In this document: one piece after another, positions 1 through 64,000 of the stretch | How the letters are laid out: every line of letters begins with the position of its first letter | Position numbering within the stretch: the first letter of the stretch is position 1 | Sequence record: MT708547.1 | Direction: 5' to 3' (one strand) | Length of the DNA: 64,000 nucleotides | Program-made: the position numbers and the translations under genes | Notes under the pieces: generated by a model | What the model saw: only the letters and a program-made list of their open reading frames with translations | Databases searched by the model: none | What the model was told of the DNA's origin: nothing

Positions 1-17
1 AGTCCGTTTATAAAGTC

Positions 18-31
18 GCACCCAGTGGGCT
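18..31 (-). repeat. Short-RNA core element (AGCCC-ACT-GGGTGC on - strand) at extreme left end
   Basis: gcacccagtgggct = reverse complement of family core; promoter unclear. Confidence 0.6.
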
Positions 32-149
32 ACATTTGTAACTATTCAGTACTGAATAATTCAATGCATATATTATTTCAGTACTTAATCATTAGCAAAC
101 TATTAATTTCAATATCTCCTTTAGATAATATTTCGTATCTTATATTAAC

Positions 150-208
150 AAAAATCTGAATAGCATGTCAAGAAAAATCTGGATTACCAACGAGAAAAAA
201 TCTGGATT
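150..208. repeat. Three AAAAATCTG(G/A)AT(T) repeats (another at 989-1000)
   Basis: 150-161, 172-185, 194-208; core AATC-TG-GATT is an inverted repeat. Confidence 0.7.
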
Positions 209-270
209 TTAAAAATTTTGAAATGTCGTTTATAGTTCAGGAAAAAAATGAAATTATAACAAGAAAATTG

Positions 271-299
271 TTGACATGGATATGCTGCCATTATATAAT
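271..299 (+). promoter_or_regulatory. Consensus sigma70 promoter
   Basis: TTGACA-17-TATAAT. Confidence 0.9.
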
Positions 300-305
300 G
301 TAATC

Positions 306-720
306 CTCAAGACGAGAGAATGTTCTCTCATAGAAAATGCGAAGAAGCCGAGTTTATCTGTCCCTGCGTGAGTGGGCTAACATTTGAATAGGACAATACG
401 TAGATGAATGAAAAAGGTTTAAAGGGAAGTATTTGATTCCCTGTAGTATAGTTAATGAGTTAGTACTGATATAGTTTAATCATTGAGTACTACTGTCGCA
501 AAGGGAAACCTTTGGCTTCCATGGGGAGTGATGACAGAAGGGCATTATCCTCCATATAGAGTTACTGCGAATAACTCCATAAGTTGGGTTGTGGCAAACC
601 TCCTAAAATAGTGAATCTACAGTACTACTGCTTGGTAGTACTGCTTTTAATTTAAAGAATCCTCTCCGCCAAGAAAGGTGCATGTAACTTGAACATGTGA
701 ACTACGGGAACAGTACTGAA
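306..720 (+). ncRNA. Candidate ~400-nt structured ncRNA
   Basis: Perfect promoter, no ORF, many stems (GAGAGAA/TTCTCTC, GTAGTA/TACTAC, CAAAGG-GAAA-CCTTTG, GAGTTA/TAACTC, CAGTACTAC/GTAGTACTG). Confidence 0.55.
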
Positions 721-791
721 TTATTCAGTACTAATTCCTCCCCAAATTCTGGATACAATGATGCTAGGCTTCAGTTAGTACTGAGTGAGAA

Positions 792-901
792 TGATAATGA
801 TTCTCATTTGAATTGGATGAGAATGATTCTCATTTACTATTGCAAATGATAATAGATTGCATTTACGAATGGTTCTCATTCGCAGATGATAATGATTCTT
901 A
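792..901. promoter_or_regulatory. Cluster of 3 strong + 2 weak Fur-box-like sites
   Basis: TGATAAT-G-ATTCTCA 792-806, TGAGAAT-G-ATTCTCA 818-832, TGATAAT-G-ATTCTTA 887-901; weak 847, 864. Confidence 0.75.
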
Positions 902-929
902 TTTGAAATTGATTTTTCCGATTTTTCCC

Positions 930-995
930 ATTAGCCACCCTTCAGCGTAGGGTTAATTTTTCCCCTGCCGAATCGGTTTTATATTTTCAAAATCT
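930..995 (-). ncRNA. Short-RNA family copy A
   Basis: - strand TTGTTT-17-TATGAT (1030-1002); ACCCT-8nt-AGGGTGG core. Confidence 0.45.
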
Positions 996-1036
996 GGATT
1001 AATCATATCAGTACTAACCAAGATAAACAATACCCC

Positions 1037-1051
1037 TTTACAAATCTTTAC
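1037..1051. promoter_or_regulatory. TTTAC-N5-TTTAC box (CpxR/RstA-like)
   Basis: TTTACAAATCTTTAC = revcomp GTAAA-N5-GTAAA. Confidence 0.6.
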
Positions 1052-1077
1052 AAAAAGATTCTAAATGTGAATACAAA

Positions 1078-1092
1078 TGATAATGATTCTCA
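1078..1092. promoter_or_regulatory. Fur-box-like site
   Basis: TGATAAT-G-ATTCTCA. Confidence 0.75.
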
Positions 1093-1099
1093 TTTACAG

Positions 1100-1149
1100 T
1101 ACTGAATACTTTTTCCCACGCCCTGGCGTCTCCGGTTCCTCCCGTCTAT
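1100..1149 (-). ncRNA. Short-RNA family copy B
   Basis: - strand TTGACT-16-TATAAT (1183-1156); CGG-GAGGAA-CCG stem, divergent core CGCCAGGGCGTGGG. Confidence 0.5.
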
Positions 1150-1251
1150 ATAAACATTATACAGTACTGAATAATTAAGTCAATACTATTTTTGCAAAAA
1201 GATTAAAATAAAATACTTGCAATCCTGGTTAGTACTATATTATAATGTTTA

Positions 1252-1300
1252 CAGTACTGAGAAAGTGCTTTTGCCCGCTAGGGTGCTGGGGAGTATGCGT
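1252..1300 (+). ncRNA. Short-RNA family copy C
   Basis: TTGCAA-18-TATAAT (1217-1246); GCCC-GCTA-GGGTGC-N6-GTAT. Confidence 0.55.
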
Positions 1301-1304
1301 TAAA

Positions 1305-1319
1305 TGATAATGAGAATCA
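1305..1319. promoter_or_regulatory. Fur-box-like site between convergent copies C and D
   Basis: TGATAAT-G-AGAATCA. Confidence 0.65.
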
Positions 1320-1334
1320 TTTACAGTACTGGAC

Positions 1335-1370
1335 GGATTTTCCCACCCTCGGGGGTCTCTTTTTGTCTAT
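1335..1370 (-). ncRNA. Short-RNA family copy D
   Basis: - strand TTGATA-16-TATAAT (1404-1377); CCCC-GA-GGGTGG core. Confidence 0.5.
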
Positions 1371-1409
1371 GTAGTAATTATACAGTACTGAGATACTATA
1401 TCAAGTCTC

Positions 1410-1424
1410 TTTACAAATCTTTAC
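1410..1424. promoter_or_regulatory. TTTAC-N5-TTTAC box
   Basis: exact TTTACAAATCTTTAC. Confidence 0.6.
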
Positions 1425-1522
1425 AAAGCACCCGGGGAGATTTTTCTTTACAATAAAAGTACTTGCATAATTCTTTCAGTACTGACATAATGACTACATC
1501 AACCAATTAGGAGTATTACCAG

Positions 1523-1735
1523 ATGGCTACCATTACGACCCTGTTAAAAAATGCAAAAACTGTATTATTCAGTGATGACGAACATACCAACGTGGATATC
1601 ACTGGAGTTAAAAACCTGTTGGATATCAAAAAGATGTTTTCTATTCATGGCAAACTTACGCGTGTTGGCACGTTCGGAAATAAAGTATGTTACCGCCTTT
1701 CAAGTGATTATAATTTCACACTAACTTTACTGTAA
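1523..1735 (+). CDS. Hypothetical protein, paralog of C-terminal half of 4362-4721
   Basis: SD + promoter; LKNAKTVLFxDDE shared. Confidence 0.85.
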   Translation: MATITTLLKNAKTVLFSDDEHTNVDITGVKNLLDIKKMFSIHGKLTRVGTFGNKVCYRLSSDYNFTLTLL

Positions 1736-1798
1736 AAGTACTTGCATAATTCTTTCAGTACTACTATTATATATTCATACCAAAACAGGAGAACTACT

Positions 1799-1969
1799 AT
1801 GAAATATGCATACTCTTATTTTATTGTAAACGGTGAACGTTTGACCATCGGCCAGGCCGCTGTAAAACATGAAATCATTTGCGATGATCTGGCGAAGATG
1901 CTACCAGGTGAAACGCAAGAGTTTTACAAAGGCTTTCAGAAAGTCGTTGTAACACGTTGCGAAGATTGA
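1799..1969 (+). CDS. Hypothetical protein (56 aa)
   Basis: AGGAG SD before ATG 1799. Confidence 0.75.
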   Translation: MKYAYSYFIVNGERLTIGQAAVKHEIICDDLAKMLPGETQEFYKGFQKVVVTRCED

Positions 1970-2034
1970 TCCAGTACTTGGGGCGGAAACGCCCCTAAAA
2001 CGTCCTGTAACGCATTGTAAGAGGTTTTTATAAT

Positions 2035-2262
2035 ATGGCTATAGAAGTTAACGCTGGGGATATAAAGTCGGCTGTACTGCGTACCCTGAAAGCATACGGC
2101 AGAAAGCTGAATGATCGCAACGTTCCCTATTATTTCCTTGCTGCTACTCATAAAATGGCAATCGCTGAGGCTCGCGGGTGGTTGAATGATCGCAGTACTG
2201 TAAAGAGTACCAGAACAAGAAACGCAATTGAGCGATGGATAAAAGAATTAGAACATTTTTAA
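2035..2262 (+). CDS. Hypothetical protein
   Basis: ORF with GAGG SD, followed by terminator. Confidence 0.7.
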   Translation: MAIEVNAGDIKSAVLRTLKAYGRKLNDRNVPYYFLAATHKMAIAEARGWLNDRSTVKSTRTRNAIERWIKELEHF

Positions 2263-2282
2263 TAATTCAGTACTGAAATTAT

Positions 2283-2306
2283 AAGGGGAGTTAATTAATT
2301 CCCCTT
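2283..2306 (+). terminator. Hairpin terminator
   Basis: AAGGGGAG-TTAATTAA-TTCCCCTT. Confidence 0.55.
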
Positions 2307-2319
2307 TACAAATCTTTAC
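2305..2319. promoter_or_regulatory. TTTAC-N5-TTTAC box 10 nt upstream of -35
   Basis: exact match. Confidence 0.6.
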
Positions 2320-2363
2320 AAAAGAATGGTTGACATAGTATTCCAGTACTGGTATTATGTATT

Positions 2364-2415
2364 CATAGACAGAACAAGTCTTTGGCCCACCGGGTGCGGA
2401 GGAGTATATATTAGA
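2364..2415 (+). ncRNA. Short-RNA family copy E
   Basis: TTGACA-17-TATTAT (2330-2358); GAC-AGAACAA-GTC; GCCC-ACC-GGGTGC-N6-GTAT. Confidence 0.65.
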
Positions 2416-2420
2416 TTGAA

Positions 2421-2441
2421 TGAGAATGATAATGATTCTCA
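2421..2441. promoter_or_regulatory. Extended Fur-box-like site between convergent copies E and F
   Basis: TGAGAATGATAATGATTCTCA. Confidence 0.75.
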
Positions 2442-2451
2442 TTTACTGTAC

Positions 2452-2499
2452 TGAATATATTTCCGCACCCTTTTGGGCTTTTCGATTACTTTCTACTTG
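2452..2499 (-). ncRNA. Short-RNA family copy F
   Basis: - strand TTGCAT-16-TATACT (2533-2506); GCCC-AAAA-GGGTGC. Confidence 0.55.
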
Positions 2500-2538
2500 T
2501 TAATAAGTATACCATAATCAGTACTGAATGCAATGGTC

Positions 2539-2553
2539 TTTACAAATCTTTAC
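2539..2553. promoter_or_regulatory. TTTAC-N5-TTTAC box
   Basis: exact match. Confidence 0.6.
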
Positions 2554-2650
2554 AAAAGAAAATAATTATAAAAAGTACTGAAAAAGTACTTGACGCAATA
2601 ATGTAGTACTGGCATAATACATCCATACCAAACAGAACGGAGTAACTAAA

Positions 2651-2938
2651 ATGTTTAATGAAAATGATCATATTGTTAAAGAGTTTTCTTTCAGTAAGCC
2701 GATCCATTTAGAAAACGGTGAAACGCTGGACAATAAATTTTATGGTAGTATTATTAAGCGTTATACATCGCGGAGTAGTACTGGAATTTTGTGGGAAGTG
2801 AATAAACAGTACAATGGTAATTCGCTGGTTGTCAATGAGTGGGAAAGTTATGCAGTAGCTGAAATGGATTTTTCAAACTTCATTACTGAATCTTTGAACG
2901 ATGATATTTTTTACAAGTTCACGGCGGAAAGGGTTTAA
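2651..2938 (+). CDS. Hypothetical protein
   Basis: cassette promoter + GGAG SD. Confidence 0.85.
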   Translation: MFNENDHIVKEFSFSKPIHLENGETLDNKFYGSIIKRYTSRSSTGILWEVNKQYNGNSLVVNEWESYAVAEMDFSNFITESLNDDIFYKFTAERV

Positions 2939-3054
2939 AAAGTTTTAAAGAGTACTTGACAACATAAACCAGTACTGTATAATGTATTGCATAGAAAGGA
3001 GATTCCAGAATAATGGAATCTCCGATAAAATAAACTAATCAGGAGTTAATTACC

Positions 3055-3666
3055 ATGAACGTTATCGATACCATCTATTCTAAATCTTTCGATGAACTGA
3101 ATGCAGAGCAGAAAGAAAAAGCAATTGATATTATGCGGGATCTGGAACGTCACGATTCAGATCCATTCTGGGCACAATTAATTAATGAAGATAAACGCGA
3201 ATTAATGAATAATGAATATGGTTTTACTGATACTGTAATTCATTATAGCGGCTTTTGCTCACAAGGTGACGGGGCGTCAATTAGTACTGAATCAATCGAC
3301 GCAGAGACGTTTTTACGCAAAATTAAAGCATGGTCGAAATTCCGTGTATTGCATAAACATTTCAATGATGGTACAATTACATTAAAGATCGAACGCAACG
3401 ATCATCGTTATTCTCATGAAAATACTGTTTCTGGTGTGGTGGATCTGGACTACGGCACTGAATTCACTGCTAAAAAGGAAGAGAAAGCGGAAGAACTTGA
3501 AACGCTTTTGACTGAAACTATTCGTGATCTTTCACGCCAGCATTATCAGGTTCTGAGCGATGAAAACGATTATCAAAATAGTGATGAAGCATTGATTGAA
3601 TTGATTAATGCAAATGATTATAATTTCAAAGTGGATAGTACTGGTAACGTATTGGGGTTAGCGTAA
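3055..3666 (+). CDS. Acidic conserved phage protein (YSGFxSQGDGAS ... SDEAxxExIxANxYxF family)
   Basis: motifs recalled from a widespread phage/plasmid family often loosely annotated 'antitoxin'; function unproven. Confidence 0.6.
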   Translation: MNVIDTIYSKSFDELNAEQKEKAIDIMRDLERHDSDPFWAQLINEDKRELMNNEYGFTDTVIHYSGFCSQGDGASISTESIDAETFLRKIKAWSKFRVLHKHFNDGTITLKIERNDHRYSHENTVSGVVDLDYGTEFTAKKEEKAEELETLLTETIRDLSRQHYQVLSDENDYQNSDEALIELINANDYNFKVDSTGNVLGLA

Positions 3667-3960
3667 TGACTAAATTATATATTCGTTTCTGTTTTGCCTG
3701 GTACTTGTATAATCTACAAAATGGTTATACAGTGAAATAATATATATTTTTACTGATATACTGTAAAACGTCCTGTAAACGATTATGGGACGTTTTAAGG
3801 AATATTGGTACAATGTTAGTACTGAATGATTTAAAACGGCTTACAGTGGCTTACAGAGCGTTTAAAAAGTACTTGACGCAATAATGTAGTACTGGCATAA
3901 TTCATCTATACCAAATAGCAAAGGGAATCAGTACTGATTCCAATATAAGGAGTAACCAAA

Positions 3961-4275
3961 ATGAGTACTAAAGAACTGAATGTAACTACCAACACTTATA
4001 AGACGTTATGCGGGCGGTTGTTACGTGATTATTACACGGTCGAAATCGAAGAACGCGAATTACCCGAAGATAAACACTATTGGGAAAGTGGTGTGAGTCC
4101 TCTGTTACGGGTAACAACGTCTAAGCATGTTTTCTTTACTTCCCGTATTCATGTTAATAAGCGTGTTGAATTGACTTTCTCTTTCAGTGGTAGTTATAAA
4201 GATCATGAGATATTAAATGATCATATCGTTATTAGCAAATTTATTCAAATGTACGGGGCGGATTCTTTGCTTTAA
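3961..4275 (+). CDS. Hypothetical protein
   Basis: cassette promoter + SD. Confidence 0.85.
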   Translation: MSTKELNVTTNTYKTLCGRLLRDYYTVEIEERELPEDKHYWESGVSPLLRVTTSKHVFFTSRIHVNKRVELTFSFSGSYKDHEILNDHIVISKFIQMYGADSLL

Positions 4276-4361
4276 GTACTTGACAATGCGATCCAGTACT
4301 GTATAATGTATTACATCAAAGGGGATACATAGGGTATCCCTGATTTAAAGGAGTAGCGACT

Positions 4362-4721
4362 ATGCGAGCTTTTAACGTTTATAAGAATGACAAAAAAATT
4401 GACGTTGTTTATTATTCCGAAGTAATGACGGCAAAAGAAGTAACCGATTTGCTGAATAGCCGCGGTGAATACAACGGCGAAGTAAAAGCATTTCGGTCAT
4501 TGAATAGTGCGAATATTCGCACAGTACTGAAAAATGCTAAAACTGTTTTATTCAATGATGACGAATATTTTAATAAAGATGTTACGGGTATTAAAAACCT
4601 GGAAGATCTGAAAAGCCTTATTGGTATTAAAGGCAACGTATACAAAGTGGGGGAAGTCGGATCTCGCCATGAATATAAATTAGCTGGAAGTGATTATAAA
4701 TTTTCAATCCTGGTAATGTAA
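4362..4721 (+). CDS. Two-domain hypothetical protein
   Basis: N-term AFNVYKNxKxIDxVxY domain + paralog of 1523-1735. Confidence 0.85.
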   Translation: MRAFNVYKNDKKIDVVYYSEVMTAKEVTDLLNSRGEYNGEVKAFRSLNSANIRTVLKNAKTVLFNDDEYFNKDVTGIKNLEDLKSLIGIKGNVYKVGEVGSRHEYKLAGSDYKFSILVM

Positions 4722-4722
4722 T

Positions 4723-4926
4723 ATGAAAGTTTATATTTTGGAAGTGGAAGAATGTAATTCATATTCTTACAGTGGTACACTATCACGTGTGGAGGCGGTA
4801 TTTGCCAGCGAGAAAGAAGCCCACACTGCCGGGATTCAAAAAGTAAAAGAAGGCTATGAAGGTTATAGCGTCGATGCTTATGATATTCAGGGCGATCTTT
4901 CAGTACTGAAAAATATGTTGACATAG
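4723..4926 (+). CDS. Hypothetical protein
   Basis: directly follows upstream stop. Confidence 0.75.
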   Translation: MKVYILEVEECNSYSYSGTLSRVEAVFASEKEAHTAGIQKVKEGYEGYSVDAYDIQGDLSVLKNMLT

Positions 4927-4949
4927 TTTTTTGTTACTGTATAATAATT

Positions 4950-4974
4950 AGGGGATCAATCGATCCCCTTTTTT
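4950..4974. terminator. Hairpin terminator
   Basis: AGGGGATC-AATC-GATCCCCT-TTTTT. Confidence 0.8.
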
Positions 4975-5043
4975 GTTTCAGTACTTAATTAATAATAGAT
5001 ACACTACCGCACCCTATGGGTTAGTGCCTTGTGTCCGGCTTAT
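4950..5043 (-). ncRNA. Short-RNA family copy G
   Basis: - strand TTGACT-17-CATAAT (5078-5050); GCC-GGACACAA-GGC; ACCC-ATA-GGGTGC-N6-GTATCTA. Confidence 0.65.
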
Positions 5044-5089
5044 GTAGTTATTATGCCAGTACTGCGAATATAAGTCAATAGGTAGTTTT

Positions 5090-5104
5090 GTAAAGAAGTG
5101 TAAA
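5090..5104. promoter_or_regulatory. GTAAA-N5-GTAAA box 11 nt upstream of copy G -35
   Basis: GTAAAGAAGTGTAAA. Confidence 0.6.
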
Positions 5105-5307
5105 TGCACAGGAAGCATTGTAAGGCGTTAATCTGTTGCTGGTGGCTGATAGTATAGAGAAGTGTTTTAGATTGATTGTAGGCCGTTGTAGGCGTTTATG
5201 AATAGTAAAGTACTGATATTGTTTAATGATCCCGGTATGTGCAAATTATTTTAATTTTTTTCATATTAGGTATTGACGGATTGTGTCAGTACTGGCATAA
5301 TGTATCA

Positions 5308-5375
5308 CATAGAGCGACGGGCAAGACAAGTAGTCAACCTGTAAGACATACGAAAACCAGGTGACGTTGCACTGA
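5308..5375 (+). ncRNA. Candidate ~70-nt three-way-junction RNA
   Basis: TTGACG-17-CATAAT (5273-5301); GCGACG/CGTTGC enclosing GAC/GTC and ACCTG/CAGGT. Confidence 0.5.
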
Positions 5376-5442
5376 TTCAGTACTGAATAATACATAACAT
5401 CTAAATGTTGACAGTACTGAAAAAATGTAGTATAATGATTCA

Positions 5443-5585
5443 CAGAAAGAAGCAATCCAGTAAGCATGGATTAGTGATAAACGTAGACCGGAATCACGAA
5501 AAACTTTCAAGGAAATACCCTTATATAATAAGGGAAGCGTTAAGCGTAGAACGTAAACGCGAAAGTCCTAGCCTTGAACTGAAAA
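5443..5585 (+). ncRNA. Candidate ~140-nt multibranch RNA
   Basis: TTGACA-17-TATAAT (5408-5436); AATCCA/TGGATT, GTGAT/ATCAC, TTCAAGG/CCTTGAA enclosing CCCTTA/TAAGGG and GCGTT/AACGC. Confidence 0.6.
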
Positions 5586-5708
5586 AGTAAACAAGGTAAT
5601 TTAAGAAAAAAGATTTAAAAAAGTAGTTGACAAGTACTAACGAGAATGAGATAATCTCTCTCGTTGAAACAAACAAACAATCTTAATCAAAACTTAAAGG
5701 TGAATAAA

Positions 5709-6209
5709 ATGGCTAAACTGAATTCTGTTGTTGTTGCTCTGATCGCTGGTGATGTTGCTGCTCTGAATGCTTCTTTCGCGTCGGTATCGATGGAAGATAT
5801 GAAAACTGTTCGCAATAACTTTAACGAGTTTTACTCGAAGTTTAAAGCGGCAAATGAAGCGGCGGAAGCGGCTGCAAAAGAGCGTAAAGCACAGATCGAA
5901 ACCGAAACGAAAGCCCTGGTAGATGCCCTGGTAACTGCTGGCCTGGATCTGGAAATGGCCGCCGAAGTCGCCAGCCAGAAAATGGCGGTTAAATATCCCG
6001 AACTGGCCGCGAAGCCGGAAACTGGTAAATCCTGGTCGTTTGAAACGGTATTCGTTAACCTCGACGGCGAAAAACTGGAAATTGGCACTAAAGGCAACAA
6101 AGGCAGCATGAAAGCACTTAAAGCGGCACGCGACGCAATTGCTGCCGGCGAGTACAAAGATCGTGCTGAATGGATCGCCGCACACGCCTGGACTGAAACC
6201 GAAGCGTAA
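5709..6209 (+). CDS. H-NS/MvaT-like nucleoid-associated protein
   Basis: Ala/Glu coiled coil ending ALVTAGLDLE (H-NS MLIADGIDPNE-like); C-term GEKLEIGTKGNK (MvaT GEVIETKGGN-like); high-expression codons. Confidence 0.5.
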   Translation: MAKLNSVVVALIAGDVAALNASFASVSMEDMKTVRNNFNEFYSKFKAANEAAEAAAKERKAQIETETKALVDALVTAGLDLEMAAEVASQKMAVKYPELAAKPETGKSWSFETVFVNLDGEKLEIGTKGNKGSMKALKAARDAIAAGEYKDRAEWIAAHAWTETEA

Positions 6210-6230
6210 TAATTCAGTCCAGTAATAATT

Positions 6231-6254
6231 AGCCTCCTAATTGGAGGCTTTTTA
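6231..6254 (+). terminator. Rho-independent terminator
   Basis: AGCCTCC-TAATT-GGAGGCT-TTTT. Confidence 0.85.
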
Positions 6255-6344
6255 TTTTTGTTCAAAAAAATATTTTAATTTATTTTTTGAACGGATTTCA
6301 AAAATCAGGTATAATAATAAAGGGTGTTAATTACAAAGACCCCC

Positions 6345-6400
6345 ATAGTGTTCGCTACGCTCACATAATGATCTTACTCGTTGCACTCGTAAGATCATTA
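6345..6400. repeat. Hairpins with TTCGCTACGCT / TCGTTGCACTC loops
   Basis: perfect 12-bp stem TAATGATCTTAC/GTAAGATCATTA 6366-6400. Confidence 0.75.
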
Positions 6401-6826
6401 TCCAATCGGCCTTTGGCGATTTCTTTTTGATTTCCTACGGAAACCAAACGAAACCACCAGCAAAGGCATATCCCTTTATTTGATTTAGTTAGTACTGCGA
6501 TTAATTAGTAATTCATTGCACTACATAGCAATCAATTCCTTTTGTAATAACTCACAGGACGCAATAAGACGCGTTTAAATGACTTCCCTATGTAATGCCA
6601 TTCCTTTTTAATAAGTCCTCTCAAAACGCGTTATAGTGCGTTATACGGCGTTTTTATAATACTCATCATTTCTTTTTCAAAAAGTACTTGCATTAATGAT
6701 CCAGTACTGTAATAATGTACTCACTGAAACGCAGTAAGTGAAGTAAGTAAATGCAAATAAGTACTTGACAAAGTGTTATAGTACTGGCATAATGAATACA
6801 CCAAAACGATTAAGGAGAAACACCAA

Positions 6827-7300
6827 ATGTTAAAACTTCATAAAGTACTCGATAACGCTGTTGTAACCGACTTTTTCCTGTCTCTTAACAACGAACCGAA
6901 AACAGCAAAAGAAATTGTTTTGAGTGGTTACGTTGCCAGCAAGTCAGAGATCGCACATTTGGAAAGTGCTTTCAAGTCCGGTGATGCATTATACAAAAAA
7001 ATGCAAAATACCATAGAAGATTTGCAATATATCAATTTACGTGATATTGTAGACAATAAATTGGATATTTCAGAAGAAGCACGCGAGAAGCTGGTAAGTA
7101 AATTATGTTACCGCTGCCGAACTGCAAAATGGAATCGCATTCGTAGTATTATTACTTACGATTTAAGTAATATCGATTCCAAATCAATTCTTGAACGTAT
7201 GTTATTAAATTTGCAAAGCAATGAATGGTTTTATACCGCTGCTCAATCTCATAGCGAAGAAATTGCATATATTCGTGATTATGTAATTTACAGCAAGTAA
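6827..7300 (+). CDS. Hypothetical protein
   Basis: cassette promoter + SD. Confidence 0.85.
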   Translation: MLKLHKVLDNAVVTDFFLSLNNEPKTAKEIVLSGYVASKSEIAHLESAFKSGDALYKKMQNTIEDLQYINLRDIVDNKLDISEEAREKLVSKLCYRCRTAKWNRIRSIITYDLSNIDSKSILERMLLNLQSNEWFYTAAQSHSEEIAYIRDYVIYSK

Positions 7301-7373
7301 TTAATAATTGATTAGCCATCATTAAAGCTGGTGGCTAACAGAATATTAATAACCTGTTGGGAGAATAATCTTT

Positions 7374-7643
7374 ATGAAAGGTATTAGTACTTTAATTGAT
7401 GCAAATACCCGCGTAGCTCGTTCAATGGTTGCTACGTCATTACGTGAATATACTGCAAGCGGGTATTTAGTATTCGCCGTAAATGGCAAATTGCAAGAAC
7501 GTAGAATAGCATTCAGTACTAAAGAGAATTGCCGTTATATTGTATTCAAGAAAGAAGCATACAAGATAGATTTACCAGCTAAACCGATCTCAGGCGGTTA
7601 CAATGTTGAAAGCCTTTATGAAAGGCCACCGTATACTGCGTAG
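7374..7643 (+). CDS. Hypothetical protein
   Basis: GGAG SD. Confidence 0.8.
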   Translation: MKGISTLIDANTRVARSMVATSLREYTASGYLVFAVNGKLQERRIAFSTKENCRYIVFKKEAYKIDLPAKPISGGYNVESLYERPPYTA

Positions 7644-7752
7644 AATCGATTTTGAGCGACTTTAATAAAAATATAGGGAATCATACTGATACCCGTTTAA
7701 AACAGTGTAGAAAGGCGTATAACGCGTTATACGCCGTAAGGGAGTGGATTCT

Positions 7753-7923
7753 GTGAAGCGTGAACAAGCTTTATTAACGCCAGAAGAGGCCCGCCGCTAT
7801 GAAATGTTTTCAAACCAGGAAACGATCAAAGCGGCACAATATAACCCGGTTGCTTGTACAGTACAAAGAAAAAATTTTGTACTGAATGAAGTAGAAAGTA
7901 TTATCAAATCAAATAAGGAGTAA
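7753..7923 (+). CDS. Hypothetical protein (56 aa, GTG start; not in ORF track)
   Basis: AAGGGAG SD, open to TAA 7921. Confidence 0.55.
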   Translation: MKREQALLTPEEARRYEMFSNQETIKAAQYNPVACTVQRKNFVLNEVESIIKSNKE

Positions 7924-7928
7924 ACACT

Positions 7929-8201
7929 ATGCAAAATAACCGCCCAATGATAAGAAATATGCTTTTCGTATTCCAGAAAAAAGTTAATGTAACTTCGGTA
8001 AATGGTGAACGTAAATTAAATGCGGCATTCGCCAAATATACACAAAGCAAAAACATCCATTACTTTTATCTTACTCTGAATGAGTTTAATGATCTGGTAA
8101 AAGAAATGTTTGTCAGTACTGAAATTGTTGCACCTGTAAGCACTGATATCATTCTAAAAGAATGGGAAAGTTTTTACAAAAGTTCTGTTGTAATCGCTTG
8201 A
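7929..8201 (+). CDS. Hypothetical protein
   Basis: AAGGAG SD. Confidence 0.85.
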   Translation: MQNNRPMIRNMLFVFQKKVNVTSVNGERKLNAAFAKYTQSKNIHYFYLTLNEFNDLVKEMFVSTEIVAPVSTDIILKEWESFYKSSVVIA

Positions 8202-8255
8202 CAACATAATCCAGTACTGGCATAATAACTACATAGACCACAAAGGAGAAACATA

Positions 8256-8435
8256 ATGGAAACTGTAATTGCTACTACCAAAATCAATGGACTGGATAAT
8301 GAAGTTTCATTGATTCATAAACAAAGCACATATGTTGTGTCATATGGTCACTATAGAACCTATCATGACACCATCAATGAAGCTTTTGTGGATTATATGA
8401 AAGCAATTGAAATTGCCTATGATGATTATCGTTAA
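8256..8435 (+). CDS. Hypothetical protein (59 aa; not in ORF track)
   Basis: cassette promoter + AAGGAG. Confidence 0.75.
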   Translation: METVIATTKINGLDNEVSLIHKQSTYVVSYGHYRTYHDTINEAFVDYMKAIEIAYDDYR

Positions 8436-8518
8436 AAGTACTTGCTTTAATCATTCAGTACTGTATAATGTATTACATCAAAGGGAATGAATGATTCATT
8501 CCCACATAACCAGGAGTA

Positions 8519-8881
8519 ATGACTATGTTTGATAAAGTTTTATTTTCTGATAACACCTCTGAAACCGAGATCCCGGAAGCGGTAAAAGCTTTTGCTCAAT
8601 TAGTTGCCCAGCGTCAAACTGATAATTACGACGGGCCTTATTCTTTCCTTACTGAGATTAGTAAAGGCAAAAAGTTTATTAAACTTATTCGCCGCGAGAA
8701 GTGGAAAGATAACGGACAATTAACAGGCGGATCGGTATTTGCCTTTATTGATCCCGATGGTAACATTTACAAATCAGCGACAGCTAAAGCACCAGCTAAA
8801 GGCATTCGCGGAAATGTTAACATCAACGGCGGCGGCGATGCAATCGGGCGTGATGGTTATATTCGTTACTTTCGTAATTGA
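8519..8881 (+). CDS. Conserved phage hypothetical protein (GKKFIK..SVFAFID..GNIYKxAxxKAPAKG.RGN family)
   Basis: motif common in T4-like phages; function unknown. Confidence 0.8.
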   Translation: MTMFDKVLFSDNTSETEIPEAVKAFAQLVAQRQTDNYDGPYSFLTEISKGKKFIKLIRREKWKDNGQLTGGSVFAFIDPDGNIYKSATAKAPAKGIRGNVNINGGGDAIGRDGYIRYFRN

Positions 8882-8932
8882 CAAATCTTTACAAATCCAG
8901 GGGTTGACTTCGGTCGCCCCTTTTGTTATTAT
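8878..8932 (+). promoter_or_regulatory. TTGAC-N5-TTTAC box + terminator/promoter hybrid
   Basis: GGGGTTGAC-TTCG-GTCGCCCC-TTTT containing TTGACT-17-TATTAT. Confidence 0.8.
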
Positions 8933-8937
8933 ATATT

Positions 8938-8995
8938 CATACCACAGAGCAAGTGGTTTAGCCCACAGGGTGCCGAGATGTATCTATAGTTTAAT
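8938..8995 (+). ncRNA. Short-RNA family copy H
   Basis: ACCAC-AGAGCAA-GTGGT; GCCC-ACA-GGGTGC-N6-GTATCTATAGTTT. Confidence 0.7.
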
Positions 8996-9039
8996 GATTT
9001 GAAGTACTGAAAAATAATTATAAAAAGTACTTGTTAGAC

Positions 9040-9061
9040 GTGAATTCTTTTAAGAATTCAC
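9040..9061. repeat. Perfect 10-bp palindrome inserted in promoter cassette
   Basis: GTGAATTCTT-TT-AAGAATTCAC. Confidence 0.8.
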
Positions 9062-9120
9062 TTGTATTTGTGATTCAGTACTGATATTATATATTCATAC
9101 CAATTAAGGAGATTATCCAA

Positions 9121-9282
9121 ATGAATACACAATATGTACCGGTGATGAATATCACTATCGGAAATGGTAAAGGTATGCATCGATTCAGTACTACAAAAAG
9201 TTATACTCAGCGTACATTAGAATCATGTGCAATTACCAAATGGCAAATAAAACATTACTTTACTACGGACAAGAAAAATTGA
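9121..9282 (+). CDS. Hypothetical protein (53 aa; not in ORF track)
   Basis: cassette promoter + AAGGAG. Confidence 0.65.
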   Translation: MNTQYVPVMNITIGNGKGMHRFSTTKSYTQRTLESCAITKWQIKHYFTTDKKN

Positions 9283-9391
9283 TTAAAAAAGTATTGACTG
9301 CGATACTCAAGTACTGTATTATAACTGGTATAGCGTTTGCACTAGCAGTAACCGTGGTTTTTGGTACTGTAATTATATTGGGGAACATATC

Positions 9392-9697
9392 ATGATTAAA
9401 AATATTGATGCATTCAATAAAGCATATCTTTATACCAGTACTTTTCGGAATAGCGAAGGAGATCCGGTTGAATTTAAAAATGTAGTACTGATCCGGCCTG
9501 GGTTCGATATTATTCATATCTCGAATACCTGGAATCAAGCTGCGGGCAATCGCTACACTATTGATAAAGAAATTTCAATAGAAGAAGCGTTAAAACTTCC
9601 ATCATTGCCGGATCGCTTATCCCTGGCTAGTCGTGTGGAACTGGTAGGCGATACTGCACAATATATTACGCATGAGTATGAATTTAAGTACCTATAA
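9392..9697 (+). CDS. Hypothetical protein
   Basis: ORF with purine-rich SD. Confidence 0.75.
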   Translation: MIKNIDAFNKAYLYTSTFRNSEGDPVEFKNVVLIRPGFDIIHISNTWNQAAGNRYTIDKEISIEEALKLPSLPDRLSLASRVELVGDTAQYITHEYEFKYL

Positions 9698-10073
9698 GTA
9701 CTTGACAATATAATTCAGTACTGTATAATGTATTACATCAAAGGGGATACATAGTGTATCCCCAATTAACAGGAGTAACCCATATGTCTAGTATCGTTAT
9801 TAATGAAACCTTATTATCTGTTACTTATGATGATGCGAGTATTTTTCCTGGTAATGATTATGGGTATGAAATTCCCGTAAAAGTTGAACTCGATCAAAGT
9901 GTCGGCAATCCCGATGATATTAAACGCACTATGGTGGTTAAAATTGGTGATATCACTTTATTGCCCAGTGATATTGATCATATCAAAAGTATGATTGATC
10001 GTGCAAATAATATCGCTGAAACCTTCAAATAAGTACTTGACAATATAATTCAGTACTGTATAATGTATTACAT
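9694..10073 (+). repeat. 45-bp perfect direct repeats (9694-9738, 10029-10073) flanking one gene
   Basis: ataagtacttgacaatataattcagtactgtataatgtattacat x2. Confidence 0.9.
9784..10032 (+). CDS. Hypothetical protein
   Basis: AGGAG SD. Confidence 0.85.
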   Translation: MSSIVINETLLSVTYDDASIFPGNDYGYEIPVKVELDQSVGNPDDIKRTMVVKIGDITLLPSDIDHIKSMIDRANNIAETFK

Positions 10074-10125
10074 AGAAAAGAGATTCCAGTACTGGAATCT
10101 CTAAGATAACCCAAGGAGATTAAAA

Positions 10126-10314
10126 ATGGCAGTAGTATACGGTTATATCAGCAACTATGATTTGACTTTCCGGGAAGTCGGTACTGAATTAGGTGCAAAG
10201 AATGCAGCAACGCGAAACGGCTCGACCCGCGTAGGATATCGCAGTAGTATTAATAATATGTATATTGAAACGCATATCCGCAACGATAAAAAGGGTAAAT
10301 GGGAAAAAGTGTAA
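10126..10314 (+). CDS. Hypothetical protein
   Basis: AAGGAG SD. Confidence 0.85.
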   Translation: MAVVYGYISNYDLTFREVGTELGAKNAATRNGSTRVGYRSSINNMYIETHIRNDKKGKWEKV

Positions 10315-10324
10315 TCTAATTCCA

Positions 10325-10339
10325 TTTACAAATCTTTAC
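10325..10339. promoter_or_regulatory. TTTAC-N5-TTTAC box 11 nt upstream of -35
   Basis: exact match. Confidence 0.6.
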
Positions 10340-10384
10340 AAAACCAGTACTTGATTTAATTATTGAGTACTGGTATTATATATT

Positions 10385-10437
10385 CATTGGCAGATAAGCC
10401 GCAGCCCACAGGGTGCCGAGATGTATCTATAGTTTAT
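10385..10437 (+). ncRNA. Short-RNA family copy I
   Basis: TTGATT-17-TATTAT (10351-10379); GGC-AGATAA-GCC; GCCCACAGGGTGCCGAGATGTATCTATAGTTT. Confidence 0.7.
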
Positions 10438-10704
10438 TGAATTGAAGTACAGAAAAATATTTCTTGCATAATTCATTTCTTATGATATAATAGTAATCAC
10501 ATAAATTAATTGGAGTGAACAAAAATGTTATTAGATTGGCTCAATACTTTATCCCCTGCCGCTGGCCGTCGCTGGGCTATCGGTTCGTCGGTTGCCATCG
10601 TTGTAGGCGTCATTGTACTTTTAGTGATGATTTTCTAAAAAGTACTTGCTTTAATGATTCAGTACTGTATAATGTACTTATACCAAATAACAGGAGTAAA
10701 ACCG

Positions 10705-11022
10705 ATGAAAGATGTAACTTTACCAGTAGTTCAAACTAACTTTGAAAACCAATTCCTGGCCGAAGTGTTCAAGATTGATAATGGCGTTGTATCAATCAAT
10801 TACGGTTTCAATAGCGGCGGTTATGAAAAATTCATTTATTTCGTTACTGCCGATGGTGGATGCCTGGCAATTGATACAGTACTGAATGAATTCAGTAAAG
10901 TAGATTTTAATGATGATAATGATCCTCAGTGGTATATCGTCGGCTATGACGTGAACTATGAAGATGAAGATCTTTATGATGATCATACTAATCAAAAAAT
11001 TGAATCTGCTTATGGGGAATAA
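10705..11022 (+). CDS. Acidic conserved phage protein (GGY..YFVTADGGxL..WYIVGYDVNYED..SAY)
   Basis: SD at 10692; acidic C-terminus. Confidence 0.8.
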   Translation: MKDVTLPVVQTNFENQFLAEVFKIDNGVVSINYGFNSGGYEKFIYFVTADGGCLAIDTVLNEFSKVDFNDDNDPQWYIVGYDVNYEDEDLYDDHTNQKIESAYGE

Positions 11023-11339
11023 AAATGATCATCGTACTATCAGAGAAAGAAAAGAAATTAATTCTTTCAGTACTGAAAGAATATCCCAGAAATATGCGGG
11101 AGCCGTTTGAAACAAATGGTGAATTCGAAGAGCATTTAAACGATATCGATTTATTGATATCCAAGATTGAATCACAATAGTGATGTACTGTAAAACGTCC
11201 TGTAATCGATTATGGGACGTTTTAAGGAATAGCACTATGATTTATTCAGTACTGTAAAAAAACGCTTGAAAATTGATTCCAGTACTGTATAATGTTTTAC
11301 ATAGGAAAATTATTCTCCCCATTATTAGGAATAAAGAAT

Positions 11340-11567
11340 ATGTTTTATCTTGGAACTGTTAAAGAAAATTCGAATGTAATTGAGGCGTCATTGATTTGTA
11401 CTAATAATGAAGTCGCTGGCTATGATTTTGCAAAAGAGCGATTCATGAAATATTACACTGGTGATAATTCAGTGTCATTCGATTTTGAACGTATCGGTGA
11501 TGGTGTTACAATTATGAAATTTGAAGATCTCCCTGAAATCGATTTTGATTTTGTCGTTACACTGTAA
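11340..11567 (+). CDS. Hypothetical protein
   Basis: cassette promoter. Confidence 0.75.
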   Translation: MFYLGTVKENSNVIEASLICTNNEVAGYDFAKERFMKYYTGDNSVSFDFERIGDGVTIMKFEDLPEIDFDFVVTL

Positions 11568-11666
11568 AAAAAGTACTTGCATAATTCTTTCAGTACTGTA
11601 TACTGTACTTATACCAAACAAAAGCAAATGGAATCAGTACTGATTCCCTGTAAAGGAGATAGACCA

Positions 11667-11918
11667 ATGTCAGATCGTATCACTCGCAAAATGGTAGCAG
11701 ATAAAGTTGCTGGGCTGAATCTTGCTATTGACCGTCGTGGATTGCCTGAAAAATATCAGGTAGTACTGGAAGATGGTAAATTCAATATTGAATTACAGCC
11801 GTCTCATGTTTATACTAAACCAACAGCGGTACAAAAGTATTTGAGTACACGAGAAGCATATTTTTATCTTAAAGGTATGTTTCAAATTCTTCTCGACAAT
11901 GTACCACATAAAGATTAA
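11667..11918 (+). CDS. Hypothetical protein
   Basis: AAGGAG SD. Confidence 0.85.
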   Translation: MSDRITRKMVADKVAGLNLAIDRRGLPEKYQVVLEDGKFNIELQPSHVYTKPTAVQKYLSTREAYFYLKGMFQILLDNVPHKD

Positions 11919-11920
11919 AG

Positions 11921-11951
11921 AAAAAGGGGAGACAATGAGTCTCCCTTTTTT
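11921..11951. terminator. Bidirectional terminator
   Basis: A-tract-GGGAGAC-loop-GTCTCCC-T-tract. Confidence 0.85.
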
Positions 11952-12020
11952 GTATTCAGTACTATATATATTTTAGATACAATTTGGCACCCTGTGGGTT
12001 AGTAGCTTGTTCTGCTTTAT
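11925..12020 (-). ncRNA. Short-RNA family copy J
   Basis: - strand TTGACA-17-TATAAT (12055-12027); AGC-AGAACAA-GCT; ACCC-ACA-GGGTGC-N6-GTATCTA; ends at bidirectional terminator. Confidence 0.75.
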
Positions 12021-12146
12021 GTAGTAATTATATGATAAAGCTGGTGGCTTGTCAACACTTATTTTAAAATAAAAAGTACTGAATAGTACTTGCAAAAAGT
12101 ATTCAGTACTGTATAATGTTTATATTGAGATTAAGGAGTACTGACT

Positions 12147-12686
12147 ATGTTAATCAAAATGTATCACGGTTCTAATAATTTTGATCATCGCCGTGGATAT
12201 CTGGGCGGAAAACCAGGTAATTTTCATATGGGTTTTGGACTATATCTAACTAACTCTTATCGCTGGGCTGATAATTATGGGCGACGTCATTATGAGTTAG
12301 ATTTAGATCTTTGTAGTACTGGTGCCGCACATAATGTATGGATTCCTACTAAACACTTTATGGAATTCATAAGAGTATATTGTACTAAAAAGTTTTTTAC
12401 AATGTGCTGTAAAGAATTTAAAGACCGTGAATCTTTGAATGTAGAACGCGTTGAATTGCTTATTATCAATATGGAAAGGCATGTTACTAAAATCGCTAAA
12501 CCATTTGCTGAATTCGTCGCCGCCTGGGGTTGTACGCATAGCATTGAAATATCCGGTAACTATGGTGGTGTTTGCTTGCGGCTTTATGATTTCAGTACTA
12601 TAAAGAATTGTATCATAAGCCAGGAAACGCAAGATTTTTATTATCCAGATGAATTGACAAGATATCCTCAAAAAAACTTGTATTAA
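12147..12686 (+). CDS. Putative ADP-ribosyltransferase-fold protein
   Basis: MYHGS..F..G.GLYLTN...A..YG pattern of H-Y class ARTs. Confidence 0.5.
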   Translation: MLIKMYHGSNNFDHRRGYLGGKPGNFHMGFGLYLTNSYRWADNYGRRHYELDLDLCSTGAAHNVWIPTKHFMEFIRVYCTKKFFTMCCKEFKDRESLNVERVELLIINMERHVTKIAKPFAEFVAAWGCTHSIEISGNYGGVCLRLYDFSTIKNCIISQETQDFYYPDELTRYPQKNLY

Positions 12687-12737
12687 TGATTCAGTACTGA
12701 TATAATGTATTAAATTAATCAGGAGGAATTATCTTAA

Positions 12738-12866
12738 ATGAATAACCGTCAATTGATGATCGATGCATCTCGTTTTCGTTCAAAAGAAGAAAAGAGAAGT
12801 TGCATTAAATGGGTTTTGTCAACTTTCATTATTGGATTACTTATTGTTGCTTTTGTTTATAGTTAG
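12738..12866 (+). CDS. Small membrane protein (42 aa; not in ORF track)
   Basis: AGGAGG SD; C-terminal hydrophobic helix. Confidence 0.65.
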   Translation: MNNRQLMIDASRFRSKEEKRSCIKWVLSTFIIGLLIVAFVYS

Positions 12867-13246
12867 TACTTGACAACTGATTTCAGTACTGTATAATGTT
12901 TATCAAAGGGAATGAATAATTCATTCCCAAATAATCAAAGGAGTTTTGCCATGATCTATATTATCAAAGTATCCCCGACTGTAGGCAAATCAGAAGTTGT
13001 AGCCGTCATCACTTCCCTGGAAGCGAAAGATCTTCATACGCCGTTTAATGTATGGGTGGAGGATAATTTCGGCCAATTCAGTACTGCTGAATATATCGAA
13101 CAATTCGCCGTACCGGATACTGGTAAAATCAAAGTGGATCGTATCCTGGATTTTGATAACAGTAATTATTTTTAAAAGTACTTGACAACTGATTTCAGTA
13201 CTGTATAATGTTTATCAAAGGGAATGAATAATTCATTCCCAAATAA
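12865..13246 (+). repeat. 70-bp perfect direct repeats (12865-12934, 13177-13246) flanking one gene
   Basis: identical promoter+hairpin cassette. Confidence 0.9.
12951..13175 (+). CDS. Hypothetical protein
   Basis: AAGGAG SD. Confidence 0.85.
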   Translation: MIYIIKVSPTVGKSEVVAVITSLEAKDLHTPFNVWVEDNFGQFSTAEYIEQFAVPDTGKIKVDRILDFDNSNYF

Positions 13247-13262
13247 ACAAAGGAGTTTTATC

Positions 13263-13409
13263 ATGAAAGAATATATCTTTGAGGTAACTTTCACCTTCGG
13301 CCCGCATCAACTGATCCGCTCTTCTGGTTATAACCGCGAACAAGCATTCAGCAACCTTCGCCGTATGTACCCCAGTGTCGTGACCTGGGTCAAATGTGAA
13401 GAAGCATAA
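13263..13409 (+). CDS. Hypothetical protein (48 aa)
   Basis: AAGGAG SD. Confidence 0.75.
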   Translation: MKEYIFEVTFTFGPHQLIRSSGYNREQAFSNLRRMYPSVVTWVKCEEA

Positions 13410-13489
13410 AATAATTAGTCAGTACTATTGACAACGCGTGATAGTACTGCTATAATTATTTTAACTTATACGGAATGGAGTTAAAACAA

Positions 13490-13726
13490 ATGTTCAGTGT
13501 CAGCAAACAAGGCGACAAATTTCTGGTTCAATACCATCATTTTGATCTGGTATACACTCAGCCAGATTGTGTATTCAGTACTCAGGAAGGTGCCGAAAAG
13601 CACAAAAAAGCCTTGATCGAAAATAGCAACAGTGGTACATTAGATTTCATCCAACAGTACTGGAATGAATCTAAGCTGCTGGATGGATATTCCAATACAG
13701 TTTATTATGTAGGCATGACTGATTAA
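13490..13726 (+). CDS. Hypothetical protein
   Basis: GGAG SD. Confidence 0.8.
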   Translation: MFSVSKQGDKFLVQYHHFDLVYTQPDCVFSTQEGAEKHKKALIENSNSGTLDFIQQYWNESKLLDGYSNTVYYVGMTD

Positions 13727-13828
13727 TCGGGAGTACTGCTAATGTATATACCAATTATCATACCGTTAGCAGTACTGTTAATCGCCGCCGTCATCTGCGA
13801 ACATTATCATTTGTTAGGAATGTAAACT

Positions 13829-13999
13829 ATGATTCAATGTGAATTGTCAGTACTGATCACGCTGTTCTATATGTTGGGACAAAAGAAACAATATATTTCT
13901 GGTGATAATGCATTATTGTATCAATCATTAGACCAATGGCAACGCACTGAATTAAGCAATGCATGGGCGAAAGGTTACAACGATAGTACTGCAAAATAA
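13829..13999 (+). CDS. Hypothetical protein (56 aa; not in ORF track)
   Basis: AGGA SD. Confidence 0.5.
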   Translation: MIQCELSVLITLFYMLGQKKQYISGDNALLYQSLDQWQRTELSNAWAKGYNDSTAK

Positions 14000-14008
14000 T
14001 TTAAAAAA

Positions 14009-14041
14009 GGGGTTGACACAGGTCAGCCCTTTTGTTATTAT
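14009..14041 (+). promoter_or_regulatory. Terminator/promoter hybrid
   Basis: GGGGTTGAC-ACAG-GTCAGCCC-TTTT containing TTGACA-17-TATTAT. Confidence 0.8.
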
Positions 14042-14046
14042 TAGTA

Positions 14047-14100
14047 CATAGCAAGAACAATGCTCAAGCCCACAGGGTGCCGAAGTGTATCTATAGTTTA
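14047..14100 (+). ncRNA. Short-RNA family copy K
   Basis: AGCA-AGAACAA-TGCT; GCCC-ACA-GGGTGC-N6-GTATCTATAG. Confidence 0.7.
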
Positions 14101-14218
14101 TGTAGTACTGAATCATTAATTTTTCTTGACAATTGGTTTAGTACTGGATATAATAGCCGCCATTGAATACAGAACGGGAAATTAGTACTAATTTCCCTTA
14201 CAGGAGGATTTTAAAAAA

Positions 14219-14485
14219 ATGGCCTATCATACACCACATAGACATTTCATTGATAAACGCGGTATGGCTTTTAAAGCAATGAGTGACAATCGTAACACAC
14301 AAATGTACTTTAAAGATATGACGTTAGAAGAAGCTATTGAAGCTGTAAGGAATGATCGTAAGCTTTCCAAGAAAGTTGCATCAGTACTTAATGCTTTTTG
14401 GTTTGAACGTACTACCAACAAAGAATACAAAGAAAAGATGATTGCACTTGGTAAAGTAGTACGAGAAGAAAAATTATATCTTTAA
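14219..14485 (+). CDS. Hypothetical basic protein
   Basis: AGGAGG SD. Confidence 0.85.
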   Translation: MAYHTPHRHFIDKRGMAFKAMSDNRNTQMYFKDMTLEEAIEAVRNDRKLSKKVASVLNAFWFERTTNKEYKEKMIALGKVVREEKLYL

Positions 14486-14580
14486 GTACTTGACTATGTG
14501 ATTCAGTACTGTATACTGTACTTATACCAAACAAAAGTAAAGGGAATCAGTACTGATTCCCTGTAAAGGAGATAGACCAA

Positions 14581-14688
14581 ATGAAACAAGCAAAATTTAA
14601 TTCAGAAATAAAAGCAGCAAAAGCACACAAAGTACAGTTAGTAGTACTGGTTATTGTATCAATCTTTTTGCTGTGCAACATCGGCTAA
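14581..14688 (+). CDS. Small membrane peptide (35 aa; not in ORF track)
   Basis: full cassette + AAGGAG; hydrophobic C-terminus. Confidence 0.6.
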   Translation: MKQAKFNSEIKAAKAHKVQLVVLVIVSIFLLCNIG

Positions 14689-14768
14689 AATAATTATTAC
14701 AGTACTATTGACAACACGTGATAGTACTGGTATAATTACTTTACCAAATCAAAAAGGAGTAACCAAAA

Positions 14769-15044
14769 ATGCGGATTAAACTTACTAATGATGAGATTCA
14801 TTCAGTACTTACTACCAATATGCAGGACTGGAAAAAGTACGCTGATATCGAAGAAGTCCAGGAACTCAATGATGATTTGAGTGTAGATGAAATTATCACT
14901 ATTTGCTCATCTCAATTCTTTGATGATATCAATGATGAAGAGCAAGATGTATTTGATATCATGGAAAAACATTTTATTGCGTATGATGTTTTCCCGTATA
15001 CTCGCCAGGCTTATATTCTTATTCACAACATTTATAACAAATAA
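14769..15044 (+). CDS. Small acidic protein
   Basis: 20 D/E vs 7 K/R in 91 aa. Confidence 0.85.
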   Translation: MRIKLTNDEIHSVLTTNMQDWKKYADIEEVQELNDDLSVDEIITICSSQFFDDINDEEQDVFDIMEKHFIAYDVFPYTRQAYILIHNIYNK

Positions 15045-15056
15045 GGAATAATAATC

Positions 15057-15422
15057 ATGGAAAAAGAATTTAAAATCAAATACAATATCAGTACTGATTG
15101 TGGTTTTGAAGTACCAGAAGAAGATCAAGAACGTCTTAATGATGTTATTATGATTGACATTTCAAATAAAATCATTCAAGGCTACCGCGAAGGTGAATTG
15201 TGTGAATCGTTGATGGATCAATTCGATGAAGTGGAAACATTTTATCGTGGCTGGTGGAGCATCGAAGAAGTTCACAAAGTACACGAATACCGTGTATTCT
15301 GGATTAACGGCGTTAATGATATCGAAGATATCATTGTAAAAGAAAGTAGTGAATCCGCCGCCATTCAGTACTTTAAAGATCACTACCCCAACAAACGTTA
15401 TCACCATTTAGAAAAAATTTAA
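15057..15422 (+). CDS. Acidic hypothetical protein
   Basis: AAGGA SD. Confidence 0.85.
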   Translation: MEKEFKIKYNISTDCGFEVPEEDQERLNDVIMIDISNKIIQGYREGELCESLMDQFDEVETFYRGWWSIEEVHKVHEYRVFWINGVNDIEDIIVKESSESAAIQYFKDHYPNKRYHHLEKI

Positions 15423-15485
15423 AAAGTACTTGACACCTAATATCAGTACTGACATAATTACTTTAAACAAACAAGGTATTACAAA

Positions 15486-15872
15486 ATGAAAAAGATTATT
15501 CTGGCTGTTACTCTGATGGTTTCCGCTTCCTCTGTGATGGCTGTTAATCTCAATGAATTAACTGATTTCAGTAATACTATGCGTGATCGTTTCAGTGTAC
15601 CAGATCACATTGCAAAAGCCGAACAAGCTCGCAACGCTGGCATGAAATGCAATGCATTGATGACCGATGAGAAAACGGGTAAACAGTTTAAATCACAATT
15701 CAGTACTGGCCCGGAGGATAAACCGATGGTATCAGGTAACGATCTGACTTATCATGAAGAAGATGATACCGGTAGTACTACACTGGTTATCAATAAAAAT
15801 ACTGGTAAAGGTTTTATTACTATTATGGACGCAAGCCAGGTAATTGCAACTGGTAACGTAATTTGCAAATAA
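15486..15872 (+). CDS. Exported (signal peptide) protein
   Basis: MKKIILAVTLMVSASSVMA; two Cys. Confidence 0.8.
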   Translation: MKKIILAVTLMVSASSVMAVNLNELTDFSNTMRDRFSVPDHIAKAEQARNAGMKCNALMTDEKTGKQFKSQFSTGPEDKPMVSGNDLTYHEEDDTGSTTLVINKNTGKGFITIMDASQVIATGNVICK

Positions 15873-15957
15873 AATACTTGACAACATAATCCAGTACTGA
15901 TATATTAATACGCATAGGGGCAAACAACTTGCCCCACTAAACAAAAGGAACTACCAA

Positions 15958-16314
15958 ATGATTACTAAATTCTACGCTACTCGTGAACTGGCTCGGAACG
16001 TCGCTCGTGAAGAAGGTGAAACCTTCAAAGATATGGGTAAAGATTCCCCTGCTGGTCAACGCTGGGCAGTACTGTTCCGCGAGGTCAAAGACCTGGTAGA
16101 AAACGCTAAAGCCGTTGAAATGAACGTTCCCACCAAAGAAGATAAAGAACTGACTGATGCCCTCGCCGCTGCATTCTCCGCGATGGATAAAGCCGCAGCG
16201 GTAGTACTGAAAGTACCGGAATTTGTTACCAGAAAAGTGCATTCAGTACTACAAAATAAATTCAATGGTAAACAGGTTCAAGTGTTTACTAAACGTAAAA
16301 TTCCGGTCATGTAA
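15958..16314 (+). CDS. Hypothetical protein
   Basis: cassette + SD; followed by terminator. Confidence 0.85.
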   Translation: MITKFYATRELARNVAREEGETFKDMGKDSPAGQRWAVLFREVKDLVENAKAVEMNVPTKEDKELTDALAAAFSAMDKAAAVVLKVPEFVTRKVHSVLQNKFNGKQVQVFTKRKIPVM

Positions 16315-16337
16315 AATCTGACTATTACAGTACTAAC

Positions 16338-16360
16338 AAAGGGGCTTCAATGCCCCTTTA
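16338..16360. terminator. Hairpin terminator
   Basis: AAAGGGGC-TTCAAT-GCCCCTTT. Confidence 0.75.
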
Positions 16361-16422
16361 AACGTCCTGTAAGCCATTCTAAGAGGTTTTACATGAAAAA
16401 GGTACAATTACACAAAGGAGTA

Positions 16423-16641
16423 ATGAAAGTTCATTATAATGCCCCGCAACGCATTATAGATAGATCCATTGAACTAGCCAATCAATACCTAGCTGGTGGA
16501 TTAACTCCCAGGAAGTTAAGCAACGGGAAGTTATATGTAATCAACGTTGATACTAATAATCGTATAGTAATCAAAGGTGAAAGCATATCACTGTATGAAC
16601 ATCAACAGTATAACAAGAAAGTAAAAAATATTAGTAGATAA
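16423..16641 (+). CDS. Possible ParE/RelE-like small toxin-fold protein
   Basis: ..Y..G...PRKL....Y.INV...RIV......L.EH..YN pattern; AAAGGAG SD. Confidence 0.35.
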   Translation: MKVHYNAPQRIIDRSIELANQYLAGGLTPRKLSNGKLYVINVDTNNRIVIKGESISLYEHQQYNKKVKNISR

Positions 16642-16720
16642 GTATTGACAACTGATTTCAGTACTGCCATAATGTATACATACAAGGCAATACCGCCTAA
16701 TAACATAGGAGTAACTGAAA

Positions 16721-17143
16721 ATGAAAAAATCAACTAAAATTGTCTTAGGTGTATTTGTTGTTCCGGCAGTCGCCTTTTTTACTTGTGCTATGATTTTTGG
16801 TGATGCTTCTCGGGTTGCCGCAAAAATCGAAAAAGAAAAACAAGTCCAGGCACAAGTCAAGAAAGAAGAAAAACCAAATTATAACACTGTATGGGAAGCA
16901 ATTTGCCATACCAGTACAGGTAAACGAATTTCCATCCTTACAGCAATGAATAATGGAAAATCAATCGTCGGAAACGAATACATGGAAGTGACTTCCAGTA
17001 CTGGTAAAGAATTCGTAATGACGAACTATAATAACAATAATGTTGCAATTGTTACACAGGATTTTAAAGGTAATGCAGTACTTGAATATCATACGGAATA
17101 TGAAGTAATATTTGCAAAATGCACGTTTGAATGGGGTGCATAA
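16721..17143 (+). CDS. N-terminally membrane-anchored protein
   Basis: hydrophobic IVLGVFVVPAVAFFTCAMIF. Confidence 0.8.
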   Translation: MKKSTKIVLGVFVVPAVAFFTCAMIFGDASRVAAKIEKEKQVQAQVKKEEKPNYNTVWEAICHTSTGKRISILTAMNNGKSIVGNEYMEVTSSTGKEFVMTNYNNNNVAIVTQDFKGNAVLEYHTEYEVIFAKCTFEWGA

Positions 17144-17163
17144 AAATAAAAAAAAATCAAAAA

Positions 17164-17198
17164 GGGGGGTTGACATATGTCAGCCCCTTTGCTATTAT
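17164..17198 (+). promoter_or_regulatory. Terminator/promoter hybrid
   Basis: GGGGTTGAC-ATAT-GTCAGCCCC-TTT containing TTGACA-17-TATTAT. Confidence 0.8.
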
Positions 17199-17203
17199 TA
17201 ATA

Positions 17204-17252
17204 TCAAGAAAACAAGCTAACCCACAGGGTGCATAAATGTATCTATAGTTTA
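17204..17252 (+). ncRNA. Short-RNA family copy L
   Basis: ACCC-ACA-GGGTGC-N6-GTATCTATAGTTT; stem 1 degenerate. Confidence 0.6.
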
Positions 17253-17324
17253 TTAAAGAATTTTAGTACTTGACAACGTAGTACAGTAGTACTAAAATAT
17301 CTACATACAAAGGAGATTACCAAA

Positions 17325-17909
17325 ATGAACAAACATCTTAAAGTACTGAATAAATGTAAATCCAATACCGAAATGTTACTGTACTGTTACAAAAATTTAA
17401 TTAAACTCGGGAGAGGTTCATCCAGGACAGTATTTTTGTTAACAAAAAATAAAGTACTGAAAGTTGCTCATAACCATATTGGCAACCAACAGAATACAGC
17501 AGAAATCACTGCATGGTTGTATATTGATTATGACCGCTATTATAATAAACGTTTTTTCGCTAAAGTGTTCCCTGATATGTCGCATTTCAAAGATGTATAC
17601 ATAGTACAGGAGTACTGCGACAATATCAGTACTAAAGAAGCGAAGCCATATATTGAACATTACAAAGATTCACGTACAATTAAAAATGAAAGGGCTAAAC
17701 GCTTCCACACGGCGTTAAGAGATGTAGATAATACCCTTAACTATAAAACGCTGGTGGACTTAAACATGGGCAATATAGGCCGTTCTGTAAGGGGTGCAAT
17801 CAAAATCCGTGATTATGGTTTGTCTGAACATATTGCTAAACAGTACCGAGAAGCCCGCTTCCAATACCAGAAGCTCAAAAGTATTAGTAAAATAAGTATT
17901 GATTTATAA
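17325..17909 (+). CDS. Minimal Ser/Thr protein kinase-like protein
   Basis: LGRGSSRTVF (Gly loop), VLKVA (Lys), AE (alphaC), YIVQEY (hinge), DLNMGNIG (catalytic D..N), IRDYG (DFG-like). Confidence 0.75.
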   Translation: MNKHLKVLNKCKSNTEMLLYCYKNLIKLGRGSSRTVFLLTKNKVLKVAHNHIGNQQNTAEITAWLYIDYDRYYNKRFFAKVFPDMSHFKDVYIVQEYCDNISTKEAKPYIEHYKDSRTIKNERAKRFHTALRDVDNTLNYKTLVDLNMGNIGRSVRGAIKIRDYGLSEHIAKQYREARFQYQKLKSISKISIDL

Positions 17910-17975
17910 TTTCAGTACTGGTATAGTACTTTCACAGGGGAGATAATCTCCCCAAATCACAAAGGAGATTTTACC

Positions 17976-18338
17976 ATGAGTACTAAACCATTTGTAACCA
18001 CTCGTTCCAATCTGACTGAGATCTATGTACATGGTGGATATGAGGAAACGTATGTCACTGGTATTATGGTAGAATTCCATCAGGGTTATCGGTTTATGTT
18101 GGTAGATTCAGAAATCTATCATACCCAACAAGATAAACATGGTTATGTCAATAAGTACTCCACCGATGAAGTACTGAAACGCCTGGATAATAAAATTAAA
18201 CAAATTCAAAAACATCTTGACAACGGCGGAAAACTTAATCATTTACTTTGGGATAGCTTAGATCCCTGCTACGGTTCGGATGCATATGGTAAAAGCCGTG
18301 ACACTGCAATGAAAGTACTTAAAGATTATTTCTTTTAA
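17976..18338 (+). CDS. Hypothetical protein
   Basis: cassette + SD. Confidence 0.85.
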   Translation: MSTKPFVTTRSNLTEIYVHGGYEETYVTGIMVEFHQGYRFMLVDSEIYHTQQDKHGYVNKYSTDEVLKRLDNKIKQIQKHLDNGGKLNHLLWDSLDPCYGSDAYGKSRDTAMKVLKDYFF

Positions 18339-18429
18339 GTATTGACATAGGTTATCAGTACTGTATAATGTTTTGCATACACAAGAGATTCCAGTGCTGG
18401 AATCTCTAATCTAAAGGAGAATACCGAAA

Positions 18430-18711
18430 ATGATTACTGGTCACATTACTAACTATGCAAAACGCCGCGATGTAGAAATCGAAGTACTGAAAGCTGGCGA
18501 AGTTGACGATGACGCCCAGGTATGGTTCTACACCGCAGACAATGATTGTGAACCAGTACTGATGTACCTGATTAATAATGATGGTTCTCTTACTTATCGT
18601 AGCAAACTGATGAAGTCACTGGAAGATATGCCAGCACATATCAATAATAAAGAAGTACTGAAACGCGTAATCTGCTACATCTCAGACCAGCACAAAGCGG
18701 ATATGATGTAA
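18430..18711 (+). CDS. Hypothetical protein
   Basis: cassette + SD. Confidence 0.85.
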   Translation: MITGHITNYAKRRDVEIEVLKAGEVDDDAQVWFYTADNDCEPVLMYLINNDGSLTYRSKLMKSLEDMPAHINNKEVLKRVICYISDQHKADMM

Positions 18712-18724
18712 TCTTTACAAATAT

Positions 18725-18758
18725 GGGGGTTGACTAATGTCAGCCCTTTTGGTATTAT
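18725..18758 (+). promoter_or_regulatory. Terminator/promoter hybrid
   Basis: GGGGTTGAC-TAAT-GTCAGCCC-TTTT containing TTGACT-17-TATTAT. Confidence 0.8.
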
Positions 18759-18763
18759 ATATT

Positions 18764-18815
18764 CAATCCAGCGAAATGGTCTAACCCTCAAGGGTGCCGA
18801 TATGTATCTATAATT
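18764..18815 (+). ncRNA. Short-RNA family copy M
   Basis: CCA-GCGAAA-TGG; ACCC-TCAA-GGGTGC-N6-GTATCTA. Confidence 0.65.
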
Positions 18816-18961
18816 TAATGATTTGAAGTACTGAAAAATAATTATAAAAAGTACTTGTATTTGTGATTCAGTACTGCCATAATATATCCATACAAGGGAA
18901 ACACATTGTTTCCCGATAATCCACAGCAATAGTGCTGGTGGATGAACCAGGAGTAATAACC

Positions 18962-19258
18962 ATGCAAGACAAATCAATTCATGTTCAAGTAGTTTCAAGC
19001 CGTGGCTATGATGATGTAGTACTGGATATCATGGTTAAAGATCTGCGGGACTATGCAACCATTGCACGTCATATCATGGTTAACTCCATTTGTATCAGTA
19101 CTGGTGCAGACCTGGAAGCTAACCGCTTACATATAGAGGAACATCTATACAAAGCACGTATGAATGATAGCAGTGTATTCATCATTGAAGGTGCTGAGGG
19201 TAAAGAGTATACCGTATACCTTCGCCAGTACCTGGAAGCAGAAAAAGAAGAAGATTAA
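18962..19258 (+). CDS. Hypothetical protein
   Basis: AGGAG SD. Confidence 0.85.
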   Translation: MQDKSIHVQVVSSRGYDDVVLDIMVKDLRDYATIARHIMVNSICISTGADLEANRLHIEEHLYKARMNDSSVFIIEGAEGKEYTVYLRQYLEAEKEED

Positions 19259-19353
19259 TTTATAAAAAGTACTTGCTTTAATAGTTCAGTACTGTATACT
19301 GTTTATCAAGGGGAAGCATAGGGCTTTCCCGTTACACTCAAAGGAGATACACC

Positions 19354-19752
19354 ATGTTTACTATCACTTCTCGCCAGGATGTTCTGTACGTTGCTAAAAC
19401 TTTTGGTCTGGAAGCACTCGATCATATCATTCGCAACAGTACAATGAATGCTGATGCAAATGGGATTATCATTGATACTCGGGCATGGGCCGCCAATGAA
19501 GTCATTGCCATCGAGCATGTTAACGATGGTAACAATGTCTATGAAGTGGATGCATGTTTCAATGCTGTTAATGTAGCAGGTATGTATATCACTGGCATTG
19601 ATGATATTACTATCATCCGTTCGGGTATGGGTAACTTCTCCATGCCTTTACGTTCAGCAATGGAAAGTAAAGAGATCAGTACAGAACAATGTGCAAATTT
19701 AATCAATGAGATTACCGCACGTAATGAAGCTGCTGCTATCCTTTACCCGTAG
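19354..19752 (+). CDS. Hypothetical protein
   Basis: cassette + SD. Confidence 0.85.
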   Translation: MFTITSRQDVLYVAKTFGLEALDHIIRNSTMNADANGIIIDTRAWAANEVIAIEHVNDGNNVYEVDACFNAVNVAGMYITGIDDITIIRSGMGNFSMPLRSAMESKEISTEQCANLINEITARNEAAAILYP

Positions 19753-19771
19753 TAGTTCAGTACAGTACTGT

Positions 19772-19805
19772 AAGCCCATAGGATAAACCCTGTGGGCTTT
19801 TTCTT
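19772..19805 (+). terminator. Terminator closing the cassette region
   Basis: AAGCCCATAGG-loop-CCTGTGGGCTT-TTT. Confidence 0.8.
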
Positions 19806-20054
19806 TATGGGTAATATGATTGGGTAGGTTATGGTATAAGTACTGTCAGAATTGATTACAGGAGGATAACAGAAAAATTGATTAATTGATTTCAGTACTG
19901 AACTGTCATTGAGAAAAAATATTAGTCAAAAAATAATTGACTTAGAAAATAATTAAACCAATACCTTATACTGTATGAAATAGTTTCGGACTGTTATTAT
20001 ATATTTGACTAAGTAAAGTGGTATTAGGCTTAGCACTTTTATATAGTATTACAG

Positions 20055-20145
20055 TACTGAATACTTATATCATTCTGTGCACTATTCTGTACACTATTCT
20101 GTACTGAATACTTATATCATTCTGTACACTATTCTGTACTACACT
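20055..20145. repeat. Compound tandem repeat
   Basis: TACTGAATACTTATATCATTCTGT x2 interleaved with (G/A)CACTATTCTGT x3. Confidence 0.85.
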
Positions 20146-20171
20146 AATTGAAATTCATGGATATAAAACCC

Positions 20172-20200
20172 TTGCCTCTTCAATAAAAGTGTGCTATGAT
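20172..20200 (+). promoter_or_regulatory. Plain sigma70-type promoter (no AGTACT); similar at ~20907, 21955, 24880, 28740, 33738, 35926, 46413, 60560
   Basis: TTGCCT-17-TATGAT; e.g. TTGACA-17-TATTAT at 21955. Confidence 0.7.
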
Positions 20201-20245
20201 GTAATTAATATGTGTGTTTCTATTATGTGAAATTATGGGTACAAA

Positions 20246-20434
20246 ATGAAAACCAGACCGTATCACACTGAAATAAAAGAAGCTTTTTATAATGGTAATC
20301 CATTAAGAAGTATTGAATTAGTTTTGCTTCGTAATTTAGGTACATCATCACAAGAAGAGTGTGCTCAAGAATATATAAATCGTTTGATATATAATGTAAA
20401 GTACAAAGCAAAAGGCATTTTTATCATTACTTAA
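20246..20434 (+). CDS. LGTxxQ family
   Basis: IELVLLRNLGTSSQ..EYI. Confidence 0.75.
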   Translation: MKTRPYHTEIKEAFYNGNPLRSIELVLLRNLGTSSQEECAQEYINRLIYNVKYKAKGIFIIT

Positions 20435-20502
20435 ATCGTAATACATAAAGAATTAGATGATATTTAATGCTGCACTAATATCTTGACTCTTTTTTTCTAC
20501 AA

Positions 20503-20748
20503 TTGTATATAACAGGAATAGTAATGCAGCCTAAATTAATAAATTTTATAAAATTTGATTCAATGGTTAGTAAATCATGTAAAGAGCATATAAAAATATA
20601 TTCAATTAAACCTAATACTGTTAGGATGAGAGAAATCTATTTACTTCATGCATTGGGTACTAATGTACAATATAGGTACTCATTGCAGTACATTGATGCA
20701 TTAATGAAAGAAATAAAAGGAAAGTGTATGTATGTATATTACTACTAA
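20503..20748 (+). CDS. LGTxxQ family
   Basis: REIYLLHALGTNVQ..QYI. Confidence 0.7.
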   Translation: MYITGIVMQPKLINFIKFDSMVSKSCKEHIKIYSIKPNTVRMREIYLLHALGTNVQYRYSLQYIDALMKEIKGKCMYVYYY

Positions 20749-20890
20749 TACGAATTATGAGAAGTTCAGATTTTCAGTAAAAGACTGGAATGATCCTCCT
20801 GTGGTACTGAAAGAATTCGAAACATTAGAAGAAGCATTAACGTTTATCAAGACCAACAATTATCTTTGTGTAGAAAATTTATCAATTTGA
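20732..20890 (+). CDS. Hypothetical protein (52 aa; not in ORF track)
   Basis: open frame filling gap. Confidence 0.5.
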   Translation: MYITTNTNYEKFRFSVKDWNDPPVVLKEFETLEEALTFIKTNNYLCVENLSI

Positions 20891-20988
20891 CTAACCTTTG
20901 TTTGCATTAAAAGTAGACAAAGGTTTTTCTTTTTGCTATGATATCAGTACTACATAATTGTATCAACTCATTGGTGAGGAATCAAAAA

Positions 20989-21387
20989 ATGGCAAAGAAA
21001 AAGAAAAAGATTGACAGAACATTACGGCATCCTAAGTACAGAGTTCAATATCATGATAGTGAACAGATAGAAGTAGATTTGGGAGGTGGAAGTAGGTTAA
21101 AATATGCTAACAATGCATATGTGAATAATAAATTTGTATTAACATTGTATAAAAATTTCAAGTATCATTCAAGTAATGATCTTCTTGATTATACATTTAT
21201 TAGTACTGAAGAAGAATTATTTCAGCATTCTTTGCTGTGTACTGTTTATATTGATTTTTCTGTACTGGTACAGTTACAGAAAGCTTTAAAGCATCAAATG
21301 TATCAATATATTTTTCCAAATAAACTGGAAATGATTAATATGAAGAATAGATATGTTTTGGATATTACTGGTACTGAAATTGTTTAA
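20989..21387 (+). CDS. FQYST family
   Basis: STEEELFQHSL. Confidence 0.8.
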   Translation: MAKKKKKIDRTLRHPKYRVQYHDSEQIEVDLGGGSRLKYANNAYVNNKFVLTLYKNFKYHSSNDLLDYTFISTEEELFQHSLLCTVYIDFSVLVQLQKALKHQMYQYIFPNKLEMINMKNRYVLDITGTEIV

Positions 21388-21412
21388 TAACAATTATAAC
21401 TAATGAGCCAAA

Positions 21413-21940
21413 ATGAAAATTAATATCAAAGATGATAGTGAATTAAGTACATTAGTACAAGATATATGTACTGTATACAATAAGATGAAATCTGTAACTA
21501 AAGATAAAGGAAGGATAGATGTATTACGCGGTGAATACAGATTTAATCATATATTGAGTAAAAATTTATCTGTACTGCAAACTTGTATTAGTAATGTTCA
21601 ATACAATATCATTGAATACGGTTCTTTCTTTTCTGATTACTGCTATGATAATATGATAAAGATTGATAATACTGGTAATATTTTGGATGTTTATTTAGCA
21701 CCGAATAGTCCAGTATTAGAAATTATTAAAATTGGTGATATTAATAACACGTTGGAACACATTGAATTGCCTCCAAGGTCTACTGAGATGACAGAGGAAT
21801 ATGTATTCCAATTAAGTACAGTACATGAATATTTTTCTGCTATTATAATGATCACAGAGTTAAAGAAAAGAATTAATCGCAAGATGCGTGTTCATGTACC
21901 TGATTTCAGTACTGAATTGATCAAGTACATTGAGCATTGA
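21413..21940 (+). CDS. FQYST family
   Basis: TEEYVFQLSTV. Confidence 0.8.
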   Translation: MKINIKDDSELSTLVQDICTVYNKMKSVTKDKGRIDVLRGEYRFNHILSKNLSVLQTCISNVQYNIIEYGSFFSDYCYDNMIKIDNTGNILDVYLAPNSPVLEIIKIGDINNTLEHIELPPRSTEMTEEYVFQLSTVHEYFSAIIMITELKKRINRKMRVHVPDFSTELIKYIEH

Positions 21941-22026
21941 GATATAAAATGTCTTGACATTGGCTTTTCTTTTTGCTATTATAATCATAAACCCGTATTA
22001 TCCTTTACAAAGAGTAAGAAAATAAA

Positions 22027-22665
22027 ATGACTACAAGTGAATTATCTGAACTGTTTGGGATTTTATCAGTACTGATGCCTAAGATTGAAAGTAATCCACA
22101 TCATTTATTGAGTCCAAAAGCACAATCTATTTTCAGTATTGAAAAGCGAATGGATCTGGAATACGAGGAACTTTGTGCTCGTTTGAAAGCTATTGCAAAT
22201 GATGAGATAATTCCAAAAGAATATCTTGTTAGTATCAATGAATTGAGTTCTTACACTCGTTGTGAAATCACTCGTCCTGAATATTATGATAGTGGTACTT
22301 GTAGTTATAAACGAGTATTAACAATGAAAGAAAATTCACATGATTTTAATGTAATTAATCTTACTGATGATGGTAAAGTGAAAGAAGTTATGTATCATCC
22401 TACATCAGAAGAAATTATGATCAACAAAGGTGGTGTTTGGGGAAGTCGACATAAAATTAAAATTCCTAATTACAAAGACTATGATGATGTTGATGCTTAC
22501 ATGTTTCAGTTAAGTACTGTAAAGAATATTAGTACTGAAGAAGAAAATATTATGAAGTTCTTTATGTTCTTACAGAAGTTTAAAAGTTCACGAAAGCGTT
22601 TGCCTAAATTTAGTACAAACATTAAACTGATTTCATTATCTAAACTGCTAGAGTTATATGACTAA
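22027..22665 (+). CDS. FQYST family
   Basis: DAYMFQLSTV. Confidence 0.8.
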   Translation: MTTSELSELFGILSVLMPKIESNPHHLLSPKAQSIFSIEKRMDLEYEELCARLKAIANDEIIPKEYLVSINELSSYTRCEITRPEYYDSGTCSYKRVLTMKENSHDFNVINLTDDGKVKEVMYHPTSEEIMINKGGVWGSRHKIKIPNYKDYDDVDAYMFQLSTVKNISTEEENIMKFFMFLQKFKSSRKRLPKFSTNIKLISLSKLLELYD

Positions 22666-22942
22666 AATTGAATACTATTCAGTACTGAATATACAGGAAG
22701 TATGCAATGAATTATACTTCACTCCTTATACAGAAGTATTGCGTTCTGTACTACAATCACTACAGAAGGAATTCAATGCAAAGTACAAAGGAACACCAGT
22801 ACGAACAAAAAACAATGAATTTGTCTATGAGACTGTAATTGATCATTATATTATATCGTTCATTGATTGTGTGTTCAAAACTGATATTGACTGGAACAGA
22901 TATTTTGATGAAACTGTTATGATCATTGGGGATAAAAAATGA
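22658..22942 (+). CDS. EY/FNxKY family
   Basis: MTKIEY..LQKEFNAKYKG. Confidence 0.8.
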   Translation: MTKIEYYSVLNIQEVCNELYFTPYTEVLRSVLQSLQKEFNAKYKGTPVRTKNNEFVYETVIDHYIISFIDCVFKTDIDWNRYFDETVMIIGDKK

Positions 22943-23220
22943 CTAAAGATGAATATAAATCTGTTTCTATTATTAGAAAAATGTGTGATTCTTTTTACAG
23001 AAATACAGAATACGGTACTGCTATGCGTTCAGTACTGAAGACGTTATCAAAAGATTTTACTCATAAGTATCATGGCCGAAAGATAAAAATTAATACTATT
23101 AATGCAGAATATTACACAAAAATTAAAAAGTACAAGATTACATTAGGTGAATGTGATTTTCGTACTAACACCGGAATTAATGGTTCATTTTTTGGTGATT
23201 ATGTGACGCTATGTGATTAA
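22939..23220 (+). CDS. EY/FNxKY family
   Basis: MTKDEY..DFTHKYHG. Confidence 0.8.
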   Translation: MTKDEYKSVSIIRKMCDSFYRNTEYGTAMRSVLKTLSKDFTHKYHGRKIKINTINAEYYTKIKKYKITLGECDFRTNTGINGSFFGDYVTLCD

Positions 23221-23290
23221 AAATGTTTTTTTACTTACCATGTTAGTACATAGATAAAACAACCATGATATTTAATATAAAGGAAACGTT

Positions 23291-23515
23291 ATGAAACAAT
23301 TTTTTAAAACCATCTGGAATTCACTGTTCAGTAAAAATGTTAGTACTGTTGATAGTACTATTACTACCAATCCACAAAGTACATACATTCCTGTATATAG
23401 CAATGAAAATCCATTCTATACAGAAGAAGAGAAGAAACAATGGATTGAAGATGAGATTCGTTTACGTAAAGAAGAAGCAGAGCGTATGAAACTTGAAAAA
23501 AGTAATAAGAAATGA
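23291..23515 (+). CDS. Hypothetical protein
   Basis: AAAGGA SD. Confidence 0.75.
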   Translation: MKQFFKTIWNSLFSKNVSTVDSTITTNPQSTYIPVYSNENPFYTEEEKKQWIEDEIRLRKEEAERMKLEKSNKK

Positions 23516-23694
23516 AACCAATGCAACAAATAAATTCTGACTATTATTACAGTACTGTACAGTACAATATGTATTTAAGTTCTTTTATGAATTTAAAAAC
23601 GAGTTCAATAGACAAAGACGTATATGAAAGTATATTGGGTTGTTTGAATCATAGTATTCATAAATTATATAAATTAAAAGGTACGTTGGGATGA
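23512..23694 (+). CDS. QGKLP-type small protein
   Basis: ends LYKLKGTLG. Confidence 0.7.
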   Translation: MKPMQQINSDYYYSTVQYNMYLSSFMNLKTSSIDKDVYESILGCLNHSIHKLYKLKGTLG

Positions 23695-23873
23695 TTGATA
23701 ATTACCAGCAAATAAAAATACTATCTGAGTATTATAAAATTGATACTAATTATATAGTACGGATGCCTGTAGAGTTGGATGAATCTTTACATAAGTGGAG
23801 ATATTTTTCAGTATTAAATAATTTGAATTTTGTCATTAATAGTTTATATGAATTACAAGGTAAATTACCATGA
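23691..23873 (+). CDS. QGKLP-type small protein
   Basis: ends LYELQGKLP. Confidence 0.7.
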   Translation: MIDNYQQIKILSEYYKIDTNYIVRMPVELDESLHKWRYFSVLNNLNFVINSLYELQGKLP

Positions 23874-24217
23874 AATATAAACGATGTGATGATGGATATC
23901 TAGCTGCCAGGTATTACAGTAAATTTGTATCTACAACTAACAAAGATGATTTGTTATTGCTTATGTTAGTAGGTACAATTAAACAAGAAATGGCGGCGGA
24001 AAGATATATCAACACGTTAATACATAAAATGGTACTGAAACACAGGCTGGTTAAGATCAGGACTATTGGTGGTTATGAACCTTATAAATTTGGTGTATTT
24101 TATCTTGACAATACTAAATTAGCTGCTGCTGATTCTATTATAATTTGTGAGTCCATTGAAAAAGCGGTTCAGTACTGTAAAAATAATAATTATAAATTGA
24201 TTGGTACAGAGGTATGA
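23870..24217 (+). CDS. LGTxxQ family with C-terminal extension
   Basis: LMLVGTIKQ..RYI. Confidence 0.75.
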   Translation: MKYKRCDDGYLAARYYSKFVSTTNKDDLLLLMLVGTIKQEMAAERYINTLIHKMVLKHRLVKIRTIGGYEPYKFGVFYLDNTKLAAADSIIICESIEKAVQYCKNNNYKLIGTEV

Positions 24218-24220
24218 ATT

Positions 24221-24472
24221 ATGATGAGTTTAAAATTTTATGACCATTTACCAAAAAGTATTAAATTCAGTAATATACAATATTATACATTAGAAGATTG
24301 GGAAATGCATTATCGAAAGATACTTGGTTTTTCTTTGGGATTTGAAGAAACTGAGTACCAGGAAATACATTATAATTATTATATTGAAATATTAAAATGT
24401 ATGATACATAAAGATTATGAAATTTTAATTTCCAGATATATAGTGACGAGTAAAAATGGATCAAGAAATTAA
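24221..24472 (+). CDS. Degenerate LGTxxQ-like protein
   Basis: TEYQE..YYIEIL. Confidence 0.65.
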   Translation: MMSLKFYDHLPKSIKFSNIQYYTLEDWEMHYRKILGFSLGFEETEYQEIHYNYYIEILKCMIHKDYEILISRYIVTSKNGSRN

Positions 24473-24623
24473 GAAGAAGTTAACAGAACTTATTGAATCA
24501 TCTATTAAAGCCGAGGGTGCTTTCTTTGAGCACTACGATAAGTACGATAAAAAAGGACGAGTATTGTGGGAGAAGCGTAATAGTACCAGGAAGGAGTTGG
24601 ATGAATTTATTTCTAAATTGTGA
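24456..24623 (+). CDS. Hypothetical protein (55 aa; not in ORF track)
   Basis: open frame, overlaps neighbours. Confidence 0.55.
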   Translation: MDQEIKKKLTELIESSIKAEGAFFEHYDKYDKKGRVLWEKRNSTRKELDEFISKL

Positions 24624-24838
24624 GGAAATTAGTGAATAGTCCAAATGGTCGTGCATCTATATCCCAACTATATTTGTATAATCTTAAATTATCTTATATT
24701 ATAAAATCAATAAAAACTCAAAATAACTTCATTGGTTTGCCTAATTATGTAAGAGAAATGGAGATAGATTCATTTGTTAAGGATATGATAGAAATATATA
24801 AAATTCAAGGTAAGTTACCACCGTTTGATGCGTTGTAA
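24620..24838 (+). CDS. QGKLP-type small protein
   Basis: IYKIQGKLP. Confidence 0.65.
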   Translation: MRKLVNSPNGRASISQLYLYNLKLSYIIKSIKTQNNFIGLPNYVREMEIDSFVKDMIEIYKIQGKLPPFDAL

Positions 24839-24940
24839 TACTATTCACTTCATCCCCACCGTGTGTCTTTTTTAAACACTTGACTTCCAGTCAAATCTGT
24901 GTTATTGTTATCATTGTAATAATCAAAATGGTACAATATA

Positions 24941-25225
24941 ATGACCAAAAGTGAATACTATTCTGTACTGAATATTCAGGAAGCGTGCAAAGGTTTATAC
25001 TTTACTCCTTATACTGAAGTTATGCGTTCTGTGTTACAATCATTACAGATGGAATTTAATGCAAAGTACAAAGGGACACCCATTTCCATAAAATGCTATA
25101 ATGAAAATTTTGGTGTTTTAATTAATAGTTATAGTATAACATTTATTGTTTGTTATTTTGAAACATCGGGTTCTATAGCAGTGACAAGAAAATATTTTGA
25201 TTCTGATACAAAGATTAGGAAATAA
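24941..25225 (+). CDS. EY/FNxKY family (recent duplicate of 22658)
   Basis: near-identical first ~48 aa. Confidence 0.85.
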   Translation: MTKSEYYSVLNIQEACKGLYFTPYTEVMRSVLQSLQMEFNAKYKGTPISIKCYNENFGVLINSYSITFIVCYFETSGSIAVTRKYFDSDTKIRK

Positions 25226-25286
25226 AAAATAGTGTAATCTTTTATACATCCAACAATCTTTAAAAATAACTGGTAATTACTGTATC

Positions 25287-25562
25287 ATGACTGAACAAGA
25301 ATACAAATGCACAACGCATGTAATCGGAGTATTAGGTGATATTGAATCAAAGTATCGCAGTACAATGCTTACTATCTTATCAATTCTACAAGCTGATTTT
25401 AATAAAAAGTACGCACAAAGAAAAGTACAAATAACTGTAGGTTCAGGTGTTAAAACCAAAACAATCAAGGGGTATTGTATTGGATTTAGATATGTGTATT
25501 TTACTATTACCAAAGGATATAAAAGAGAGTATTTCAATGAATTCACTACTTTGTGTTCATAA
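25287..25562 (+). CDS. EY/FNxKY family
   Basis: MTEQEY..LQADFNKKY. Confidence 0.8.
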   Translation: MTEQEYKCTTHVIGVLGDIESKYRSTMLTILSILQADFNKKYAQRKVQITVGSGVKTKTIKGYCIGFRYVYFTITKGYKREYFNEFTTLCS

Positions 25563-25571
25563 AGAGGGATT

Positions 25572-25838
25572 ATGAAAAGAGATAAACATTATAAACAAAT
25601 TGAATTCATTTATAAACTTGCACGAAATAGTGATGCTTACACCTATATTTCTTATGAATCATATCTCAAAGAAGTTGTTGTTTTGTATCTTAAAAAGTAC
25701 AAATCAAAAAAGGTTGATTCTGGTACTTACATCATAGACGATGTTAAATTTTTATACGGCGAGCTTCGTGTATACCAGAGAAGAGTAAGTGATGGTATGC
25801 TTTTGTGGGATTCAATCTGGAATACAAATATAGATTAA
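25572..25838 (+). CDS. EY/FNxKY-like protein
   Basis: YLKKYKSKKV. Confidence 0.7.
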   Translation: MKRDKHYKQIEFIYKLARNSDAYTYISYESYLKEVVVLYLKKYKSKKVDSGTYIIDDVKFLYGELRVYQRRVSDGMLLWDSIWNTNID

Positions 25839-25840
25839 TT

Positions 25841-26269
25841 ATGAAAACACTAGAAGAATTAATTAGAATAAGTAAAAATATCATTTATATTAACAATGTA
25901 TTCAGTACTGGAAAAGGTCATCTTATTGTTGATGATGTTAGATACTTTTATTCTGAGTCTGCTCATATATGGTACAGTTCATTTTATGTTCGTGATTTTG
26001 AACCCGAGTGGGATTGTATTTCTTATTCGAGGGGTTTAAGTACAGTCACAACTATTTCTTCTATGAAGGAACATACTCACACACTCGATTGTTCAGAATT
26101 TGATTTAAGTGAAGAGATGCTTTTTCAGTACAGTACAATGTATTCCAGTACCGAACTGGAAGCTATATTTGTTAAAGTGTACATAGATAAATTCACAGAT
26201 GTAGATGAATTTTGTATAAATCTATCACAATATCCCGTGTATTGTGAAAAACTTGGATTAATACCATGA
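25841..26269 (+). CDS. FQYST family
   Basis: SEEMLFQYSTMY. Confidence 0.8.
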   Translation: MKTLEELIRISKNIIYINNVFSTGKGHLIVDDVRYFYSESAHIWYSSFYVRDFEPEWDCISYSRGLSTVTTISSMKEHTHTLDCSEFDLSEEMLFQYSTMYSSTELEAIFVKVYIDKFTDVDEFCINLSQYPVYCEKLGLIP

Positions 26270-26682
26270 GTTACCGAAGTTCATTATTTTTTGCACAAAA
26301 GGTATACTGTACCGTTCAGTGCTTTTATAATTCCGAATTTGATAATACCGTACTGAAAAAGACAGGAAATGACAGTATATTTGAGTACTACGATTATCAG
26401 AATTTATTTTTTGATTACCCAGTCTTCAATACTACACAGATGGATTGTCATATTTCTCTGGATTTTTCTTTTATGACATTCAATTCCTATAGTACAGGTT
26501 ACATGTCACTTGATTCTGTTGTTAGATTAAATTCTAGTAAGATAGTACCAATTCATAGTAGTGAGGATTATGATTTCTTTAGTAATTATTATACTGAAAA
26601 TGAATTGTTTGTTTGTACTGTATTTTCGTACCTAATTCTTAACAAATGTAAACCATTCTATCTGGATTTGCGTATAATTTAA
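26266..26682 (+). CDS. Paralog pair member 1 (degenerate FQYST-like)
   Basis: ends CKPFYLDLRII. Confidence 0.8.
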   Translation: MSYRSSLFFAQKVYCTVQCFYNSEFDNTVLKKTGNDSIFEYYDYQNLFFDYPVFNTTQMDCHISLDFSFMTFNSYSTGYMSLDSVVRLNSSKIVPIHSSEDYDFFSNYYTENELFVCTVFSYLILNKCKPFYLDLRII

Positions 26683-26752
26683 AGATAAGGATTTTAATAT
26701 CATGTTAGGAATTTTCCCACTACAATTACAATGAAATATGGAATAAAGTATA

Positions 26753-27148
26753 ATGAAAAATAACGAGTCACTTTTTCTTGCTAAAAAGATATACAACACA
26801 GCACAGCTTTTTTATAATTCAAGCTTTAACTGTACTGGATTTAAGAGAAGTTTTGTGGGAATGGATTATGAATATAAATTTTCTGATTTAATTGTTTTCA
26901 GTACTGAAAATACTTACGGTTCTTTCTTTTCTTTTCAAAAAAATATTATACTTTTTGATAATGAATTTACTGGTATAATTGAATGTGAATACAAAGATGG
27001 AACACGTAATTATCTTTCTGAAACATTGTCTTTACGTCAACAGTACCAGCCTGCATATACAAAGGATAATATGTCAGTGATTACAATTTTTTCGTACTTA
27101 GTGCAGATGAAGTGTCAACCATTTTATATGGATTTACGTATAATTTAG
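26753..27148 (+). CDS. Paralog pair member 2
   Basis: ends CQPFYMDLRII. Confidence 0.8.
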   Translation: MKNNESLFLAKKIYNTAQLFYNSSFNCTGFKRSFVGMDYEYKFSDLIVFSTENTYGSFFSFQKNIILFDNEFTGIIECEYKDGTRNYLSETLSLRQQYQPAYTKDNMSVITIFSYLVQMKCQPFYMDLRII

Positions 27149-27456
27149 GGGATATTCTTTTGTTAAAAATTCATTGTCATAACGGTCTTCTGTTTTGCAG
27201 CACTACAATACATAACGGAAGGTTGATTTACAACAAAAAAGATGATTCCTTTTTTTGTATCCATAAGAATTATGAAAAACCACACAAAATTATTGATTAT
27301 TCTGCATTACAAGAGGATGAACTTTTCCAGATGCATTTAGTATATGATAAAGTACTGAATTTGGATTTTCACACTTTAGTATATATTCAGAACAAAATGC
27401 GAGAATTATCAAAAATTTATACTGCTGATTTTAAGATTATAACACCTGAAATATAA
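27112..27456 (+). CDS. FQYST family (start uncertain)
   Basis: QEDELFQMHLVY. Confidence 0.7.
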   Translation: MSTILYGFTYNLGDILLLKIHCHNGLLFCSTTIHNGRLIYNKKDDSFFCIHKNYEKPHKIIDYSALQEDELFQMHLVYDKVLNLDFHTLVYIQNKMRELSKIYTADFKIITPEI

Positions 27457-27457
27457 G

Positions 27458-27790
27458 ATGAATAAAAATATTAGAACCAATCGTAATATGTGGTGCACTG
27501 TATATAAACTGATTTATTCTACTTTTACCCTTATACGATTAGTTAACAAAAATAATATAAAAATTGATGTTTATTTCCATAACAACGGTAATAAAGAGTA
27601 TTACTTAACAGAGGGTAACATATATGAAATTAATGATTTATCCTCTTTGAGTACTGAAGAATATTTTCAATTACTTACTGTATGGGACTATAAAACTGAT
27701 ATTGATTTTGTTATTTCTGCACATAAACGCATAGAGGAACTTAAAAAGGATGAGTTTTTCAATCGTGTCGATACAGTGATTGAATATTAA
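27458..27790 (+). CDS. FQYST family
   Basis: STEEYFQLLTV. Confidence 0.75.
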   Translation: MNKNIRTNRNMWCTVYKLIYSTFTLIRLVNKNNIKIDVYFHNNGNKEYYLTEGNIYEINDLSSLSTEEYFQLLTVWDYKTDIDFVISAHKRIEELKKDEFFNRVDTVIEY

Positions 27791-27957
27791 AAGAGTGTAC
27801 TAAAAAATGATTTATGATGAAAATGTTAAGTATATAACACAATTCATAGTACTATCATACACCAGATATGGCAGTTCTGGTTCTAGGTATATTGATAGCA
27901 TACTTAAACAACATATTAAGTTCAATGTTATCAATAACAAGAAAGGTTAATATAGAA

Positions 27958-28422
27958 ATGATTTTTGATACAAGGGAGGGTGCACTTTTTTATGCCAATC
28001 AAATATGCAATTTAGTATTGTATTACAAAAGTAATGAAAATTTATTAGATGAATATAAATGTTTGTATTCTAAAGTAGATGATATAGAAAGAGTTTCTTT
28101 GGAAATCGAAAACGACGACCCATTCCCTGAATCAATTATTGATTTTCAAGAAAAATATATTAATTATATTCCAGGTGAAGAATGTGAAATAATTCTTTCC
28201 GATGTATTTGGTCATAGTATCAAAATCAATCCCAGTGACCAAAATGAAGAATTCAATACCAGTACAGAAGAAGGTTATTTCCAGAAGAGTACTATATACA
28301 ATTCTGATGAATTGTTCTGCATTATTCTTTTTGAAAATATAGTACGTAAAATTCCCTTTCAATTCTATATTGATTTAGAAACAATTAATGACATAATAAA
28401 AGAGAAAAATTATGCGATATAA
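27958..28422 (+). CDS. FQYST family
   Basis: STEEGYFQKSTIY. Confidence 0.8.
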   Translation: MIFDTREGALFYANQICNLVLYYKSNENLLDEYKCLYSKVDDIERVSLEIENDDPFPESIIDFQEKYINYIPGEECEIILSDVFGHSIKINPSDQNEEFNTSTEEGYFQKSTIYNSDELFCIILFENIVRKIPFQFYIDLETINDIIKEKNYAI

Positions 28423-28750
28423 AATATATAAAACCAACCACCTGGTTGTAGCTGAGTACCTTTGTGATAATATGTTAGATATGTTCGAAAATGAACATGA
28501 TTTTGTTTTAAATTTAAGTACTAAAAAATTTAAGTTGAACTATTATGGTTCACATGAATTATCTGAACAATATTCAGTTGAATTGCAAGATTGTACTCAG
28601 ATGCAGGATGATGAATTGTTTCAGTACTCTTTGATTTTTGATTTTAATTTATTAAGTTTAAAGAATATTGTATTACTTCAGAAAGAAATGCTTACCATAC
28701 AAGATGATGATACTCATGATACTAAAGAAATTAATTTTATTGACTTTTGA
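28412..28750 (+). CDS. FQYST family
   Basis: MQDDELFQYSLI. Confidence 0.8.
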   Translation: MRYKIYKTNHLVVAEYLCDNMLDMFENEHDFVLNLSTKKFKLNYYGSHELSEQYSVELQDCTQMQDDELFQYSLIFDFNLLSLKNIVLLQKEMLTIQDDDTHDTKEINFIDF

Positions 28751-28810
28751 ATGTATATGTGATAGCATATGTTGTATGGGTGATACAAAACCATAAAAGG
28801 GGAATATATA

Positions 28811-29185
28811 GTGCAGACAAATCAAGAAATACAAATAAAATTAAAAATTAATAATTATTTTAATAAAGTTGTTAGTGCTTCGTATAATGAAGAAGTTTTG
28901 TACGAAATAAATTATTCCATGAATTGTTCATCCTTTTCATTTCGTGAGTATAATGGTATAACTTTAATTAGATCTTATGTAATTCCAGTGATTGATTATA
29001 CTGAAATGCAAGATGATGAATTGTTCCAGTACTCTTTAATATACGATCTGGAACATGTTATCCCCTTTGACTCTATGGTTGAATTACAGGGTATTATGAA
29101 ATCATGTACACAATTAGACCAATTGCAGGGTGGTATTGAATACACATTTAGTACAATGAATAAGAAGAATTATTATGTACAATGA
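28811..29185 (+). CDS. FQYST family
   Basis: MQDDELFQYSLIY. Confidence 0.8.
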   Translation: MQTNQEIQIKLKINNYFNKVVSASYNEEVLYEINYSMNCSSFSFREYNGITLIRSYVIPVIDYTEMQDDELFQYSLIYDLEHVIPFDSMVELQGIMKSCTQLDQLQGGIEYTFSTMNKKNYYVQ

Positions 29186-29414
29186 ATGTATTAAATCTCA
29201 CATAGAAAAAATAACTCTAATGTCTCCTGAGTATTTTACTTTACGAAATGCAAAAATTTATCGTAAAATACAAAAAGATGTTGTTAATTATTATCTTTCA
29301 TTGTACTGCAATGGAACTAAATCAAATTATATCATAATAGATATAAGATCGATAATTGATGGTACCTTTAGTATCCAGTACAGGGTTTATCAAAGGAAAT
29401 ATAATGATGACTAG
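29175..29414 (+). CDS. Hypothetical protein
   Basis: overlapping neighbours. Confidence 0.65.
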   Translation: MYNECIKSHIEKITLMSPEYFTLRNAKIYRKIQKDVVNYYLSLYCNGTKSNYIIIDIRSIIDGTFSIQYRVYQRKYNDD

Positions 29415-29688
29415 AGATGAATATTTTGTATTGCAATGCATCAATTCATTTTACTACGATAATACGATTAATTACAAATACAGGGATGTATTTTTTGACT
29501 ATATTTGTGAAGCTCAGGAGTACTACAGCAAAAAAATAAAAGGTACACCATGCACAATAAAAAACATAAATGAAGATGCTATACTGGAGAATATACACTG
29601 TATTGGATTTAAACATATATTATTCACTGTATATATGTTTAATCTAAAGAATTCAACAATAACCAGATATGAGAACATTGAATTTTGA
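29404..29688 (+). CDS. EY/FNxKY family
   Basis: MMTRDEY..KKIKGTPC. Confidence 0.75.
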   Translation: MMTRDEYFVLQCINSFYYDNTINYKYRDVFFDYICEAQEYYSKKIKGTPCTIKNINEDAILENIHCIGFKHILFTVYMFNLKNSTITRYENIEF

Positions 29689-29906
29689 AAACAACAAAAA
29701 ATATATCAAAACAACAAAGTACTGACCTCATGTTTAAAGCTTATTTACAGGTGGAATTGGAAAGTGGTATTTCTCCAGAGTGGTCGAGTTATCGTTTATC
29801 TGAATTGTTCATGTTGTATCATCTGGGTACTACTAGTCAGGATGAAATGTCGGAGTTCTACATTTATGCACTTATGCATAAAATGAATTATGTACACAAG
29901 GGGTAA
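29685..29906 (+). CDS. LGTxxQ family
   Basis: ELFMLYHLGTTSQ..FYI. Confidence 0.75.
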   Translation: MKTTKNISKQQSTDLMFKAYLQVELESGISPEWSSYRLSELFMLYHLGTTSQDEMSEFYIYALMHKMNYVHKG

Positions 29907-29910
29907 GTAA

Positions 29911-30129
29911 ATGAAAACATTAACAATTCCTCAGTGGTCTAATTTATATGATTATTATCATGAAAAATACAAAACCAATTGCAAATCCAGTAAAGACGTG
30001 ATAAGATGTATTGAAGTGACATTGATTGCTTCACTTGGTACAGATAAACAAACATATTGTGTAGAGCAATATATTGCAATGCTTATTGATTACACTAAGG
30101 AATTACAACATGAGTACAAATTTATCTAG
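29911..30129 (+). CDS. LGTxxQ family
   Basis: EVTLIASLGTDKQ..QYI. Confidence 0.8.
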   Translation: MKTLTIPQWSNLYDYYHEKYKTNCKSSKDVIRCIEVTLIASLGTDKQTYCVEQYIAMLIDYTKELQHEYKFI

Positions 30130-30544
30130 TGTAGAATTAGATTTTTTAGTTCGCAAATGTGATCCTTATGTGCAAAAATTACTGAAGAAATGTAAAACAT
30201 ATTCATACACAAATATTAAATTACAGTTCGAATTTACTACAATAAAAATTTATTCCTCTGTGTTAATTGATTCTGATATTATACCAAAAAGAAGTTCATG
30301 TGAAATTCCTTTGGAAATCTTTTATAAGAAACATTATAAATTATTAAAGAAGTTGAATTATATTCAGTACTACAGTAATGCACATTTATATACTGAATTG
30401 CAATGTATGTATAATCAGTACCTTGAAAGCATGGGGGTATCTATTGGCGATTTTGATGGATATCCTTTAAGTACTGAACAGATTAATTTATACAAATTTG
30501 TTTTTAATTTTAATTGTTCATTTTTAAGGAATGAATTAATATGA
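30110..30544 (+). CDS. Hypothetical protein
   Basis: AAGGA SD. Confidence 0.75.
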   Translation: MSTNLSSVELDFLVRKCDPYVQKLLKKCKTYSYTNIKLQFEFTTIKIYSSVLIDSDIIPKRSSCEIPLEIFYKKHYKLLKKLNYIQYYSNAHLYTELQCMYNQYLESMGVSIGDFDGYPLSTEQINLYKFVFNFNCSFLRNELI

Positions 30545-30879
30545 AAAACGAATTGCGTGGTTTATTGAGTACTCAATCGTTTCTTAAACGAATATCCACG
30601 GAAGAAATAGATTTTATCAGGAAAGAATTACTAAATCAATTATTTGATAGTGCCATTAAAAATTTTGCAAATGATCTTACTGTAATACATAAAGATAAAA
30701 TTGTATCAATTAAAATTCTAGTATGTAATACAAATACAAATACGTTTGAATACATTAAATCTGATTTTGTTATAAATGAATTTAGTTGTTCTTTATTCAA
30801 TGCTACCTGTCTTGTTGATAGTGTTGAGGGTTACATCAGAATAAAACGAGTACATTGTAAATTTATAGTGGATGGGTAA
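30541..30879 (+). CDS. Hypothetical protein
   Basis: AAGGA SD. Confidence 0.75.
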   Translation: MKNELRGLLSTQSFLKRISTEEIDFIRKELLNQLFDSAIKNFANDLTVIHKDKIVSIKILVCNTNTNTFEYIKSDFVINEFSCSLFNATCLVDSVEGYIRIKRVHCKFIVDG

Positions 30880-31151
30880 TGCAAAAATATGAATTTGACT
30901 CAGTACATATCATCATAAGTACTTTATGGGATATGGATCCTTCTTATACAACAGTGTATTATAAAATATTCTCTTCAATACAAGATGATTTTAATAAAAA
31001 ATACGCACAAAAAGAAGTACTCATAGAATCGAATAATAAAGTGATAAAAGAAAAAATATCGTACTACATTATTTCCTTTGGTGTATTGAAATTTATTTGT
31101 ACAAATTCATTTAGTAGACAATACTTCGCCGACGGGTGTCAATTATTATGA
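30879..31151 (+). CDS. EY/FNxKY family
   Basis: IQDDFNKKYAQK. Confidence 0.8.
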   Translation: MQKYEFDSVHIIISTLWDMDPSYTTVYYKIFSSIQDDFNKKYAQKEVLIESNNKVIKEKISYYIISFGVLKFICTNSFSRQYFADGCQLL

Positions 31152-31447
31152 CTAAAGAAGAATATATGAAAGTTTTGTTCATTAAAGAAATTTTTGTCCA
31201 AATGGTATTGGGTACTGATTATTTGTACAAAAATGCATTCATTAACATTCTTGAAGTACTACAAGATGATTTTGATTCAAAGTATAAAGGAATGAAAATA
31301 AATTACAAAACATATAATCAGGATTATATTAAAATTATCAAAAAATATACAATTAATTTAAGTTCTGTAAATTTTGAAACTGCACTTGGAATGAGGTTTA
31401 AACATTTTGATTATTATTTAATTCCAATTGGATTTAAAGATGAATAA
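31148..31447 (+). CDS. EY/FNxKY family
   Basis: MTKEEY..LQDDFDSKYKG. Confidence 0.8.
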   Translation: MTKEEYMKVLFIKEIFVQMVLGTDYLYKNAFINILEVLQDDFDSKYKGMKINYKTYNQDYIKIIKKYTINLSSVNFETALGMRFKHFDYYLIPIGFKDE

Positions 31448-31745
31448 ATTCGAATACCAATCAATACAATTAATTAAAGAGTATTCAAATTCTTTACATA
31501 GTTCTTTTATTTTAAAAAATAATAATTATTCCACTAAAATTTGTGATATAATTAATAATTATTTTAAATGTATATCTAAAGAATTTTCCACAAAATATAA
31601 GAATAAAAATATAAAAACCGATGTAGATGTTTTTGTAATAGTGGGTTTCATTATACAACAAGATTTATGTGTTGTAAAATCACTGGCGAATAGTACTAAT
31701 TATTTCTTTAATTGTAAATCCCTTATAGAAGGTGAACTTTTGTGA
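31440..31745 (+). CDS. EY/FNxKY family
   Basis: ISKEFSTKYKN. Confidence 0.75.
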   Translation: MNKFEYQSIQLIKEYSNSLHSSFILKNNNYSTKICDIINNYFKCISKEFSTKYKNKNIKTDVDVFVIVGFIIQQDLCVVKSLANSTNYFFNCKSLIEGELL

Positions 31746-32074
31746 ATAAACCAAACATTTATCTGGAATTTGATAACAGCATAAAGCAAGTTAATATGTT
31801 GAGATCAATTTTGAGAGATTGTTATATAGAAGCATATTACTACAAGAACTGGAATACTAAAATGTATTCTAATACATTATATTACTCATTCAATGAATAT
31901 TTAGATTACATTTCCGAAGAATTCAATGAAAAATATAATTCAATTGTACTTACCTATAATTCAAAAAAGCATGTACTGAATAATATAGAAATGAGTTTGA
32001 AATTTATCACATTACATTTATCCAGTTCAGAATTACCAACAACAATTATTATACATCCTTCATATCTGGAATAA
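31742..32074 (+). CDS. EY/FNxKY family
   Basis: ISEEFNEKY. Confidence 0.75.
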   Translation: MNKPNIYLEFDNSIKQVNMLRSILRDCYIEAYYYKNWNTKMYSNTLYYSFNEYLDYISEEFNEKYNSIVLTYNSKKHVLNNIEMSLKFITLHLSSSELPTTIIIHPSYLE

Positions 32075-32080
32075 AATATA

Positions 32081-32290
32081 ATGAATGATTTGGATTCCCT
32101 GTTGTGGTATACTTTATCCGTTCTTTCATTTGAACGCGATAAACACAAAGTACAAGCATCTAAAAATCCAGATATATTACAGAAAAAGAAAGAATACGCA
32201 TTAGTGTATTCTTTGGAAAAATCATTTATTTCTATGCATCTGGAATACAGAGAATACAGAACATCAAATGGTATAAAAAATGAAATATAA
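32081..32290 (+). CDS. Hypothetical protein
   Basis: gap-filling ORF. Confidence 0.65.
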   Translation: MNDLDSLLWYTLSVLSFERDKHKVQASKNPDILQKKKEYALVYSLEKSFISMHLEYREYRTSNGIKNEI

Positions 32291-32615
32291 ATCTATAGTA
32301 CACAAAAGATTCAAGTCAATATATTATACGGAAATTTATGTTCATAAAAAAGTAAAAGGTATTGATTTTTATATTGATAAAGTATATCTGGATTATGATG
32401 TAGTTACTAATACATTCGAATGTACAGACCTCTTTGATTCAATACCAGTACCTAACTTGGCTGAATTAAGTGAAGAAGAAGAATTTCAGTACTCATTAGT
32501 ATATGAAGATATATGGGGATTTAAATGGGATTATTATCGAATGGTGTCTTATCAAAAAGCACTAATATCCTCTATAAAAAAACAAAATTACTTATTAATT
32601 AACCTGGAATATTAA
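32280..32615 (+). CDS. FQYST family
   Basis: SEEEEFQYSLVY. Confidence 0.8.
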   Translation: MKYKSIVHKRFKSIYYTEIYVHKKVKGIDFYIDKVYLDYDVVTNTFECTDLFDSIPVPNLAELSEEEEFQYSLVYEDIWGFKWDYYRMVSYQKALISSIKKQNYLLINLEY

Positions 32616-32616
32616 T

Positions 32617-33150
32617 ATGCAAAACAAGTACAACTATAATGACCCAGAATTTGCTACACTCGCATATGATATAGCAAAAATGGTAAAAGACTTAAAGGAA
32701 TGTGCTATTGGTACTAAAGATATTAGTACTGTAATGAATACCGATGTGAATTTTAAGAAAGAATTACAGGTAACTGATTCGACAAACCCTTTGGCTGCAT
32801 TCAAGAATTGTGTGGTAGATTTCGATGGTGTAGTGCAATGTAATATAGGGTATAGATCACTCAAAGGTAATGTAATAACGTTTGATGCACATGGGAATCT
32901 ATATGAAATTGACATTTATAAGGGTCAAAAATTGATCATTAAATTCATTGATATATATCGATGTAGCATATCATATCAATTCGAATTACCAAAAATTGAT
33001 GGTGCATTCATTGATAATTATGATGCTTATATTTTTCAGTTAAGTACTACAAATGAATATTACAGTATCATTGATTTTGTACTTAGAATGAAAATGAAAT
33101 TCCAGAGTAATTTGTACTTAAAAGGAAGTATCCTTGATCTGGTGTTATAA
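32617..33150 (+). CDS. FQYST family (21413/22027 subgroup)
   Basis: YDAYIFQLSTT. Confidence 0.8.
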   Translation: MQNKYNYNDPEFATLAYDIAKMVKDLKECAIGTKDISTVMNTDVNFKKELQVTDSTNPLAAFKNCVVDFDGVVQCNIGYRSLKGNVITFDAHGNLYEIDIYKGQKLIIKFIDIYRCSISYQFELPKIDGAFIDNYDAYIFQLSTTNEYYSIIDFVLRMKMKFQSNLYLKGSILDLVL

Positions 33151-33155
33151 AATAT

Positions 33156-33335
33156 ATGAAAATTTTAACAAAAGAAGAAGTACAAAAACGATTAATTGTA
33201 CAACAAGATTATACAACAATGCATAGATTTCTTGAGCTTCGTTTATTGAATTTTATTGGTACTAATTACCAGAAGAGTTGTGTAAATTTTTATATCAAAA
33301 TGCTTCGATCTGAAATTAAACTAAAATTAAAATGA
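33156..33335 (+). CDS. LGTxxQ family (59 aa; not in ORF track)
   Basis: ELRLLNFIGTNYQ..FYI. Confidence 0.75.
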   Translation: MKILTKEEVQKRLIVQQDYTTMHRFLELRLLNFIGTNYQKSCVNFYIKMLRSEIKLKLK

Positions 33336-33508
33336 AACACATTAATAGTATTCAGTACCTTAAATTGTACAAAAAAGCACTTGATAATTCCAGTACAATG
33401 TTGGAGTTTAATGAAAACTTTTTCATATACGTATTGGGAACTAACTATCAAGAAAAGTTAATTCTTCCATATTTGGAAACTCTCTGCTATTCAATGAAGA
33501 AAAAATGA
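33332..33508 (+). CDS. LGTxxQ family (58 aa; not in ORF track)
   Basis: FIYVLGTNYQ..PYL. Confidence 0.75.
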   Translation: MKHINSIQYLKLYKKALDNSSTMLEFNENFFIYVLGTNYQEKLILPYLETLCYSMKKK

Positions 33509-33696
33509 AAATGTTAACTCCAACCGAATATGACAATGTAATAAGTTTAGTATATGTTTCTTTACCACGAAAATGTAGTTCTATTAGAAAATTTGAATTG
33601 TATTTAAAAGCGGTTCTTGACACCAATTATCAGTTACAAATTACAAATATATACATTTCCAGACTTATTCTACATATGCAAGGAAAAATTATATGA
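33505..33696 (+). CDS. LGTxxQ family with QGK tail
   Basis: ELYLKAVLDTNYQ..IYI..MQGKII. Confidence 0.75.
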   Translation: MKMLTPTEYDNVISLVYVSLPRKCSSIRKFELYLKAVLDTNYQLQITNIYISRLILHMQGKII

Positions 33697-33711
33697 TTTA
33701 TTTGAATCTGA

Positions 33712-33734
33712 ACCCTCTTAATTGAGGGTTTTTG
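33712..33734 (+). terminator. Terminator
   Basis: AACCCTC-TTAATT-GAGGGTT-TTT. Confidence 0.8.
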
Positions 33735-33764
33735 TAATTGACTTTCTCTATAATTTAATGTACA

Positions 33765-34124
33765 ATGACAATAAATGTTACTAACATAGGGGTATTATGT
33801 TTGAAAATCACACTAGGTGAAGATAAGTATATCAAATTTTTAATCAATTTATATCAATCATTTAATTCAATGCCAGAAGATACTGAATATGATAGGAATA
33901 TGAAATTGATTTCTATAATTATGTCAGATACTATATGTGAACCACACATTGAGTATTTGAACAAAAAATACAAAAACAAAAGAGTAACAGACCGACTTAA
34001 TAATCCATATTATATTAGATATTTCAAAAGCACCCCGCTGGCTCTCTTTGCTTATACATTTACTGTTAATTTTCATATGTTCAGTTTTAAAGATTTGTAT
34101 TTAACTGAGGAGACTTTCGCGTGA
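33765..34124 (+). CDS. EY/FNxKY family (YIEYLxxKY subgroup)
   Basis: EPHIEYLNKKYKN. Confidence 0.75.
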   Translation: MTINVTNIGVLCLKITLGEDKYIKFLINLYQSFNSMPEDTEYDRNMKLISIIMSDTICEPHIEYLNKKYKNKRVTDRLNNPYYIRYFKSTPLALFAYTFTVNFHMFSFKDLYLTEETFA

Positions 34125-34414
34125 GTATGTATGAACGAATAGATAAAACAGTACTAAAAACTTTACAAATGATTTATCGATTGACTAATTCAAGACACAA
34201 ATACACTGAAATATTCACTTATACATTTATTGAGTATCTTAATTCCAGATACGAATATTGTACTATAAATGATGATACATTCAGGGTGGTGGAATTTAAG
34301 ATTGGGCTATTTGGTATTTTATGTGTGATTAATTGTGAAAGAACCGGTAGAAATGAATACATTTATACCCATGATTTAGGTGATGTAGATTTTGTTGTAC
34401 AAAAAACATCATAG
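34121..34414 (+). CDS. YIEYLxxKY subgroup
   Basis: FIEYLNSRY. Confidence 0.75.
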   Translation: MSMYERIDKTVLKTLQMIYRLTNSRHKYTEIFTYTFIEYLNSRYEYCTINDDTFRVVEFKIGLFGILCVINCERTGRNEYIYTHDLGDVDFVVQKTS

Positions 34415-34424
34415 AGATAATATA

Positions 34425-34742
34425 ATGAAACTATCAGAAGACAAATATTATTGTACTTTAGATTTAATTACTGAATTATTTCTTGATAATAAAATACGAA
34501 AAACATATGCTTCTTATACATTGAGTAAATTGCGAGGCATTCATTATGAAGAATATATTCAGTACTTATCTATGAAATACAAAAATTCAGTATGTGATGT
34601 TTATTCTCATGGAGAAAGTGTCATTCTTGAATTTTCATATGATCAATTTGGTATTTTAATTTATTGTACTAACAATTCATACGGGTTTTGTACTAGACTG
34701 GATTTTGTGGAAATATCTTCTTATGAAAAAACTGAAAAATAG
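34425..34742 (+). CDS. YIEYLxxKY subgroup
   Basis: YIQYLSMKYKN. Confidence 0.75.
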   Translation: MKLSEDKYYCTLDLITELFLDNKIRKTYASYTLSKLRGIHYEEYIQYLSMKYKNSVCDVYSHGESVILEFSYDQFGILIYCTNNSYGFCTRLDFVEISSYEKTEK

Positions 34743-35049
34743 TATAGTACACAAAACAATAAAAATGATTAATACTTCTATCATTTATACAGATTTTGTA
34801 TATTGCTCACAAACATATAAAAATTTATTTGATTTACTAATGGAACCGTATATTGAATATTTGAGAGAAAAATATATCAACAAACAAGGTTCAAGTTCTT
34901 ACGGTGTTTCTATGAATTATTTTATAAACATAGTTGAAATAAATTCAGATCACGACTGGTTAGTTATTATTAAAGGACAAAATAGCACTTTATGTTCCCA
35001 AAATTATGTATATTTCTCAATTGATGATTTTATTATAAAAGATGAATAA
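34723..35049 (+). CDS. YIEYLxxKY subgroup
   Basis: EPYIEYLREKY. Confidence 0.75.
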   Translation: MKKLKNSIVHKTIKMINTSIIYTDFVYCSQTYKNLFDLLMEPYIEYLREKYINKQGSSSYGVSMNYFINIVEINSDHDWLVIIKGQNSTLCSQNYVYFSIDDFIIKDE

Positions 35050-35338
35050 AGAAAAAACACAAAGAACAATAGATTATATAGAAAAATTACTTATTGATGA
35101 TTTGTATATGGGTAATATTATTCCACACAATGGTTCATTTTTACATGATATAACATATGAAATATTAAAACCATTTATGGATTATCTTTATGTAAAATAT
35201 ACAGGAAAATTATGTTTAATTAATTCTCTTAATACCTGTTCTTATATTACTTCAGTTGAAATAAGAGTTGTTGTTGGTATTGTATTCCTCACCAATTCAG
35301 AAAATAGTTACAAAATGAAGGATATAACAATAATATGA
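35042..35338 (+). CDS. YIEYLxxKY subgroup
   Basis: PFMDYLYVKYTG. Confidence 0.75.
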   Translation: MNKEKTQRTIDYIEKLLIDDLYMGNIIPHNGSFLHDITYEILKPFMDYLYVKYTGKLCLINSLNTCSYITSVEIRVVVGIVFLTNSENSYKMKDITII

Positions 35339-35544
35339 AAAAGATATCAGATTTGGTATATTATGAAATTTTTTATAAGTACTTTGACCGATTTACTAAT
35401 ACTATTCTGGATAAACCGTACAGAAAATATGAAATTGAATTATTGGCGTTTATTGGAACAGATCAACAACAACAATGTCAAGATGATTATATACTATCAT
35501 TGATTCGATACATGAGATTTTACCAAAATGATGAAGAATATTAA
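35335..35544 (+). CDS. LGTxxQ family
   Basis: EIELLAFIGTDQQ..DYI. Confidence 0.8.
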   Translation: MKKISDLVYYEIFYKYFDRFTNTILDKPYRKYEIELLAFIGTDQQQQCQDDYILSLIRYMRFYQNDEEY

Positions 35545-35722
35545 TATATTCGAAGCAGAAAAACTTCTAAACAAATATGAAAATGAATACAAATACAACC
35601 AATGTGATAAATTAAGAAAATCCGAAATTCATTTTTTTGCGTTACTTGGTACTAATTTTCAGGATAACGTTTATCATTTTTATTTCGGTAATTTACTTAA
35701 CAAAGCGAGAAATATAAATTAA
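35528..35722 (+). CDS. LGTxxQ family
   Basis: EIHFFALLGTNFQ. Confidence 0.8.
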   Translation: MMKNINIFEAEKLLNKYENEYKYNQCDKLRKSEIHFFALLGTNFQDNVYHFYFGNLLNKARNIN

Positions 35723-35723
35723 T

Positions 35724-35906
35724 ATGAAACAGATTACTTTATTGGATTTATCTACCAGAAGAATAGTTGCAAGAAGAACAATGACTGAATATAATGAACT
35801 TAGATATCATGAATTAAATTTGTTAGCATCACTTGGTACTAATTTTCAGGAAAATCATAATCAGATTTATATTACTGCCTTAAAAGATTCATTAAAGATA
35901 AAATAA
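35724..35906 (+). CDS. LGTxxQ family
   Basis: ELNLLASLGTNFQ..IYI. Confidence 0.8.
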   Translation: MKQITLLDLSTRRIVARRTMTEYNELRYHELNLLASLGTNFQENHNQIYITALKDSLKIK

Positions 35907-36032
35907 AAATAATTTTTAATTTAAACTTGACATTTGTTCATTTTGTGATATAGTATTAAAATGAAATTCAAGTACTTGATTTTGTACTGAAAATATTTTA
36001 TCAAATTAAATCTACTCATTGGGGTTAATAAA

Positions 36033-36242
36033 ATGAAATATACCGTTATTGGTATTTTGGGTTCAGATATTTGTAGTACTAACACCTCGCTGGAAGCAGT
36101 ACAAGTTGTATTGAAACAGATTCCATTGAGTGAAAAAAATTCAAAAAAGTTTGAAAATCGATTACAAAATGCAAAAGAAGGCTCCACGATTTATATTGAA
36201 TATGGTGGAGCTTCATGTGCTGTTAAAGTTCACAAGAATTAA
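36033..36242 (+). CDS. Hypothetical protein
   Basis: own promoter at ~35926. Confidence 0.7.
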   Translation: MKYTVIGILGSDICSTNTSLEAVQVVLKQIPLSEKNSKKFENRLQNAKEGSTIYIEYGGASCAVKVHKN

Positions 36243-36250
36243 GGGTTACT

Positions 36251-36523
36251 ATGAAATTAATTAAAAATATTTTATTCTTTTTTATTTTTAGTATATGTAT
36301 TACAAATAATGTATATGCCATACAAATGAATTGTGTCAATGTACAGGACAATAAATTTTGCACAAGTACAGATGAAAATGGTAATACAGTACGTACCAAC
36401 ATTTATCGTTTTGGTAATATAGAAACCATCGAATCATCCGGTACTGATTCTAATGGTAATACTTTTATCAACAAGTGTACTGTAATTAAAATGGATAATT
36501 ATAGTACTATTAATTGTAATTAA
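36251..36523 (+). CDS. Exported Cys-containing protein
   Basis: signal peptide ending VYA; TDENGNT/TDSNGNT repeat. Confidence 0.75.
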   Translation: MKLIKNILFFFIFSICITNNVYAIQMNCVNVQDNKFCTSTDENGNTVRTNIYRFGNIETIESSGTDSNGNTFINKCTVIKMDNYSTINCN

Positions 36524-36531
36524 GGTACACT

Positions 36532-36927
36532 ATGTCATTTATGAAAGATAAAGAATATGCTGACATAATAATTAAAATTATAAAACATTTAAAACAACAA
36601 AATTCTGATCTAGGAACTTCAAATTTTAATGAATATGCCAGCTTTGGATATTTGTGTTATAATTATAATGAACCAACATTGACGTATTTTTATGATAAAA
36701 AAGACAAAGATTTCGACAAGTTTTCAACTAAACTGGAAGTACTTTCATTTGATATCAGTACAGAAGAAGGTTATTTTCAGGCATCTTTTATGTATCCAGA
36801 TTCACAAATGAGAGTAATGTTTTTATTTACAGAATTGAAAAAGAATTTTAAAAATGATTCATTCGTTATTCCCATGAAGTTACTAAATGATTATTTAATA
36901 TATAAAGGTTATAACTGTTATGTCTGA
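36532..36927 (+). CDS. FQYST family
   Basis: DISTEEGYFQAS. Confidence 0.85.
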   Translation: MSFMKDKEYADIIIKIIKHLKQQNSDLGTSNFNEYASFGYLCYNYNEPTLTYFYDKKDKDFDKFSTKLEVLSFDISTEEGYFQASFMYPDSQMRVMFLFTELKKNFKNDSFVIPMKLLNDYLIYKGYNCYV

Positions 36928-37309
36928 ATTTGAAAAAATCATTAAACGTTGTGAAATGTATTTTTCTTTTATTACCAAAAATATAGAAAAAACAGAAAGA
37001 GAATATGTTTTAAAATGCGAATACAAAGATAATGGATTTATCTGTTATACACCAGAAAATAATGAATACTATTTTTATTTCCCAGATCCAGAATTTGGTT
37101 CTTCTGGTATAAAAACAGAAATACCAGATGATGTTCTAACCGAAGAAGGATATTTTCAGTACTCAACTATTTTTGATAATGAAAAATTATTCAGTATGGT
37201 GTTAATGAAATATTTTAAAGATAATTGTGATTTTAGATTTTCTGTAGAGGCTACTGATTGTCTTTTTGACTTCCTACAACGAACGGTATACAATGAAAAT
37301 ACTAACTGA
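36920..37309 (+). CDS. FQYST family
   Basis: TEEGYFQYSTIF. Confidence 0.85.
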   Translation: MSEFEKIIKRCEMYFSFITKNIEKTEREYVLKCEYKDNGFICYTPENNEYYFYFPDPEFGSSGIKTEIPDDVLTEEGYFQYSTIFDNEKLFSMVLMKYFKDNCDFRFSVEATDCLFDFLQRTVYNENTN

Positions 37310-37487
37310 GAGTGATTGCTACAGAATATGTTCTGAAGTATCTTTAAACTCAATCAATAAAAATAAAGCACAACGTGCAGAACTAATATTAGTAAGATTT
37401 ATGGGTACAAACTTTGAAGGAATTGCTTTGCATAATTATATGAATTGTTTAACGGAATATTGTAATGAGTTACATAATAGAAAGTAG
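37293..37487 (+). CDS. LGTxxQ family
   Basis: AELILVRFMGTNFE..NYM. Confidence 0.75.
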   Translation: MKILTESDCYRICSEVSLNSINKNKAQRAELILVRFMGTNFEGIALHNYMNCLTEYCNELHNRK

Positions 37488-37887
37488 TTATGAAAGAGAT
37501 ACTCTTATGTGTTCAGAAATAATGAGAATTCATGAACGATTTATTGGTCTTGATTCTTTGGTGTGGAGTTTCAGAGAGGATGCATATTTAATTTTCAGTC
37601 CAGGAACTAAAAATTATATACAATACCATCTTTCATCACAAGAACAAAAAGAGTTATTTTTTAAAGGATCTACAGTACCGAGTTCAATCGATCTGAGTTA
37701 TCCTCTTAAAGAAGACATTGATTTGTGTACAGAAGAAGGCTATTTTCAGGGTTCATTAATTCTTGACAAAAAATATTTAACAGTATATACTATTTTTCAG
37801 TTCCTTGATAAAAATTGTAATTCTGCGTTCTCTATTGATATGGTACCTTTTTTGAAGGGGTTTAGACGAAAATATGAAAATAGTTGA
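37465..37887 (+). CDS. FQYST family
   Basis: TEEGYFQGSL. Confidence 0.8.
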   Translation: MSYIIESSYERDTLMCSEIMRIHERFIGLDSLVWSFREDAYLIFSPGTKNYIQYHLSSQEQKELFFKGSTVPSSIDLSYPLKEDIDLCTEEGYFQGSLILDKKYLTVYTIFQFLDKNCNSAFSIDMVPFLKGFRRKYENS

Positions 37888-38269
37888 TTATGATTACCAA
37901 AGGGATCTAGCTATATCTAATATCATTTTGGAACTCTGTGAAGATGATCCTTATTATACTGTAGTTCGAGGGTATAGTAATAATGAATACAAAAGTGATG
38001 GGTTTTTGGTTTATTCCAATGGAACACCCGTAAATCAAATTCTTGTATTTCCAAGGTTCAATGAAATACTACAAAAGAACATGGTACCAAATAAACTTGT
38101 TAAATTAGTCCAAACTGATTTGTTGTCCGAAGAATCATATTTTCAACATAGTACTTTATATGATGCATTCGAATTGCATGTTATGTTTATTTTTCAATAC
38201 TTAATGAAATATAGTACACATTCAGTATCAATGCCAATGAGATCAATCTGGAATGAATATGAAAAATAG
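37874..38269 (+). CDS. FQYST family
   Basis: SEESYFQHSTLY. Confidence 0.8.
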   Translation: MKIVDYDYQRDLAISNIILELCEDDPYYTVVRGYSNNEYKSDGFLVYSNGTPVNQILVFPRFNEILQKNMVPNKLVKLVQTDLLSEESYFQHSTLYDAFELHVMFIFQYLMKYSTHSVSMPMRSIWNEYEK

Positions 38270-38786
38270 TTATATCTATGATGAAAAAGAAAACAAAGGT
38301 GAATTAATTCAACACATGACTATACAAAAATGTTTTGAATACGCTGATAAAGTAATTGATTTATATAATATCTTACATAATAAACCAAAAATCAAAATAC
38401 TCAATTTAGCTGAACTATCGTCGGATAAATCTTTTGAATACACAAGTAATGATAATTTAAATGATTTAGTTTATTCAGAAGATAATCATTATTTTATAGG
38501 TACTTCATTTATTGAGATTTATTCAGGAATACGATATATTCCAGAGAGTGTTCATAAAATATTAGGTATAACATCAGGTGGTGGAACATCCAACCTCATT
38601 GATATCGGTGATGTTATCATTGAAAACACGGAAGAGGATATCTTTCAGTACAGTACTGTTTATAGTGAACACGAATTAAAGCATTTGATTATTTTAAGTG
38701 CAATTAAAAAGAATAATTGTAGAGAGTTCTTTATGGATTTGAATTATTTGGAATTTTTATTAGATTATCATTATAACTTAAATTAA
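38253..38786 (+). CDS. FQYST family
   Basis: TEEDIFQYSTVY. Confidence 0.85.
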   Translation: MNMKNSYIYDEKENKGELIQHMTIQKCFEYADKVIDLYNILHNKPKIKILNLAELSSDKSFEYTSNDNLNDLVYSEDNHYFIGTSFIEIYSGIRYIPESVHKILGITSGGGTSNLIDIGDVIIENTEEDIFQYSTVYSEHELKHLIILSAIKKNNCREFFMDLNYLEFLLDYHYNLN

Positions 38787-38797
38787 AAAAACAAACT

Positions 38798-39319
38798 ATG
38801 AAATCAATTTACACTGAAAGTATTAAACTTATTAATGACATTGATGATTTCTTTAAATTTGTAAATTCAAATTCTTATTATGCACTTCATAATTTGAATA
38901 TACTAATTTTTGATCATCCAGGTTCGGTTATTTCTGCATTTGAACCAAAAAATTTTTATCAAATCTGTTTAATTAGAGATAATGTACAGGAATCAATTTT
39001 TAAGGTATCATTGAATACAAGATATGAATACTGGAATGAATCAAGAATGTTTTATTTCGACGCGAGCAGAAATAATTTTTCTATATGTGAAAAAACAAAA
39101 ATCCAAAATACTGTTGATATTTTGGAATATGATAACAATATAGAAGAGTTAGCATTCCAATACAGTACTGAAGTACGACTGGAATTTGTTCCTGTTTGTG
39201 TATTGGCTTCGTACTTAAAGAAGAATCACGACCCGAAATATCCATTATTTAAATTGATACTCAATGATGTTGATTTTTTATTAAAACGATTCAAGGAAAT
39301 AGAAGATTATGATTGGTAA
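38798..39319 (+). CDS. FQYST family
   Basis: EELAFQYSTE. Confidence 0.85.
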   Translation: MKSIYTESIKLINDIDDFFKFVNSNSYYALHNLNILIFDHPGSVISAFEPKNFYQICLIRDNVQESIFKVSLNTRYEYWNESRMFYFDASRNNFSICEKTKIQNTVDILEYDNNIEELAFQYSTEVRLEFVPVCVLASYLKKNHDPKYPLFKLILNDVDFLLKRFKEIEDYDW

Positions 39320-39800
39320 TTTAATCGATTTTAATTCGGTATTAAAATTCTCAGAGAATTTAATTAAAATTCACAAAGCATTTACTGATGGTTTCTTTTT
39401 GAAAGTACCGAACTTTTGTACTAAACTGGAAGTAGTACAAGGTGAGTATGAATATTCGGTTAATCAACCAATAAAATGTTCACAAATGTATACCAGTTTA
39501 ACTGAAGAATATATTATTGATATTAATGATATATATTTTATATCTTTTAATCCTGATTCAGTACTTGAGATATACATCAATGCCGTTAGATCAAAAGTAC
39601 TTAGTACAAAAGATGTAAATTCATTTGATATATCAGAAGAGGGTTACTTCCAGGGAAGCACGATTTATGAACCAGCAATGTTAAATTCTATTTTAATTGC
39701 ATCTGTTCTAAACCGAAGTGATTGTGGTAAATTTTATTTTGATTTAGATTATTACGATCTTTGTGTTGAGTATATGGAAAAATATAATTATGTTCAATGA
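39309..39800 (+). CDS. FQYST family
   Basis: DISEEGYFQGSTIY. Confidence 0.85.
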   Translation: MIGNLIDFNSVLKFSENLIKIHKAFTDGFFLKVPNFCTKLEVVQGEYEYSVNQPIKCSQMYTSLTEEYIIDINDIYFISFNPDSVLEIYINAVRSKVLSTKDVNSFDISEEGYFQGSTIYEPAMLNSILIASVLNRSDCGKFYFDLDYYDLCVEYMEKYNYVQ

Positions 39801-40281
39801 ACGTATCAGAACTGCACAAGAAATTATTCAAATTATAGTAGCAATAGAATCTACTGATAAAAAGTATGATGATTTCAAAAGTAATTTTACAGAAAAATAT
39901 GTTCAGGACTCGGATTTTATTCAGTACTATATTAAAGGTGAAGAAAATGTATTCTATGCAAATGAAACATATATTTGTGATTATGACAATTCTTCTAGAT
40001 TTAATTACATCTGTTTTATTCCAAAATCAAATATTATAGTATTTCGCCTTTGTGATGAATTCGAAACAATATATGAATATGAACTGTTTAAAGATTTTTC
40101 AGAAGAACTGGCATTTCAGTACAGTACATTGTACAATTATGATATAATTGAAATGATGATTATGTTCTGGTATTTTAACCAGATCTACAATGGCTCTTTT
40201 TATATTAATATGAATTTATTTGAAAAAGCCAAAAAAATATATGAGAGATATCATGACTTCGAATACAAATCCATTAATTGA
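39790..40281 (+). CDS. FQYST family
   Basis: SEELAFQYSTLY. Confidence 0.85.
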   Translation: MFNERIRTAQEIIQIIVAIESTDKKYDDFKSNFTEKYVQDSDFIQYYIKGEENVFYANETYICDYDNSSRFNYICFIPKSNIIVFRLCDEFETIYEYELFKDFSEELAFQYSTLYNYDIIEMMIMFWYFNQIYNGSFYINMNLFEKAKKIYERYHDFEYKSIN

Positions 40282-40843
40282 ACACGATAGTCAATTTTTT
40301 TACGAAAAAATAACTAATAGTATAGAATTATTAAAAAATATAGTCACTTATTTAAATCAAAATGATATGGAATATGTTGCTCATAAAACTGGCGATTTGT
40401 ATTTTTATATTACAAATGAAAACCCTCGTATTATGTCATTCCACACTGGTGAATATTCTTTTATGGATTTTTATACTAGTACAGAAAAGAAAGATGGTAG
40501 AAATTCAGTAGACATATTCAATAATAAAAAGAAAACGTGTATAGATTTTAATATACTACAAAATACTGATTCTTTTTTTCTCTCAGATTCCAGAAATGGT
40601 GCAGCGAATGTAATTGATGCGTCAAAAATAATCGAATTGCCTATAATTAAAGTTCAAACAGAAGAAGAAAGATTTCAGTACAGTACTGTGTATAACGATA
40701 TTGAATTACGTAGTATTGAATTGTATTATAAATTTATGAAAGAACAATTGTATTTTTACGTTACATTAGATGGTGTTGAAGAAATTCAAACTGTACTTCA
40801 AACAATACACAATGATTTACCAAAATATATAAGGAAAAAATAA
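40253..40843 (+). CDS. FQYST family
   Basis: TEEERFQYSTVY. Confidence 0.85.
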   Translation: MTSNTNPLIEHDSQFFYEKITNSIELLKNIVTYLNQNDMEYVAHKTGDLYFYITNENPRIMSFHTGEYSFMDFYTSTEKKDGRNSVDIFNNKKKTCIDFNILQNTDSFFLSDSRNGAANVIDASKIIELPIIKVQTEEERFQYSTVYNDIELRSIELYYKFMKEQLYFYVTLDGVEEIQTVLQTIHNDLPKYIRKK

Positions 40844-41340
40844 TGAATTGTGAATATAAAAAATCTAAACACATCGCGGATTCGTTGGTAAAATTAATCA
40901 AATCAATACTGAATGGTGCAATCGATGGACGACTAAACTATGATGACAGTGATGACATTATTAATGTTACATTAAAATCCAACAAAAAGAGTTATAGGAA
41001 TTTATTTTCTACTGGGTGGTATTATAGTGAGTACTTACTTGAAGACAACTCTTCAATGGGATATCCAGAAACCCATTATTTTGCTTTTGACCCAAATGAT
41101 AGTTCTCTTGTTGTTACTATTCGACAATGTAATGGTAAAAGAACAAGAGAGAAACTTAGTACAACTGGACTTAATATAGATACAGAAGAAGAGTGGTTCC
41201 AGTATAGTACTTTATATAATGATAATGAATTATTTTCTATTATGTTATGGTGTGCATTTAAGAAAGAAAACTTCCCATCATGTTTAGTCGAATTTTCAGA
41301 ATTTTTCAAATATTTGGAAGAAACAAATGCTATTATCTGA
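40843..41340 (+). CDS. FQYST family
   Basis: TEEEWFQYSTLY. Confidence 0.85.
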   Translation: MNCEYKKSKHIADSLVKLIKSILNGAIDGRLNYDDSDDIINVTLKSNKKSYRNLFSTGWYYSEYLLEDNSSMGYPETHYFAFDPNDSSLVVTIRQCNGKRTREKLSTTGLNIDTEEEWFQYSTLYNDNELFSIMLWCAFKKENFPSCLVEFSEFFKYLEETNAII

Positions 41341-41908
41341 TATCAAATCTTTTAGTACTGAACTGGATGTAATTAAAAATATCATTATTAAGATGATTGA
41401 AATTCACAGAACTAAAAGACGATATACGTCTTTTAGCGAAGAAGGTTTTGAACTTGAGCGTGGATTGTTTCATATTGATTTGATGATTAGTGATTATGAA
41501 TGTATTTTTAGTTTAAGAAACGATTCGTCTCAAATGAAAAATACTGGGATTGATTTATCCATTATTCCACATCATCAAATTATACTTGGTGGTTCTGGAA
41601 ACGTATACATTTCACCATTCGAATCTGGATTTAGTAGAAGTATAGCTTTACCAAAAAATGAAGGTAGTGAACCTTACATTTTAATTAACGATGATGCACT
41701 TGATGAATGGAAATTTCAGTTAAGTACATTATATGATCCAATAATCGTTGATATAATCAACCTAGAAGAAGAACTAAGAGAGCACTTAGCCTCTTTGGAG
41801 CACAACAATAATGTATATGCACCTTTGTTATTGGTTGTTGATTTAAAATGTTTAGAAAAGAAAAAACACGATTTGAATTCTATGCTTGAATTTTTAGAGA
41901 ACATATAA
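41327..41908 (+). CDS. FQYST family
   Basis: DEWKFQLSTLY. Confidence 0.85.
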   Translation: MLLSDIKSFSTELDVIKNIIIKMIEIHRTKRRYTSFSEEGFELERGLFHIDLMISDYECIFSLRNDSSQMKNTGIDLSIIPHHQIILGGSGNVYISPFESGFSRSIALPKNEGSEPYILINDDALDEWKFQLSTLYDPIIVDIINLEEELREHLASLEHNNNVYAPLLLVVDLKCLEKKKHDLNSMLEFLENI

Positions 41909-41911
41909 AAC

Positions 41912-42520
41912 ATGAAATTAGAATATTTCCCAAATTTAGAATACAAACATTGTATTGCTTATTCAATGTTTGTGGAAGATTTAATTAACGCATTACATGA
42001 TCCAGAAATACGAAGAGAATGTAAAATTATAAGAATAGAAAATGATAGATTTTATATCAACACTGGAATTAGAAAAATAGATCTGGATATATTAAGTGTA
42101 GATACAACCTCTACACCAACCTTGATTTCTTCCAGAGTTGGTAATTTCGAATTTTACTGGACTCACTGTTATGAATTCAATAAAGATTCTAAACATGATT
42201 TTATGATAGATGGTGATTTGTGCGAAAAAATTAAGTACAGTTATGACTATACAGAAGAAATGTTCTTTCAAAACAGCTTATTATACAAAAACTGTGATTT
42301 GTTTTATATTATATTATTCAATTATTTAAAATGTAATTTAAATCATTCATTCTGTATGGCATCTGCACCCATCCCTGAAGATTTTTTTAAATTAATTCCA
42401 AATTTACTTTACATTGCTACCGAAAAGGGGTATTATGGTGATCTGTTAGAGTTGATGAAAAATATTCATCCAAATAACAACGATAAAAGTTCATATCTAT
42501 CAGGATTTAGCAATCTATGA
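41912..42520 (+). CDS. FQYST family
   Basis: TEEMFFQNSLLY. Confidence 0.85.
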   Translation: MKLEYFPNLEYKHCIAYSMFVEDLINALHDPEIRRECKIIRIENDRFYINTGIRKIDLDILSVDTTSTPTLISSRVGNFEFYWTHCYEFNKDSKHDFMIDGDLCEKIKYSYDYTEEMFFQNSLLYKNCDLFYIILFNYLKCNLNHSFCMASAPIPEDFFKLIPNLLYIATEKGYYGDLLELMKNIHPNNNDKSSYLSGFSNL

Positions 42521-43080
42521 CATACGAAGAATACAAAAAGACAATACCAGTACTCGCTGAAATTGTTTCATTACTAAAAAATCATCTAAGTAAAAGAACC
42601 ATATACAACGATAGATTCTTCACCTTACCCAAATCCAATTTTTATATAAAACAAATCAATGATGCTGATATTGACATAAGAATTTCAAAAAATAGTGATT
42701 CTATTATTCGCGTTGCAAAAGAATCTCAGTGTTTTGATGGAGAGATTCCTATGTTACTTCGTCAGTTCGGTGATGTATATTGTTCATCCAGAAAACACCC
42801 AGGGTATATTAAAATATATTCAAGTGAAAGTGACATAGATTTACTTGATGTTGACTGCCCAGAAGAGCAATTATTTCAATATAGTACAATTCTTTCTGAT
42901 ATAGATCTTATCGTACTTGAACTTGAGTTAGAACTTCAAAAAGTACTTGACGAAAATGTTTACTGTGTAATTACATTATTCTATGATAATGATTACTATA
43001 GTGAATGTGCTTCATACAATGATTATGTAAATCTACGAGATGATTTAAAAGATGAAAAAAGAACATGGGAACATTATTAA
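42517..43080 (+). CDS. FQYST family
   Basis: EEQLFQYSTIL. Confidence 0.85.
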   Translation: MTYEEYKKTIPVLAEIVSLLKNHLSKRTIYNDRFFTLPKSNFYIKQINDADIDIRISKNSDSIIRVAKESQCFDGEIPMLLRQFGDVYCSSRKHPGYIKIYSSESDIDLLDVDCPEEQLFQYSTILSDIDLIVLELELELQKVLDENVYCVITLFYDNDYYSECASYNDYVNLRDDLKDEKRTWEHY

Positions 43081-43636
43081 TAACTTAAAAGTTATTAAAG
43101 AATTAAGCACTGCTATGATTTTGTTGTACAAAAATACAGACAAAATTAATGCTGATAATTATATTCTAAGTACTACCAGATTAAATCCATACGAAAATGG
43201 AACATTGTACTTGAGAACAAAAGCATCTCAAAATATCATTGGAATTATGAATGAATCAGTTTGCCTGGAAGAATATGCATACAAAGATGAAGAGGTACCT
43301 GGTAATTACAGGGTTATTATACGAGATTCGGCATTCTTCTTATGTAGTCCGATGAATCCATTTTTCAATAAAATATATGCTGATTTTAATTATACAAATG
43401 GTGTTGAAACTTTTCCTATTCCCAGTGAAGATACATGGGAAGAAGAGATGTTTCAACTATCATTAGTAGTACCAAATATGGTATGTTCCGAAGTACTGGA
43501 ATTATATAAAGAAATACACAATAATATTGAAAGTCATTTTTATATTTCATATGAATATGAAAATTATGATACCACATTATTAAAAGATGCATTAAATGAC
43601 GTTAAAAAATTTATCAAGCACTACATCAACAAATGA
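43052..43636 (+). CDS. FQYST family
   Basis: EEEMFQLSLV. Confidence 0.8.
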   Translation: MKKEHGNIINNLKVIKELSTAMILLYKNTDKINADNYILSTTRLNPYENGTLYLRTKASQNIIGIMNESVCLEEYAYKDEEVPGNYRVIIRDSAFFLCSPMNPFFNKIYADFNYTNGVETFPIPSEDTWEEEMFQLSLVVPNMVCSEVLELYKEIHNNIESHFYISYEYENYDTTLLKDALNDVKKFIKHYINK

Positions 43637-44174
43637 TACTGAAATGTACTTATTGTACAAAAATATTTTACTTGAATTAAAAAGATTATTGCATACTGAT
43701 AATGTACGCGATAATTATCTACATCAAGATATAAATGGTGAAATTTATTGTATAATTTCTGATGGTAAAATCGCATTATATGCTAATTCCGAAAATATAG
43801 CATTCACTTATGTTTTATTTGCTTATTCGTTTAATTCACCAAATTACGTATCAGAAAAATATAGAGTAGAATATGATTCATATGTATACTTTGATCGTGA
43901 TAATTCAACAAATGAATATATGATTAATCACGAAACAAATAATATCATCCAATTGATTAAAGAAAATGAGTTGAGTTCAGATGAATTAGAAAGTTTATTA
44001 TTCCAACACAATACATTGCATTCAGATGAAGATAAATTTTGTATTTGGATGGATTATTATATCAGAGATTACATTGAAGATAAACATTATTTCTGTGTAA
44101 ACTATAACAAATTAAATGAATTCAGTACTGATATATATGAAAATATTCTATTGGAATTAAAGAAATATGATTGA
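43596..44174 (+). CDS. FQYST family
   Basis: ESLLFQHNTL. Confidence 0.8.
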   Translation: MTLKNLSSTTSTNDTEMYLLYKNILLELKRLLHTDNVRDNYLHQDINGEIYCIISDGKIALYANSENIAFTYVLFAYSFNSPNYVSEKYRVEYDSYVYFDRDNSTNEYMINHETNNIIQLIKENELSSDELESLLFQHNTLHSDEDKFCIWMDYYIRDYIEDKHYFCVNYNKLNEFSTDIYENILLELKKYD

Positions 44175-44778
44175 ATTAAAATTTAAAATACAAGAACTAA
44201 AAGAACTGGTAATTCACTTAAAGAATGTAAATGATAAATTCCATCTCTCAGAAAATTTCATGATTTATATTCCAGGTACCGAATCAACACTCATTCACGA
44301 AATGTCAACAAAAGGGATATATTCCAATATTACATTGAAATCAAGAGATTACAAAACTAATATCTATTACAACACCATCTCTTTAATCAGGAGTTCAGAT
44401 CCCTCTGAAGAACGTATCAGGAAATCTAAAACAGTAGGTTCAATTTATAGTAGTTCATGTAATATATATTCTTTATCCGATAATACCAAAATGCAGATTG
44501 GTATATATGAAAACTATCATAGAAAGTGTGATACCAGTGAAAATGGAACTATTGAATTGCCTGATTATGTAAAAGATTCTGATGAATTTGAAGCATTATT
44601 ATTTCAATACAGTACAGAGAGTGATATTAAGTACAACAGATTATTAAAAATGCGTATCATAAAAGAAATATATGATGTACTTCAATATGAAGAAATATCA
44701 ATAGATGATACATTATTTGATTTGGATTCAAATGATTTGAAAACAATTATACAGGAATTGAAATTAAAATTATGCTAA
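44167..44778 (+). CDS. FQYST family
   Basis: EALLFQYSTE. Confidence 0.85.
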   Translation: MIELKFKIQELKELVIHLKNVNDKFHLSENFMIYIPGTESTLIHEMSTKGIYSNITLKSRDYKTNIYYNTISLIRSSDPSEERIRKSKTVGSIYSSSCNIYSLSDNTKMQIGIYENYHRKCDTSENGTIELPDYVKDSDEFEALLFQYSTESDIKYNRLLKMRIIKEIYDVLQYEEISIDDTLFDLDSNDLKTIIQELKLKLC

Positions 44779-45335
44779 CATTGTCCGAAATTCTGGAATA
44801 CGATAATAAAATTATCAATCTCTTGGGTGATATATCCTTTGAATTCAACAAAAAAGAAGATAAAAACACCAATAAAGCCACTATACTGAAAGTAAATGAT
44901 AGTGAATTAGTTGTATTAGAAAATAATCTTCATTTTTATTCTGTTGTACTTAAAGTGTATAATGGTATGTCAGAAACTCCGTGGTATATGGTGAAAAACA
45001 CAGATGATTATGATACATTTCGTGGTATTAAACCATTCATCAACGAGTATGGTATTTTTTGTACTGCAAATGATTACGATGTATTATATGATGAATACGA
45101 TCAATTCGGTACTGTTCATAACGTATTCACAGAAGAACAATATTCCTGTATAGAAAGTACTGCTTTTCAGTTAAGTACAGAGTTTGATTTACAAGTAGTA
45201 AGAGCATTAGCAATGCAAACCAATTTGTATTACAACAAAAGACACTATCAAATAATGTGTAATACAAAAATCCAGGATCATTTATATAATCCAAAATTAA
45301 TTTTAAATCTAGAAAAATATCTGGAAACACTATGA
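44772..45335 (+). CDS. FQYST family
   Basis: ESTAFQLSTE. Confidence 0.85.
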   Translation: MLTLSEILEYDNKIINLLGDISFEFNKKEDKNTNKATILKVNDSELVVLENNLHFYSVVLKVYNGMSETPWYMVKNTDDYDTFRGIKPFINEYGIFCTANDYDVLYDEYDQFGTVHNVFTEEQYSCIESTAFQLSTEFDLQVVRALAMQTNLYYNKRHYQIMCNTKIQDHLYNPKLILNLEKYLETL

Positions 45336-45823
45336 AAGAAATTATTGAATTAATAGAATTGATGCAGTCAAGTATAAGTTCATGTAAACTTGCAACCGGT
45401 GAACATAATTTGAATGCTGATTTTGATTTAGTAGTCAATAATCAAAAGAAATGTATTCACTTGATTAAAAAATCCAGTACTAAAGCAATCAAACATACAG
45501 CACTCATGATAGCTTCTTCACATCCTGCTAAAAAATATAATTCAAATATTGCTAATATAAGTTCACTGTACAAACCAGAAAGTACATCTTCATATATCAG
45601 TTCAATTAAAAGTGAATTGGATTTTCATAAATGCATGTTGGATTCTTATGAAGAATTAGAATTTCAGTACAGTACGATAATTGCACGAAGTGATATTTTT
45701 ATAATTCAATGCTTGTTATATTCAATTGATTTTAAAGATATTGTGTACATGACAAATGATTTTATGAAATATAATTATATTGAAATACTCAGATCATTAA
45801 AGGACAAATTATGCCAAAATTAG
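45332..45823 (+). CDS. FQYST family
   Basis: EELEFQYSTI. Confidence 0.85.
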   Translation: MKEIIELIELMQSSISSCKLATGEHNLNADFDLVVNNQKKCIHLIKKSSTKAIKHTALMIASSHPAKKYNSNIANISSLYKPESTSSYISSIKSELDFHKCMLDSYEELEFQYSTIIARSDIFIIQCLLYSIDFKDIVYMTNDFMKYNYIEILRSLKDKLCQN

Positions 45824-46404
45824 ATGCACAGTACTGTGATAAATTACTGAATGCATTGATTACTATACAGAAGAATATAAAAAAAGAAAAGAGTATTCAA
45901 ATTTACTATAATGACAGTTATATTCTTGTACAATGTAATCCAGATGGTAATTACGTAGAGTTCAGTTTTAAGAAAGAAGATGTTCATGATTGCATTAGTA
46001 TTGATTTACATGAAGCAACACCACATCAAAGTTTAAAAAATATTATTAAAGCATATAAAAGAACTACTTATGCATTTGACACTTTAGTTCACAGATATAA
46101 AACATTTTATTGTATGTTTGATACAGACGAATATGATTTCAATTTAGTAGGATTTGATGAAAATAACATCATTAACATTCCTTATGATTTTGATGATGAA
46201 TTATATTTTCAGTACAGTACTTTATATAGTTTACCACCACAGAGTGATCTTGAGCTTCACAAAAGTATTCATAAAAAATGCAAAAATGAACTACCAAATA
46301 AAAGTGTAGTTAGAATTTCATATCTATCCATCGAATTAGATCAAAACGAAATGGATGAAATTTTGGAATCTTTGTATTCATTGGTTCCTGTGTTTAAGCA
46401 TTAA
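45811..46404 (+). CDS. FQYST family
   Basis: DELYFQYSTLY. Confidence 0.85.
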   Translation: MPKLDAQYCDKLLNALITIQKNIKKEKSIQIYYNDSYILVQCNPDGNYVEFSFKKEDVHDCISIDLHEATPHQSLKNIIKAYKRTTYAFDTLVHRYKTFYCMFDTDEYDFNLVGFDENNIINIPYDFDDELYFQYSTLYSLPPQSDLELHKSIHKKCKNELPNKSVVRISYLSIELDQNEMDEILESLYSLVPVFKH

Positions 46405-46407
46405 AAT

Positions 46408-46441
46408 CCCCCTTGACTGGGGTTTTTTTATTTGTTATAAT
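46408..46441 (+). promoter_or_regulatory. Terminator whose loop is a -35 box
   Basis: CCCC-TTGACT-GGGG-TTTTTTT; TTGACT-17-TATAAT. Confidence 0.75.
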
Positions 46442-46460
46442 AAAAAATAGAGAATATAAA

Positions 46461-47087
46461 ATGAAAAAAGAATCATATAACATACTTCGTGTATGTGAAA
46501 ATTTAATATTATTACTACTGTCTTATAAGAAAAATATAAATTTAAGCAAGAAAATTCTTGATTATCATATTAATATTAATATTACATGTAGTACTCATAT
46601 TTCAATATATTTAAATATTAGTAATTTTGGTTCTATTACAACAACATCATCCAATATAATTTCATTTAATGCTGATAATATTCAACCAGTTGAATTAAAT
46701 TTACCAATTGAAGATATTAAAGGTGAAATGATTTATTTTGATGACCGATATTGTGAATATGATGTTAATAGTCCAAATTTAGTAGGAGCGTATTTAAAAA
46801 AATATGATCCTGATATTGATGGATACAATGAAACAAATTGCCATGAAGTAATGGAAAAGACGTATGATGAATGGGCTTTTCAGTACAGTACATTATATGA
46901 TTTTGTTCCAGATAAAGAAGATTATTTTTACTTGAAAAATTTCATGCATAAATTGGGTAACGAATTCGATTATACATATTCAAATATTTTATTTGAATCA
47001 AAAGTGGATATTGTGAATCTAAAATCTGCAATTGATATATGTACCGAAACTGTTAAAAGGAAGATTGATGAAAACTCCGATATTTGA
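46461..47087 (+). CDS. FQYST family
   Basis: DEWAFQYSTLY. Confidence 0.85.
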   Translation: MKKESYNILRVCENLILLLLSYKKNINLSKKILDYHININITCSTHISIYLNISNFGSITTTSSNIISFNADNIQPVELNLPIEDIKGEMIYFDDRYCEYDVNSPNLVGAYLKKYDPDIDGYNETNCHEVMEKTYDEWAFQYSTLYDFVPDKEDYFYLKNFMHKLGNEFDYTYSNILFESKVDIVNLKSAIDICTETVKRKIDENSDI

Positions 47088-47583
47088 AAAATCAAAGAAA
47101 TATGCACAACGTATATCTGATTGTATTGAACTTATACAATTAATGAGAAAAACTTTTTACGTAAATCACAAAGGTTCTTTTCGATATCAACATGAAAATA
47201 ATGGACTTATTACCATGAGCAGAGGCAAATCACCCTTTGGTGAGGTTATATTAACATATGTACCAGATAATATTCATATTCCGTTCAATGATAATTATCT
47301 AATAGAAATATCAAATTATATTCCAGTACTAGATTATACAGAAGAAACCGAATTTCAATATAGTACTTTGTATAATAATGAAGAATTGTTAATGCATTAT
47401 ATATATTCCATTCTATGGAATTTGAACATCAAAGGTAAAATTTATATAAACCCAAAAATAAATTTAAGAACATATACAATGGCATTGAAAAATATCAATA
47501 ATTATTTTGAGATCACAAATTATAATTTATATAAAGAATTGTGTAATAAAAAATTCAAATCAATGGAAATAAACCACTTATGA
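47068..47583 (+). CDS. FQYST family
   Basis: TEETEFQYSTLY. Confidence 0.85.
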   Translation: MKTPIFEKSKKYAQRISDCIELIQLMRKTFYVNHKGSFRYQHENNGLITMSRGKSPFGEVILTYVPDNIHIPFNDNYLIEISNYIPVLDYTEETEFQYSTLYNNEELLMHYIYSILWNLNIKGKIYINPKINLRTYTMALKNINNYFEITNYNLYKELCNKKFKSMEINHL

Positions 47584-48164
47584 TTGAAAGATATGAGTTT
47601 AGTACAAGAATATTAAATGAAGCACTCAAAAAAGTTCCATCAATTGTAGAAAAACATAGTAAATTATATTCTAAGTACAATAGTAATAGTACATTCAATG
47701 TTGGTATTAAAAATCAGAATTATGAAACTAACATTGATGATAGTTCCATTGAATATGGTTCAGCAAATGGTTCTTCATGGACAATTGAATTTGACAATTC
47801 ACTCCATGATTATTATAACTGGACACCAGAATATAATGAATTTAGCTTTAATACATCATCTGTTGCTTTTTTGGTTAGTAGTGAACATATGTTGTACGCT
47901 CTTTATGATTTTAATACTGAAATTTTTATAATCGAAGACACCGATTTATCTTTTGAAGTAAATTGCATAGATTCGCTACGTGAAATGATTTTTACATTAC
48001 AACTGGAGTACTCAGATATTATTGAGACTGAATTACTATGGAGTATGCTATCACCGATGATTGAGTTTAAAAAGCTGTTGACACCTGACAAAGATGTTGC
48101 TATTATATTTGAACCATATAGACAAGAGTTTTTAGAATTAAACCCAGAGATACCAAACGTATGA
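47580..48164 (+). CDS. Hypothetical protein (degenerate FQYST-like)
   Basis: REMIFTLQLEY at equivalent position. Confidence 0.8.
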   Translation: MIERYEFSTRILNEALKKVPSIVEKHSKLYSKYNSNSTFNVGIKNQNYETNIDDSSIEYGSANGSSWTIEFDNSLHDYYNWTPEYNEFSFNTSSVAFLVSSEHMLYALYDFNTEIFIIEDTDLSFEVNCIDSLREMIFTLQLEYSDIIETELLWSMLSPMIEFKKLLTPDKDVAIIFEPYRQEFLELNPEIPNV

Positions 48165-48571
48165 TTCTATATCACTGTAGTACTGTAAAAATTGACAGCT
48201 TTTATATCCCCTTTGGTGGCTTACATTTTGGTGGTATTAATAGTGCTTTAGAAGCGGCGTTACGTAAGCTGAGAAGCCCACGAAACACGTTGGATCACAA
48301 GGAGATACATATCCATAAATGTTTCGTGGAACTCGGTAAAACACAGCACAGTGAGGATTTGGGTGGTGAGGATTCGTGGAGAGCGGTGATCGATGAATGC
48401 TCACGATTAGGATTTAATTCAGTACAATATAAGAATGTATACGAACCTGATTCAGTACCTAGCTATATGATTTGGGACGCCAGTAGAGTAAAAATCATAG
48501 AAGTGGATTGTATTCATATGGATGACGCCGAACAAATGCTGGAAGAATTTTATGATTCACATTGTACTTAA
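48161..48571 (+). CDS. Putative ADP-ribosyltransferase-fold protein (ART-PolyVal-like)
   Basis: LYHCS..F..GLHFG..A ... GFNSVQYKNVYE..SYMIWD pattern. Confidence 0.5.
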   Translation: MILYHCSTVKIDSFYIPFGGLHFGGINSALEAALRKLRSPRNTLDHKEIHIHKCFVELGKTQHSEDLGGEDSWRAVIDECSRLGFNSVQYKNVYEPDSVPSYMIWDASRVKIIEVDCIHMDDAEQMLEEFYDSHCT

Positions 48572-48591
48572 ACTAATACAGGTAACGATTC

Positions 48592-49143
48592 ATGTCAGAA
48601 CCAATAGAATATTTTAAAGCATGTTCTCGTTTGGTTAATTCAATTTCAAAGGATTTTTTATCAAGAAAACCAAAAGAGTATATTGATGATGTACTTGGAT
48701 ATAATTTTATATTATATTGTGGTTTTAGTTCATTAAGAATTTCAGTTGATGATGAAAACGAAACACCAGTACTTACAATTTTTAATGTTGATTACATAAC
48801 ATGCAACCCAAAAGTATTTCATAAACCACGCTGGTGTATAACTAATATTGTTAACAGTGGTATTCAATGTGGTTTGGTGAAAAAAATTACCCACCGTTTT
48901 GATTCAGACGCTGAACTCATAGATTATGAGAATGATTTTAGTTCTAAGTTATTCTCTAATACTTTAACTGAAGAAGAATTTTTCCAGTACAGTACAGTAC
49001 TGAAATTAAACACATTGGAATATTATCTGGAATGGAATAAAACTATAATGCAAGACGATACAAATGAAAAAGTTGTTTGGCATTGGTATTATGGTGATTT
49101 CATTTCAAAAGAAGCTATTGATGAATTATCGAAAAGAATATAA
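48592..49143 (+). CDS. FQYST family
   Basis: TEEEFFQYSTVL. Confidence 0.85.
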   Translation: MSEPIEYFKACSRLVNSISKDFLSRKPKEYIDDVLGYNFILYCGFSSLRISVDDENETPVLTIFNVDYITCNPKVFHKPRWCITNIVNSGIQCGLVKKITHRFDSDAELIDYENDFSSKLFSNTLTEEEFFQYSTVLKLNTLEYYLEWNKTIMQDDTNEKVVWHWYYGDFISKEAIDELSKRI

Positions 49144-49156
49144 TAAGGATTAAAAA

Positions 49157-49645
49157 ATGATGCTTGACATTATCGGAAATTTAGATATAGTTAATCAAAT
49201 CATTCAATCAGCAATTGATGATATTAAGAAGAAGGAGATTGAGGTACGATGGAATTTCTTATCGTCTGATATTGGATACCTTGTTGATATTAGTGAACCA
49301 ACAAAGAAACAAATGGTTGTACAAATCAATGCACTAAGTAACAGACAATCTCTCTGTAAATTTTATATTACAAAGAATGGGATAATTCTCAGATATAATA
49401 ATAAATTGTTGTTTGAATACAAAAACAGTACTAAAACATTCATTACAAATTTATTTGATGAACCATTTTATATTGATGATTTAGAAAGTACTTTCTTTAC
49501 TCAAAGATGTTTAAATTCGTTTGGTTCACTGGATAATATAGTATTTGATTATGATATCATGACTGAAACATTAAAGAAAACACAGGATTTATATTATGCC
49601 TACTTGGTGTTTACCCAAAAACGAGAAAATGCTAACACAGCCTGA
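49157..49645 (+). CDS. Hypothetical protein (degenerate FQYST-like)
   Basis: DLESTFFTQ. Confidence 0.75.
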   Translation: MMLDIIGNLDIVNQIIQSAIDDIKKKEIEVRWNFLSSDIGYLVDISEPTKKQMVVQINALSNRQSLCKFYITKNGIILRYNNKLLFEYKNSTKTFITNLFDEPFYIDDLESTFFTQRCLNSFGSLDNIVFDYDIMTETLKKTQDLYYAYLVFTQKRENANTA

Positions 49646-50075
49646 CGATAGCGTATATAAGTGTATTGAGCATTTCGATTATTTTATTAATTCAAACAAA
49701 GAATTTATTGTGGTCGATTGTATACCATTGTATTTCATTAAATCCGATTCAAATACAATCAAAGAATTTAATATGTACTATGGTAGTGAATTTATATCAA
49801 TTAAATTAATCAATAAATATTTGAAAAATTCTTATTCAATTGAAAGTTATTACAATGGAATATTTTTGCTCGGTATTAGCAATGAGTACATCAATTCAGT
49901 ACTATTAAAATCAAACACAAATGAACCAGTTTATGCTGATCGAGAAGCATTCAATGAAATCGATTTCTTCCAGTATACATGTGGTGATGCTTATATACCA
50001 TTACACACCAATACGATGTGTTTAGTTAAAGATAAATTGTTGGAGATTGAAAATGATTTCAAAAAATACTATTAA
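49629..50075 (+). CDS. FQYST family
   Basis: EIDFFQYT. Confidence 0.75.
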   Translation: MLTQPDDSVYKCIEHFDYFINSNKEFIVVDCIPLYFIKSDSNTIKEFNMYYGSEFISIKLINKYLKNSYSIESYYNGIFLLGISNEYINSVLLKSNTNEPVYADREAFNEIDFFQYTCGDAYIPLHTNTMCLVKDKLLEIENDFKKYY

Positions 50076-50544
50076 AACTGGAATGCAATGTTTGATTGAT
50101 TATTTTGAAAATCCAAAATCATACACTGAGGTACTGAAAGGTGATCACACATTTCATTACTACGGTGATGATATTCAGATTATAGTTGGATTTCATACAT
50201 TAAAACTTTGTATTATTGATAATAAAAATTCAAATTGTTTTATTTTCTCTCCAGTAAAAATGCGAGAAGATGATATTTGCACCGAATTCGGTACTATTGT
50301 TGCTGTAATTGATGATGATGGTAGAAAAACACATATATACGATACACTATTCATTGAAAGTTCTACTTTGTTTCAATTGAGTTTAATTCACGATATTAAT
50401 ATTGATGGATTGGATATATTGATGTATAAGTATAGTGAATTACTTGAATTACTAGGGAAATCTAAAATTAATCACAATACTAAATACATTAAAGAAGCAT
50501 GTGATAATTTATCAAAAGCTCACGTGCAATACTCTAACGAATAA
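50047..50544 (+). CDS. FQYST family
   Basis: ESSTLFQLSLI. Confidence 0.8.
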   Translation: MKMISKNTIKTGMQCLIDYFENPKSYTEVLKGDHTFHYYGDDIQIIVGFHTLKLCIIDNKNSNCFIFSPVKMREDDICTEFGTIVAVIDDDGRKTHIYDTLFIESSTLFQLSLIHDINIDGLDILMYKYSELLELLGKSKINHNTKYIKEACDNLSKAHVQYSNE

Positions 50545-50585
50545 GACACTTCAGGAAGAAGTGCATTTTTTGGAAAGGATGCCCC

Positions 50586-51062
50586 ATGGAAAAGACCAGC
50601 ATCATCGAAAATGGTGATATTAACGATATTTTATCTTTGAATGGATTTAAAATTCATGATATAATGTTTTCAGTGAGAGACATAATTCAGTGCTTATTTT
50701 TATGTAGTAAAACAATGTACGATTATTATCATAGTGATTTATGTAATATGTTTGTCATTACTATCAGTACTGAAAACTCTTTTGTATTATCTTTTCCAAT
50801 GAATACCAATGAAGAATTCATTCAAGCAGTACTAAGAAATGATAATGTAACTAATGCACAAACTGAAGTTCATAGAAAGAAGAATACTTATACAATTAAA
50901 GATGATAAAATCATTATGTTTGTTAGTAAAGGTTTTATCATGGATAACTTCATTGTTAAAGAATCTTATCATGATTTTAAAATTGAACCTGATAGTTCTA
51001 AAGTTATGATTTATGCTAGTGATATTGAATCAATTACAGTATCTGATCCTGAACTGGAGTAA
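50586..51062 (+). CDS. Hypothetical protein
   Basis: AAAGGA SD. Confidence 0.8.
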   Translation: MEKTSIIENGDINDILSLNGFKIHDIMFSVRDIIQCLFLCSKTMYDYYHSDLCNMFVITISTENSFVLSFPMNTNEEFIQAVLRNDNVTNAQTEVHRKKNTYTIKDDKIIMFVSKGFIMDNFIVKESYHDFKIEPDSSKVMIYASDIESITVSDPELE

Positions 51063-51066
51063 TATT

Positions 51067-51207
51067 ATGTCAAAGAAAAATAAAATAAACAACTACGTTG
51101 CAAAGTACTGCAATGAGTTCAATAAAGCTCAAACTCACGTAGATCGTAAAAAAGAATTCAAAAAGGGTAAAATCAAACACAAAGGCGGGAGTGAATACTT
51201 CCGCTAA
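51067..51207 (+). CDS. Small basic protein (NxVAK..FNKAxxHxDRKK type)
   Basis: GGAG SD; motif recalled from T4-like phages. Confidence 0.7.
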   Translation: MSKKNKINNYVAKYCNEFNKAQTHVDRKKEFKKGKIKHKGGSEYFR

Positions 51208-51241
51208 TTTTTCGCCTAAATTTCGAGAAGAATAACATAAT

Positions 51242-52135
51242 ATGAAAGACTTTTTAAATTTCTCTGTACTATCTGTAAAAGAGCACTTTGATATAATTAA
51301 AGGAAGCTCTTTAAGCAATCCACCATTTAATTCAATTCATAAAAAAACTTATAGAAATGCAATAATTTATGAACTAATGGACTATGATATTTGTTTTTAT
51401 AAACACGACGGTGATAGTACTGAATTTAGTATTCAGGATCATTCATTTAATCTACCGTGTTATTCATTAGTTGAATCAAGAAATTATAGTTCTTATTGTT
51501 CACATGATTATTCGTACAGAAAAGATTTATACACAAATGAATTGTCTTATAAACAATTCACATTAAATGGTATTGATTATGCAAAAAACACATTTAATGC
51601 AAGTGTAAGATATCATAGTATTTCTGATAAAATCAAATACAACCGAATTCTTACTGATTATAATTACTGCATTCGTTCATTATATAGTGATATCAATAAT
51701 ATAAGTGCAACTGCAATTGAATCAGAATTCTTCAACAGAAATTTTCAAATTTTAGAAAAATCTAAAATTAGTACTGGATTTGTATTCGAATCTAATTTTG
51801 ATATTAGTGTACCAAAAGAAAATAATAATAAATTATTAACAAGTGTTCACGTTAATCTAAAGAAAGAAACAAAAGATAGTAACACATTATTTGAAATGAA
51901 ATGGAATTATGATGATAGATTGGTATTTGAATTAGATACACCAGATGCAAGTATTATGCATTTATATAATACACTATACACATTTCAATCTGAATTGTTG
52001 TTTGGTAAAACCGATTATTATCATTTTAAAAATTCATTAATTTATCTGGAAAAAATATTAGAGTATTATAAATCAGAATTACCCATAATCAGTATTGTGT
52101 TAGAAAATATTAAGAGGAACAAAGATGGAAACTAA
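51242..52135 (+). CDS. Hypothetical protein (possible FQ-like tail)
   Basis: 297 aa ORF; LYTFQSELL. Confidence 0.8.
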   Translation: MKDFLNFSVLSVKEHFDIIKGSSLSNPPFNSIHKKTYRNAIIYELMDYDICFYKHDGDSTEFSIQDHSFNLPCYSLVESRNYSSYCSHDYSYRKDLYTNELSYKQFTLNGIDYAKNTFNASVRYHSISDKIKYNRILTDYNYCIRSLYSDINNISATAIESEFFNRNFQILEKSKISTGFVFESNFDISVPKENNNKLLTSVHVNLKKETKDSNTLFEMKWNYDDRLVFELDTPDASIMHLYNTLYTFQSELLFGKTDYYHFKNSLIYLEKILEYYKSELPIISIVLENIKRNKDGN

Positions 52136-52433
52136 TTTTAAAATTGTATTCAAGGAATTTTTAATTCCATACCTTGGAAAGAGATTCATTCCTTATAATG
52201 CAAAGAAAGTACAACACCCAGATGGTACTGAACTGTATTTGGTTGAAAGTACAGAACAAGATGCACTTGATTTATTCCTAATGCATATCAAGAATGCAAA
52301 TTCAGACGTTTATAACAAATATTTTGAGTACTTGTATAATGAATATATTCTTGAATTCCAGGATGAAAATATGTTCAGATTAGCAATGAGTGATTATTCT
52401 GAATGGTCAAATATCGTAATTGGAACAAACTAA
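52125..52433 (+). CDS. Hypothetical protein
   Basis: GAGG SD. Confidence 0.8.
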   Translation: METNFKIVFKEFLIPYLGKRFIPYNAKKVQHPDGTELYLVESTEQDALDLFLMHIKNANSDVYNKYFEYLYNEYILEFQDENMFRLAMSDYSEWSNIVIGTN

Positions 52434-52456
52434 ACTAAACAAGAAGGATTAAAATT

Positions 52457-52843
52457 ATGCGTGATGAAAAGACAAGTAAAATTCTAAAAGCAATCGGTGG
52501 TGTTCTTATTATTGATGTAAAAGGAGAACCAAAACTTTGTGCTATGGAAGATCTAAAAAAATCAAAATTCTTTGATATTGGATCACTCTTCAATGCTATC
52601 CGAGTGCTGAATAATAAAGAAGTTGAAGATTATGGTCTTAAATGGCCTACATACCGTGATGCTTCAGGTGAAATCAGCAATTCATGGAAAACAATTCAGG
52701 AAGTACACAGTCGTTCTGATAATGATTGGGACTTTATCGTTGCTGTCTGTGAACAACTAAATGAAGAAGTACCTGAAGTACTGGAGAAATATATTGTATT
52801 ACAAAATCTGGATAGTTTTCGTAATGGAACTTTGCAGTACTAA
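52457..52843 (+). CDS. Hypothetical protein
   Basis: AAGGA SD. Confidence 0.85.
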   Translation: MRDEKTSKILKAIGGVLIIDVKGEPKLCAMEDLKKSKFFDIGSLFNAIRVLNNKEVEDYGLKWPTYRDASGEISNSWKTIQEVHSRSDNDWDFIVAVCEQLNEEVPEVLEKYIVLQNLDSFRNGTLQY

Positions 52844-52872
52844 TTAACAAAAAAACATAAAGGAATATAATA

Positions 52873-53160
52873 ATGAAAGAACAAGATATGGATATGGAAT
52901 ACGATTTTATTAAAATTGAAGAAGGTGAAGAGAGTGAACAAGTAAGTACACAACTTGTTGCTAATACAAAACGTTCAATGATTGCCCGCAAACCAACCAG
53001 AACGCAGGAGGAATATGAATCGTTTATTGAATCAAAATACACAGAAGTCCATTATATGCAAGATGGTACACCATATGACGTCACCGTTACAGTACTGAAA
53101 CCTGAAGTTAATGATCTTGAAGGTTTAAAACAGTGCTACGCATACCAAACACGTAGTTAA
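52873..53160 (+). CDS. Acidic hypothetical protein
   Basis: AAGGA SD. Confidence 0.8.
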   Translation: MKEQDMDMEYDFIKIEEGEESEQVSTQLVANTKRSMIARKPTRTQEEYESFIESKYTEVHYMQDGTPYDVTVTVLKPEVNDLEGLKQCYAYQTRS

Positions 53161-53169
53161 TATATTAAA

Positions 53170-53198
53170 GGCAGAGATGTACTTCTCTGCCAATTTTT
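53170..53198 (+). terminator. Terminator
   Basis: GGCAGAGA-TGTACT-TCTCTGCC then T-rich. Confidence 0.7.
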
Positions 53199-53229
53199 AA
53201 TTTAAAACAAAATAAGGTTTAGTAGATAT

Positions 53230-54090
53230 ATGAAATTATATTTTTTATTTTCTTTTGCTGAAGATATGTATGGATTTGCAGAAGTTGCAGAAAGTGATGG
53301 AATCTCATCACATACCAGGCATCAAAAACACCCACATGAGTTTTATAATAATTTATTCATGTTTATGCAATATAAAATTTTCTCATCTGAATTTGATAAT
53401 TTAGATCACCCATGGGAATTACCTTTAATTGATATTCCAGACGAATACGTATTTCAGTTCATGTTAATGGGTCTGGAAGACTATGACTTAGTTGTTTATA
53501 ACTACAGAACTAAACGCATTATGCTTGGAACTCACGATAGTTCCATTGTATATGTTTCAAGTACTAATGATGAGTTAGCGTCTGATGAAGGTAATTATAG
53601 AAAATCTTATGGTTATATAGAAAATGATAATGATTTTATTTTAGATTTTCGTGTATCAGAAGAAGAAAGAAGAAAAAGAGAAACTTATCAAGTGGAGTTA
53701 AAACCAGATAATGGTTATAATGAAATTTTAGAAGTACTTAAACCATACTACCTTGATATTGTTTATAAGAAATATAAACGCCTGCTAAATCATCTTAGCG
53801 AAAAAGAACCAATTGGTTTTGAAACCAATTCATTACGTAATAGCATCATATTTCCACCTAGAGTAATGAAATATGGTGAAGTTTCTAAACACAAGATGAA
53901 ACTATATCCAGATGATATTGAAGTTCTATATCATTCGTGGTTGAATAATGATGAACTATATGTAGAAAATAAAAAGTTAATGCGTATAAGTAATAATGAT
54001 GATAGATTGCTACAAGCGTGGTATAATGATTCATATTCTGCATTTACTGACAGTAATTCTGAGTATTGGAAGAATACAGGACAAAACTAA
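53230..54090 (+). CDS. Hypothetical protein with internal FQ-like motif
   Basis: IPDEYVFQFML. Confidence 0.8.
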   Translation: MKLYFLFSFAEDMYGFAEVAESDGISSHTRHQKHPHEFYNNLFMFMQYKIFSSEFDNLDHPWELPLIDIPDEYVFQFMLMGLEDYDLVVYNYRTKRIMLGTHDSSIVYVSSTNDELASDEGNYRKSYGYIENDNDFILDFRVSEEERRKRETYQVELKPDNGYNEILEVLKPYYLDIVYKKYKRLLNHLSEKEPIGFETNSLRNSIIFPPRVMKYGEVSKHKMKLYPDDIEVLYHSWLNNDELYVENKKLMRISNNDDRLLQAWYNDSYSAFTDSNSEYWKNTGQN

Positions 54091-54094
54091 ACCA

Positions 54095-54121
54095 AGGACG
54101 GCGTAAAAACCGTCCTTTTTT
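54095..54121 (+). terminator. Terminator
   Basis: AAGGACGG-CGTAAAAA-CCGTCCTT-TTT. Confidence 0.85.
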
Positions 54122-54125
54122 AATA

Positions 54126-54133
54126 TATAAATA
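54126..54133 (+). promoter_or_regulatory. Possible T4-type late promoter
   Basis: TATAAATA; also TATAAT at 54158. Confidence 0.35.
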
Positions 54134-54139
54134 TCTGAA

Positions 54140-54610
54140 CGAAAAATAGATTTAAGATATAATGTATGTAATTACAAGGATGTTGGATGCACAGGATGTG
54201 CATACACTAAAAACCTGATCCACTCGAAACAAGTAGAGGGCAGATGAGTATACCAACAATACGCCGTGTAGAGGATACCCGTTTAGGCGAGTCGACACGT
54301 TAAAGGGCAAAGGTAGCACGATTGCCCCAATCTCTCAGGAGATTGATAGGACGCGAATCCAGTTAAGTCTGGACATTAAGTGTAAAAAGGGAGATTATTT
54401 TCTTTTAGATATTTTGGAAATAATCACAGTATTGAATTGCTTGAATAGTTCGGTACTGAAGTGCAAGTATGTTTAAACTTGTGACCGTTGCATGTGACTG
54501 CGATAAGGGGAAACCGGGCAACCCGCCTCTGCCTAATAAATTAAATTTATTAGAATTCGCAATTCAAGGAATTTCGACAGCTACGAGCTTCAAGGCTTAG
54601 CTTTTTTATT
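54140..54610 (+). ncRNA. Candidate ~450-nt structured ncRNA
   Basis: GC-richer ORF-free island; GGGCAA/TTGCCC, CAATCTC/GAGATTG, TCCAG/CTGGA, CAAGT/ACTTG, GNRA loops, ends AGCT..AGCT-TTTTTT. Confidence 0.6.
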
Positions 54611-54777
54611 TCTCATCCCCTCCCTGTGGGGGGGATGAAAATATCTCGTGCAAACGCCTTCAAGTATTGAAATTCACGAAGTGAATTGAAATTACTTGTT
54701 CTGTAGTCAAACGACAGTGAGACGTGAGAACAAGTAATTTCTGCATGTATCAACGAAGTGACAACGAGTTGATACAT
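54611..54777. repeat. Cluster of long perfect hairpins
   Basis: AATTCAC-GAA-GTGAATT; 15-bp GAAATTACTTGTTCT/AGAACAAGTAATTTC; 10-bp ATGTATCAAC/GTTGATACAT. Confidence 0.8.
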
Positions 54778-54832
54778 AGCACTTTAAAACATTATTGAAT
54801 TCAATAATTAATATTATTATGGTTTTAAAGAA

Positions 54833-55402
54833 ATGAATTTAGAAGAACAGAAGAAAATCGCTTCAAGAAAACAAAAGAAAGGGATTGATATTAAGTACTA
54901 CAATACTGATTTTGATTTAGTACTAAATCCAGATGTCACATTTAGTGGATATGTAGTAAGAACAGAAAAAAATACATTGTCAAATATTAAAGAATATGAA
55001 AATGGAAAAGAGATTGGAATCATTTCATTTAGACCTACACAAACCCCCACCATAAATGTTGTTCGTTATAAAAGCTATTATGAAGAACGATACGTAAATG
55101 GAAATCTTTCTTTGCAATTCAATGCAACATGTGATTCATTATTCGGTGAATATATAAAATATGATCAAAATGGTGATATTTTAATGAGATATTACTATAA
55201 TAATAATGTTAATTGTACTGAAGAAATCATGGATTTTATTGGATTTAATGGTACAATTGAAGAGTTTAAATATTATACATTTAAAGAAGATGAAGAATTT
55301 AATATTTTAATGCGTTATGGGAGTCACTTTAAATTATTAAAAGAACAAGAAAAAAAACCTCAGTACTTTGACGGTTTATTTGAGAGGTTATATAAAAAAT
55401 AG
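54833..55402 (+). CDS. Protein with MORN-variant-like repeats
   Basis: YENGKEIG..YVNGNL..GEYIKYDQNG. Confidence 0.5.
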   Translation: MNLEEQKKIASRKQKKGIDIKYYNTDFDLVLNPDVTFSGYVVRTEKNTLSNIKEYENGKEIGIISFRPTQTPTINVVRYKSYYEERYVNGNLSLQFNATCDSLFGEYIKYDQNGDILMRYYYNNNVNCTEEIMDFIGFNGTIEEFKYYTFKEDEEFNILMRYGSHFKLLKEQEKKPQYFDGLFERLYKK

Positions 55403-55410
55403 GGAAATAA

Positions 55411-56055
55411 ATGAGAAAAGGAAGTAAAAAAAGTGATTTAGTTCACGGATTTGGTATAAATGATATACATAGAGATTCAAAATTAGATAGTGATTATTAT
55501 AGATGTTATGGTATATGGGTTGGATTTTTGCGTAGATGTTATAGTAATAATAGATCTCTAAAGAATATTTCATATACAAATACTGTTGTATGTGACGAGT
55601 GGAAATACTATTCAAATTTCAAAATATGGTATTATAATAATTACATAGAAGGTTATCAAATAGATAAAGATGTAATTGGTGGTACATTAGATATATATTC
55701 ACCAGAAACGTGTGCTTTCATACCTAACTTGATTAATAGCTGTATTATTGATGGTAATAGAAAAGATAAGAGTACGCCAATTGGTGTTTCATTATCTATA
55801 TATAAAAACAATGTCAAGTACAGAACCTGTATAACAAAATATGGTAAACAATTAAAAAATTTCGGTTTATATGATAATCCGTATGATGCACATAAAATTT
55901 GGCAAATTGAAAAACGTAATTATCTTTTAGAATTAATTGATAAGTACAGTAATGATGTAGTACCAGAAGTCATTCAAGGATTACAACGACGAGTTGATAT
56001 TTTGAATAATGATATTTTAAATGGAATAGAGACAAAAACAATAAGTAAAGTATAA
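55411..56055 (+). mobile_element. Free-standing HNH-type homing endonuclease with AP2-like C-terminus
   Basis: W..FLRRCY..VCDEW..F..W..IDKD..YSPETC.F..PIGV..FGLYD..AH. Confidence 0.7.
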
Positions 56056-56068
56056 GGATTATACAATC

Positions 56069-56587
56069 ATGGAAGAAGAAAAGAAAGATAAACATGCCGT
56101 ACATTTTACAGGTGGTCATGATATATGGACTACTCCACTTGATTTTTTTAAGAAATTAGATGATGTTTGGCATTTTACATTAGATAGTGCTTGTGTAAAA
56201 GAAACTGCGTTATGCTCTAAGTACTATACACCAGAAACTGATGGTTTATCTCAGGATTGGGGGAACGAAATTGTATGGTGTAATTGTCCTTACAGTGATA
56301 TAAAAACTTGGTTATCTAAGTGTGCAGATGCGTATAAAAAAGGTGCTACCGTACTGATATTAGTTCCTGCTCGTACCGAGACTATTGCATTTCAAAATTA
56401 TGCTATGCCAATTGCTGATTGTATTACCTTTATTAAAGGTAGATTAAAATTTGGTGATCCTGCTAATCCAGAACGTAAAACAACTAGTGCACCGTTCCCA
56501 TCATGTCTAATAGTACTGGATAAGAATCTAACACAAGCGAAAATAGATTGCCTAAAATCATTAGGAAACACTATGGTTAACATATGA
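56069..56587 (+). CDS. Phage DNA N6-adenine methyltransferase (Dam/T1-type family)
   Basis: WTTP..FF..L..F.LD.A..Y..DGL.QDW..WCNCPYS..LVPART..F..GRLKF..APFPS. Confidence 0.85.
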   Translation: MEEEKKDKHAVHFTGGHDIWTTPLDFFKKLDDVWHFTLDSACVKETALCSKYYTPETDGLSQDWGNEIVWCNCPYSDIKTWLSKCADAYKKGATVLILVPARTETIAFQNYAMPIADCITFIKGRLKFGDPANPERKTTSAPFPSCLIVLDKNLTQAKIDCLKSLGNTMVNI

Positions 56588-57120
56588 ATAAATGTATAAT
56601 TACTTTTGGTAGAATAAATCCAATTCATTTAGGTCATGGGATTTTATTCAATAAAGTTCAAGATATTAGTACTGAATTAAATGCAGATTTAAAAATTTAT
56701 CTTAGTACTACACAAGATCCAAAGAAAAATCCACTTCCACCTAATCTAAAACAATATTACACTTCAAATTTTTATCCAAACATTAAAGATGTATTGAGTA
56801 CTGAAAGTAATGTAATTAATATTATGCAAGATTTGGATTCTCAGTACAGTGATATTATTTTTGTTTGTGGATCAGATCGAATAAATTCCTTTAAAAAAGC
56901 ACTTGACAGTGCTAATGGAAAATTATATAATTTCGATTCAATAGAAGTAATTCAGGCTGGGATTGAAAGAGAATGTAGCAAATATAGTAGTACTGTAATG
57001 CGTTCGTATGCACTTGATGGTGATTACAACTCATTTAGTACCTTTTTACCTGGAAAAGATGTTTATTTAAAAGAACAGCTATTTGAAGATGTTCGACTGT
57101 ATTTGGGAGTACAAAAATGA
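56584..57120 (+). CDS. Cytidyltransferase-like nucleotidyltransferase
   Basis: TFGRINPIHLGH (HxGH), GSDR, SSTVMR. Confidence 0.85.
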   Translation: MNKCIITFGRINPIHLGHGILFNKVQDISTELNADLKIYLSTTQDPKKNPLPPNLKQYYTSNFYPNIKDVLSTESNVINIMQDLDSQYSDIIFVCGSDRINSFKKALDSANGKLYNFDSIEVIQAGIERECSKYSSTVMRSYALDGDYNSFSTFLPGKDVYLKEQLFEDVRLYLGVQK

Positions 57121-57407
57121 TTCTGTTTAACACCAATGCACTACATTGGGATGAAAATGAAAAAACTGGATTCAGGAAAATTTCAGTACTATATAAATCA
57201 AACAATGTATTGAATATTATTGCAAATAAAACGAATAATCAATGGATGACACAAGTGGTACCTATGGGTTATTCATATACAAAAGATGAAGTTGAATTTC
57301 TTGTTGAGTTGTACAAAATTATAGTACCTATTATGGATTTTTTAGAACAAGATATTGTAATGGTACATTCCGATGTTCTTGATTTTCTGGAATACATAAA
57401 TGTCTAA
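57117..57407 (+). CDS. Hypothetical protein
   Basis: coupled ORF. Confidence 0.75.
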   Translation: MILFNTNALHWDENEKTGFRKISVLYKSNNVLNIIANKTNNQWMTQVVPMGYSYTKDEVEFLVELYKIIVPIMDFLEQDIVMVHSDVLDFLEYINV

Positions 57408-57660
57408 AATAGATATTTCATCTATATTCTATGAATCATGGGTTGAACTTCGAGATGAACTGGCTATCATTGAAAGTACTGAATTGTGGTTAATCAAGAG
57501 CCAAAAAAAATTTTCAGTAGAATTAAAACATAAATTACATCACGCATATAAAAATTCTCTACCTTGCACTTTTAAAACACAAAACATTAATTACGATGGT
57601 AAAATAATATACTTAGACGATGGTTGTATATTTTATCTGGTAAAAATTGAATACATTTAA
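57400..57660 (+). CDS. Hypothetical protein
   Basis: coupled ORF. Confidence 0.7.
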   Translation: MSKIDISSIFYESWVELRDELAIIESTELWLIKSQKKFSVELKHKLHHAYKNSLPCTFKTQNINYDGKIIYLDDGCIFYLVKIEYI

Positions 57661-57669
57661 GGAATAAAA

Positions 57670-58275
57670 ATGAATACTAATAGTAATACTTATTTTCGTT
57701 ATCTACGTCTGGGTCTATCTCTTCGTCCAGTACGTGGTTATTGTGATGATCTGGAAGATTTTGAATACGCGTGGGCTGTTCATTGTGAAAATGTACAATA
57801 CGTACTTAATGATTTTGGTGAATTTGAAAAAGATAATGATGCAACTTCAATGATGAATGCAATTGATAATCTTGATTGTATTGCTAATTCAGATCGTCAT
57901 GAAACAGTACTTGCAGTACAGAAATATATTGAAAGCAATCTTCACAAACCGGTTTGGTGTATGGTAAGCACTGAAGAACAACTTGGAATTACTTTTGGTA
58001 GTGAAGATGGTTATGTTGCACAATTAATTATGGATTTCAGTACTGAAGAAAAATTCATCTCTTATCGTGATAAAATTTATCAAGCACTATTGCGTAGTGG
58101 TATCAGTGAAGATCAAGTACCAGAAATTGCACCAATGAAAGATTTCTTCCTTATCCCAAGTGATGAAAAATATGATGCAATGTTTTATAAAATGAATGTG
58201 CCAGGTGTTATTGTTGAACATTTTGATGATGATAATACTGAGTGGTTGGACTTGGGTGATGACGAAGACGATTGA
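57670..58275 (+). CDS. Acidic hypothetical protein
   Basis: AAGGA SD, high-expression codons. Confidence 0.85.
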   Translation: MNTNSNTYFRYLRLGLSLRPVRGYCDDLEDFEYAWAVHCENVQYVLNDFGEFEKDNDATSMMNAIDNLDCIANSDRHETVLAVQKYIESNLHKPVWCMVSTEEQLGITFGSEDGYVAQLIMDFSTEEKFISYRDKIYQALLRSGISEDQVPEIAPMKDFFLIPSDEKYDAMFYKMNVPGVIVEHFDDDNTEWLDLGDDEDD

Positions 58276-58361
58276 TGATTTTTATTGCTTTATAGAAAAT
58301 ACAACTGCACTATTAGAGTATTTTGACAATACTCCTTATCATAAAATATTAGTGCAGGTTT

Positions 58362-58688
58362 ATGATGATCTTTTTTATGAATATGGTAACTATTTTGATT
58401 GGTTCGCACATCTTAGTACATAACTTTTTATTACTTCTTAATAACAAAATACAAATTAACTATATTTTCAGAGATGATCCTTTATATAAAAATGAAATCT
58501 CTGATATATACAAGAATATGACAACTGAAATCTATCATTATTACATGAATAAAAAATTCAAGTGCTATTATATCAAAGGAATTGTAAAACCAGCAAGGTT
58601 ATATATATGCACTAAAAATGATATGGTGAGTAAAGTTATAGATATCAAAGATTTAAAAGATGAGGTTCTTAGGGATGAGTGGTGTTGA
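58362..58688 (+). CDS. Hypothetical protein
   Basis: ORF track. Confidence 0.6.
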   Translation: MMIFFMNMVTILIGSHILVHNFLLLLNNKIQINYIFRDDPLYKNEISDIYKNMTTEIYHYYMNKKFKCYYIKGIVKPARLYICTKNDMVSKVIDIKDLKDEVLRDEWC

Positions 58689-58992
58689 ATGTGTGAAAAA
58701 GAAAATCGAATTTATACAAATGACATGTAAGGTAATTTTCGATTTAGCACACAGTAACAACATGCCAACAGCATTTAAAGAAGTACTATTATTAAGTACT
58801 GAGATTATTTTTGAAGAATATTTCAGTACTAAATTGTATTTATATTATGGTAATTTTTGCAAAATTCACGGCTTTACTATAAGTAGTTCAAATGGAAGTG
58901 TTTATATTTTAACTTCATTTGGTCATTTCGAATTAACAGAAAGTACTGTAAAAAATTTATATGAATATCCATCAAAAATGAGAGTAAATTAA
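58660..58992 (+). CDS. Hypothetical protein (EY/FNxKY-like)
   Basis: FEEYFSTKLY. Confidence 0.65.
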   Translation: MRFLGMSGVECVKKKIEFIQMTCKVIFDLAHSNNMPTAFKEVLLLSTEIIFEEYFSTKLYLYYGNFCKIHGFTISSSNGSVYILTSFGHFELTESTVKNLYEYPSKMRVN

Positions 58993-59192
58993 TGAAAAAA
59001 TGTTCGTGTTGTGGATCTACTCAAATTGCACGTTTTCGATTAGATTCTGATTGGGCCGTTGGTTGTGGTGATTTCTACCCAGTGAATGATTATTCAGAAT
59101 ATACTGAAGAACAACTGAAAGATTTTGATAATAGTTGGAGGCCAGATTTTGAATTTCTTTATTGTTTGAATTGTAATTCAGTACAAGAATGA
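58992..59192 (+). CDS. Small zinc-ribbon protein
   Basis: CSCCGS ... CLNC. Confidence 0.7.
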   Translation: MKKCSCCGSTQIARFRLDSDWAVGCGDFYPVNDYSEYTEEQLKDFDNSWRPDFEFLYCLNCNSVQE

Positions 59193-59461
59193 TTAAACCA
59201 CATTATTATTGTATTCATTACTTGGGAACGATTCTTTGTAATGAATTTGCGAAAAATAAACAGTATAAATTTAGTACTGTAATACGTGATATATTGTTAT
59301 ACATTGAAAAAGAATTAACATTATTTTATAAAAATACTGAATATACTTATTGTTATAAAAAGTACAAAATACTTAATTTGTCATTTGATAATAGAGGATT
59401 TTTATATGTAATGAGTACTGAAAATTATTCTCATTTGGTTCTACATACGGATTTATCATGA
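59189..59461 (+). CDS. EY/FNxKY-like protein
   Basis: IRDILLYIEKELTLFYKN. Confidence 0.7.
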   Translation: MIKPHYYCIHYLGTILCNEFAKNKQYKFSTVIRDILLYIEKELTLFYKNTEYTYCYKKYKILNLSFDNRGFLYVMSTENYSHLVLHTDLS

Positions 59462-59715
59462 ATAAACAAAAATTATATTCAAATATTGTATATTGTTTGA
59501 CATATTCAGTACTTAATCATTTCAATTATTCATATTGTATTAGAAGTATTCTAGATAATATAGAAGATGAACTCAATATTATATATACTGGAAAAAAGTT
59601 TACAATCAACAATATAAGCCACCGATGTAGGGGTATTGTTATTTCTAATGGTATTATATTTGTTTTATATGGCATAAATTACAATTGTTATTTTAAGAGG
59701 GCTAAATTCAAATGA
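59458..59715 (+). CDS. EY/FNxKY-like protein
   Basis: IRSILDNIEDELNIIYTG. Confidence 0.7.
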   Translation: MNKQKLYSNIVYCLTYSVLNHFNYSYCIRSILDNIEDELNIIYTGKKFTINNISHRCRGIVISNGIIFVLYGINYNCYFKRAKFK

Positions 59716-60329
59716 AAACTGATTATTCAAAATTAAGAACAAAACTTTATGGAATTATAGAGGGATTATCTCTAATCGATCCAAAGTACTATGAATTACG
59801 TCGATTACTTGCATTTGCTGAGCAATATCATTGTAATACACGTAAAGATGGTTCTGAAGAATTCTCTCATCAATTACAAATGCTTGGATTGGCTCTTACG
59901 CTTCATGAATCACTATGTAAGCCGTTTGAAGTATACATGGCAATTGTATCTCATGATTTAATCGAAGACTATCCAGAAGCTTCTGAAACGCTTGAGATGT
60001 TATTCCCTGATGTAATCCAATATAGTCGCAAACTGGCTAAATTTAAAGATTCAAATACTGATGAAGATTCGTACTATGGATACTTTAATCAGCTTGCTAA
60101 TTGTCAAGTATGTTCAATTGTAAAACTCGTAGATAGAGTGCACAATTTGAGTACCGCACCTGGTGTATTCAGTACTGAAAAAATTATAAGTTATTGTGAT
60201 GAAACTGATAAGTATTTCTTTGATATGATAAAAAAATCCAAAGTTATGTTCAATCAACGTTCAGCATATGAAGTTCTAAAATTCATGTTGAATACCGAAG
60301 TCAGTACTATCAGGAATTTATTAAAATGA
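59712..60329 (+). CDS. HD-domain hydrolase, RelA/SpoT/Mesh1 (p)ppGpp-hydrolase-like
   Basis: FAEQYH..RKDG..F.H; SHDLIEDY; VKLVDRVHNL. Confidence 0.8.
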   Translation: MKTDYSKLRTKLYGIIEGLSLIDPKYYELRRLLAFAEQYHCNTRKDGSEEFSHQLQMLGLALTLHESLCKPFEVYMAIVSHDLIEDYPEASETLEMLFPDVIQYSRKLAKFKDSNTDEDSYYGYFNQLANCQVCSIVKLVDRVHNLSTAPGVFSTEKIISYCDETDKYFFDMIKKSKVMFNQRSAYEVLKFMLNTEVSTIRNLLK

Positions 60330-60532
60330 AAATAGTTTTAGAATTTGCATTTATTATTTTTGGTTTCATTTGGTTCACTGCTATTTCAATTTTTGCTGGA
60401 TATCTCATTATTAAACCGGATATGTTGATTTTCTACTGGATTTTGACTTTAATTGCATTCATCAGTGTTGTCTATTTGTCTTATAAACTGGTATATCTAT
60501 ATGCAGATGAAATCAAAAAATATAACACTTAG
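60326..60532 (+). CDS. Small two-TM membrane protein
   Basis: two hydrophobic segments. Confidence 0.75.
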   Translation: MKIVLEFAFIIFGFIWFTAISIFAGYLIIKPDMLIFYWILTLIAFISVVYLSYKLVYLYADEIKKYNT

Positions 60533-60639
60533 TTGGTTTTATGTTGAAAAGATTTAAAATCGATATTGAATAAACATTTCTCCTTGTGATATAATACTAT
60601 ATGTAAAAGGATTTTACATAAGCACAAGGAGAGTCAAAG

Positions 60640-61368
60640 ATGATAGATAATTTAGCATTTGCATCCGAAATGGCTAATCAGTTGAACATGAGTAATTTTC
60701 AGAGTCTTACACCAGTGATGGCGGAATATGCTGTTGCTCATGCCACCTGTGGTGAACAAGTTGGATCAGCAAATTTATTAGCTGATGTATTCAGTACTGT
60801 ACAAAGTACCCAATACAGTGTTAAAATGTATAGGGATAAGTTTGTACAGTTGTATATGCTTGATGTAATAAAAGAAGAACCAGAATGGACTGATTTTATT
60901 ATTGAACGTAGGATTAGTGGTGTTTCTAATCCAGATAAAGATGCAGTACAAGTATTTGATGAAATACTTCAAGATGTATATAGTAATGAACAAAAAAGTC
61001 TAAATCAATACAATGTACGTTCTACCAAGACAGTGCTCGTGGGATTTGATGAAGATGAAGAATATTACTATTTTCGTTGTACTGAAGTAGATTTTAAATA
61101 CGAAACCCCCAGTACAGTTAAAGTTAAAGAATTTACTGAAAAGAGTAAAAACTTCAAAAAACATTCTTCTAATATTAGTAATATAGTTGGTTATAATAAA
61201 GATGGTATTGACATATATCAATGGGTACACCCAAATAACTCAACTTATACCAGATGTTTAAAGAAACGTTATAATTTAAAACAAGAAGAATCATTTTATT
61301 TTAAGATAAAGAAGCATTCCTATCAACGACCTGATGAATCAGTGTTACTTGGTATGATTTACTTCTGA
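60640..61368 (+). CDS. Hypothetical protein
   Basis: own promoter + AGGAG SD. Confidence 0.85.
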   Translation: MIDNLAFASEMANQLNMSNFQSLTPVMAEYAVAHATCGEQVGSANLLADVFSTVQSTQYSVKMYRDKFVQLYMLDVIKEEPEWTDFIIERRISGVSNPDKDAVQVFDEILQDVYSNEQKSLNQYNVRSTKTVLVGFDEDEEYYYFRCTEVDFKYETPSTVKVKEFTEKSKNFKKHSSNISNIVGYNKDGIDIYQWVHPNNSTYTRCLKKRYNLKQEESFYFKIKKHSYQRPDESVLLGMIYF

Positions 61369-61376
61369 TTTTAGTC

Positions 61377-61408
61377 GTCCAGTACAATATAAGTACTGGA
61401 CATTTTTT
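61377..61408 (+). terminator. Terminator
   Basis: GTCCAGTAC-AATATAA-GTACTGGAC-ATTTTTT. Confidence 0.7.
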
Positions 61409-61420
61409 TAAGGTAAAAAA

Positions 61421-61699
61421 ATGAATATATTACAAAAAGTTAATCTATTTGGAAAAGCGTATACAAATGCTTTTTATGGTATTGATAAACGTTATGAATA
61501 TGCTAATTTTTTAAATAGGGAAATTGAATTTAGTGGAATGAATAGGTTATTGTCTGGTAAACGAGTAACTATTATTTTTAATGGTTATCAGGGATATATT
61601 AATCAAATTCGTCATCTAGATAAGAAAATTTTTGCATACGTTTATACTAATAATGGAAATTTATTGATTAATTTATCTTTTTTGGAATTGATTGAATGA
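61421..61699 (+). CDS. Hypothetical protein (paralog of 61696, 62010)
   Basis: M..L.KV.L..KAY/KVF N-terminus. Confidence 0.75.
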   Translation: MNILQKVNLFGKAYTNAFYGIDKRYEYANFLNREIEFSGMNRLLSGKRVTIIFNGYQGYINQIRHLDKKIFAYVYTNNGNLLINLSFLELIE

Positions 61700-61980
61700 A
61701 ATTAATAGACCAAGTTATTCTTTATAAGAAAGTATTTGATTATATGGAAGATTTTCTTGATGGTACACATTATGAATGTTGCATTTATGTTACATGGAAA
61801 AAGAATGTAATGGAAATAGAAAAAGCTACCATTTCTAAAATAGTGCGTATAAAAAGCCTTGATACTATTGGTACTATTATTGAACTTAATATAGGAAGAT
61901 ATTTTGCATTTTTTGGTGTAAAAGTACCTGAAAACGATTTTGCTCTTATAATTTCATTAGATGATATTGAGTTTCTTTGA
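61696..61980 (+). CDS. Hypothetical protein
   Basis: coupled ORF. Confidence 0.75.
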   Translation: MKLIDQVILYKKVFDYMEDFLDGTHYECCIYVTWKKNVMEIEKATISKIVRIKSLDTIGTIIELNIGRYFAFFGVKVPENDFALIISLDDIEFL

Positions 61981-62009
61981 GTTTTATCTATTTGGTAATA
62001 TAAAATATT

Positions 62010-62321
62010 ATGGATAAATTACACAAAGCAGTATTATTTTTAAAAGCATATAGCTATGAGTACTTACAAAGTCATGGAAAATGGAATGGTAGTTATAAGG
62101 ATTTATATTCATCTGTTTTTCTTAATGAAGTAAATCTTGTGATATCAGAAGTACAAAAATTATATGAAAGAAAACTTGTGCATACGAGATTTGGTATTGG
62201 AATTATTATTAGTATATTTTGCTTCACATACGGTTCCTTTTTAGTCGCAATAGAAACAATAGTAGAAGGCAAACCACAAACAATAGTATTAAAATTAAGT
62301 GAGATATATCTGGATGAATGA
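62010..62321 (+). CDS. Hypothetical protein
   Basis: ORF track. Confidence 0.75.
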   Translation: MDKLHKAVLFLKAYSYEYLQSHGKWNGSYKDLYSSVFLNEVNLVISEVQKLYERKLVHTRFGIGIIISIFCFTYGSFLVAIETIVEGKPQTIVLKLSEIYLDE

Positions 62322-62586
62322 ACATTTTAATAGAATACAATTAATCACCCAACTTCTACAAATGGTTGATGACACATTTGATGAATTAAAAAATAATCTT
62401 ATGAATAAGAAAATCAAATGTAAGGTATATATGAATGATGGTGATTATTTCGATATGCGTGAAGTTGAAGTAACTGGAATTGTTACTAATATTACTTTGT
62501 ATGAATATGATCTAACTATTACAGTGAAAATCGACGAAGGTCGTGAATATTACGTTTGTAATCAACATATTGAGGTGGTTGAATGA
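62299..62586 (+). CDS. Hypothetical protein
   Basis: ORF track. Confidence 0.7.
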   Translation: MRYIWMNEHFNRIQLITQLLQMVDDTFDELKNNLMNKKIKCKVYMNDGDYFDMREVEVTGIVTNITLYEYDLTITVKIDEGREYYVCNQHIEVVE

Positions 62587-63728
62587 GTTTAGTAGAAATC
62601 TATAATGATTTAATGAATTTAGTACAAAATAATGAAGCATTTGAATATAAAGATCAGCGTTCAATTGGCGGTGGTTTGTATAGAATCTTTTCTTATCGAA
62701 TGGCCTCATATACTGATTTCTGTGAACCTAATGCCAAAGAAACACGAGGATCAATGTGGGAAATCAATGAAGATGGCACTATGATTCGTTGTGCGGCACG
62801 TACTATGAATAAATTTTTTAACGCATATGAAAACCCATTCACAATGTTTGATAAAAATATGCTTAGTACTGAAATTGAAGTGGCGATGGATAAACGAGAC
62901 GGTTCTATTATCAGTACTTTCAAGGATAATGACGGAATTATTCGTTGTAAATCTCACACTTCTCTATCTTCAGAACACGCAATTAATAGTAATGCTATCA
63001 TGCGTCCTGGTTCTAGTTTATATCAATACGTAGAAGAAGCTGAACTTCAACAATATACCGTGAACCTCGAATATACTTCACCTGAATATCGTATTGTATT
63101 GCCATATCAGAGCGAGAAACTGACTGTATTGAACGTTCGTCATCGAATCACTGGTGAACTACTGTGTGGTGAAAAACTGCGTCAGAAGTTTCCTATGCTC
63201 GCTATGCGTAGCACTAATATGATAAATGGTCAGAACATTGCAAGTAATTTTCCAATGCGTACTACAGTACTTGAAACTGTGGAAGCAGTAAAAGGAATGC
63301 GAGACATTGAAGGATTTGTAGCAGTACTGAAAGATGGCACAATGTTTAAAATTAAAACAGATTGGTACTGTGCTTTGCATTTCAATAAGGATAGTATTAA
63401 TGTTGATTCTAGACTTTACGAATCAGTGCTACAAGGTGCAAGTGATGATTTAAGGCAAATGTTCTCTAATGATCAGTATTGTCTTGATAAGATTAAAAGG
63501 ATGGAAGATTTAGTATTCAGTACTTATAATTCTTTTGAAAAATTTGTTAATGATTTTTACAATGAATTTAAACATTTAGAACGCAAAGAATATGCACTAA
63601 AAGTACAGAAACTTCTACCAAAAGAATTAAATCATCAGGGTTATGCTTTCTCTTTGTATAACAATAAACCGTTTGATTTAAAGGAAAACATGATCAAATA
63701 CAGCAAAGAAGTATTAAAAGATTTCTAA
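62583..63728 (+). CDS. rnlA: RNA ligase 1 (T4 RnlA-like)
   Basis: RIFSYR, RG, KFFN, motif I KRDGS, NLEY, EGFV, FKIKTDWY. Confidence 0.9.
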   Translation: MSLVEIYNDLMNLVQNNEAFEYKDQRSIGGGLYRIFSYRMASYTDFCEPNAKETRGSMWEINEDGTMIRCAARTMNKFFNAYENPFTMFDKNMLSTEIEVAMDKRDGSIISTFKDNDGIIRCKSHTSLSSEHAINSNAIMRPGSSLYQYVEEAELQQYTVNLEYTSPEYRIVLPYQSEKLTVLNVRHRITGELLCGEKLRQKFPMLAMRSTNMINGQNIASNFPMRTTVLETVEAVKGMRDIEGFVAVLKDGTMFKIKTDWYCALHFNKDSINVDSRLYESVLQGASDDLRQMFSNDQYCLDKIKRMEDLVFSTYNSFEKFVNDFYNEFKHLERKEYALKVQKLLPKELNHQGYAFSLYNNKPFDLKENMIKYSKEVLKDF

Positions 63729-63740
63729 TAAGGACACCAA

Positions 63741-63914
63741 ATGAAGAAAAGGAATTCGTGGAGTACTCCTGAAGAATATAGGAAGATTCAGTGTTATTTT
63801 GATACAATACACAAAGAAAAATCCAGTTCAGGAGTACGAAAAAACAGAAATAAAATTAATACTAAAAAGAAAGAACGTATATATTCTTTAGAACGCCATA
63901 CAAGAGAAGCTTAA
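63741..63914 (+). CDS. Small basic protein (57 aa; not in ORF track)
   Basis: AAGGA SD. Confidence 0.55.
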   Translation: MKKRNSWSTPEEYRKIQCYFDTIHKEKSSSGVRKNRNKINTKKKERIYSLERHTREA

Positions 63915-64000
63915 ACGGGAGATTATTATGAAAGTACAAATTCAGCACAGTATTGTTCAAGACATGTCAGTGGTTAAATTTAACAATCTTCATGATTTTT

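Follow-up and report, generated by a model that had tools for sequence, protein, structure and literature searches.

We analysed bases 1-64,000 (the window) of the genome of Klebsiella phage Muenster (MT708547.1), a RaK2-like jumbo phage. The window comprises the terminal repeat (TR; bases 1-20,030 according to the repeat annotation), with its σ70 promoters, and a non-repeat early region, and is strewn with the palindrome AGTACT (Table 1). The hexamer was found 272 times, vs. 14.9 ± 3.3 times (maximum 25) in dinucleotide-preserving shuffles and 14.1 expected from an order-1 Markov model. It ranked first of the 4096 hexamers (z = 69) and was the sole enriched palindromic one; CAGTACTG was present in 82 copies vs. 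0.5 expected. An order-3 Markov model predicted no more than 110 copies. The 251 copies given by an order-4 model simply reflect the enrichment, about 8-fold, of the pentamers AGTAC and GTACT. An earlier note on this DNA had put the number of copies above 100, with about 20 expected, and had remarked that it is unusual for a phage to be enriched in a palindrome. The excess is in fact stronger, and it does run counter to the usual avoidance of palindromes by phages, other palindromes being depleted in the window (CTTAAG, 0 vs. 14.7 expected; ACATGT, 9 vs. 31; GCGC, 0 vs. 25). A restriction-modification target of the ScaI type was rejected, as AGTACT is enriched rather than avoided and no candidate methyltransferase or endonuclease gene was found. 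The literature that we found on these phages does not mention the enrichment, and we found no earlier report of it.

Table 1. AGTACT sites and associated features in the window (MT708547.1, bases 1-64,000)
Feature	Position	Strand	Remarks
Array of 272 AGTACT, extended consensus TTCAGTACTGAA	1-64000	.	157 in 1-20,030 and 115 in 20,031-64,000
TR, pre-early zone	1-20030	+	7.9 sites/kb overall; intergenic 13.8/kb, coding 4.2/kb
Gene-free left end	1-1303	.	14 AGTACT sites; includes 16-bp palindrome TATTCAGTACTGAATA at 43-58
Dual-site σ70 promoter	1458-1491	+	AGTACT fused to −35, second copy 20 bp on, adjoining −10
Dual-site σ70 promoter	1737-1770	+	
Triple-site promoter	2574-2618	+	copies at 2574, 2585, 2605
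Dual-site σ70 promoter	2951-2984	+	
Dual-site σ70 promoter	3868-3901	+	
18-bp perfect palindrome GGAATCAGTACTGATTCC	3924-3941	+	in 5' UTR, 31 nt before start codon
Dual-site σ70 promoter	4275-4308	+	
Candidate chromosome-binding protein, H-NS/StpA-like	5709-6209	+	TR-encoded; homologues in three genera
Dual-site σ70 promoter	6683-6716	+	
Dual-site σ70 promoter	6760-6793	+	
Dual-site σ70 promoter	8437-8470	+	
Dual-site σ70 promoter	9697-9730	+	example given in the earlier note
Dual-site σ70 promoter	10032-10065	+	
Dual-site σ70 promoter	10346-10379	+	
Dual-site σ70 promoter	10641-10674	+	
Dual-site σ70 promoter	11572-11605	+	
Triple-site promoter	12075-12118	+	copies at 12075, 12085, 12105
Dual-site σ70 promoter	12865-12898	+	
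Dual-site σ70 promoter	13177-13210	+	
Dual-site σ70 promoter	14485-14518	+	
Dual-site σ70 promoter	15425-15458	+	
Triple-site promoter	18827-18883	+	copies at 18827, 18850, 18870
Dual-site σ70 promoter	19268-19301	+	
Non-repeat early region	20031-64000	+	112 of 115 sites within ORFs, all three frames; 2.7/kb
Dam-family (PF05869) adenine methyltransferase	56069-56587	+	considered as possible writer

Most of the copies (167 of 272) lie inside ORFs (84, 26, and 55 in the three frames); outside the TR they are read as Ser-Thr, x-Tyr-x, and x-Val-Leu. Shuffling of synonymous codons gave 37.4 ± 5.7 copies in the non-repeat genes, vs. 112 observed, and 15.9 ± 3.0 in the TR genes, vs. 55 observed. The codon and Markov correction on which the earlier note had staked its reading therefore left the enrichment outside promoters in place. 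The Ser-Thr dipeptide was found 129 times (57 expected); Val-Leu and Gln-Tyr were likewise doubled, and the reverse dipeptide Thr-Ser was depleted. In coding DNA, which is uniformly on the + strand, the flanks of AGTACT showed reverse-complement symmetry, with T/T/C at positions −3 to −1 and G/A/A at +6 to +8. Such symmetric flanks (TTCAGTACTGAA) indicate that the signal acts on double-stranded DNA, and speak for a reader that binds the duplex as a dimer and against a signal in RNA or peptide. Recognition is strict, as one-mismatch variants were little enriched in the window (at most 3.8-fold). Variants in the outer bases (NGTACN) were 2.0- to 3.8-fold enriched vs. 0.6- to 1.9-fold for those in the inner bases, and the deamination-type neighbour AGTATT/AATACT was not depleted (1.4-fold).

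We also considered that AGUACU might be an RNase, processing, or structural element of the mRNA, or AGTACT simply part of the early-promoter consensus. AGTACT forms the centre of five extended palindromes located 31-38 nt before start codons, in 5' UTRs, where they would fold into hairpins (the one shown in Table 1 and similar ones at the AGTACT sites at 10088, 11636, 14184, and 14549), and the majority of TR promoters carry the hexamer. However, the presence of most sites in ORFs, in all frames, is not what an RNA element would call for, symmetric flanks would be superfluous for a single-stranded RNA signal, and an equal density was found for structural-gene regions remote from any early promoter. 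As a complete explanation, a signal at the RNA or promoter level is thus largely refuted, and we consider it highly improbable.

The excess was not restricted to the window. A 97%-identical genome contained 944 copies, vs. 80 expected, spread genome-wide, which, together with the selection at the DNA level, bore out the proposal that AGTACT is a genome-wide cis-signal. AGTACT was also the top word in Alcyoneus-, Asterius-, Mimas-, and Eneladusvirus, in Munch-like phages, and in five IMG/VR contigs. The comparison across RaK2-like genomes suggested in the earlier note thus revealed the excess in five enterobacterial genera, while it was absent from relatives infecting Pseudomonas, Xanthomonas, and Agrobacterium and from a T4-like control. 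The enrichment amounted to 12- to 19-fold genome-wide and about 35-fold in the TR (10-35 times chance over this phage and its enterobacterial relatives), the density in the TR being 3.5-fold higher. Sites diverged less than background between the 97%-identical genomes (2.4% vs. 3.5%), and across genera 28% of AGTACT were retained at the same codon position vs. 7.2% of arbitrary hexamers (four-fold; p = 2e-6). At 36 of the 42 non-shared sites the amino acids differed. Because the hexamer is conserved in at least five genera and hundreds of codons have been altered, it must either serve or result from a strong process.

One such process could be a functionless one, in which sequence-biased repair or gene conversion turns near-matches into AGTACT, as in Elhai's model for HIP1, so that density would reflect residence time in the lineage. 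In line with this, horizontally exchanged tail-spike C-terminal domains lacked the hexamer while lineage-native anchor domains carried it, the sites outside the TR were scattered nearly at random (almost Poisson) with no favoured position inside genes, and the bias of variants toward the outer bases resembled that of HIP1. This process would, however, have to override protein sequence, as shown by the non-shared sites and the doubling of Ser-Thr; no Vsr-like endonuclease was found, AGTATT/AATACT was not depleted, and the density in the TR and the promoter offsets shared across genera (see below) indicate position-specific use. We therefore regard a mere by-product as very unlikely. Spacing was also in keeping with something bound: no two copies were closer than 9-10 bp (0 pairs vs. 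about 6 expected) and pairs less than 50 bp apart were too few (49 vs. 74), which fits a footprint on each site.

The motif was identical in phages of Klebsiella, Escherichia, Pectobacterium, and Yersinia, which would be simply explained if an invariant host protein, conserved in Enterobacterales, read AGTACT and were exploited by the phage; its absence from the relatives infecting other bacteria agrees with this. These relatives are, however, also phylogenetically distant, so that host range is confounded with phage lineage, and a repressor that the host already contains when the phage DNA enters would shut the very promoters required first by the phage. The named candidate was SlmA, the nucleoid-occlusion factor, which replicating phage DNA, with its thousands of sites, might activate or titrate, with a block of cell division as a result. 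Its site (GTGAGTACTCAC) has AGTACT as its core, T2 and A11 also match, and in both cases the palindromes are dispersed along the chromosome. SlmA requires, though, a 12-bp palindrome with G1, T2, purine 3, A4, and G5 (GTRAGYRCTYAC), while the phage sites favour T/A and C at positions 1 and 3: G was found at −3 in 33 of 272 sites (12%, below background), C at −1 in 133 of 272, and GTRAGYRCTYAC only once in the 64-kb window. AGTACT was accordingly rejected as a SlmA site. Furthermore, E. coli has about 50 SlmA sites, none of them in promoters, vs. about 950 AGTACT in the phage, many of them in promoters. Altogether, exploitation of a host factor appears quite unlikely.

In the TR σ70 promoters, most of which bear the motif, one copy of AGTACT adjoins the −10 and another the −35 element: the former ends 1-2 bp before the −10 hexamer and the last T of the latter is often also part of the −35 hexamer. 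The offsets (−7/−8 from −10 and −5 from −35) recurred in three genera and in IMG/VR loci, so that AGTACT overlaps the promoter elements at fixed positions, as an operator would. Duplication of a promoter cassette could partly account for this fixed placement, which counts against the explanation that we favour below. The window contained 21 pairs spaced by exactly 20 bp. The earlier note had correctly placed AGTACT at fixed positions in pre-early promoters and recognised these pairs, but two of its three examples were off by 1 bp (9698/9718 and 1459/1479, which start at 9697/9717 and 1458/1478; 2951/2971 was correct). The additional copies that it described 10-11 bp upstream accompany only 2 of the 21 pairs (at 2574 and 12075). 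The extended −10 TG that it attributed to the motif exists, in its canonical TGn form, in about one-third of the 21 paired promoters; in the others, TG comes immediately before TATAAT, with a 16-bp spacer. About a third to a half of the promoters belong to the class AGTACTGnYATAAT, with TG at −15/−14, one base before the −10 hexamer; in the AGTACTGTATAAT class, TG directly adjoins this hexamer. Helical phasing, also claimed, holds for the stereotyped pairs of the Muenster TR, where it extended beyond these pairs (R = 0.40 at 10.5 bp; null 95%, 0.28), but it was at best marginal in two other genera and was not seen outside the TR. As a general property it is weakly supported and had been overstated. 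These data establish AGTACT as a real signal, selected at the DNA level, lineage-wide, and integrated into promoters.

Pairs about two helical turns apart resemble the preferred targets of SeqA, which favours paired sites at this distance, and same-face GATC pairs at regulated promoters allow sequestration. AGTACT, or its core GTAC, could likewise be modified by the phage and selected through a reader specific for its modified or hemimodified form, as GATC methylated by Dam is read by SeqA and MutH, the promoter pairs, on one helical face, permitting replication-coupled sequestration. A strict palindromic hexamer is typical of type II methyltransferases, the outer-base bias recalls HIP1, whose cognate methyltransferases recognise the inner core, and RaK2 DNA has been reported to be methylated, including at CpG, and resistant to many restriction enzymes. 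Like GATC, AGTACT is a dense palindrome used chromosome-wide; unlike it, it is enriched in its genome and has no evident enzyme. Only two recognisable methyltransferases are known in this phage group. The Dam-family enzyme is probably not AGTACT-specific, but directed at GATC, because its nearest characterised, non-jumbo relatives are those of lactococcal 936 phages, a class shown to methylate GATC. The other is a C5 methylase closest to CpG-specific DNMT3, which matches the reported CpG methylation, while AGTACT contains no CpG. A third methyltransferase-like ORF was not found: a motif-IV scan of all ORFs of at least 90 aa yielded chance hits only, without Pfam support. Between a protein-binding site and a methylation mark, the evidence thus leans away from methylation, and we deem an epigenetic mark unlikely.

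The reading that we prefer, tentatively and at somewhat less than an even chance, is that AGTACT (TTCAGTACTGAA) serves as the target of a symmetric DNA-binding factor, by which the chromosome is marked and the pre-early promoters are gated. AGTACT would be the 'highly iterated palindrome' of enterobacterial RaK2-like jumbo phages, its density being kept high by selection on double-stranded DNA. Its reader would be two-fold symmetric and strictly sequence-specific, probably phage-encoded, possibly a conserved host protein, and would sit along the entire phage chromosome, on a site about every 400 bp (10 times the density in sampled host DNA; 0.22 AGTACT/kb in the E. coli sample), thereby marking, organising, or protecting it. 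The same site would be built into about 20-30 strong TR σ70 promoters, with copies two helical turns apart, where the accumulating factor might, in competition with RNA polymerase, gate pre-early transcription or shut it off; we infer that a protein reads AGTACT and so represses these promoters. A search in silico identified no AGTACT-binding or shut-off protein, and no HU-, TetR/SlmA-, or Vsr-like ORF. The H-NS/StpA-like protein is a candidate chromosome binder and only a putative AGTACT reader. Members of its family normally bind the minor groove of AT-rich DNA instead of GC-containing hexamers, which counts against it. A small basic TR protein (7374-7643), conserved across genera, gave a low-confidence structure model. 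Two further points count against the favoured explanation. Restriction-modification enzymes, more typically than transcription factors, insist on exactly six bases, and the related large phages T4 and T7 shut off early genes by modifying RNA polymerase, without repressors. Muenster does have genes for a kinase and an ADP-ribosyltransferase.

Among known systems, the closest analogue is cyanobacterial HIP1 (GCGATCGC), a short palindrome over-represented 15- to 300-fold within and between ORFs, conserved between genomes above background, with single-base variants biased to the outer positions. AGTACT shares these traits: an order-of-magnitude excess over composition (272 vs. 14-15; 944 vs. 80), presence in all frames of ORFs and between them beyond codon usage, retention between related genomes above background, and the same variant bias. 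A role in chromosome organisation is suspected for both. AGTACT differs in being an AT-rich hexamer, viral rather than cellular, denser in the TR, and placed at fixed σ70 promoter offsets; a cognate orphan methyltransferase was not found among the phage ORFs, the recognisable enzymes being, by their relatives, GATC-type and DNMT3-like only. Mycobacteriophage L5 stoperators and the sites of SPO1 TF1 are likewise short sites in many copies genome-wide that overlap early promoters, with early host-takeover genes located in a long terminal repeat that is read by the RNA polymerase of the host. The approximately 30 stoperators are, however, asymmetric, orientation-dependent, and intergenic, while most AGTACT sites are intragenic. 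TF1 is an HU homologue that depends on hydroxymethyluracil-DNA, whose favoured sites lie in early promoters within the terminal redundancy, and an HU-like ORF was not found in Muenster.

In its boldest form, which we consider doubtful, the array would be a chromosome-wide 'self' code, about 950 palindromes by which a dedicated factor tells the 350-kb chromosome from host DNA, organises it, or protects it, and, through the copies in the TR promoters, times the pre-early programme. If true, this would be a proteome-reshaping viral counterpart of HIP1, DNA-uptake sequences, or Chi. AGTACT is a ready marker of native vs. horizontally acquired DNA in these genomes, and a 12-bp bait offers a concrete means of detecting a new activity that binds or modifies DNA in RaK2-like phages, which are under development for therapy against Klebsiella and E. 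coli. Its promoters provide a testable model of early-gene shut-off in phages with long terminal repeats, and the phages themselves a tractable viral system for the 30-year-old question of HIP1.

The sequence exactly matches bases 1-64,000 in the genome of Klebsiella phage Muenster (MT708547, 346,937 bp), a RaK2-like jumbo myovirus of the genus Alcyoneusvirus. The window has 157 genes, all except one of them on the + strand. The record annotates bases 1-20,030 as a terminal repeat (TR), as predicted with PhageTerm; 'zone 1' of the earlier note is therefore this long TR. By analogy with T5 and SPO1, the Muenster TR is expected to be the first DNA into the cell and the carrier of pre-early genes.

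The excess of the palindrome AGTACT, which had been estimated by eye, was borne out by counting. The window contained 272 copies against 14-15 expected (14.9±3.3, maximum 25, in dinucleotide-preserving shuffles; 14.1 with an order-1 Markov model). AGTACT ranked first among all 4096 hexamers (z about 69), followed by its overlapping extensions CAGTAC and GTACTG, and CAGTACTG was present in 82 copies (0.5 expected). An order-3 Markov model still predicted just 110 copies; an order-4 model predicted 251, because the pentamers AGTAC and GTACT are already about 8-fold enriched, which shifts the signal into the model. Sites occurred at 7.9/kb within the TR and at 2.6/kb over the other 44 kb, 0.22/kb being expected. 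No other of the 64 palindromic hexamers was clearly enriched. Depletion was found for CTTAAG (0 vs 14.7 expected), ACATGT (9 vs 31), and ACTAGT (3 vs 14), and for the tetramers GCGC (0 vs 25) and CTAG (35 vs 118). Many GC-rich hexamers, such as CTGCAG, CAGCTG, GCATGC, and TGGCCA, did not occur in the window. Restriction avoidance would fit this shortage of other palindromes, against which the excess of AGTACT is all the more conspicuous.

Outside the TR, 112 of 115 sites were located within ORFs; those of the TR were coding (55), intergenic (97), or at an edge (5). Coding copies occupied all three frames (Ser-Thr, 84; x-Val-Leu, 55; x-Tyr-x, 26). Shuffling synonymous codons within each gene yielded 37.4±5.7 sites (maximum 53) outside the TR, compared with the 112 observed, and 15.9±3.0 in the TR, compared with 55. 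This control is conservative, because the motif itself skews codon usage. Thus, the loss of enrichment after codon or Markov correction outside promoters, which the earlier note had named as the result that would speak against a signal, did not occur. Phage proteins are also shaped by the motif, as indicated by the number of Ser-Thr (129 vs 57 expected; Thr-Ser, 38), Val-Leu (108 vs 61 expected), and Gln-Tyr dipeptides (58 vs 30 expected). Among the tRNAs of RaK2 (bases 158000-188000; eight tRNAs according to ARAGORN, five in the record annotation) is Ser(GCU), which decodes the over-used codon AGT.

Further evidence on the level at which AGTACT acts was provided by its flanks. In the 112 coding sites outside the TR, all read in one transcription direction, the favoured bases were T, T, and C at positions −3, −2, and −1 (60, 57, and 48 sites) and G, A, and A at +6, +7, and +8 (47, 52, and 67 sites). 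These flanks are reverse-complement-symmetric and give the extended consensus TTCAGTACTGAA. Such symmetry is needless for a single-stranded RNA or peptide signal, so the motif is read in duplex DNA, by something with two-fold symmetry; that AGTACT serves as an RNA-only or promoter-only signal is very improbable. Specificity for the motif is strict: one-mismatch variants were only 0.6-3.8-fold enriched, the most enriched (2.0-3.8-fold) being those at the outer positions (NGTACN). Sites outside the TR were scattered in a near-Poisson manner (gap CV 0.98), with no favoured position within genes. Fewer pairs than expected lay less than 50 bp apart (49 vs 74) or less than 10 bp apart (0 vs about 6), which is what a footprint would produce. 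Compared with the 97%-identical relative OU509535, divergence was 2.4% inside sites and 3.5% elsewhere, and 244 of 266 sites were intact (226 expected). In orthologues from other genera (about 46% amino-acid identity), 16 of 58 sites were found at exactly the same position (7.2% for arbitrary hexamers, p=2e-6), and the encoded amino acids differed in 36 of the 42 sites that were not shared. Sites are therefore both retained and turned over, the turnover being accompanied by amino-acid change.

The earlier note had described promoters with one copy of the motif at −35 and a second one 20 bp later at −10. This description was confirmed: 21 pairs of sites were exactly 20 bp apart, all of them in near-identical σ70-type promoters of the form aaaAGTACTTGACA-N9-tcAGTACTG(T/g/a)(A/c)TAAT, located 60-180 bp upstream of + strand genes. 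The −35 hexamer takes the last T of the upstream copy, and 1 or 2 bp separate the downstream copy from the −10 hexamer. A simple scan of the Muenster TR found 35 promoter-like sites, 21 of them with AGTACT at −7/−8 from the start of the −10 hexamer. The same offset was found in fEgEco12 (16 of 29), fENko-Kae01 (9 of 34), and IMG/VR loci, and the copy fused to −35 (offset −5) in Muenster, fENko-Kae01, and Munch-like contigs. At −35, many of the promoters with a single site have a one-off copy (AGTATTGAC). The proposal that the motif supplies an extended −10 TG is true for only part of the set: the canonical TGn comes from the motif in the AGTACTGnYATAAT class, whereas in the AGTACTGTATAAT class the TG adjoins the −10 hexamer and the spacer is 16 bp. 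Helical phasing, also proposed, was similarly restricted. With the 20-bp pairs left out, a short-range period of about 10.5 bp was detected in the Muenster TR (R=0.40; null 95%, 0.28), whose promoters are related by descent; it was marginal in fEgEco12, absent in fENko-Kae01, and not found outside the Muenster TR.

Of the other TR sites, 14 fall in the leftmost 1.3 kb, where there are no genes; others are next to terminators or at the center of perfect palindromes of 18-24 bp, 31-38 nt before start codons. Most TR promoters are followed by a GC-rich hairpin in the 5' UTR, about 30-40 nt before the start codon, which may act as an RNA stabiliser, processing site, or attenuator. Fur-box-like repeats (GATAATGATTCTCATTT and related forms, with 3-5 mismatches to GATAATGATAATCATTATC) also cluster in the gene-free left end; 9 of the 30 near-matches in the window are in its first 2.5 kb. 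These repeats could titrate host Fur or respond to it. A short repeat, (A)AAAATCTGGATT, present in about four copies at the same end (150-215 and 985-1000), is possibly another protein-binding array. Just right of the TR boundary (20040-20150), tandem direct repeats (CACTATTCTGTAC, and CTGAATACTTATATCATTCTGT twice) hold the near-copies CTGTACT and TGTACA.

The genome-wide character of the signal, inferred in the earlier note, was supported by the unannotated genome OU509535, which contains 944 sites (80 expected); the enrichment was about 10-fold in each bin of 10 kb and reached about 35-fold in the TR. AGTACT likewise ranked first among hexamers in E. coli phage fEgEco12 (Asteriusvirus; 138 vs 6.0 in the TR, 66 vs 7.8 in the 29 kb that follow), Klebsiella aerogenes phage fENko-Kae01 (Munch-like; 144 vs 9.0), a non-TR stretch of Pectobacterium phage CBB (Mimasvirus; 85 vs 5.7), and the tail sheath/tube gene stretch of Yersinia phage fHe-Yen9-04 (Eneladusvirus; 47 vs 4.9). 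Five IMG/VR contigs had 79-142 sites, 4-7 being expected. No enrichment was observed in the distant relatives PA5oct (0 vs 6.1), XacN1 (0 vs 4.1), and Atu_ph07 (2 vs 2.5), in which we found no alternative iterated palindrome, or in a T4-like control (3 vs 7.9). A 50-kb sample of E. coli K-12 had 0.22 sites/kb. This phyletic pattern is compatible with a conserved host factor that reads AGTACT, but host range and phage lineage are confounded; we consider this explanation unlikely. We found no prior report of AGTACT iteration in these phages. The motif is not mentioned in the papers on RaK2, CBB (promoter and terminator tables included), fEgEco12, and fENko-Kae01, and no relevant full-text match was found for AGTACT or CAGTACTG in phages; the papers covered do not include the one on GAP32, which may treat promoters.

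In the tail-fibre/tail-spike (depolymerase) cluster of RaK2 (322000-345809), AGTACT was almost confined to the N-terminal portions of the genes, which we take to encode conserved anchor domains. It was missing from the C-terminal parts, presumably horizontally exchanged receptor-binding domains; annotation notes in this cluster mention similarities to K11, K1E, K5, and K1-5 proteins. ORF525 had no copy and ORFs 526, 527, and 529 had one each. Foreign DNA therefore comes without the motif, gaps of several kb are tolerated, and motif density can be used to mark horizontally acquired DNA in these phage genomes.

We considered several proteins as potential readers of the motif. The site of host SlmA, GTGAGTACTCAC, has the same core; SlmA requires G1, T2, A4, and G5, together with a purine at position 3. 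The phage sites favour T/A at the first position and C at the third, and GTRAGYRCTYAC had one match in the 64-kb window; a SlmA decoy was rejected, as the core matches and the flanks fail and there is no SlmA/TetR-like phage ORF. Six-frame translation of the 97%-identical relative contained no SlmA/TetR-, HU-, or Vsr-like ORF, and an HU/TF1-like reader was rejected on this basis. CAGTA and TACTG are the half-sites of LexA; a LexA box was rejected, since the 20-bp pairs yield CTG-N12-CAG and LexA requires N10. Operators of Phd/YefM-type antitoxins have a GTAC core. Such a reader was rejected, since the gene upstream of the ParE-like toxin gene has no detectable family. Homologues of the toxin gene are present in fEgEco12 and fENko-Kae01, and one of the upstream gene in fEgEco12; the two (15958-16641) look like a toxin-antitoxin-like pair among pre-early genes.

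Homologues of the H-NS/StpA-like protein of the TR are encoded in Asteriusvirus and on a Munch-like contig. In the AlphaFold model of the TR protein, long N-terminal helices are followed by a linker and by a C-terminal domain made of a β-hairpin and helices. The C-terminal part resembles the H-NS DNA-binding domain, with (T/R/S)-G-N replacing the QGR loop; Foldseek with the full-length model gave no significant match. H-NS family proteins normally read AT-rich minor grooves, and this one could counteract xenogeneic silencing or serve as a nucleoid protein of the phage. For the sole TR protein that is small, basic, and shared by three genera (7374-7643), the predicted structure was too low in confidence to use (pLDDT 56), and PHROGs and Pfam assigned no function to ten conserved TR proteins. 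Several of the most conserved TR proteins are very acidic (pI 4.1-4.4, e.g. 21 Asp+Glu in 105 aa) and may mimic DNA or inhibit DNA-binding proteins of the host.

Coordinates of features discussed in the text
Feature	Coordinates	Location	Remark
Fur-box-like repeats	787-906, 1073-1097, 1306-1324, 2422-2446		
GC-rich 5' UTR hairpins (examples)	4318-4345, 9740-9765, 12905-12930		e.g. GGGGATAC...GTATCCCC or GGGAATGAATAATTCATTCCC
H-NS/StpA-like protein	5709-6209	TR	Pfam H-NS N-terminal domain, E=1e-5; depositor's HHpred match to StpA
Acidic conserved TR proteins	10705-11022, 14769-15044, 19354-19752	TR	
Gene upstream of ParE-like toxin	15958-16314		No detectable family
ParE-like toxin-domain protein	16393-16641		Pfam PF24732, E=3e-9
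PF05869 Dam-family methyltransferase	56069-56587	Window	

An epigenetic mark with its own reader was considered somewhat unlikely, as no candidate enzyme for AGTACT methylation could be found. The Dam-family methyltransferase of the window is kept in other genera (46-71% identity), and its nearest non-jumbo relatives are enzymes of lactococcal 936 phages (49% identity). M.Phi93DAM, a small NPPY-only Dam enzyme from phages of this kind, methylates GATC, as established by SMRT sequencing, DpnI/DpnII digestion, and cloning; the Dam-family enzyme was therefore rejected as the writer. ORF194 of RaK2 (in 158000-188000) encodes a C5 cytosine methyltransferase; among solved structures, its closest relatives are the catalytic domains of the eukaryotic DNMT3A and DNMT3B. 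This agrees with the CpG methylation reported for RaK2 DNA, together with resistance to Dam/Dcm/CpG-type restriction, and as a CpG-type enzyme ORF194 was also rejected. A regex motif scan of all ORFs of at least 90 aa for further N6/N4 or C5 methyltransferases gave three chance matches with no Pfam support. With enzymes of the GATC and CpG types and no further credible methyltransferase, AGTACT methylation is thus left without a candidate enzyme.

The closest known phenomenon is cyanobacterial HIP1, a palindrome that is 15-300-fold over-represented. Like AGTACT, HIP1 is conserved within and between ORFs, its variants show a bias towards the outer bases, and there is no settled function. The phage motif differs in its viral setting, the missing cognate methyltransferase, its integration in promoters, and its concentration in the TR. 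Biased repair has been proposed to produce HIP1; that AGTACT is a functionless product of such a process is quite unlikely in view of its promoter placement, the lack of a Vsr homologue, and the fact that AGTATT is not depleted. Very-short-patch repair of the Vsr type was rejected on the last two grounds. AGTACT is a real and strict signal at the level of duplex DNA, which is selected, lineage-specific, and set in pre-early promoters at conserved offsets. We tentatively favour the possibility that AGTACT is recognised by a symmetric, sequence-specific DNA-binding factor, which would decorate the phage chromosome and, at TR promoters, would compete with RNA polymerase.

Follow-up and report, generated by a model that had tools for sequence, protein, structure and literature searches.

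The window analysed here, a stretch of 64,000 nt, corresponds to bases 1-64000 of Klebsiella phage Muenster, a RaK2-like jumbo phage whose terminal repeat covers bases 1-20030 (~20 kb). As the genes of this repeat are small, driven by sigma70 promoters and mostly of unknown function, it can be regarded as an early-type region. Pfam revealed no RNA-binding protein among 20 terminal-repeat proteins, only a single H-NS-like protein. A covariance model trained on 66 copies from seven phages identified in the window 11 copies of a structured RNA module of ~55 nt, every one of them within the terminal repeat. The copies score 28 to 67 bits, versus 13.8 bits for the best noise in the 64 kb with filters off, and their 64-nt model matches start at 1247, 2358, 8934, 10377, 14041, 17193 and 18757 on the plus strand, and at 4985, 11963, 2441 and 1319 on the minus strand.

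The module comprises a variable 5' hairpin, H1, followed by two constant helices, namely, H2, a CCC-AYN-GGG hairpin, and H3, in which GGGUGCR is paired with UGYRUCY. The copies and the neighbouring elements are the following:

1217..1298, plus strand: copy 1 (model match 1247-1310, 30.3 bits), in a convergent pair with copy 11; promoter TTGCAA-18-TATAAT at 1217-1246; 5' hairpin AGTACT/AGTGCT; H2 loop of 4 nt; GGGTGC at 1281
2330..2409, plus strand: copy 2 (47.6 bits), in a convergent pair with copy 10; promoter TTGACA-17-TATTAT; H1 AGAC-AGAACAA-GTCT; H2 CCCACCGGG; H3 starting at 2392
8904..8985, plus strand: copy 3 (53.5 bits); -35 box within the upstream terminator hairpin; H1 ACCAC-AGAGCAA-GTGGT; H2 8961-8971; H3 8968-8985; on the 3' side, a terminator-like hairpin (9040-9061), then a second promoter
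10351..10428, plus strand: copy 4 (52.1 bits); promoter TTGATT-17-TATTAT; H1 (T)GGC-AGATAA-GCC(G), a type common to at least nine phages
14013..14092, plus strand: copy 5 (63.6 bits); -35 box within terminator hairpin 14006-14033; H1 AGCA-AGAACAA-TGCT, a type unchanged in seven phages
17170..17244, plus strand: copy 6 (66.7 bits); -35 box within terminator hairpin 17163-17190; A-rich tract CAAGAAAACAAGCTAA instead of an H1 stem; 3' neighbours, a second promoter and a kinase gene
18730..18809, plus strand: copy 7 (44.4 bits); -35 box within terminator hairpin 18725-18748; H1 CCA-GCGAAA-TGG; H2 with the 4-nt loop TCAA
4997..5078, minus strand, opposite to the genes: copy 8 (54.6 bits); promoter TTGACT-17-CATAAT; H1 GCC-GGACACAA-GGC; reads into bidirectional terminator 4950-4969; predicted RNA of ~100 nt
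11975..12055, minus strand, opposite to the genes: copy 9 (57.8 bits); perfect promoter TTGACA-17-TATAAT; H1 AGC-AGAACAA-GCT; reads into terminator 11927-11945; predicted RNA of ~100 nt
2453..2533, minus strand, opposite to the genes: copy 10 (32.1 bits), divergent; H2 CCC-AAAA-GGG
1331..1404, minus strand, opposite to the genes: copy 11 (28.0 bits), divergent, pairing convergently with copy 1; GGGTGG with CCGTCC, a G-C swap within the H3 pair
1115..1183, minus strand: degenerate relative, promoter TTGACT-16-TATAAT, then ATAGAC...GACGCCAGGGCGTGGGAAAA; no model match
18..31, minus strand: CCCACTGGGTGC, a core standing alone 18 nt inside the physical left end of the genome; no model match
4950..4969, no strand assigned: bidirectional terminator, common to the upstream plus-strand operon and copy 8; its equivalent for copy 9 is 11927-11945
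1306..1324, no strand assigned: Fur-box-like palindrome between convergent copies 1 and 11
787-805, 1079-1097 and 2422-2446: other Fur-box-like sites

A preliminary description of this DNA had reported 13 to 14 copies of a core, CCCN3GGGTGCN6GTAT. The core is indeed repeated, with nine occurrences at no more than one mismatch, at the positions reported there, versus none in shuffles; the number of copies that are robust by the covariance model is 11. The sites reported at 995 and 1149 on the minus strand, the core at 18-31 and a loopless core at 1428-1437 gave no model match even at E<=10. By eye, the 1149 site is a degenerate paralogue of the copy matched at 1319-1382, while the core at 18-31, which has a counterpart at 30288 in a relative's genome, is truncated by the genome end and has no promoter near it at the distance typical of the family. 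The copies had also been described as devoid of ORFs. The small GenBank CDSs 001, 018 and 034 do overlie three of them, but these annotations look spurious. In other respects, Fur-box-like sites occur five times at no more than three mismatches, versus 0.11 expected; the palindromes are flanked by convergent copy pairs, and the degenerate relative at 1115-1183 faces such a site.

Distribution among jumbo phages

The search by covariance model that had been suggested for jumbo phages detected 10 to 13 copies in each of the seven RaK2-like phages examined, Muenster included, which infect seven host genera. The module family is thus not peculiar to Muenster but common to all RaK2-like genera sampled. 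A 347-kb relative has its 11 copies clustered in 17.4 kb, with none elsewhere, and even the bare CCCAYNGGGTG motif is absent outside this stretch. In IMG/VR, true matches were on jumbo contigs only. No similar element is present in Rfam or in 5,426 E. coli genomes, and no described counterpart was found in the papers searched, in agreement with the initial description, which recognised in the element no described family. The core is near-invariant in phages of the seven host genera, in which flanking DNA has diverged past alignment; a stretch of 48-70 nt at copy 8 recurs in Erwinia and E. coli phages with 90-96% identity, and its flanks are no longer alignable.

A variable hairpin and two exclusive helices

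H1 is represented by ~20 covarying stem sequences. A hairpin of at least 3 bp is found at its site in 60 of 75 distinct copies, versus 22.4 +/- 3.5 in shuffles, and each of its four pairs occurs as three to five pair types. The covariation of this first stem, as originally noticed, is therefore real, with two restrictions: H1 is missing in about a quarter of the copies, including the one at 17193, and, since similar 5' hairpins open ordinary early mRNAs, its covariation does not set the family apart. About 12 H1 types are each kept across host genera, while the H3 loop drifts.

The family-specific part is the pair formed by H2 and H3, which are mutually exclusive because both use the GGG, an arrangement that the first description missed. 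It had noted a GTAT exactly 6 nt after the GGGTGC; we reinterpret it as the 3' strand of an additional helix, H3, whose pairing accounts for this spacing. The predicted energies are near equal (-3.1 kcal/mol for H2 and -3.65 kcal/mol for H3), and the minimum-energy fold contains H2 in 37 of 75 copies and H3 in 30. In H2, CCC/GGG is changed to CCU/AGG three times, no one-sided change was seen, and 1-nt insertions in the loop are tolerated. H3 is 88% paired in register versus 30-55% in slid registers; its support comes mostly from one-sided, wobble-compatible variation, G-U pairs making up 43% of its cells. Since neither the complementary strand nor duplex DNA could form these G-U pairs, the constraint on H3 is specific to the sense strand. 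RNAalifold alone gives only H2, and the thermodynamic stability of the modules is ordinary (z-scores of -2.5 to +0.5).

These features bear on a DNA-level signal, either a promoter for phage-modified RNA polymerase or an operator site to which a repressor of early genes would bind, the reading to which we give the least credence. In its promoter version, an activator box CCCAYNGGGTGC with its centre near -30 would be followed 11 nt downstream by a -10-like TATAGT, as in T4 middle promoters, with a spacing from box to hexamer that is that of the T4 MotA box. A -10-like hexamer (TATAGT, TATAAT, TATTAT or TAAAAT) does follow H3 in the seven best copies of the window, but over the whole family the decisive -10 positions reach only 73% A and 55% T. 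Moreover, a class of promoters would be expected ahead of many genes, and in a relative's genome the box is found nowhere in the remaining 330 kb. The tolerance of H2-loop insertions, the compensatory nature of the CCC/GGG changes, the wobble-compatible variation of H3 on the sense strand only, and the fixed orientation and distance to a sigma70 promoter also argue against it.

The main rival to the reading we prefer, though a rather unlikely one, is a cis-acting promoter-proximal transcription element, that is, a programmed pause, attenuator or insulator. Nascent H2 would hold the polymerase at a pause ~48-50 nt into the transcript, from which it would be freed once H3 forms; the paused or densely initiating polymerase would insulate adjacent early units at terminators, or be the place where a phage elongation factor is loaded. 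The exclusive helices of near-equal predicted energy and the fixed promoter distance fit such an element, as does a geometry resembling that of a hairpin-stabilised pause: by column counts, an invariant pyrimidine-purine step follows the end of H2 after 10 nt; the G at -10 never varies, -3 is U in 87% of copies and -2 is G in 57%. The pause consensus used for comparison is G-10/Y-1/G+1, but the putative +1 is A in 68% of the copies rather than G. Similarly, in a minority of the relatives' copies a U-run lies directly behind H3, as in an intrinsic terminator, but in most copies the tail is A/U-mixed without a U-tract, and a terminator scan of the window flagged no H3 helix.

Promoters, strand layout and a candidate early small RNA

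A sigma70-like promoter precedes every one of the 11 copies; it matches the consensus at 8-12 of 12 positions, has a spacer of 16-18, and its -10 box ends 28-35 nt ahead of the GGGTG. The idea of a multicopy, promoter-coupled RNA element with genuine compensatory change holds. Four of the 11 copies are on the gene-free strand. Two solitary ones, copies 8 and 9, read straight into terminators, as had been proposed, and this layout recurs in Munch, Hallingskeid, CBB, GAP32 and BF17; other minus-strand promoter-like sites are also present in the window. A terminator stands behind a copy only where read-through would be antisense, and same-strand copies read into the next promoter and gene. All solitary copies lie directly 3' of a plus-strand terminator, and the same-strand -35 box is within its hairpin, an arrangement that suits a cis-acting element. 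However, on the gene-free strand a cis-regulatory leader would be without a target, and the opposite-strand copies, without a downstream gene, are yet followed by a terminator. Nor would a cis-acting element explain why a dozen H1 types persist from genus to genus.

Ordinary gene-proximal early promoters of the same region would give transcripts that start with CAT, followed by an A-rich stretch and a strong hairpin, and the terminator, promoter and module move as one cassette. The module could accordingly be a stabilising 5' leader of a generic kind, duplicated along with the terminator and promoter of its cassette, its core kept by descent and weak constraint and having no function of its own. 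We consider this improbable, since the core is near-invariant despite the divergence of its flanks, the H2/H3 core is absent from the gene-proximal leaders, and the copies on the non-coding strand have nothing there to stabilise.

With regard to the convergent pairs, those near the genome end are kept in all genera; the reverse complement of copy 10 resembles a small terminator for copy 2, and that of copy 11 scores as terminator-like (1340-1355). The modules might supply primer RNA for replication origins, each transcript forming a persistent R-loop in the AT-rich DNA directly downstream, like T4 oriF/oriG or ColE1 RNA II; the convergent pairs would in that case be bidirectional origins. The succession of a promoter, a G-rich RNA segment and AT-rich DNA is compatible with this, as is the distant relationship of RaK2-like phages to T4 (PMC5259590). 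Nevertheless, 10 to 13 origins in 20 kb would be unusual, and a 5' hairpin that covaries, together with helices rich in wobble pairs, is what one expects of a free, folded RNA and not of a hybrid, which makes an origin primer quite improbable.

We tentatively propose, from these sequence features, that the module may be an abundant early trans-acting small RNA, the likeliest of the readings though short of an even chance. We infer that each copy is transcribed as a small RNA gene, host sigma70 RNA polymerase initiating at its strong promoter, and that the first ~55 nt of the transcript would be the functional module, consisting of a type-specific H1 (hairpin or A-rich tract) and a constant part folding as H2 or H3. 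The RNA itself would be the product; given near-consensus promoters and 11 genes per repeat, hence 22 in each packaged genome, it could accumulate to a high dose only minutes into the infection. We further infer that it acts in trans, stoichiometrically, the partner of the constant H2/H3 part being one conserved host or phage factor, for which it would serve as decoy, sponge or scaffold; H1 possibly adds specificity. No complement of at least 12 nt to the H1-H3 core was found elsewhere in the phage genome, which excludes extended antisense pairing with the phage's own RNAs as its way of acting.

The small-RNA reading rests on the 11 model-verified copies at a fixed distance behind promoters, on solitary opposite-strand copies with terminators, the classic layout of a small RNA gene, on the confinement of the copies to the terminal repeat with 10-13 per phage in seven phages, on the sense-strand-specific RNA-level constraints in H1, H2 and H3, and on the ~12 H1 types kept across genera, together with the preservation of copy 8 where flanks diverged. 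Counting against it are the ordinary stability, the mostly one-sided variation of H3, and the fact that a fixed promoter-proximal position and exclusive helices equally fit a cis-acting element. Furthermore, same-strand copies have a second promoter downstream and mostly lack a terminator; a discrete small RNA would need processing there, and the RNA ends that we assign to these copies are presumptive.

Comparison with known systems

The HK022 put RNA, a cis-acting antiterminator, has two long bulged stems and is known only ahead of operons. The modules share with it promoter-proximal stem-loops in a phage early region that need no ORF, but their helices are of 3-7 bp, two of them mutually exclusive, and in a third of the copies what follows is a terminator with no gene beyond it. 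H1, whose stem is short and covaries and whose loop is rich in purines (GAGAAA, GCGAAA, AGAACAA), recalls the boxB of lambda-type nut sites; however, its loops vary by type, it is missing in ~25% of the copies, no N-like protein was seen, and no boxA was found near any copy, boxA-like strings being at chance level, which also weakens the case for a cis-acting element. As in his-type pauses, a small nascent hairpin lies 10 nt 5' of a pyrimidine-purine step with a G at -10; unlike in his- and ops-type pauses, the +1 is mostly A. The ops consensus occurs in one copy only, at chance frequency, and is thus no feature of the family.

Like phage decoy RNAs (RNA anti-CRISPRs consisting of solitary repeats, pseudo-ToxI antitoxin repeats), the modules are promoter-driven, structured and ORF-less, and may titrate a host protein. 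They differ in having no likeness to an Rfam CRISPR repeat family and in not being tandem repeats, and they are kept in phages whose hosts differ in CRISPR types. In PA5oct, a distant Pseudomonas jumbo relative, RNA-seq revealed two highly expressed RNAs in the terminal repeat, ncRNA001 and ncRNA002 (PMC7318152). These are also ORF-less RNAs of a long terminal repeat and favour the small-RNA reading by analogy only; they are not homologous to the module (best model score 10.8 bits), measure 236-451 nt and are single-copy.

Finally, Hfq-type small RNA genes have their own promoter, a length of ~100 nt, an A/U-rich stretch and a Rho-independent terminator. The modules depart from them in being multicopy, with a constant core, ~12 kept 5' types and no Rfam match, and in that the same-strand ones are mostly without a terminator. 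The solitary opposite-strand copies, however, are laid out precisely like such genes, from the strong promoter and the structured 5' domain through AGUACUG(U)A(C)AAAUAAACAG to a GC hairpin with its U tail.

Copies of the module and their distribution

Bases 1-6000 are 100% identical to Klebsiella phage Muenster (MT708547.1; genus Alcyoneusvirus, 346,937 bp), starting at position 1 of the record, which annotates 1-20030 as a terminal repeat, following a PhageTerm prediction. The modules, structured RNA elements of about 55 nt, thus sit within the long direct repeat at the ends of this RaK2-like jumbo phage. The genes of this repeat are nearly all small + strand ORFs with no function assigned in the record. 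The core CCCN3GGGTGCN6GTAT put forward in the preliminary description stood up well, with nine occurrences at no more than one mismatch versus none in shuffled sequences. A covariance model of the family was built from copies collected in the window and in six relatives, namely, Salmonella phage Munch, Klebsiella aerogenes phage fENko-Kae01 (Kae01), Erwinia phage Hallingskeid, Pectobacterium phage CBB, E. coli phage BF17, and Cronobacter phage GAP32. The first model had the 5' hairpin, termed H1, out of register, and a second one, made from same-geometry seeds, had it in register. Of the 13-14 copies initially proposed, 11 were recovered by the covariance model at 28-67 bits, the best non-module score in 64 kb being 13.8 bits with filters off, whereas the minus-strand sites at 995 and 1149, the core at 18-31, and a loopless one at 1428-1437 gave no match. 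By eye, the minus 1149 site is a degenerate paralogue of the 1319-1382 copy. As had been claimed, each copy has its own promoter: all 11 are preceded by a sigma70-like promoter with 8-12 of the 12 consensus positions and a spacer of 16-18 nt, and in all of them the end of the -10 box lies 28-35 nt from GGGTG.

A covariance search of jumbo-phage genomes, suggested in the preliminary description, yielded 10-13 copies in each of seven phage regions (79 in total, 75 distinct). In OU509535.1 (347,546 bp), a complete, unannotated relative about 95% identical to the window across the first 5 kb, all 11 model copies fall within 31,491-48,880, the equivalent of the terminal repeat; the model found none in the other 330 kb, and the bare CCCAYNGGGTG is absent beyond this stretch and its left edge. 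A sensitive BLAST search with one copy matched 60 phage records, all from RaK2-like jumbo phages of Escherichia, Klebsiella, Salmonella, Cronobacter, Pectobacterium, and Erwinia, with the sole exception of promoter-only matches in Brochothrix phages. Among 80 IMG/VR loci retrieved with a loose pattern, only those on jumbo-phage contigs, including a Yersinia Eneladusvirus and a 109-kb metagenome contig, passed the covariance model; the roughly 70 single matches on small contigs all failed it, and an occurrence in small phages was rejected. A host or prophage origin was also rejected, with no similar DNA among 5,426 complete E. coli genomes, and one typical module variant is absent from 185,579 GTDB reference genomes. 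A protein search for related loci with the kinase gene returned RaK2 itself only.

The view that the element belongs to no described family agrees with Rfam, which gave no match at gathering score over 64 kb. At E<=5, Rfam 15 produced only sub-threshold, terminator-driven matches over 1-20100, and the single one touching modules was a chance microRNA match across a convergent pair. The element is unmentioned in the CBB and fEgEco12 genome papers, and a literature search with the module sequence string returned unrelated primers only. We treat the modules as an undescribed structured-RNA family, within phage-encoded small or leader RNAs, which is unusual for its copy number, two-state core, and conserved repertoire of 5' types.

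A variable 5' hairpin and a probable two-state core

Transcription is predicted to start at a conserved CAT, 6-8 nt past the -10 box. At one position of the module, H1 displays about 20 distinct stem sequences (for instance ACCAC/GTGGT, AGCA/TGCT, GCC/GGC, GGAG/CTCC, GTCA/TGAC, and TCCTG/CAGGA), with purine-rich loops ending in AA in nearly all cases. A hairpin of at least 3 bp is present there in 60 of the 75 distinct copies, versus 22.4 +/- 3.5 in shuffles. In an unfitted alignment of 15 hand-picked copies of the same geometry, 100% of the H1 cells are paired, which follows from the picking, and each of the four pairs occurs as 3-5 pair types, which does not. In the model-fitted alignment of 68 distinct copies, 94.8% of the H1 cells are paired, the covariation score reaches 0.41 versus 0.13 in shuffles, and 108 cells carry double changes versus 36.5, the copies being paralogues as well as orthologues, such that cell counts overstate independent events. 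These figures bear out the compensatory change initially noticed in the first stem. About a quarter of the copies (17/68), including 17193-17256, are stemless at H1 and harbour instead an A-rich tract such as CAUGAAAACAAUCUAA.

Clustering of the H1 region revealed about a dozen paralogue types, each kept across genera. The AGCA-AGAACAA-UGCU type is identical across seven phages, (U)GGC-AGAUAA-GCC is found in at least nine, and the stemless CAUGAAAACAAUCUAA type in five; UCCA-GCGAAA-UGG is accompanied in every case by a 4-nt loop in H2, the second hairpin, while the tetraloop of the third helix, H3, varies freely inside any one type. The 4985-5048 copy (GCC-GGACACAA-GGC) shares 90-96% identity over 48-70 nt with copies from Erwinia and E. 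coli phages, in which alignment of the flanking DNA is lost. The diversity of H1 is thus ancient and maintained.

A 5' hairpin is not a hallmark of the family. It is a general habit in the terminal repeat, since transcripts from ordinary gene-proximal early promoters also start with CAT, followed by an A-rich stretch and a strong hairpin:

2983-3040, 4307-4345, 9729-9765, 10064-10105, 12897-12930, 18369-18410, and others: ordinary early genes whose 5' UTRs show this start, with a strong hairpin of 8-10 bp

On the minus strand, these hairpins read as intrinsic terminators, and for this reason a double role is possible, in stabilising the mRNA and in halting antisense transcription.

The constant part of the module begins with H2 (R-CCC-AYN-GGG-U), for which covariation is of little use because the hairpin is almost invariant. 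CCU/AGG takes the place of CCC/GGG in one copy from each of three phages, one-sided changes were not seen, and the loop counts 3 or 4 nt, a change of length that a duplex-DNA site would tolerate poorly. The GTAT that had been noted exactly 6 nt later is explained by a helix absent from that account: the invariant GGGUGC and the next purine are complementary to a conserved UGYRUCY, the 3' arm of H3, beyond a loop of 4 nt, in many copies GAGA or GAAA. With the arms in register, pairing extends to 88.2% of 525 H3 cells versus 30-55% in six slid registers. Variation in the 3' arm is confined to changes retaining a pair with G or U and double changes are few; where a window-set copy has G on the 5' side (three copies), the C-G pair has become G-C each time, and with extra IMG/VR copies the count is 4/5. 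By our own rough estimate at window base composition, full complementarity of a random conserved heptamer at a suitable distance has a chance of roughly 1%.

H2 and H3 share three Gs and therefore cannot coexist. Their mean predicted energies, folded alone, are -3.1 and -3.65 kcal/mol, respectively, and the minimum-energy fold of the combined segment contains H2 in 37 and H3 in 30 of the 75 copies. H3 was found by testing complementarity to the invariant GGGUGC and not by a blind search; as RNAalifold alone gives only H2, and mutual information computed blind over all column pairs recovers only H1, H3 is well supported but not proven as a real helix, with support mainly from one-sided variation. 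The alignments show the module to be a structured RNA, the helices of which are kept by compensatory base changes.

Genomic contexts and possible function

The copies occur in three classes of context, listed here with associated features:

4985-5048 and 11963-12026, - strand: class A, solitary and opposite to genes, with AGUACUG and an A-rich stretch leading into the bidirectional terminator that ends the upstream operon
+ strand: class B, solitary same-strand copies with the -35 box within the terminator hairpin of the upstream gene and the -10 box in its T-run
1247/1319 and 2358/2441: class C, convergent pairs near the left end, cores 80-91 nt apart, flanking Fur-box-like palindromes
8899-8932, 14006-14041, 17163-17198, and 18725-18758: terminator-promoter overlaps, the hairpin holding the -35 box (GGGGTTGAC...GTCAGCCCC) and the T-run the -10 box
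787-805, 1079-1097, 1306-1324, and 2422-2446: Fur-box-like 19-mers, 16/19 matches to GATAATGATAATCATTATC
1304-1456, 8814-9002, and 14032-14166: GenBank CDSs CPT_Muenster_001, 018, and 034, over modules or their promoters

That minus-strand copies end at terminators had already been observed and holds for the two solitary ones, which reach the bidirectional terminator with a predicted RNA length of about 100 nt. Their layout, with a conserved UAGUACUGUACAAAUAAACAG, is also found in Munch, Hallingskeid, CBB, GAP32, BF17, and metagenome contigs. Class B copies are followed 40-90 nt on by a second promoter and the next gene, and only the 8934 copy has a terminator-like hairpin before that promoter; the compact terminator-promoter overlap is conserved in all relatives. 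Convergent pairs are kept in every phage examined, either around a Fur-box-like palindrome or directly overlapping (CBB, GAP32, and BF17). The Fur-box-like sites (five versus 0.11 expected) all lie in the first 2.5 kb, between convergent module promoters or just downstream of them, an arrangement shared with Munch, Kae01, Hallingskeid, the Yersinia phage, and metagenome contigs; the cluster could reflect iron/Fur control of the module RNAs or titration of host Fur. The three CDSs are probably spurious calls, and that of 034 starts upstream of the predicted transcription start. A lambda bar-type minigene (ATG/GTG/TTG-TAT-CTA-TAG) was rejected, its start codon and frame being lost in relatives (CCGTCC, CTGTCT, and similar).

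Other features were noticed in the region. AGTACT occurs 272 times in 64 kb versus about 21 expected from base composition, most densely in 1-20000, and 945 times in the 347-kb relative, with a maximum of 76-82 per 10 kb in the terminal repeat. Many promoters have it beside their -35 (AGTACTTGAC) and -10 (CAGTACTGTATAAT) boxes, and it trails most modules. CTTTACAAATCTTTACAAA, made of two TTTACAAA units one helical turn apart, has five exact copies (~1030-2560, plus one copy in 8-12 kb), about 45-55 nt upstream of several promoters in both orientations; it may serve as an upstream promoter element or as the binding site of a factor. Outside the family, strong sigma70-type promoters precede ORF-less, apparently structured + strand stretches at 271-480, 5273-5400, and 5408-5620, possibly additional non-coding RNAs. 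Directly after a cluster of non-coding transcription units, gp011 (5709-6209) codes for an H-NS/StpA-like protein with an H-NS N-terminal (oligomerisation) domain (Pfam E = 1.3e-5). Toxin-antitoxin-like genes of the terminal repeat are located at 3055-3666 and 16393-16641; the YeeU-like antitoxin is named by a GenBank note only, with no Pfam match, and the ParE-like toxin domain (Pfam E = 3e-9) is annotated YafQ-like. The last terminator of the repeat, 19772-19799 (AAGCCCATAGG-ATAAAC-CCTGTGGGCTT), joins an H2-like arm to a second one in reverse complement, which gives it the look of a convergent pair that has collapsed. At ~20078-20145, some 50-115 nt past the boundary at 20030, CACTATTCTGTAC is directly repeated three to four times and may have a part in end formation or packaging.

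G-U pairs account for 43% of the H3 cells, a composition that restricts the helix to the sense RNA and precludes it in duplex DNA and on the antisense strand. Because the constraints are sense-strand-specific, the promoter obligatory, and the polarity fixed, we argue for a function at the RNA or transcription level and not as a duplex-DNA site. A promoter or operator for a phage-modified polymerase ranks lower, the most damaging point being the absence of the box everywhere else in the genome.

For the opposite-strand copies there is no gene to serve, and a terminator stops their transcription; only where read-through would give antisense RNA is termination imposed, a pattern expected if the RNA itself is the product. 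The promoter expected of a small-RNA gene precedes all 11 copies; a terminator follows the two solitary copies of the opposite strand, as well as the equivalent copies of relatives, and is missing in most same-strand copies. On this pattern, our tentative preference is for abundant early small RNAs acting as such. The 22 module genes in each packaged genome, their near-consensus promoters, and their restriction to the terminal repeat suggest that a high early dose is needed, which would fit an RNA working stoichiometrically on a partner that is itself abundant. In such a system the core, being constant, would serve as the handle, with H1 lending specificity or stability. The main rival, an element acting in cis for pausing, attenuation, or insulation, which we consider rather unlikely, is favoured by the fixed promoter-proximal position, the two-state H2/H3 core, the hairpin-to-Y/R spacing with a G at -10, and the constant association of terminators with modules; the opposite-strand copies weaken it, as does the fact that in most copies no U-tract follows H3. 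A mere stabilising leader and an R-loop primer for replication are ranked below it.

A far bolder and decidedly improbable version would be a programmable repertoire, in which the bistable H2/H3 core binds one conserved host or phage protein and about 12 H1 types, each kept in phages of seven host genera, direct the complex to different host RNAs or proteins, i.e., RNA-guided host takeover launched from the terminal repeat in the first minutes of infection. For 20 terminal-repeat proteins, domain matches were limited to the N-terminal part of an H-NS-like protein, a ParE-like toxin, a kinase, and domains of unknown function, and no partner candidate emerged among them. No complementarity of at least 12 nt to the module core was found elsewhere in the phage genome, and long antisense targets there were rejected, matches being only to the ubiquitous AGTACT-containing flanks. 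A CsrA sponge was also discarded: GGA is present in the H3 loop of only about 55% of the copies and is thus not a family feature.

RaK2-like jumbo phages of Klebsiella, E. coli, Salmonella, Cronobacter, Pectobacterium, Erwinia, and Yersinia are candidates for phage therapy and biocontrol, and their early genes are for the most part functionally uncharacterised. The RNAs of at least 20 module genes per packaged genome, behind strong host-type promoters, would rank among the most abundant early phage products. A trans-acting role would point to some factor of the host that has to be neutralised or enlisted by these phages, and a cis-acting one would define the insulation of early transcription units. 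Either way, the family offers a defined motif for annotating RaK2-like genomes, grounds to delete three probably spurious CDSs from the Muenster record, and a small (~55 nt) testable object for RNA-protein work.

Comparison with known systems

A possible resemblance of the module to part of tmRNA or the 16S 530 region was set aside, as no Rfam tmRNA match supports it. H1, with its stems of 3-5 bp and purine-rich loops of 5-9 nt, is reminiscent of boxB of the lambda nut site, where a 5-bp stem with a conserved GNRA-like pentaloop is bound by an N protein; in H1, loops vary between types and the stem is missing in 17 of 68 copies, and boxA-like sequences (YGCUCUUUA-like) number 25 at no more than one mismatch versus 26.8 expected, none inside or adjoining a module. 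The HK022 put sites recall the modules in being promoter-proximal stem-loops, whereas the module helices are far shorter and their contexts different, and the opposite-strand layout argues against cis read-through there. The ops/RfaH-type GGCGGTAGnnTG (non-template strand) has nine matches at no more than two mismatches versus 8.1 expected, and only the 4985 copy carries one (5000-5011), so it is not a family feature either. As for RNA anti-CRISPRs, no Rfam CRISPR-repeat family scores on the region, the comparison being with Rfam families. In PA5oct, a distant relative, non-coding RNAs of the terminal repeat are highly expressed (PMC7318152), and homology of the modules with them was rejected. 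The layout of an Hfq-type small-RNA gene is the one matched by the class A copies.

Follow-up and report, generated by a model that had tools for sequence, protein, structure and literature searches.

The Pseudomonas jumbo phage PA5oct carries two ORF-free noncoding RNAs (ncRNAs), ncRNA001 and ncRNA002, of 236 and 451 nucleotides (nt) in its long direct terminal repeat (PMC7318152). Both are abundant from early infection by RNA sequencing, their function is unknown, and no known promoter was reported by the authors (PMC7318152). PA5oct is a distant relative of the RaK2-like jumbo phages, and the element described here, from the Klebsiella jumbo phage Muenster, is likewise ORF free and located within the terminal repeat, although it lies ~300 nt from the genome end, whereas the PA5oct ncRNAs lie 8 and 22 kb from it. 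By analogy, the PA5oct RNAs may serve as a precedent for an ncRNA at a terminal repeat. Homology was rejected, since nhmmer searches of PA5oct positions 1 to 23000 with three profiles gave no match; the AGTACT and CYGCRAA motifs are also absent from the PA5oct ncRNAs.

The pRNA of phage phi29 (RF00044) is another structured ncRNA with a strong early promoter, encoded at the very left end of a linear genome, but it measures 174 nt and belongs to the packaging motor of phi29-like podoviruses; the Muenster element has no Rfam match. The Muenster terminase is of the T4 type (PMC8407769), unlike the phi29 system. ROOL and GOLLD are likewise large RNAs with extensive structure that are associated with phages or prophages and have no known biochemical role, but they are about 500 to 800 nt long, occur in other hosts, and adjoin tRNA genes rather than a genome end; their covariance models gave no match to Muenster positions 1 to 1600 even at E values of up to 10. 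The left end of phage T7 has the host promoters A1 to A3, an untranslated early leader, and the RNase III site R0.3. Strong sigma-70 promoters within a few hundred bases of the end (in T7, the end that enters the cell first) and, after them, several hundred bases of untranslated, structured sequence are common to T7 and Muenster. However, no terminator lies between the T7 leader and gene 0.3, the leader is not an RNA in its own right, and the sequences are unrelated. ColE1 RNA II and the T4 origins oriF and oriG also combine a promoter, a folded untranslated RNA, and repeated protein-binding sites or an A+T-rich stretch; they have no sequence relation to the Muenster element, which, unlike these origin transcripts, ends in a terminator-like hairpin. 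In phage HK022, put, a processive antitermination RNA, consists of two stem-loops just 3' of the early promoter that cause RNA polymerase to read through downstream terminators; the Muenster promoter is also followed by hairpins, as predicted by folding.

The Muenster element is probably a member of a new, undescribed family of phage ncRNAs in RaK2-like jumbo phages. Our full explanation is that a structured ncRNA gene, belonging to an undescribed left-end family, is transcribed by the host and acts in trans; we regard the chances for and against this complete reading as evenly balanced. RaK2-group jumbo phages are under development against Klebsiella and Escherichia coli.

A consensus host promoter at the left genome end

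The window, i.e., the whole stretch of DNA analyzed, comprises the first 64 kb of the Muenster genome (positions 1 to 64000 of MT708547.1). The element lies 271 nt from the physical left end as defined by PhageTerm, within a 20,030-bp direct terminal repeat. A first-pass annotation of the window had pointed to a perfect promoter near the genome end, and all 12 of 12 positions indeed match the sigma-70 consensus.

146 to 208, + strand: three AAAAATCTGGA repeats with 23-nt spacing, immediately 5' of the promoter; relatives have equivalent AAATTTTGGAGTACC-type repeats in the interval from the genome end to the promoter
271 to 299, + strand: sigma-70 promoter TTGACA-17-TATAAT, with a predicted start near position 306

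The hexamers are invariant in Muenster and six relatives (7 phages), while 5 of the 17 spacer positions vary, as would be expected for the own promoter of a free-standing small RNA gene. A near-consensus promoter is found at the equivalent relative place in five of five RaK2-like phage groups, at position 271 in Muenster, 331 in Munch and fENko, ~366 in CRJP21 and fEgEco12, 269 in BF, 294 in CBB, and 298 in XbC2. Unmodified host sigma-70 RNA polymerase would be able to transcribe from positions 271 to 299, starting near 306, once the terminal repeat has entered the cell, and either terminal copy could be used as the template. It is solely the consensus host promoter and the terminal position that suggest that the RNA may be among the first transcripts of infection, as the first-pass annotation had proposed. 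In four public RNA runs from wastewater metatranscriptomes, queried with positions 1 to 3000, read-length contigs were present on both sides of the promoter, for which DNA carry-over is possible. Many wastewater runs contain 40 to 56% of the 31-mers of the locus. Transcription of the region, the ends of the RNA, its action in trans, and any partner are inferred.

The annotation of the element is absent or wrong in every record inspected; in the K64-1 record (NC_027399), for example, several short "hypothetical proteins" are annotated across it.

Predicted structure of the core transcript

Folding predicts the following features.

306 to 653, + strand: predicted core transcript of ~345 nt, ORF free, with ~10 helices
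314 to 329, + strand: 5' hairpin GAGAGA-AUGU-UCUCUC
363 to 376, + strand: hairpin CCUGC-GUGA-GUGGG with a GNRA-type loop and two G-U pairs
443 to 493, + strand: long hairpin, GUAGUA (443 to 448) paired with UACUAC (488 to 493), with an inner AAUGA/UCAUU helix
493 to 537, + strand: hairpin P2, CUGUC (493 to 497) paired with GACAG (533 to 537)
547 to 589, + strand: extended helix, AUCC (547 to 550) paired with GGGU (586 to 589), with P1 at its tip
559 to 577, + strand: hairpin P1, GAGUUA-CUGCGAA-UAACUC, with a CYGCRAA heptaloop
597 to 603, + strand: ACCUCCU, predicted to be single stranded, containing one of three CCUCC motifs (549, 599, and 737)
620 to 653, + strand: terminator-like hairpin P4 from the terminator scan, CAGUACUAC-loop-GUAGUACUG (620 to 643), with the tail CUUUUAAUUU

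The minimum-energy fold of positions 306 to 650 has −95.8 kcal/mol (z = −2.66), and none of 100 shuffled sequences was as stable. The reverse strand of the same segment scored slightly better in Muenster alone (z = −3.34), so the single-sequence fold does not pick the strand. All stems named in the first-pass annotation were recovered, namely GUAGUA/UACUAC, CUGUC/GACAG enclosing CAAAGG-GAAA-CCUUUG, CAGUACUAC/GUAGUACUG, and GUGCAUGU/ACAUGUGA. The RNA would thus be expected to fold into about ten helices with GNRA-type loops, which in the prediction are GUGA (368 to 371), GAAA (505 to 508), and GUGAU (528 to 532).

Several hairpins vary among the relatives. The hairpin at 314 to 329 is invariant except for one G-C-to-G-U change, and its near-invariance precludes a covariation test. 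The loop at 363 to 376 reads GUUA in RaK2 and OU509535. The hairpin at 443 to 493 contains two AGUACU motifs, and the insertions and deletions of the relatives within it are located in loops. The P2 loop of Muenster carries a 30-nt insertion that forms CAAAGG-GAAA-CCUUUG (499 to 514); phiKp_21 lacks it and has CUGUC-GUGAU-GACAG, i.e., the Asteriusvirus form CUGUC-GUGA-GACAG, and the outer C-G pair of P2 is A-U in JNE01 and Turkey5. On the + strand, three of the eight CCTCC motifs of the entire 64 kb are at the element; Asteriusvirus elements have two to three CCUCC motifs each, and the Muenster ACCUCCU stretch aligns with Asteriusvirus GAACCUCA.

Coding potential and comparison with known RNAs

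The first-pass annotation had reported no ORF. Short frames of 13 to 42 codons do exist, but none has a ribosome-binding site and no frame is intact across all six relatives, each frame of at least 12 codons being broken in at least one of the six. It is therefore very improbable that the element encodes a small protein. The best candidates are a 42-codon frame (483 to 611) and a 23-codon frame (320 to 391). The former is intact in five of six relatives, and both indels within it (3 and 30 nt) are multiples of three; however, it begins with TTG, lacks a ribosome-binding site, and is frameshifted in OU509535, and the covarying hairpins P1 and P2 occupy the same sequence. The 23-codon frame is frameshifted in two relatives, and its AUG lies within the loop of the hairpin at 314 to 329.

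Rfam 15 covariance models gave no match at the gathering score in the whole window, including those of 6S RNA, pRNA, tmRNA, ROOL, GOLLD, RNase P, ribozymes, and riboswitches. At E values of up to 10, positions 1 to 1600 gave only three chance-level hits, each far under the threshold, and ARAGORN identified no tRNA or tmRNA gene in positions 1 to 3000. We found no description of the element in the literature, in agreement with its earlier designation as unrecognized. A search of E. coli genomes gave no similar DNA, and an origin as a copy of a host RNA gene was accordingly rejected for that collection. A proposed likeness of its 3' part to a module of an RNA at 54 kb was not borne out: local alignment of positions 300 to 800 with the ORF-free stretch at 54.1 to 54.83 kb gave a best score of 21, versus a shuffled mean of 21.4, and 187 of 300 shuffles equaled it.

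Two further candidates were rejected. For a CsrB-like sponge, a hand count gave only four GGA in ~345 nt, about the chance number. Mimicry of the 16S rRNA 3' tail was examined by alignment with the last 45 nt of E. coli 16S rRNA, which was at chance level for Muenster and most relatives, the CCUCC(U) core excepted.

Conservation, covariation, and strand bias

Positions 201 to 650 are 93 to 99% identical across seven Alcyoneusviruses, compared to 70 to 88% for the coding sequence at 1800 to 2300, and insertions and deletions fall in loops. None of 106 pairs varies on both sides within this genus; the sequences are too similar for covariation testing there, so that the structure of the Muenster-specific 5' half (306 to 492) is a prediction from folding.

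The Asteriusvirus elements are more informative. Their consensus fold has 82 pairs, with 95% of cells paired, and 10 to 11 of the 82 pairs show double (compensatory) changes, compared to 4.5 ± 1.4 in shuffled alignments, none of 500 of which reached the observed number. Sliding the pairing partners as a control lowered pairing to 29 to 51%. Hairpins P1 and P2 are common to Muenster and Asteriusvirus and covary across genera: in the P1 stem, the pair type changes at five of six positions between the two genera while pairing is kept in nearly all sequences, and the CYGCRAA heptaloop is conserved in both Alcyoneusvirus and Asteriusvirus. Absence of structural conservation in relatives had been named beforehand as a result that would speak against an RNA; structure is instead conserved.

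The comparison also distinguishes the strands. On the promoter strand of the Asteriusvirus alignment, there are 98 G-U cells versus 6 A-C cells. Consensus energies of the + and − strands were −81.4 and −56.0, −36.6 and −24.3, and −81.4 and −70.5 in three groups, favoring the promoter strand in all three, and in 10 of 10 representatives the + strand had the lower energy, with + strand z-scores of −2.6 to −7.1.

This bias bears on whether the element acts as DNA. That the conserved object is a cis-acting stretch of terminal DNA, used as a replication origin or for terminase or end recognition, is in our view distinctly unlikely. Transcription would then merely activate or prime replication, by an R-loop as at T4 oriF/oriG or in ColE1 RNA II, and the repeats and arrays would bind an initiator or the small terminase, with hairpin formation in single-stranded DNA. 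Such a role would suit the constant distance from the physical end, the repeated motifs flanking the element on either side (146 to 208, 745 to 757, and 988 to 1000, the last being an extra, fourth AAAAATCTGGA copy), the downstream arrays, whose repeat unit differs between genera while their location is constant, and a box, ATTTTTCCATTAGC, that is conserved in five of five groups. RaK2-like phages also have T4-like replication genes (PMC8407769, PMC5259590). However, the promoter strand has more G-U than A-C cells and the better consensus energy, as fits RNA and not duplex or cruciform DNA, and the promoter hexamers are clearly under selection. Cumulative GC skew across the whole RaK2 genome tracks gene orientation only, with no turning point at the locus, and is neutral with regard to an origin.

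It is improbable that the element has no function of its own and consists of decayed or spare promoter and terminator modules around the palindromic AGTACT, kept similar among close relatives by adjoining essential terminal sequences and by homogenization of the repeat. AGTACT is a genome-wide DNA motif with 272 copies versus 21 expected (13-fold enriched) and is tied to early promoters; because it is palindromic, hairpins P4 and 705 to 738 arise automatically, and part of 443 to 493 rests on it as well. The 5' halves cannot be aligned between groups, and covariation is absent inside Alcyoneusvirus. Against such a passive origin, compensatory changes occur in P1, P2, and Asteriusvirus P5, none of which is built on AGTACT; the element is more conserved than the adjacent genes; the promoter hexamers do not vary; and insertions and deletions fall in loops.

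Related elements in five RaK2-like phage groups

Homologous or syntenic elements were collected from five RaK2-like groups, Alcyoneusvirus, Munch-like phages, Asteriusvirus, Mimasvirus, and Eneladusvirus, whose hosts are Klebsiella, Escherichia, Salmonella, Serratia, Erwinia, Yersinia, Pectobacterium, Cronobacter, and Xanthomonas. The layout recurs: the genome end, repeats, a near-consensus promoter 270 to 400 nt from the left physical end, 250 to 350 ORF-free nt with hairpins, an AGUACU-closed hairpin with a U run, and then a repeat array. Among phages with defined ends, the equivalent position is occupied in fENko-Kae01, CRJP21/fEgEco12 (366 to 779), vB_Ec-M-J, and CBB. The site of the proposed family would accordingly be 270 to 400 nt from the left genome end of RaK2-like jumbo phages.

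Muenster and Asteriusvirus share a common core of P2, P3, AACCUC, and P4 with a UUUUAAU tail, in addition to the CYGCRAA hairpin P1, which is placed elsewhere in Asteriusvirus; the order of P1 and P2 thus differs between the genera. The core was detected by both a sequence profile and a covariance model, with rough E values from a small database. With nhmmer, the Asteriusvirus profile matched Munch (E = 1.8e-9) and Muenster positions 596 to 733 (E = 1e-3). The covariance model of the Asteriusvirus core (R1) matched seven of seven Alcyoneusvirus loci at the homologous site (E = 7e-4 to 0.03), with a full-length, collinear match in phiKp_21 (E = 7e-4), and its best match in the whole 64-kb window was Muenster 572 to 654 (E = 0.013). 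A single alignment of all five groups was not achievable, the 5' halves being unalignable even within Mimasvirus.

In IMG/VR, a conserved 23-mer matched only RaK2 itself. In metagenomes, the query TACTGCGAATA plus a 0- to 3-nt gap plus ACTCC returned at least 120 loci, and among the matches listed none fits the three profiles.

The 3' end and the downstream region

The P4 stem has only four G-C pairs and its tail is a weak U run, but the hairpin passes the terminator scan. A screen of closely spaced AGTACT pairs in the window gave no other hairpin that is closed by AGTACT and followed by a T run. In three relatives, a 19-nt insertion makes the P4 loop 25 nt long. Further features lie downstream.

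654 to 703, + strand: variable spacer with two alleles, then a conserved hairpin; identity falls to 82% in 651 to 700
677 to 703, + strand: conserved hairpin GGUGCAUGU-AACUUGA-ACAUGUGAACU, with the stem GUGCAUGU/ACAUGUGA at 678 to 700
705 to 738, + strand: near-perfect hairpin of two CAGTACTG palindromes (GGGAACAGUACUGAA-UUA-UUCAGUACUAAUUCC)
785 to 905, no strand assigned: array of at least five putative Fur-box-like sites directly 3' of the element, 97 to 99.7% conserved

Positions 661 to 678 can also be read as a terminator-like hairpin on the minus strand, and inverted repeat I9 connects 705 to 738 with 48 to 63. Other genera have a different repeat array in place of the Fur-box-like array.

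P4 aligns with the internal P4 plus AUUUUAAUC of the Asteriusvirus element, which has no clear terminator, its U run after P4 being broken in four of nine sequences. Because the "terminator" hairpin aligns with an internal one, the 3' end can be placed only tentatively, at about 650 or beyond. Most transcripts would probably stop at the U run after the AGUACU-closed hairpin (~650, ~345 nt), and some may continue to about 740 to 780, in which case the hairpin at 705 to 738 may be the distal portion of a read-through RNA. The length of ~400 nt given in the first-pass annotation is thus too long for the ~345 nt from the promoter to the U run and would hold, at about 400 to 475 nt, only with read-through.

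In another explanation, the element is not a free RNA but the structured 5' leader of an immediate-early transcription unit, with a role in cis. Its promoter, as the first strong one for the host polymerase, would contribute to pulling the genome into the cell, as at the T7 left end; the hairpins would act in processing (as RNase III-type sites), attenuation, or antitermination; and the Fur-box array would form a protein roadblock that controls whether transcription continues into the early genes. We consider such a leader rather unlikely. It would account for the promoter at 270 to 400 nt from the end in all groups, the weak U run and the internal P4 in Asteriusvirus, the long near-perfect helices (443 to 493 and Asteriusvirus P6, with ~27 pairs), the putative protein-binding arrays directly 3' on the same strand, and one metatranscriptome contig that extends past 657. 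On the other hand, the first genes, at 1304 and 1523, have promoters of their own (1217 to 1246 and 1461 to 1490), ~650 nt more of noncoding DNA lies between the element and the first gene, and the elements of Alcyoneusvirus, the Munch-like phages, Mimasvirus, and Eneladusvirus, i.e., all groups but Asteriusvirus, end in a long hairpin followed by 4 to 6 U.

Possible roles of the proposed RNA

If the element is a free ncRNA acting in trans, the most likely role would be to bind and retain a host or phage protein, as a decoy or scaffold, during takeover; the RNA would be immediate-early and abundant, with the conserved loops as contact points for the bound protein. A broader proposal, which we put forward tentatively and think doubtful, is that at least five groups share an unseen family of large structured RNAs, encoded at the very end of the terminal repeat, made by the unmodified host polymerase as the first product of infection, and acting either as a decoy or scaffold for a host factor of defense, translation, or RNA decay or as an RNA of the end machinery, in replication or processing. 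A conserved, probably very abundant noncoding first transcript would add a new factor to host takeover and a new structured RNA class to Rfam. The comparative set from the five groups (promoter, P1, P2, P4, and the CYGCRAA loop) provides a ready alignment for covariation tests and a guide to the choice of loops to mutate.

ATTCGCA(G), a potential kissing partner for the P1 loop, occurs at position 878 in Muenster and 702 in Munch, within their Fur-type arrays; Asteriusvirus loci contain no complement, and the pairing was dropped as chance or shared ancestry. The Fur-box-like array beside the element hints at a link between the host iron regulator and the phage terminal region.

A consensus promoter precedes an ORF-free stretch at the left end of the Muenster genome

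The window is identical to positions 1 to 64000 of Klebsiella phage Muenster (MT708547.1; 346,937 bp), a RaK2-like jumbo myophage of the genus Alcyoneusvirus. The element studied here (306-653, plus strand) is hairpin rich and lies within a 1.3-kb stretch without depositor-annotated genes, the first annotated coding sequence being at 1304; the finding begins 271 nt in from the physical end of the genome. Its main features are listed below, with hairpins named on the Asteriusvirus consensus.

271-299, plus strand: promoter TTGACA-17-TATAAT, matching 12 of 12 sigma-70 consensus positions
493-497 paired with 533-537, plus strand: stem of P2
547-550 paired with 586-589, plus strand: P3, with P1 at its tip
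559-577, plus strand: P1, GAGUUA-CUGCGAA-UAACUC, loop type CYGCRAA
620-643, plus strand: P4, a terminator-like hairpin with tail CUUUUAAUUU, closing a unit of ∼345 nt

The first-pass annotation had claimed a perfect promoter near the genome end, and this was confirmed: both hexamers are invariant in K64-1, KP13-7, RaK2, RCIP0023, OU509535, and phiKp_21, and five spacer positions vary, as would be expected of a working promoter. The short motif AAAAATCTGGATT occurs on both sides of the element (146-208, 745-757, and 988-1000), with three copies in 23-nt phase immediately upstream of the promoter, and AAATTTTGGAGTACC or GAATTTTGGGTGTAC stands at the matching places in relatives; these repeats and their counterparts may serve for protein binding at the genome end.

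The rival explanation that the element encodes a small protein would have to draw on reading frames of 13 to 42 codons, each of which lacks a ribosome-binding site and is interrupted, by a stop or a frameshift, in one or more of the relatives; the earlier statement that there is no ORF holds in this sense. In the K64-1 RefSeq record (NC_027399), four "hypothetical proteins" of 20 to 43 codons are annotated over the homologous region (1445-1959), probably an over-annotation, because none of their frames is conserved. No tRNA or tmRNA was found at the element.

In a seven-genome Alcyoneusvirus alignment, positions 201-650 are 93 to 99% identical to Muenster, with a dip at 501-550 due to one 30-nt deletion in phiKp_21 alone, and the adjacent array (751-900) is 97 to 99.7% identical, whereas protein-coding positions 1800-2300 are just 70 to 88% identical; the noncoding left end is thus more strongly constrained than the neighboring genes. 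Since the element is so constant, no compensatory changes were found within the genus (0 of 106 and 0 of 101 predicted pairs). The length changes are informative because all fall in loops: three phages have 19 extra nt in the loop of hairpin 620-643, the loop of 443-493 differs by small indels, and phiKp_21 has its 30-nt deletion.

All stems named in the first-pass annotation exist in the Muenster sequence. On the promoter strand, none of 100 shuffles of 306-650 folds as stably as the native sequence (z = −2.66), but the opposite strand also beats its shuffles (z = −3.34), and because both strands fold well, the single sequence says little.

The same layout occurs in four further phage groups

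Protein and DNA searches extended the comparison to the left ends of phages from four other groups: Munch-like phages (Salmonella phage Munch and Klebsiella phage fENko-Kae01), Asteriusvirus (EJP2, A4, UE-S1, CRJP21, JNE01, Turkey5, 121Q, G17, and PBECO4), Eneladusvirus (Serratia phage BF and Yersinia phage fHe-Yen9-04), and Mimasvirus (CBB, GAP32, and XbC2). The order of features is identical in all groups: the genome end, short repeats (AAAATCTGGA in Muenster, AAATTTTGGAGTACC in the others), a near-consensus sigma-70 promoter, 250 to 350 ORF-free bases, a long AGUACU-closed hairpin with a U run, a repeat array, and the conserved box ATTTTTCCATTAGC. Wherever ends were determined, by PhageTerm (Muenster and fENko-Kae01), restriction mapping (fEgEco12, with a matching sequence at 366-779), or read coverage (CBB), the left end is 270 to 400 nt away from the promoter. 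Between groups, the 5' halves of the elements are unalignable. Promoter-strand folds of ten representative elements were all better than shuffles (z = −2.6 to −7.1) and lower in energy than the opposite strand in 10 of 10.

Comparative evidence supports a structured RNA on the promoter strand

Nine Asteriusvirus elements, up to 34% divergent, gave a consensus structure with 82 pairs that form six helices (P1 to P6), with compensatory changes in 10 to 11 pairs and many more changes of G-C or A-U to G-U. In the control, 95.4% of cells were paired, falling to 29 to 51% when partners were slid by 1 to 3 columns. Double-change pairs numbered 11, against 4.5 ± 1.4 with shuffled 3' partners (0 of 500 shuffles reached 11). 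The promoter strand had the better consensus energy in all three alignments, and G-U cells outnumbered A-C cells (98 versus 6) in Asteriusvirus. This asymmetry fits an RNA from the promoter strand rather than a DNA cruciform, with the caveat that the structure came from the alignment on which it was tested and that the sequences are interrelated. Together these comparisons support a conserved structured RNA element on the promoter strand.

Consensus energies of the two strands (kcal/mol)
Alignment; plus strand; minus strand
Asteriusvirus; −81.4; −56.0
Mimasvirus and Eneladusvirus; −36.6; −24.3
Alcyoneusvirus; −81.4; −70.5

Two hairpins, P1 and P2, are common to Muenster and Asteriusvirus independently of AGTACT. 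In the P1 stem, five of six positions change pair type across the two genera (A-U/G-C, U-A/C-G, and G-C/A-U/G-U), and nearly all sequences maintain the pairing, with A-A mismatches in EJP2 and Turkey5 as the two exceptions. P2 is CUGUC-GUGA-GACAG in Asteriusvirus, with the outer C-G replaced by A-U in JNE01 and Turkey5; in Muenster its stem encloses a 30-nt insertion forming CAAAGG-GAAA-CCUUUG, and phiKp_21, without the insertion, has CUGUC-GUGAU-GACAG. An nhmmer profile built on the Asteriusvirus element found Munch (E = 1.8e-9) and Muenster 596-733 (E = 1e-3), the latter alignment taking in AACCUC, the AGUACU-closed hairpin, and the UUUUAAU tail. A covariance model of Asteriusvirus P2 to P4 (R1) matched the homologous site in seven of seven Alcyoneusvirus loci, with a full-length collinear match in phiKp_21 (E = 7e-4) and, in Muenster, 572-654 as the top match in the whole 64-kb window (E = 0.013). 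We read Muenster P2, P3, AACCUCC (597-603), P4, and UUUUAAU as collinear with Asteriusvirus P2, P3, GAACCUCA, P4, and AUUUUAAUC. The position of P1 differs, being at the 5' end in Asteriusvirus, and 306-492 appears as an extra, genus-specific 5' domain in Muenster. The shared layout, the Asteriusvirus covariation, and the common P1 and P2 thus bear out structural conservation in relatives, the check that the first-pass annotation had proposed.

The 3' end and the AGTACT and CCUCC motifs

The hairpin that resembles a terminator in Muenster lies inside the Asteriusvirus element, which leaves the 3' end of the RNA uncertain; a conserved hairpin at 677-703 (the previously noted GTGCATGT stem) and the AGUACU hairpin at 705-738 may be parts of a longer RNA. 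A rival explanation is that the element is a cis-acting leader.

The window contains 272 copies of AGTACT versus 21 expected, mostly as CAGTACTG; 21 successive pairs exactly 20 nt apart mark early promoters of the type AAAGTACTTGCA ... CAGTACTGACATAAT with an extended −10. It is a reasonable guess that some protein reads this palindrome. Because it is so enriched, stems resting on it are weak evidence on their own, and the rival explanation of a nonfunctional pile of promoter and terminator modules is to be weighed here, beside the AGTACT-independent P1 and P2.

CCUCC, the anti-Shine-Dalgarno core, is concentrated in the element (549, 599, and 737: three of eight plus-strand copies in the window). 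Asteriusvirus elements (loci L014-L022) have two to three each, mostly CCUCCU, and those of Munch, BF, Yen9-04, CBB, and GAP32 have none. Mimicry of the 16S rRNA tail was rejected, as similarity stops at the CCUCC core.

A candidate phage ncRNA family

The element is a candidate new phage ncRNA family. The proposal of an unrecognized large ncRNA is supported by the comparative structure; no Rfam family matches the element and no paper describing it was found. RNA-library data gave only short contigs, which lie to either side of the promoter. The most likely mechanism is that the element gives rise to a discrete, abundant immediate-early RNA, which would act in trans by binding a protein through its conserved loops (CYGCRAA, GNRA loops, and an exposed ACCUCCU). 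A rival explanation is an origin or end element needing transcription; GC skew as an origin test was uninformative. Tests for a copy of a host RNA and for a kissing partner of P1 were negative or uninformative. The nearest precedent comes from the Pseudomonas jumbo phage PA5oct (PMC7318152), whose terminal repeat encodes two abundant ncRNAs that are not homologous to the Muenster element.

Neighboring sequences

The initial observation is real except for its comparison with an ORF-free region at 54 kb, where the likeness was at chance level. That second stretch (54100-54830), between two genes, has a promoter-like site and several hairpins; it matches no Rfam family and is not significantly similar to the element.

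A Fur-box-like cluster lies at 785-905, with further sites at 1076-1097, 1303-1327, and 2419-2446. The E. coli Fur consensus (≤3 mismatches) matched five times in 64 kb versus 0.11 expected, all within 787-2446, and the local unit AATGATAATGATTCTCATT recurs with 0 to 3 mismatches. The array at 785-905 is 97 to 99.7% conserved in Alcyoneusvirus and is found in Munch too; arrays of other units (TAGACGGCTAAACG and GGATGGATAGA) take its place in Asteriusvirus, Mimasvirus, and Eneladusvirus. A repeated element (1262-1400 and 2315-2477) has a Fur-like box flanked by the arms of a GC-rich inverted repeat, CCCGCTAGGGTG ... CACCCTCGGGGG, followed by a T run and then a minus-strand promoter-like site. 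It is conserved more widely than 306-653: jumbo phages of Erwinia, Serratia, Yersinia, Cronobacter, and Pectobacterium carry it at 71 to 88% identity, usually ∼1 kb after the start of the record. Shortly downstream of 306-653 are early genes (2035-2262 and 3055-3666), one encoding a 75-amino-acid protein for which the depositors note HHpred matches to sigma factors and another a 203-amino-acid YeeU-like antitoxin homologue with relatives in ∼200 phage records, many of them of the E. coli Vequintavirus type.
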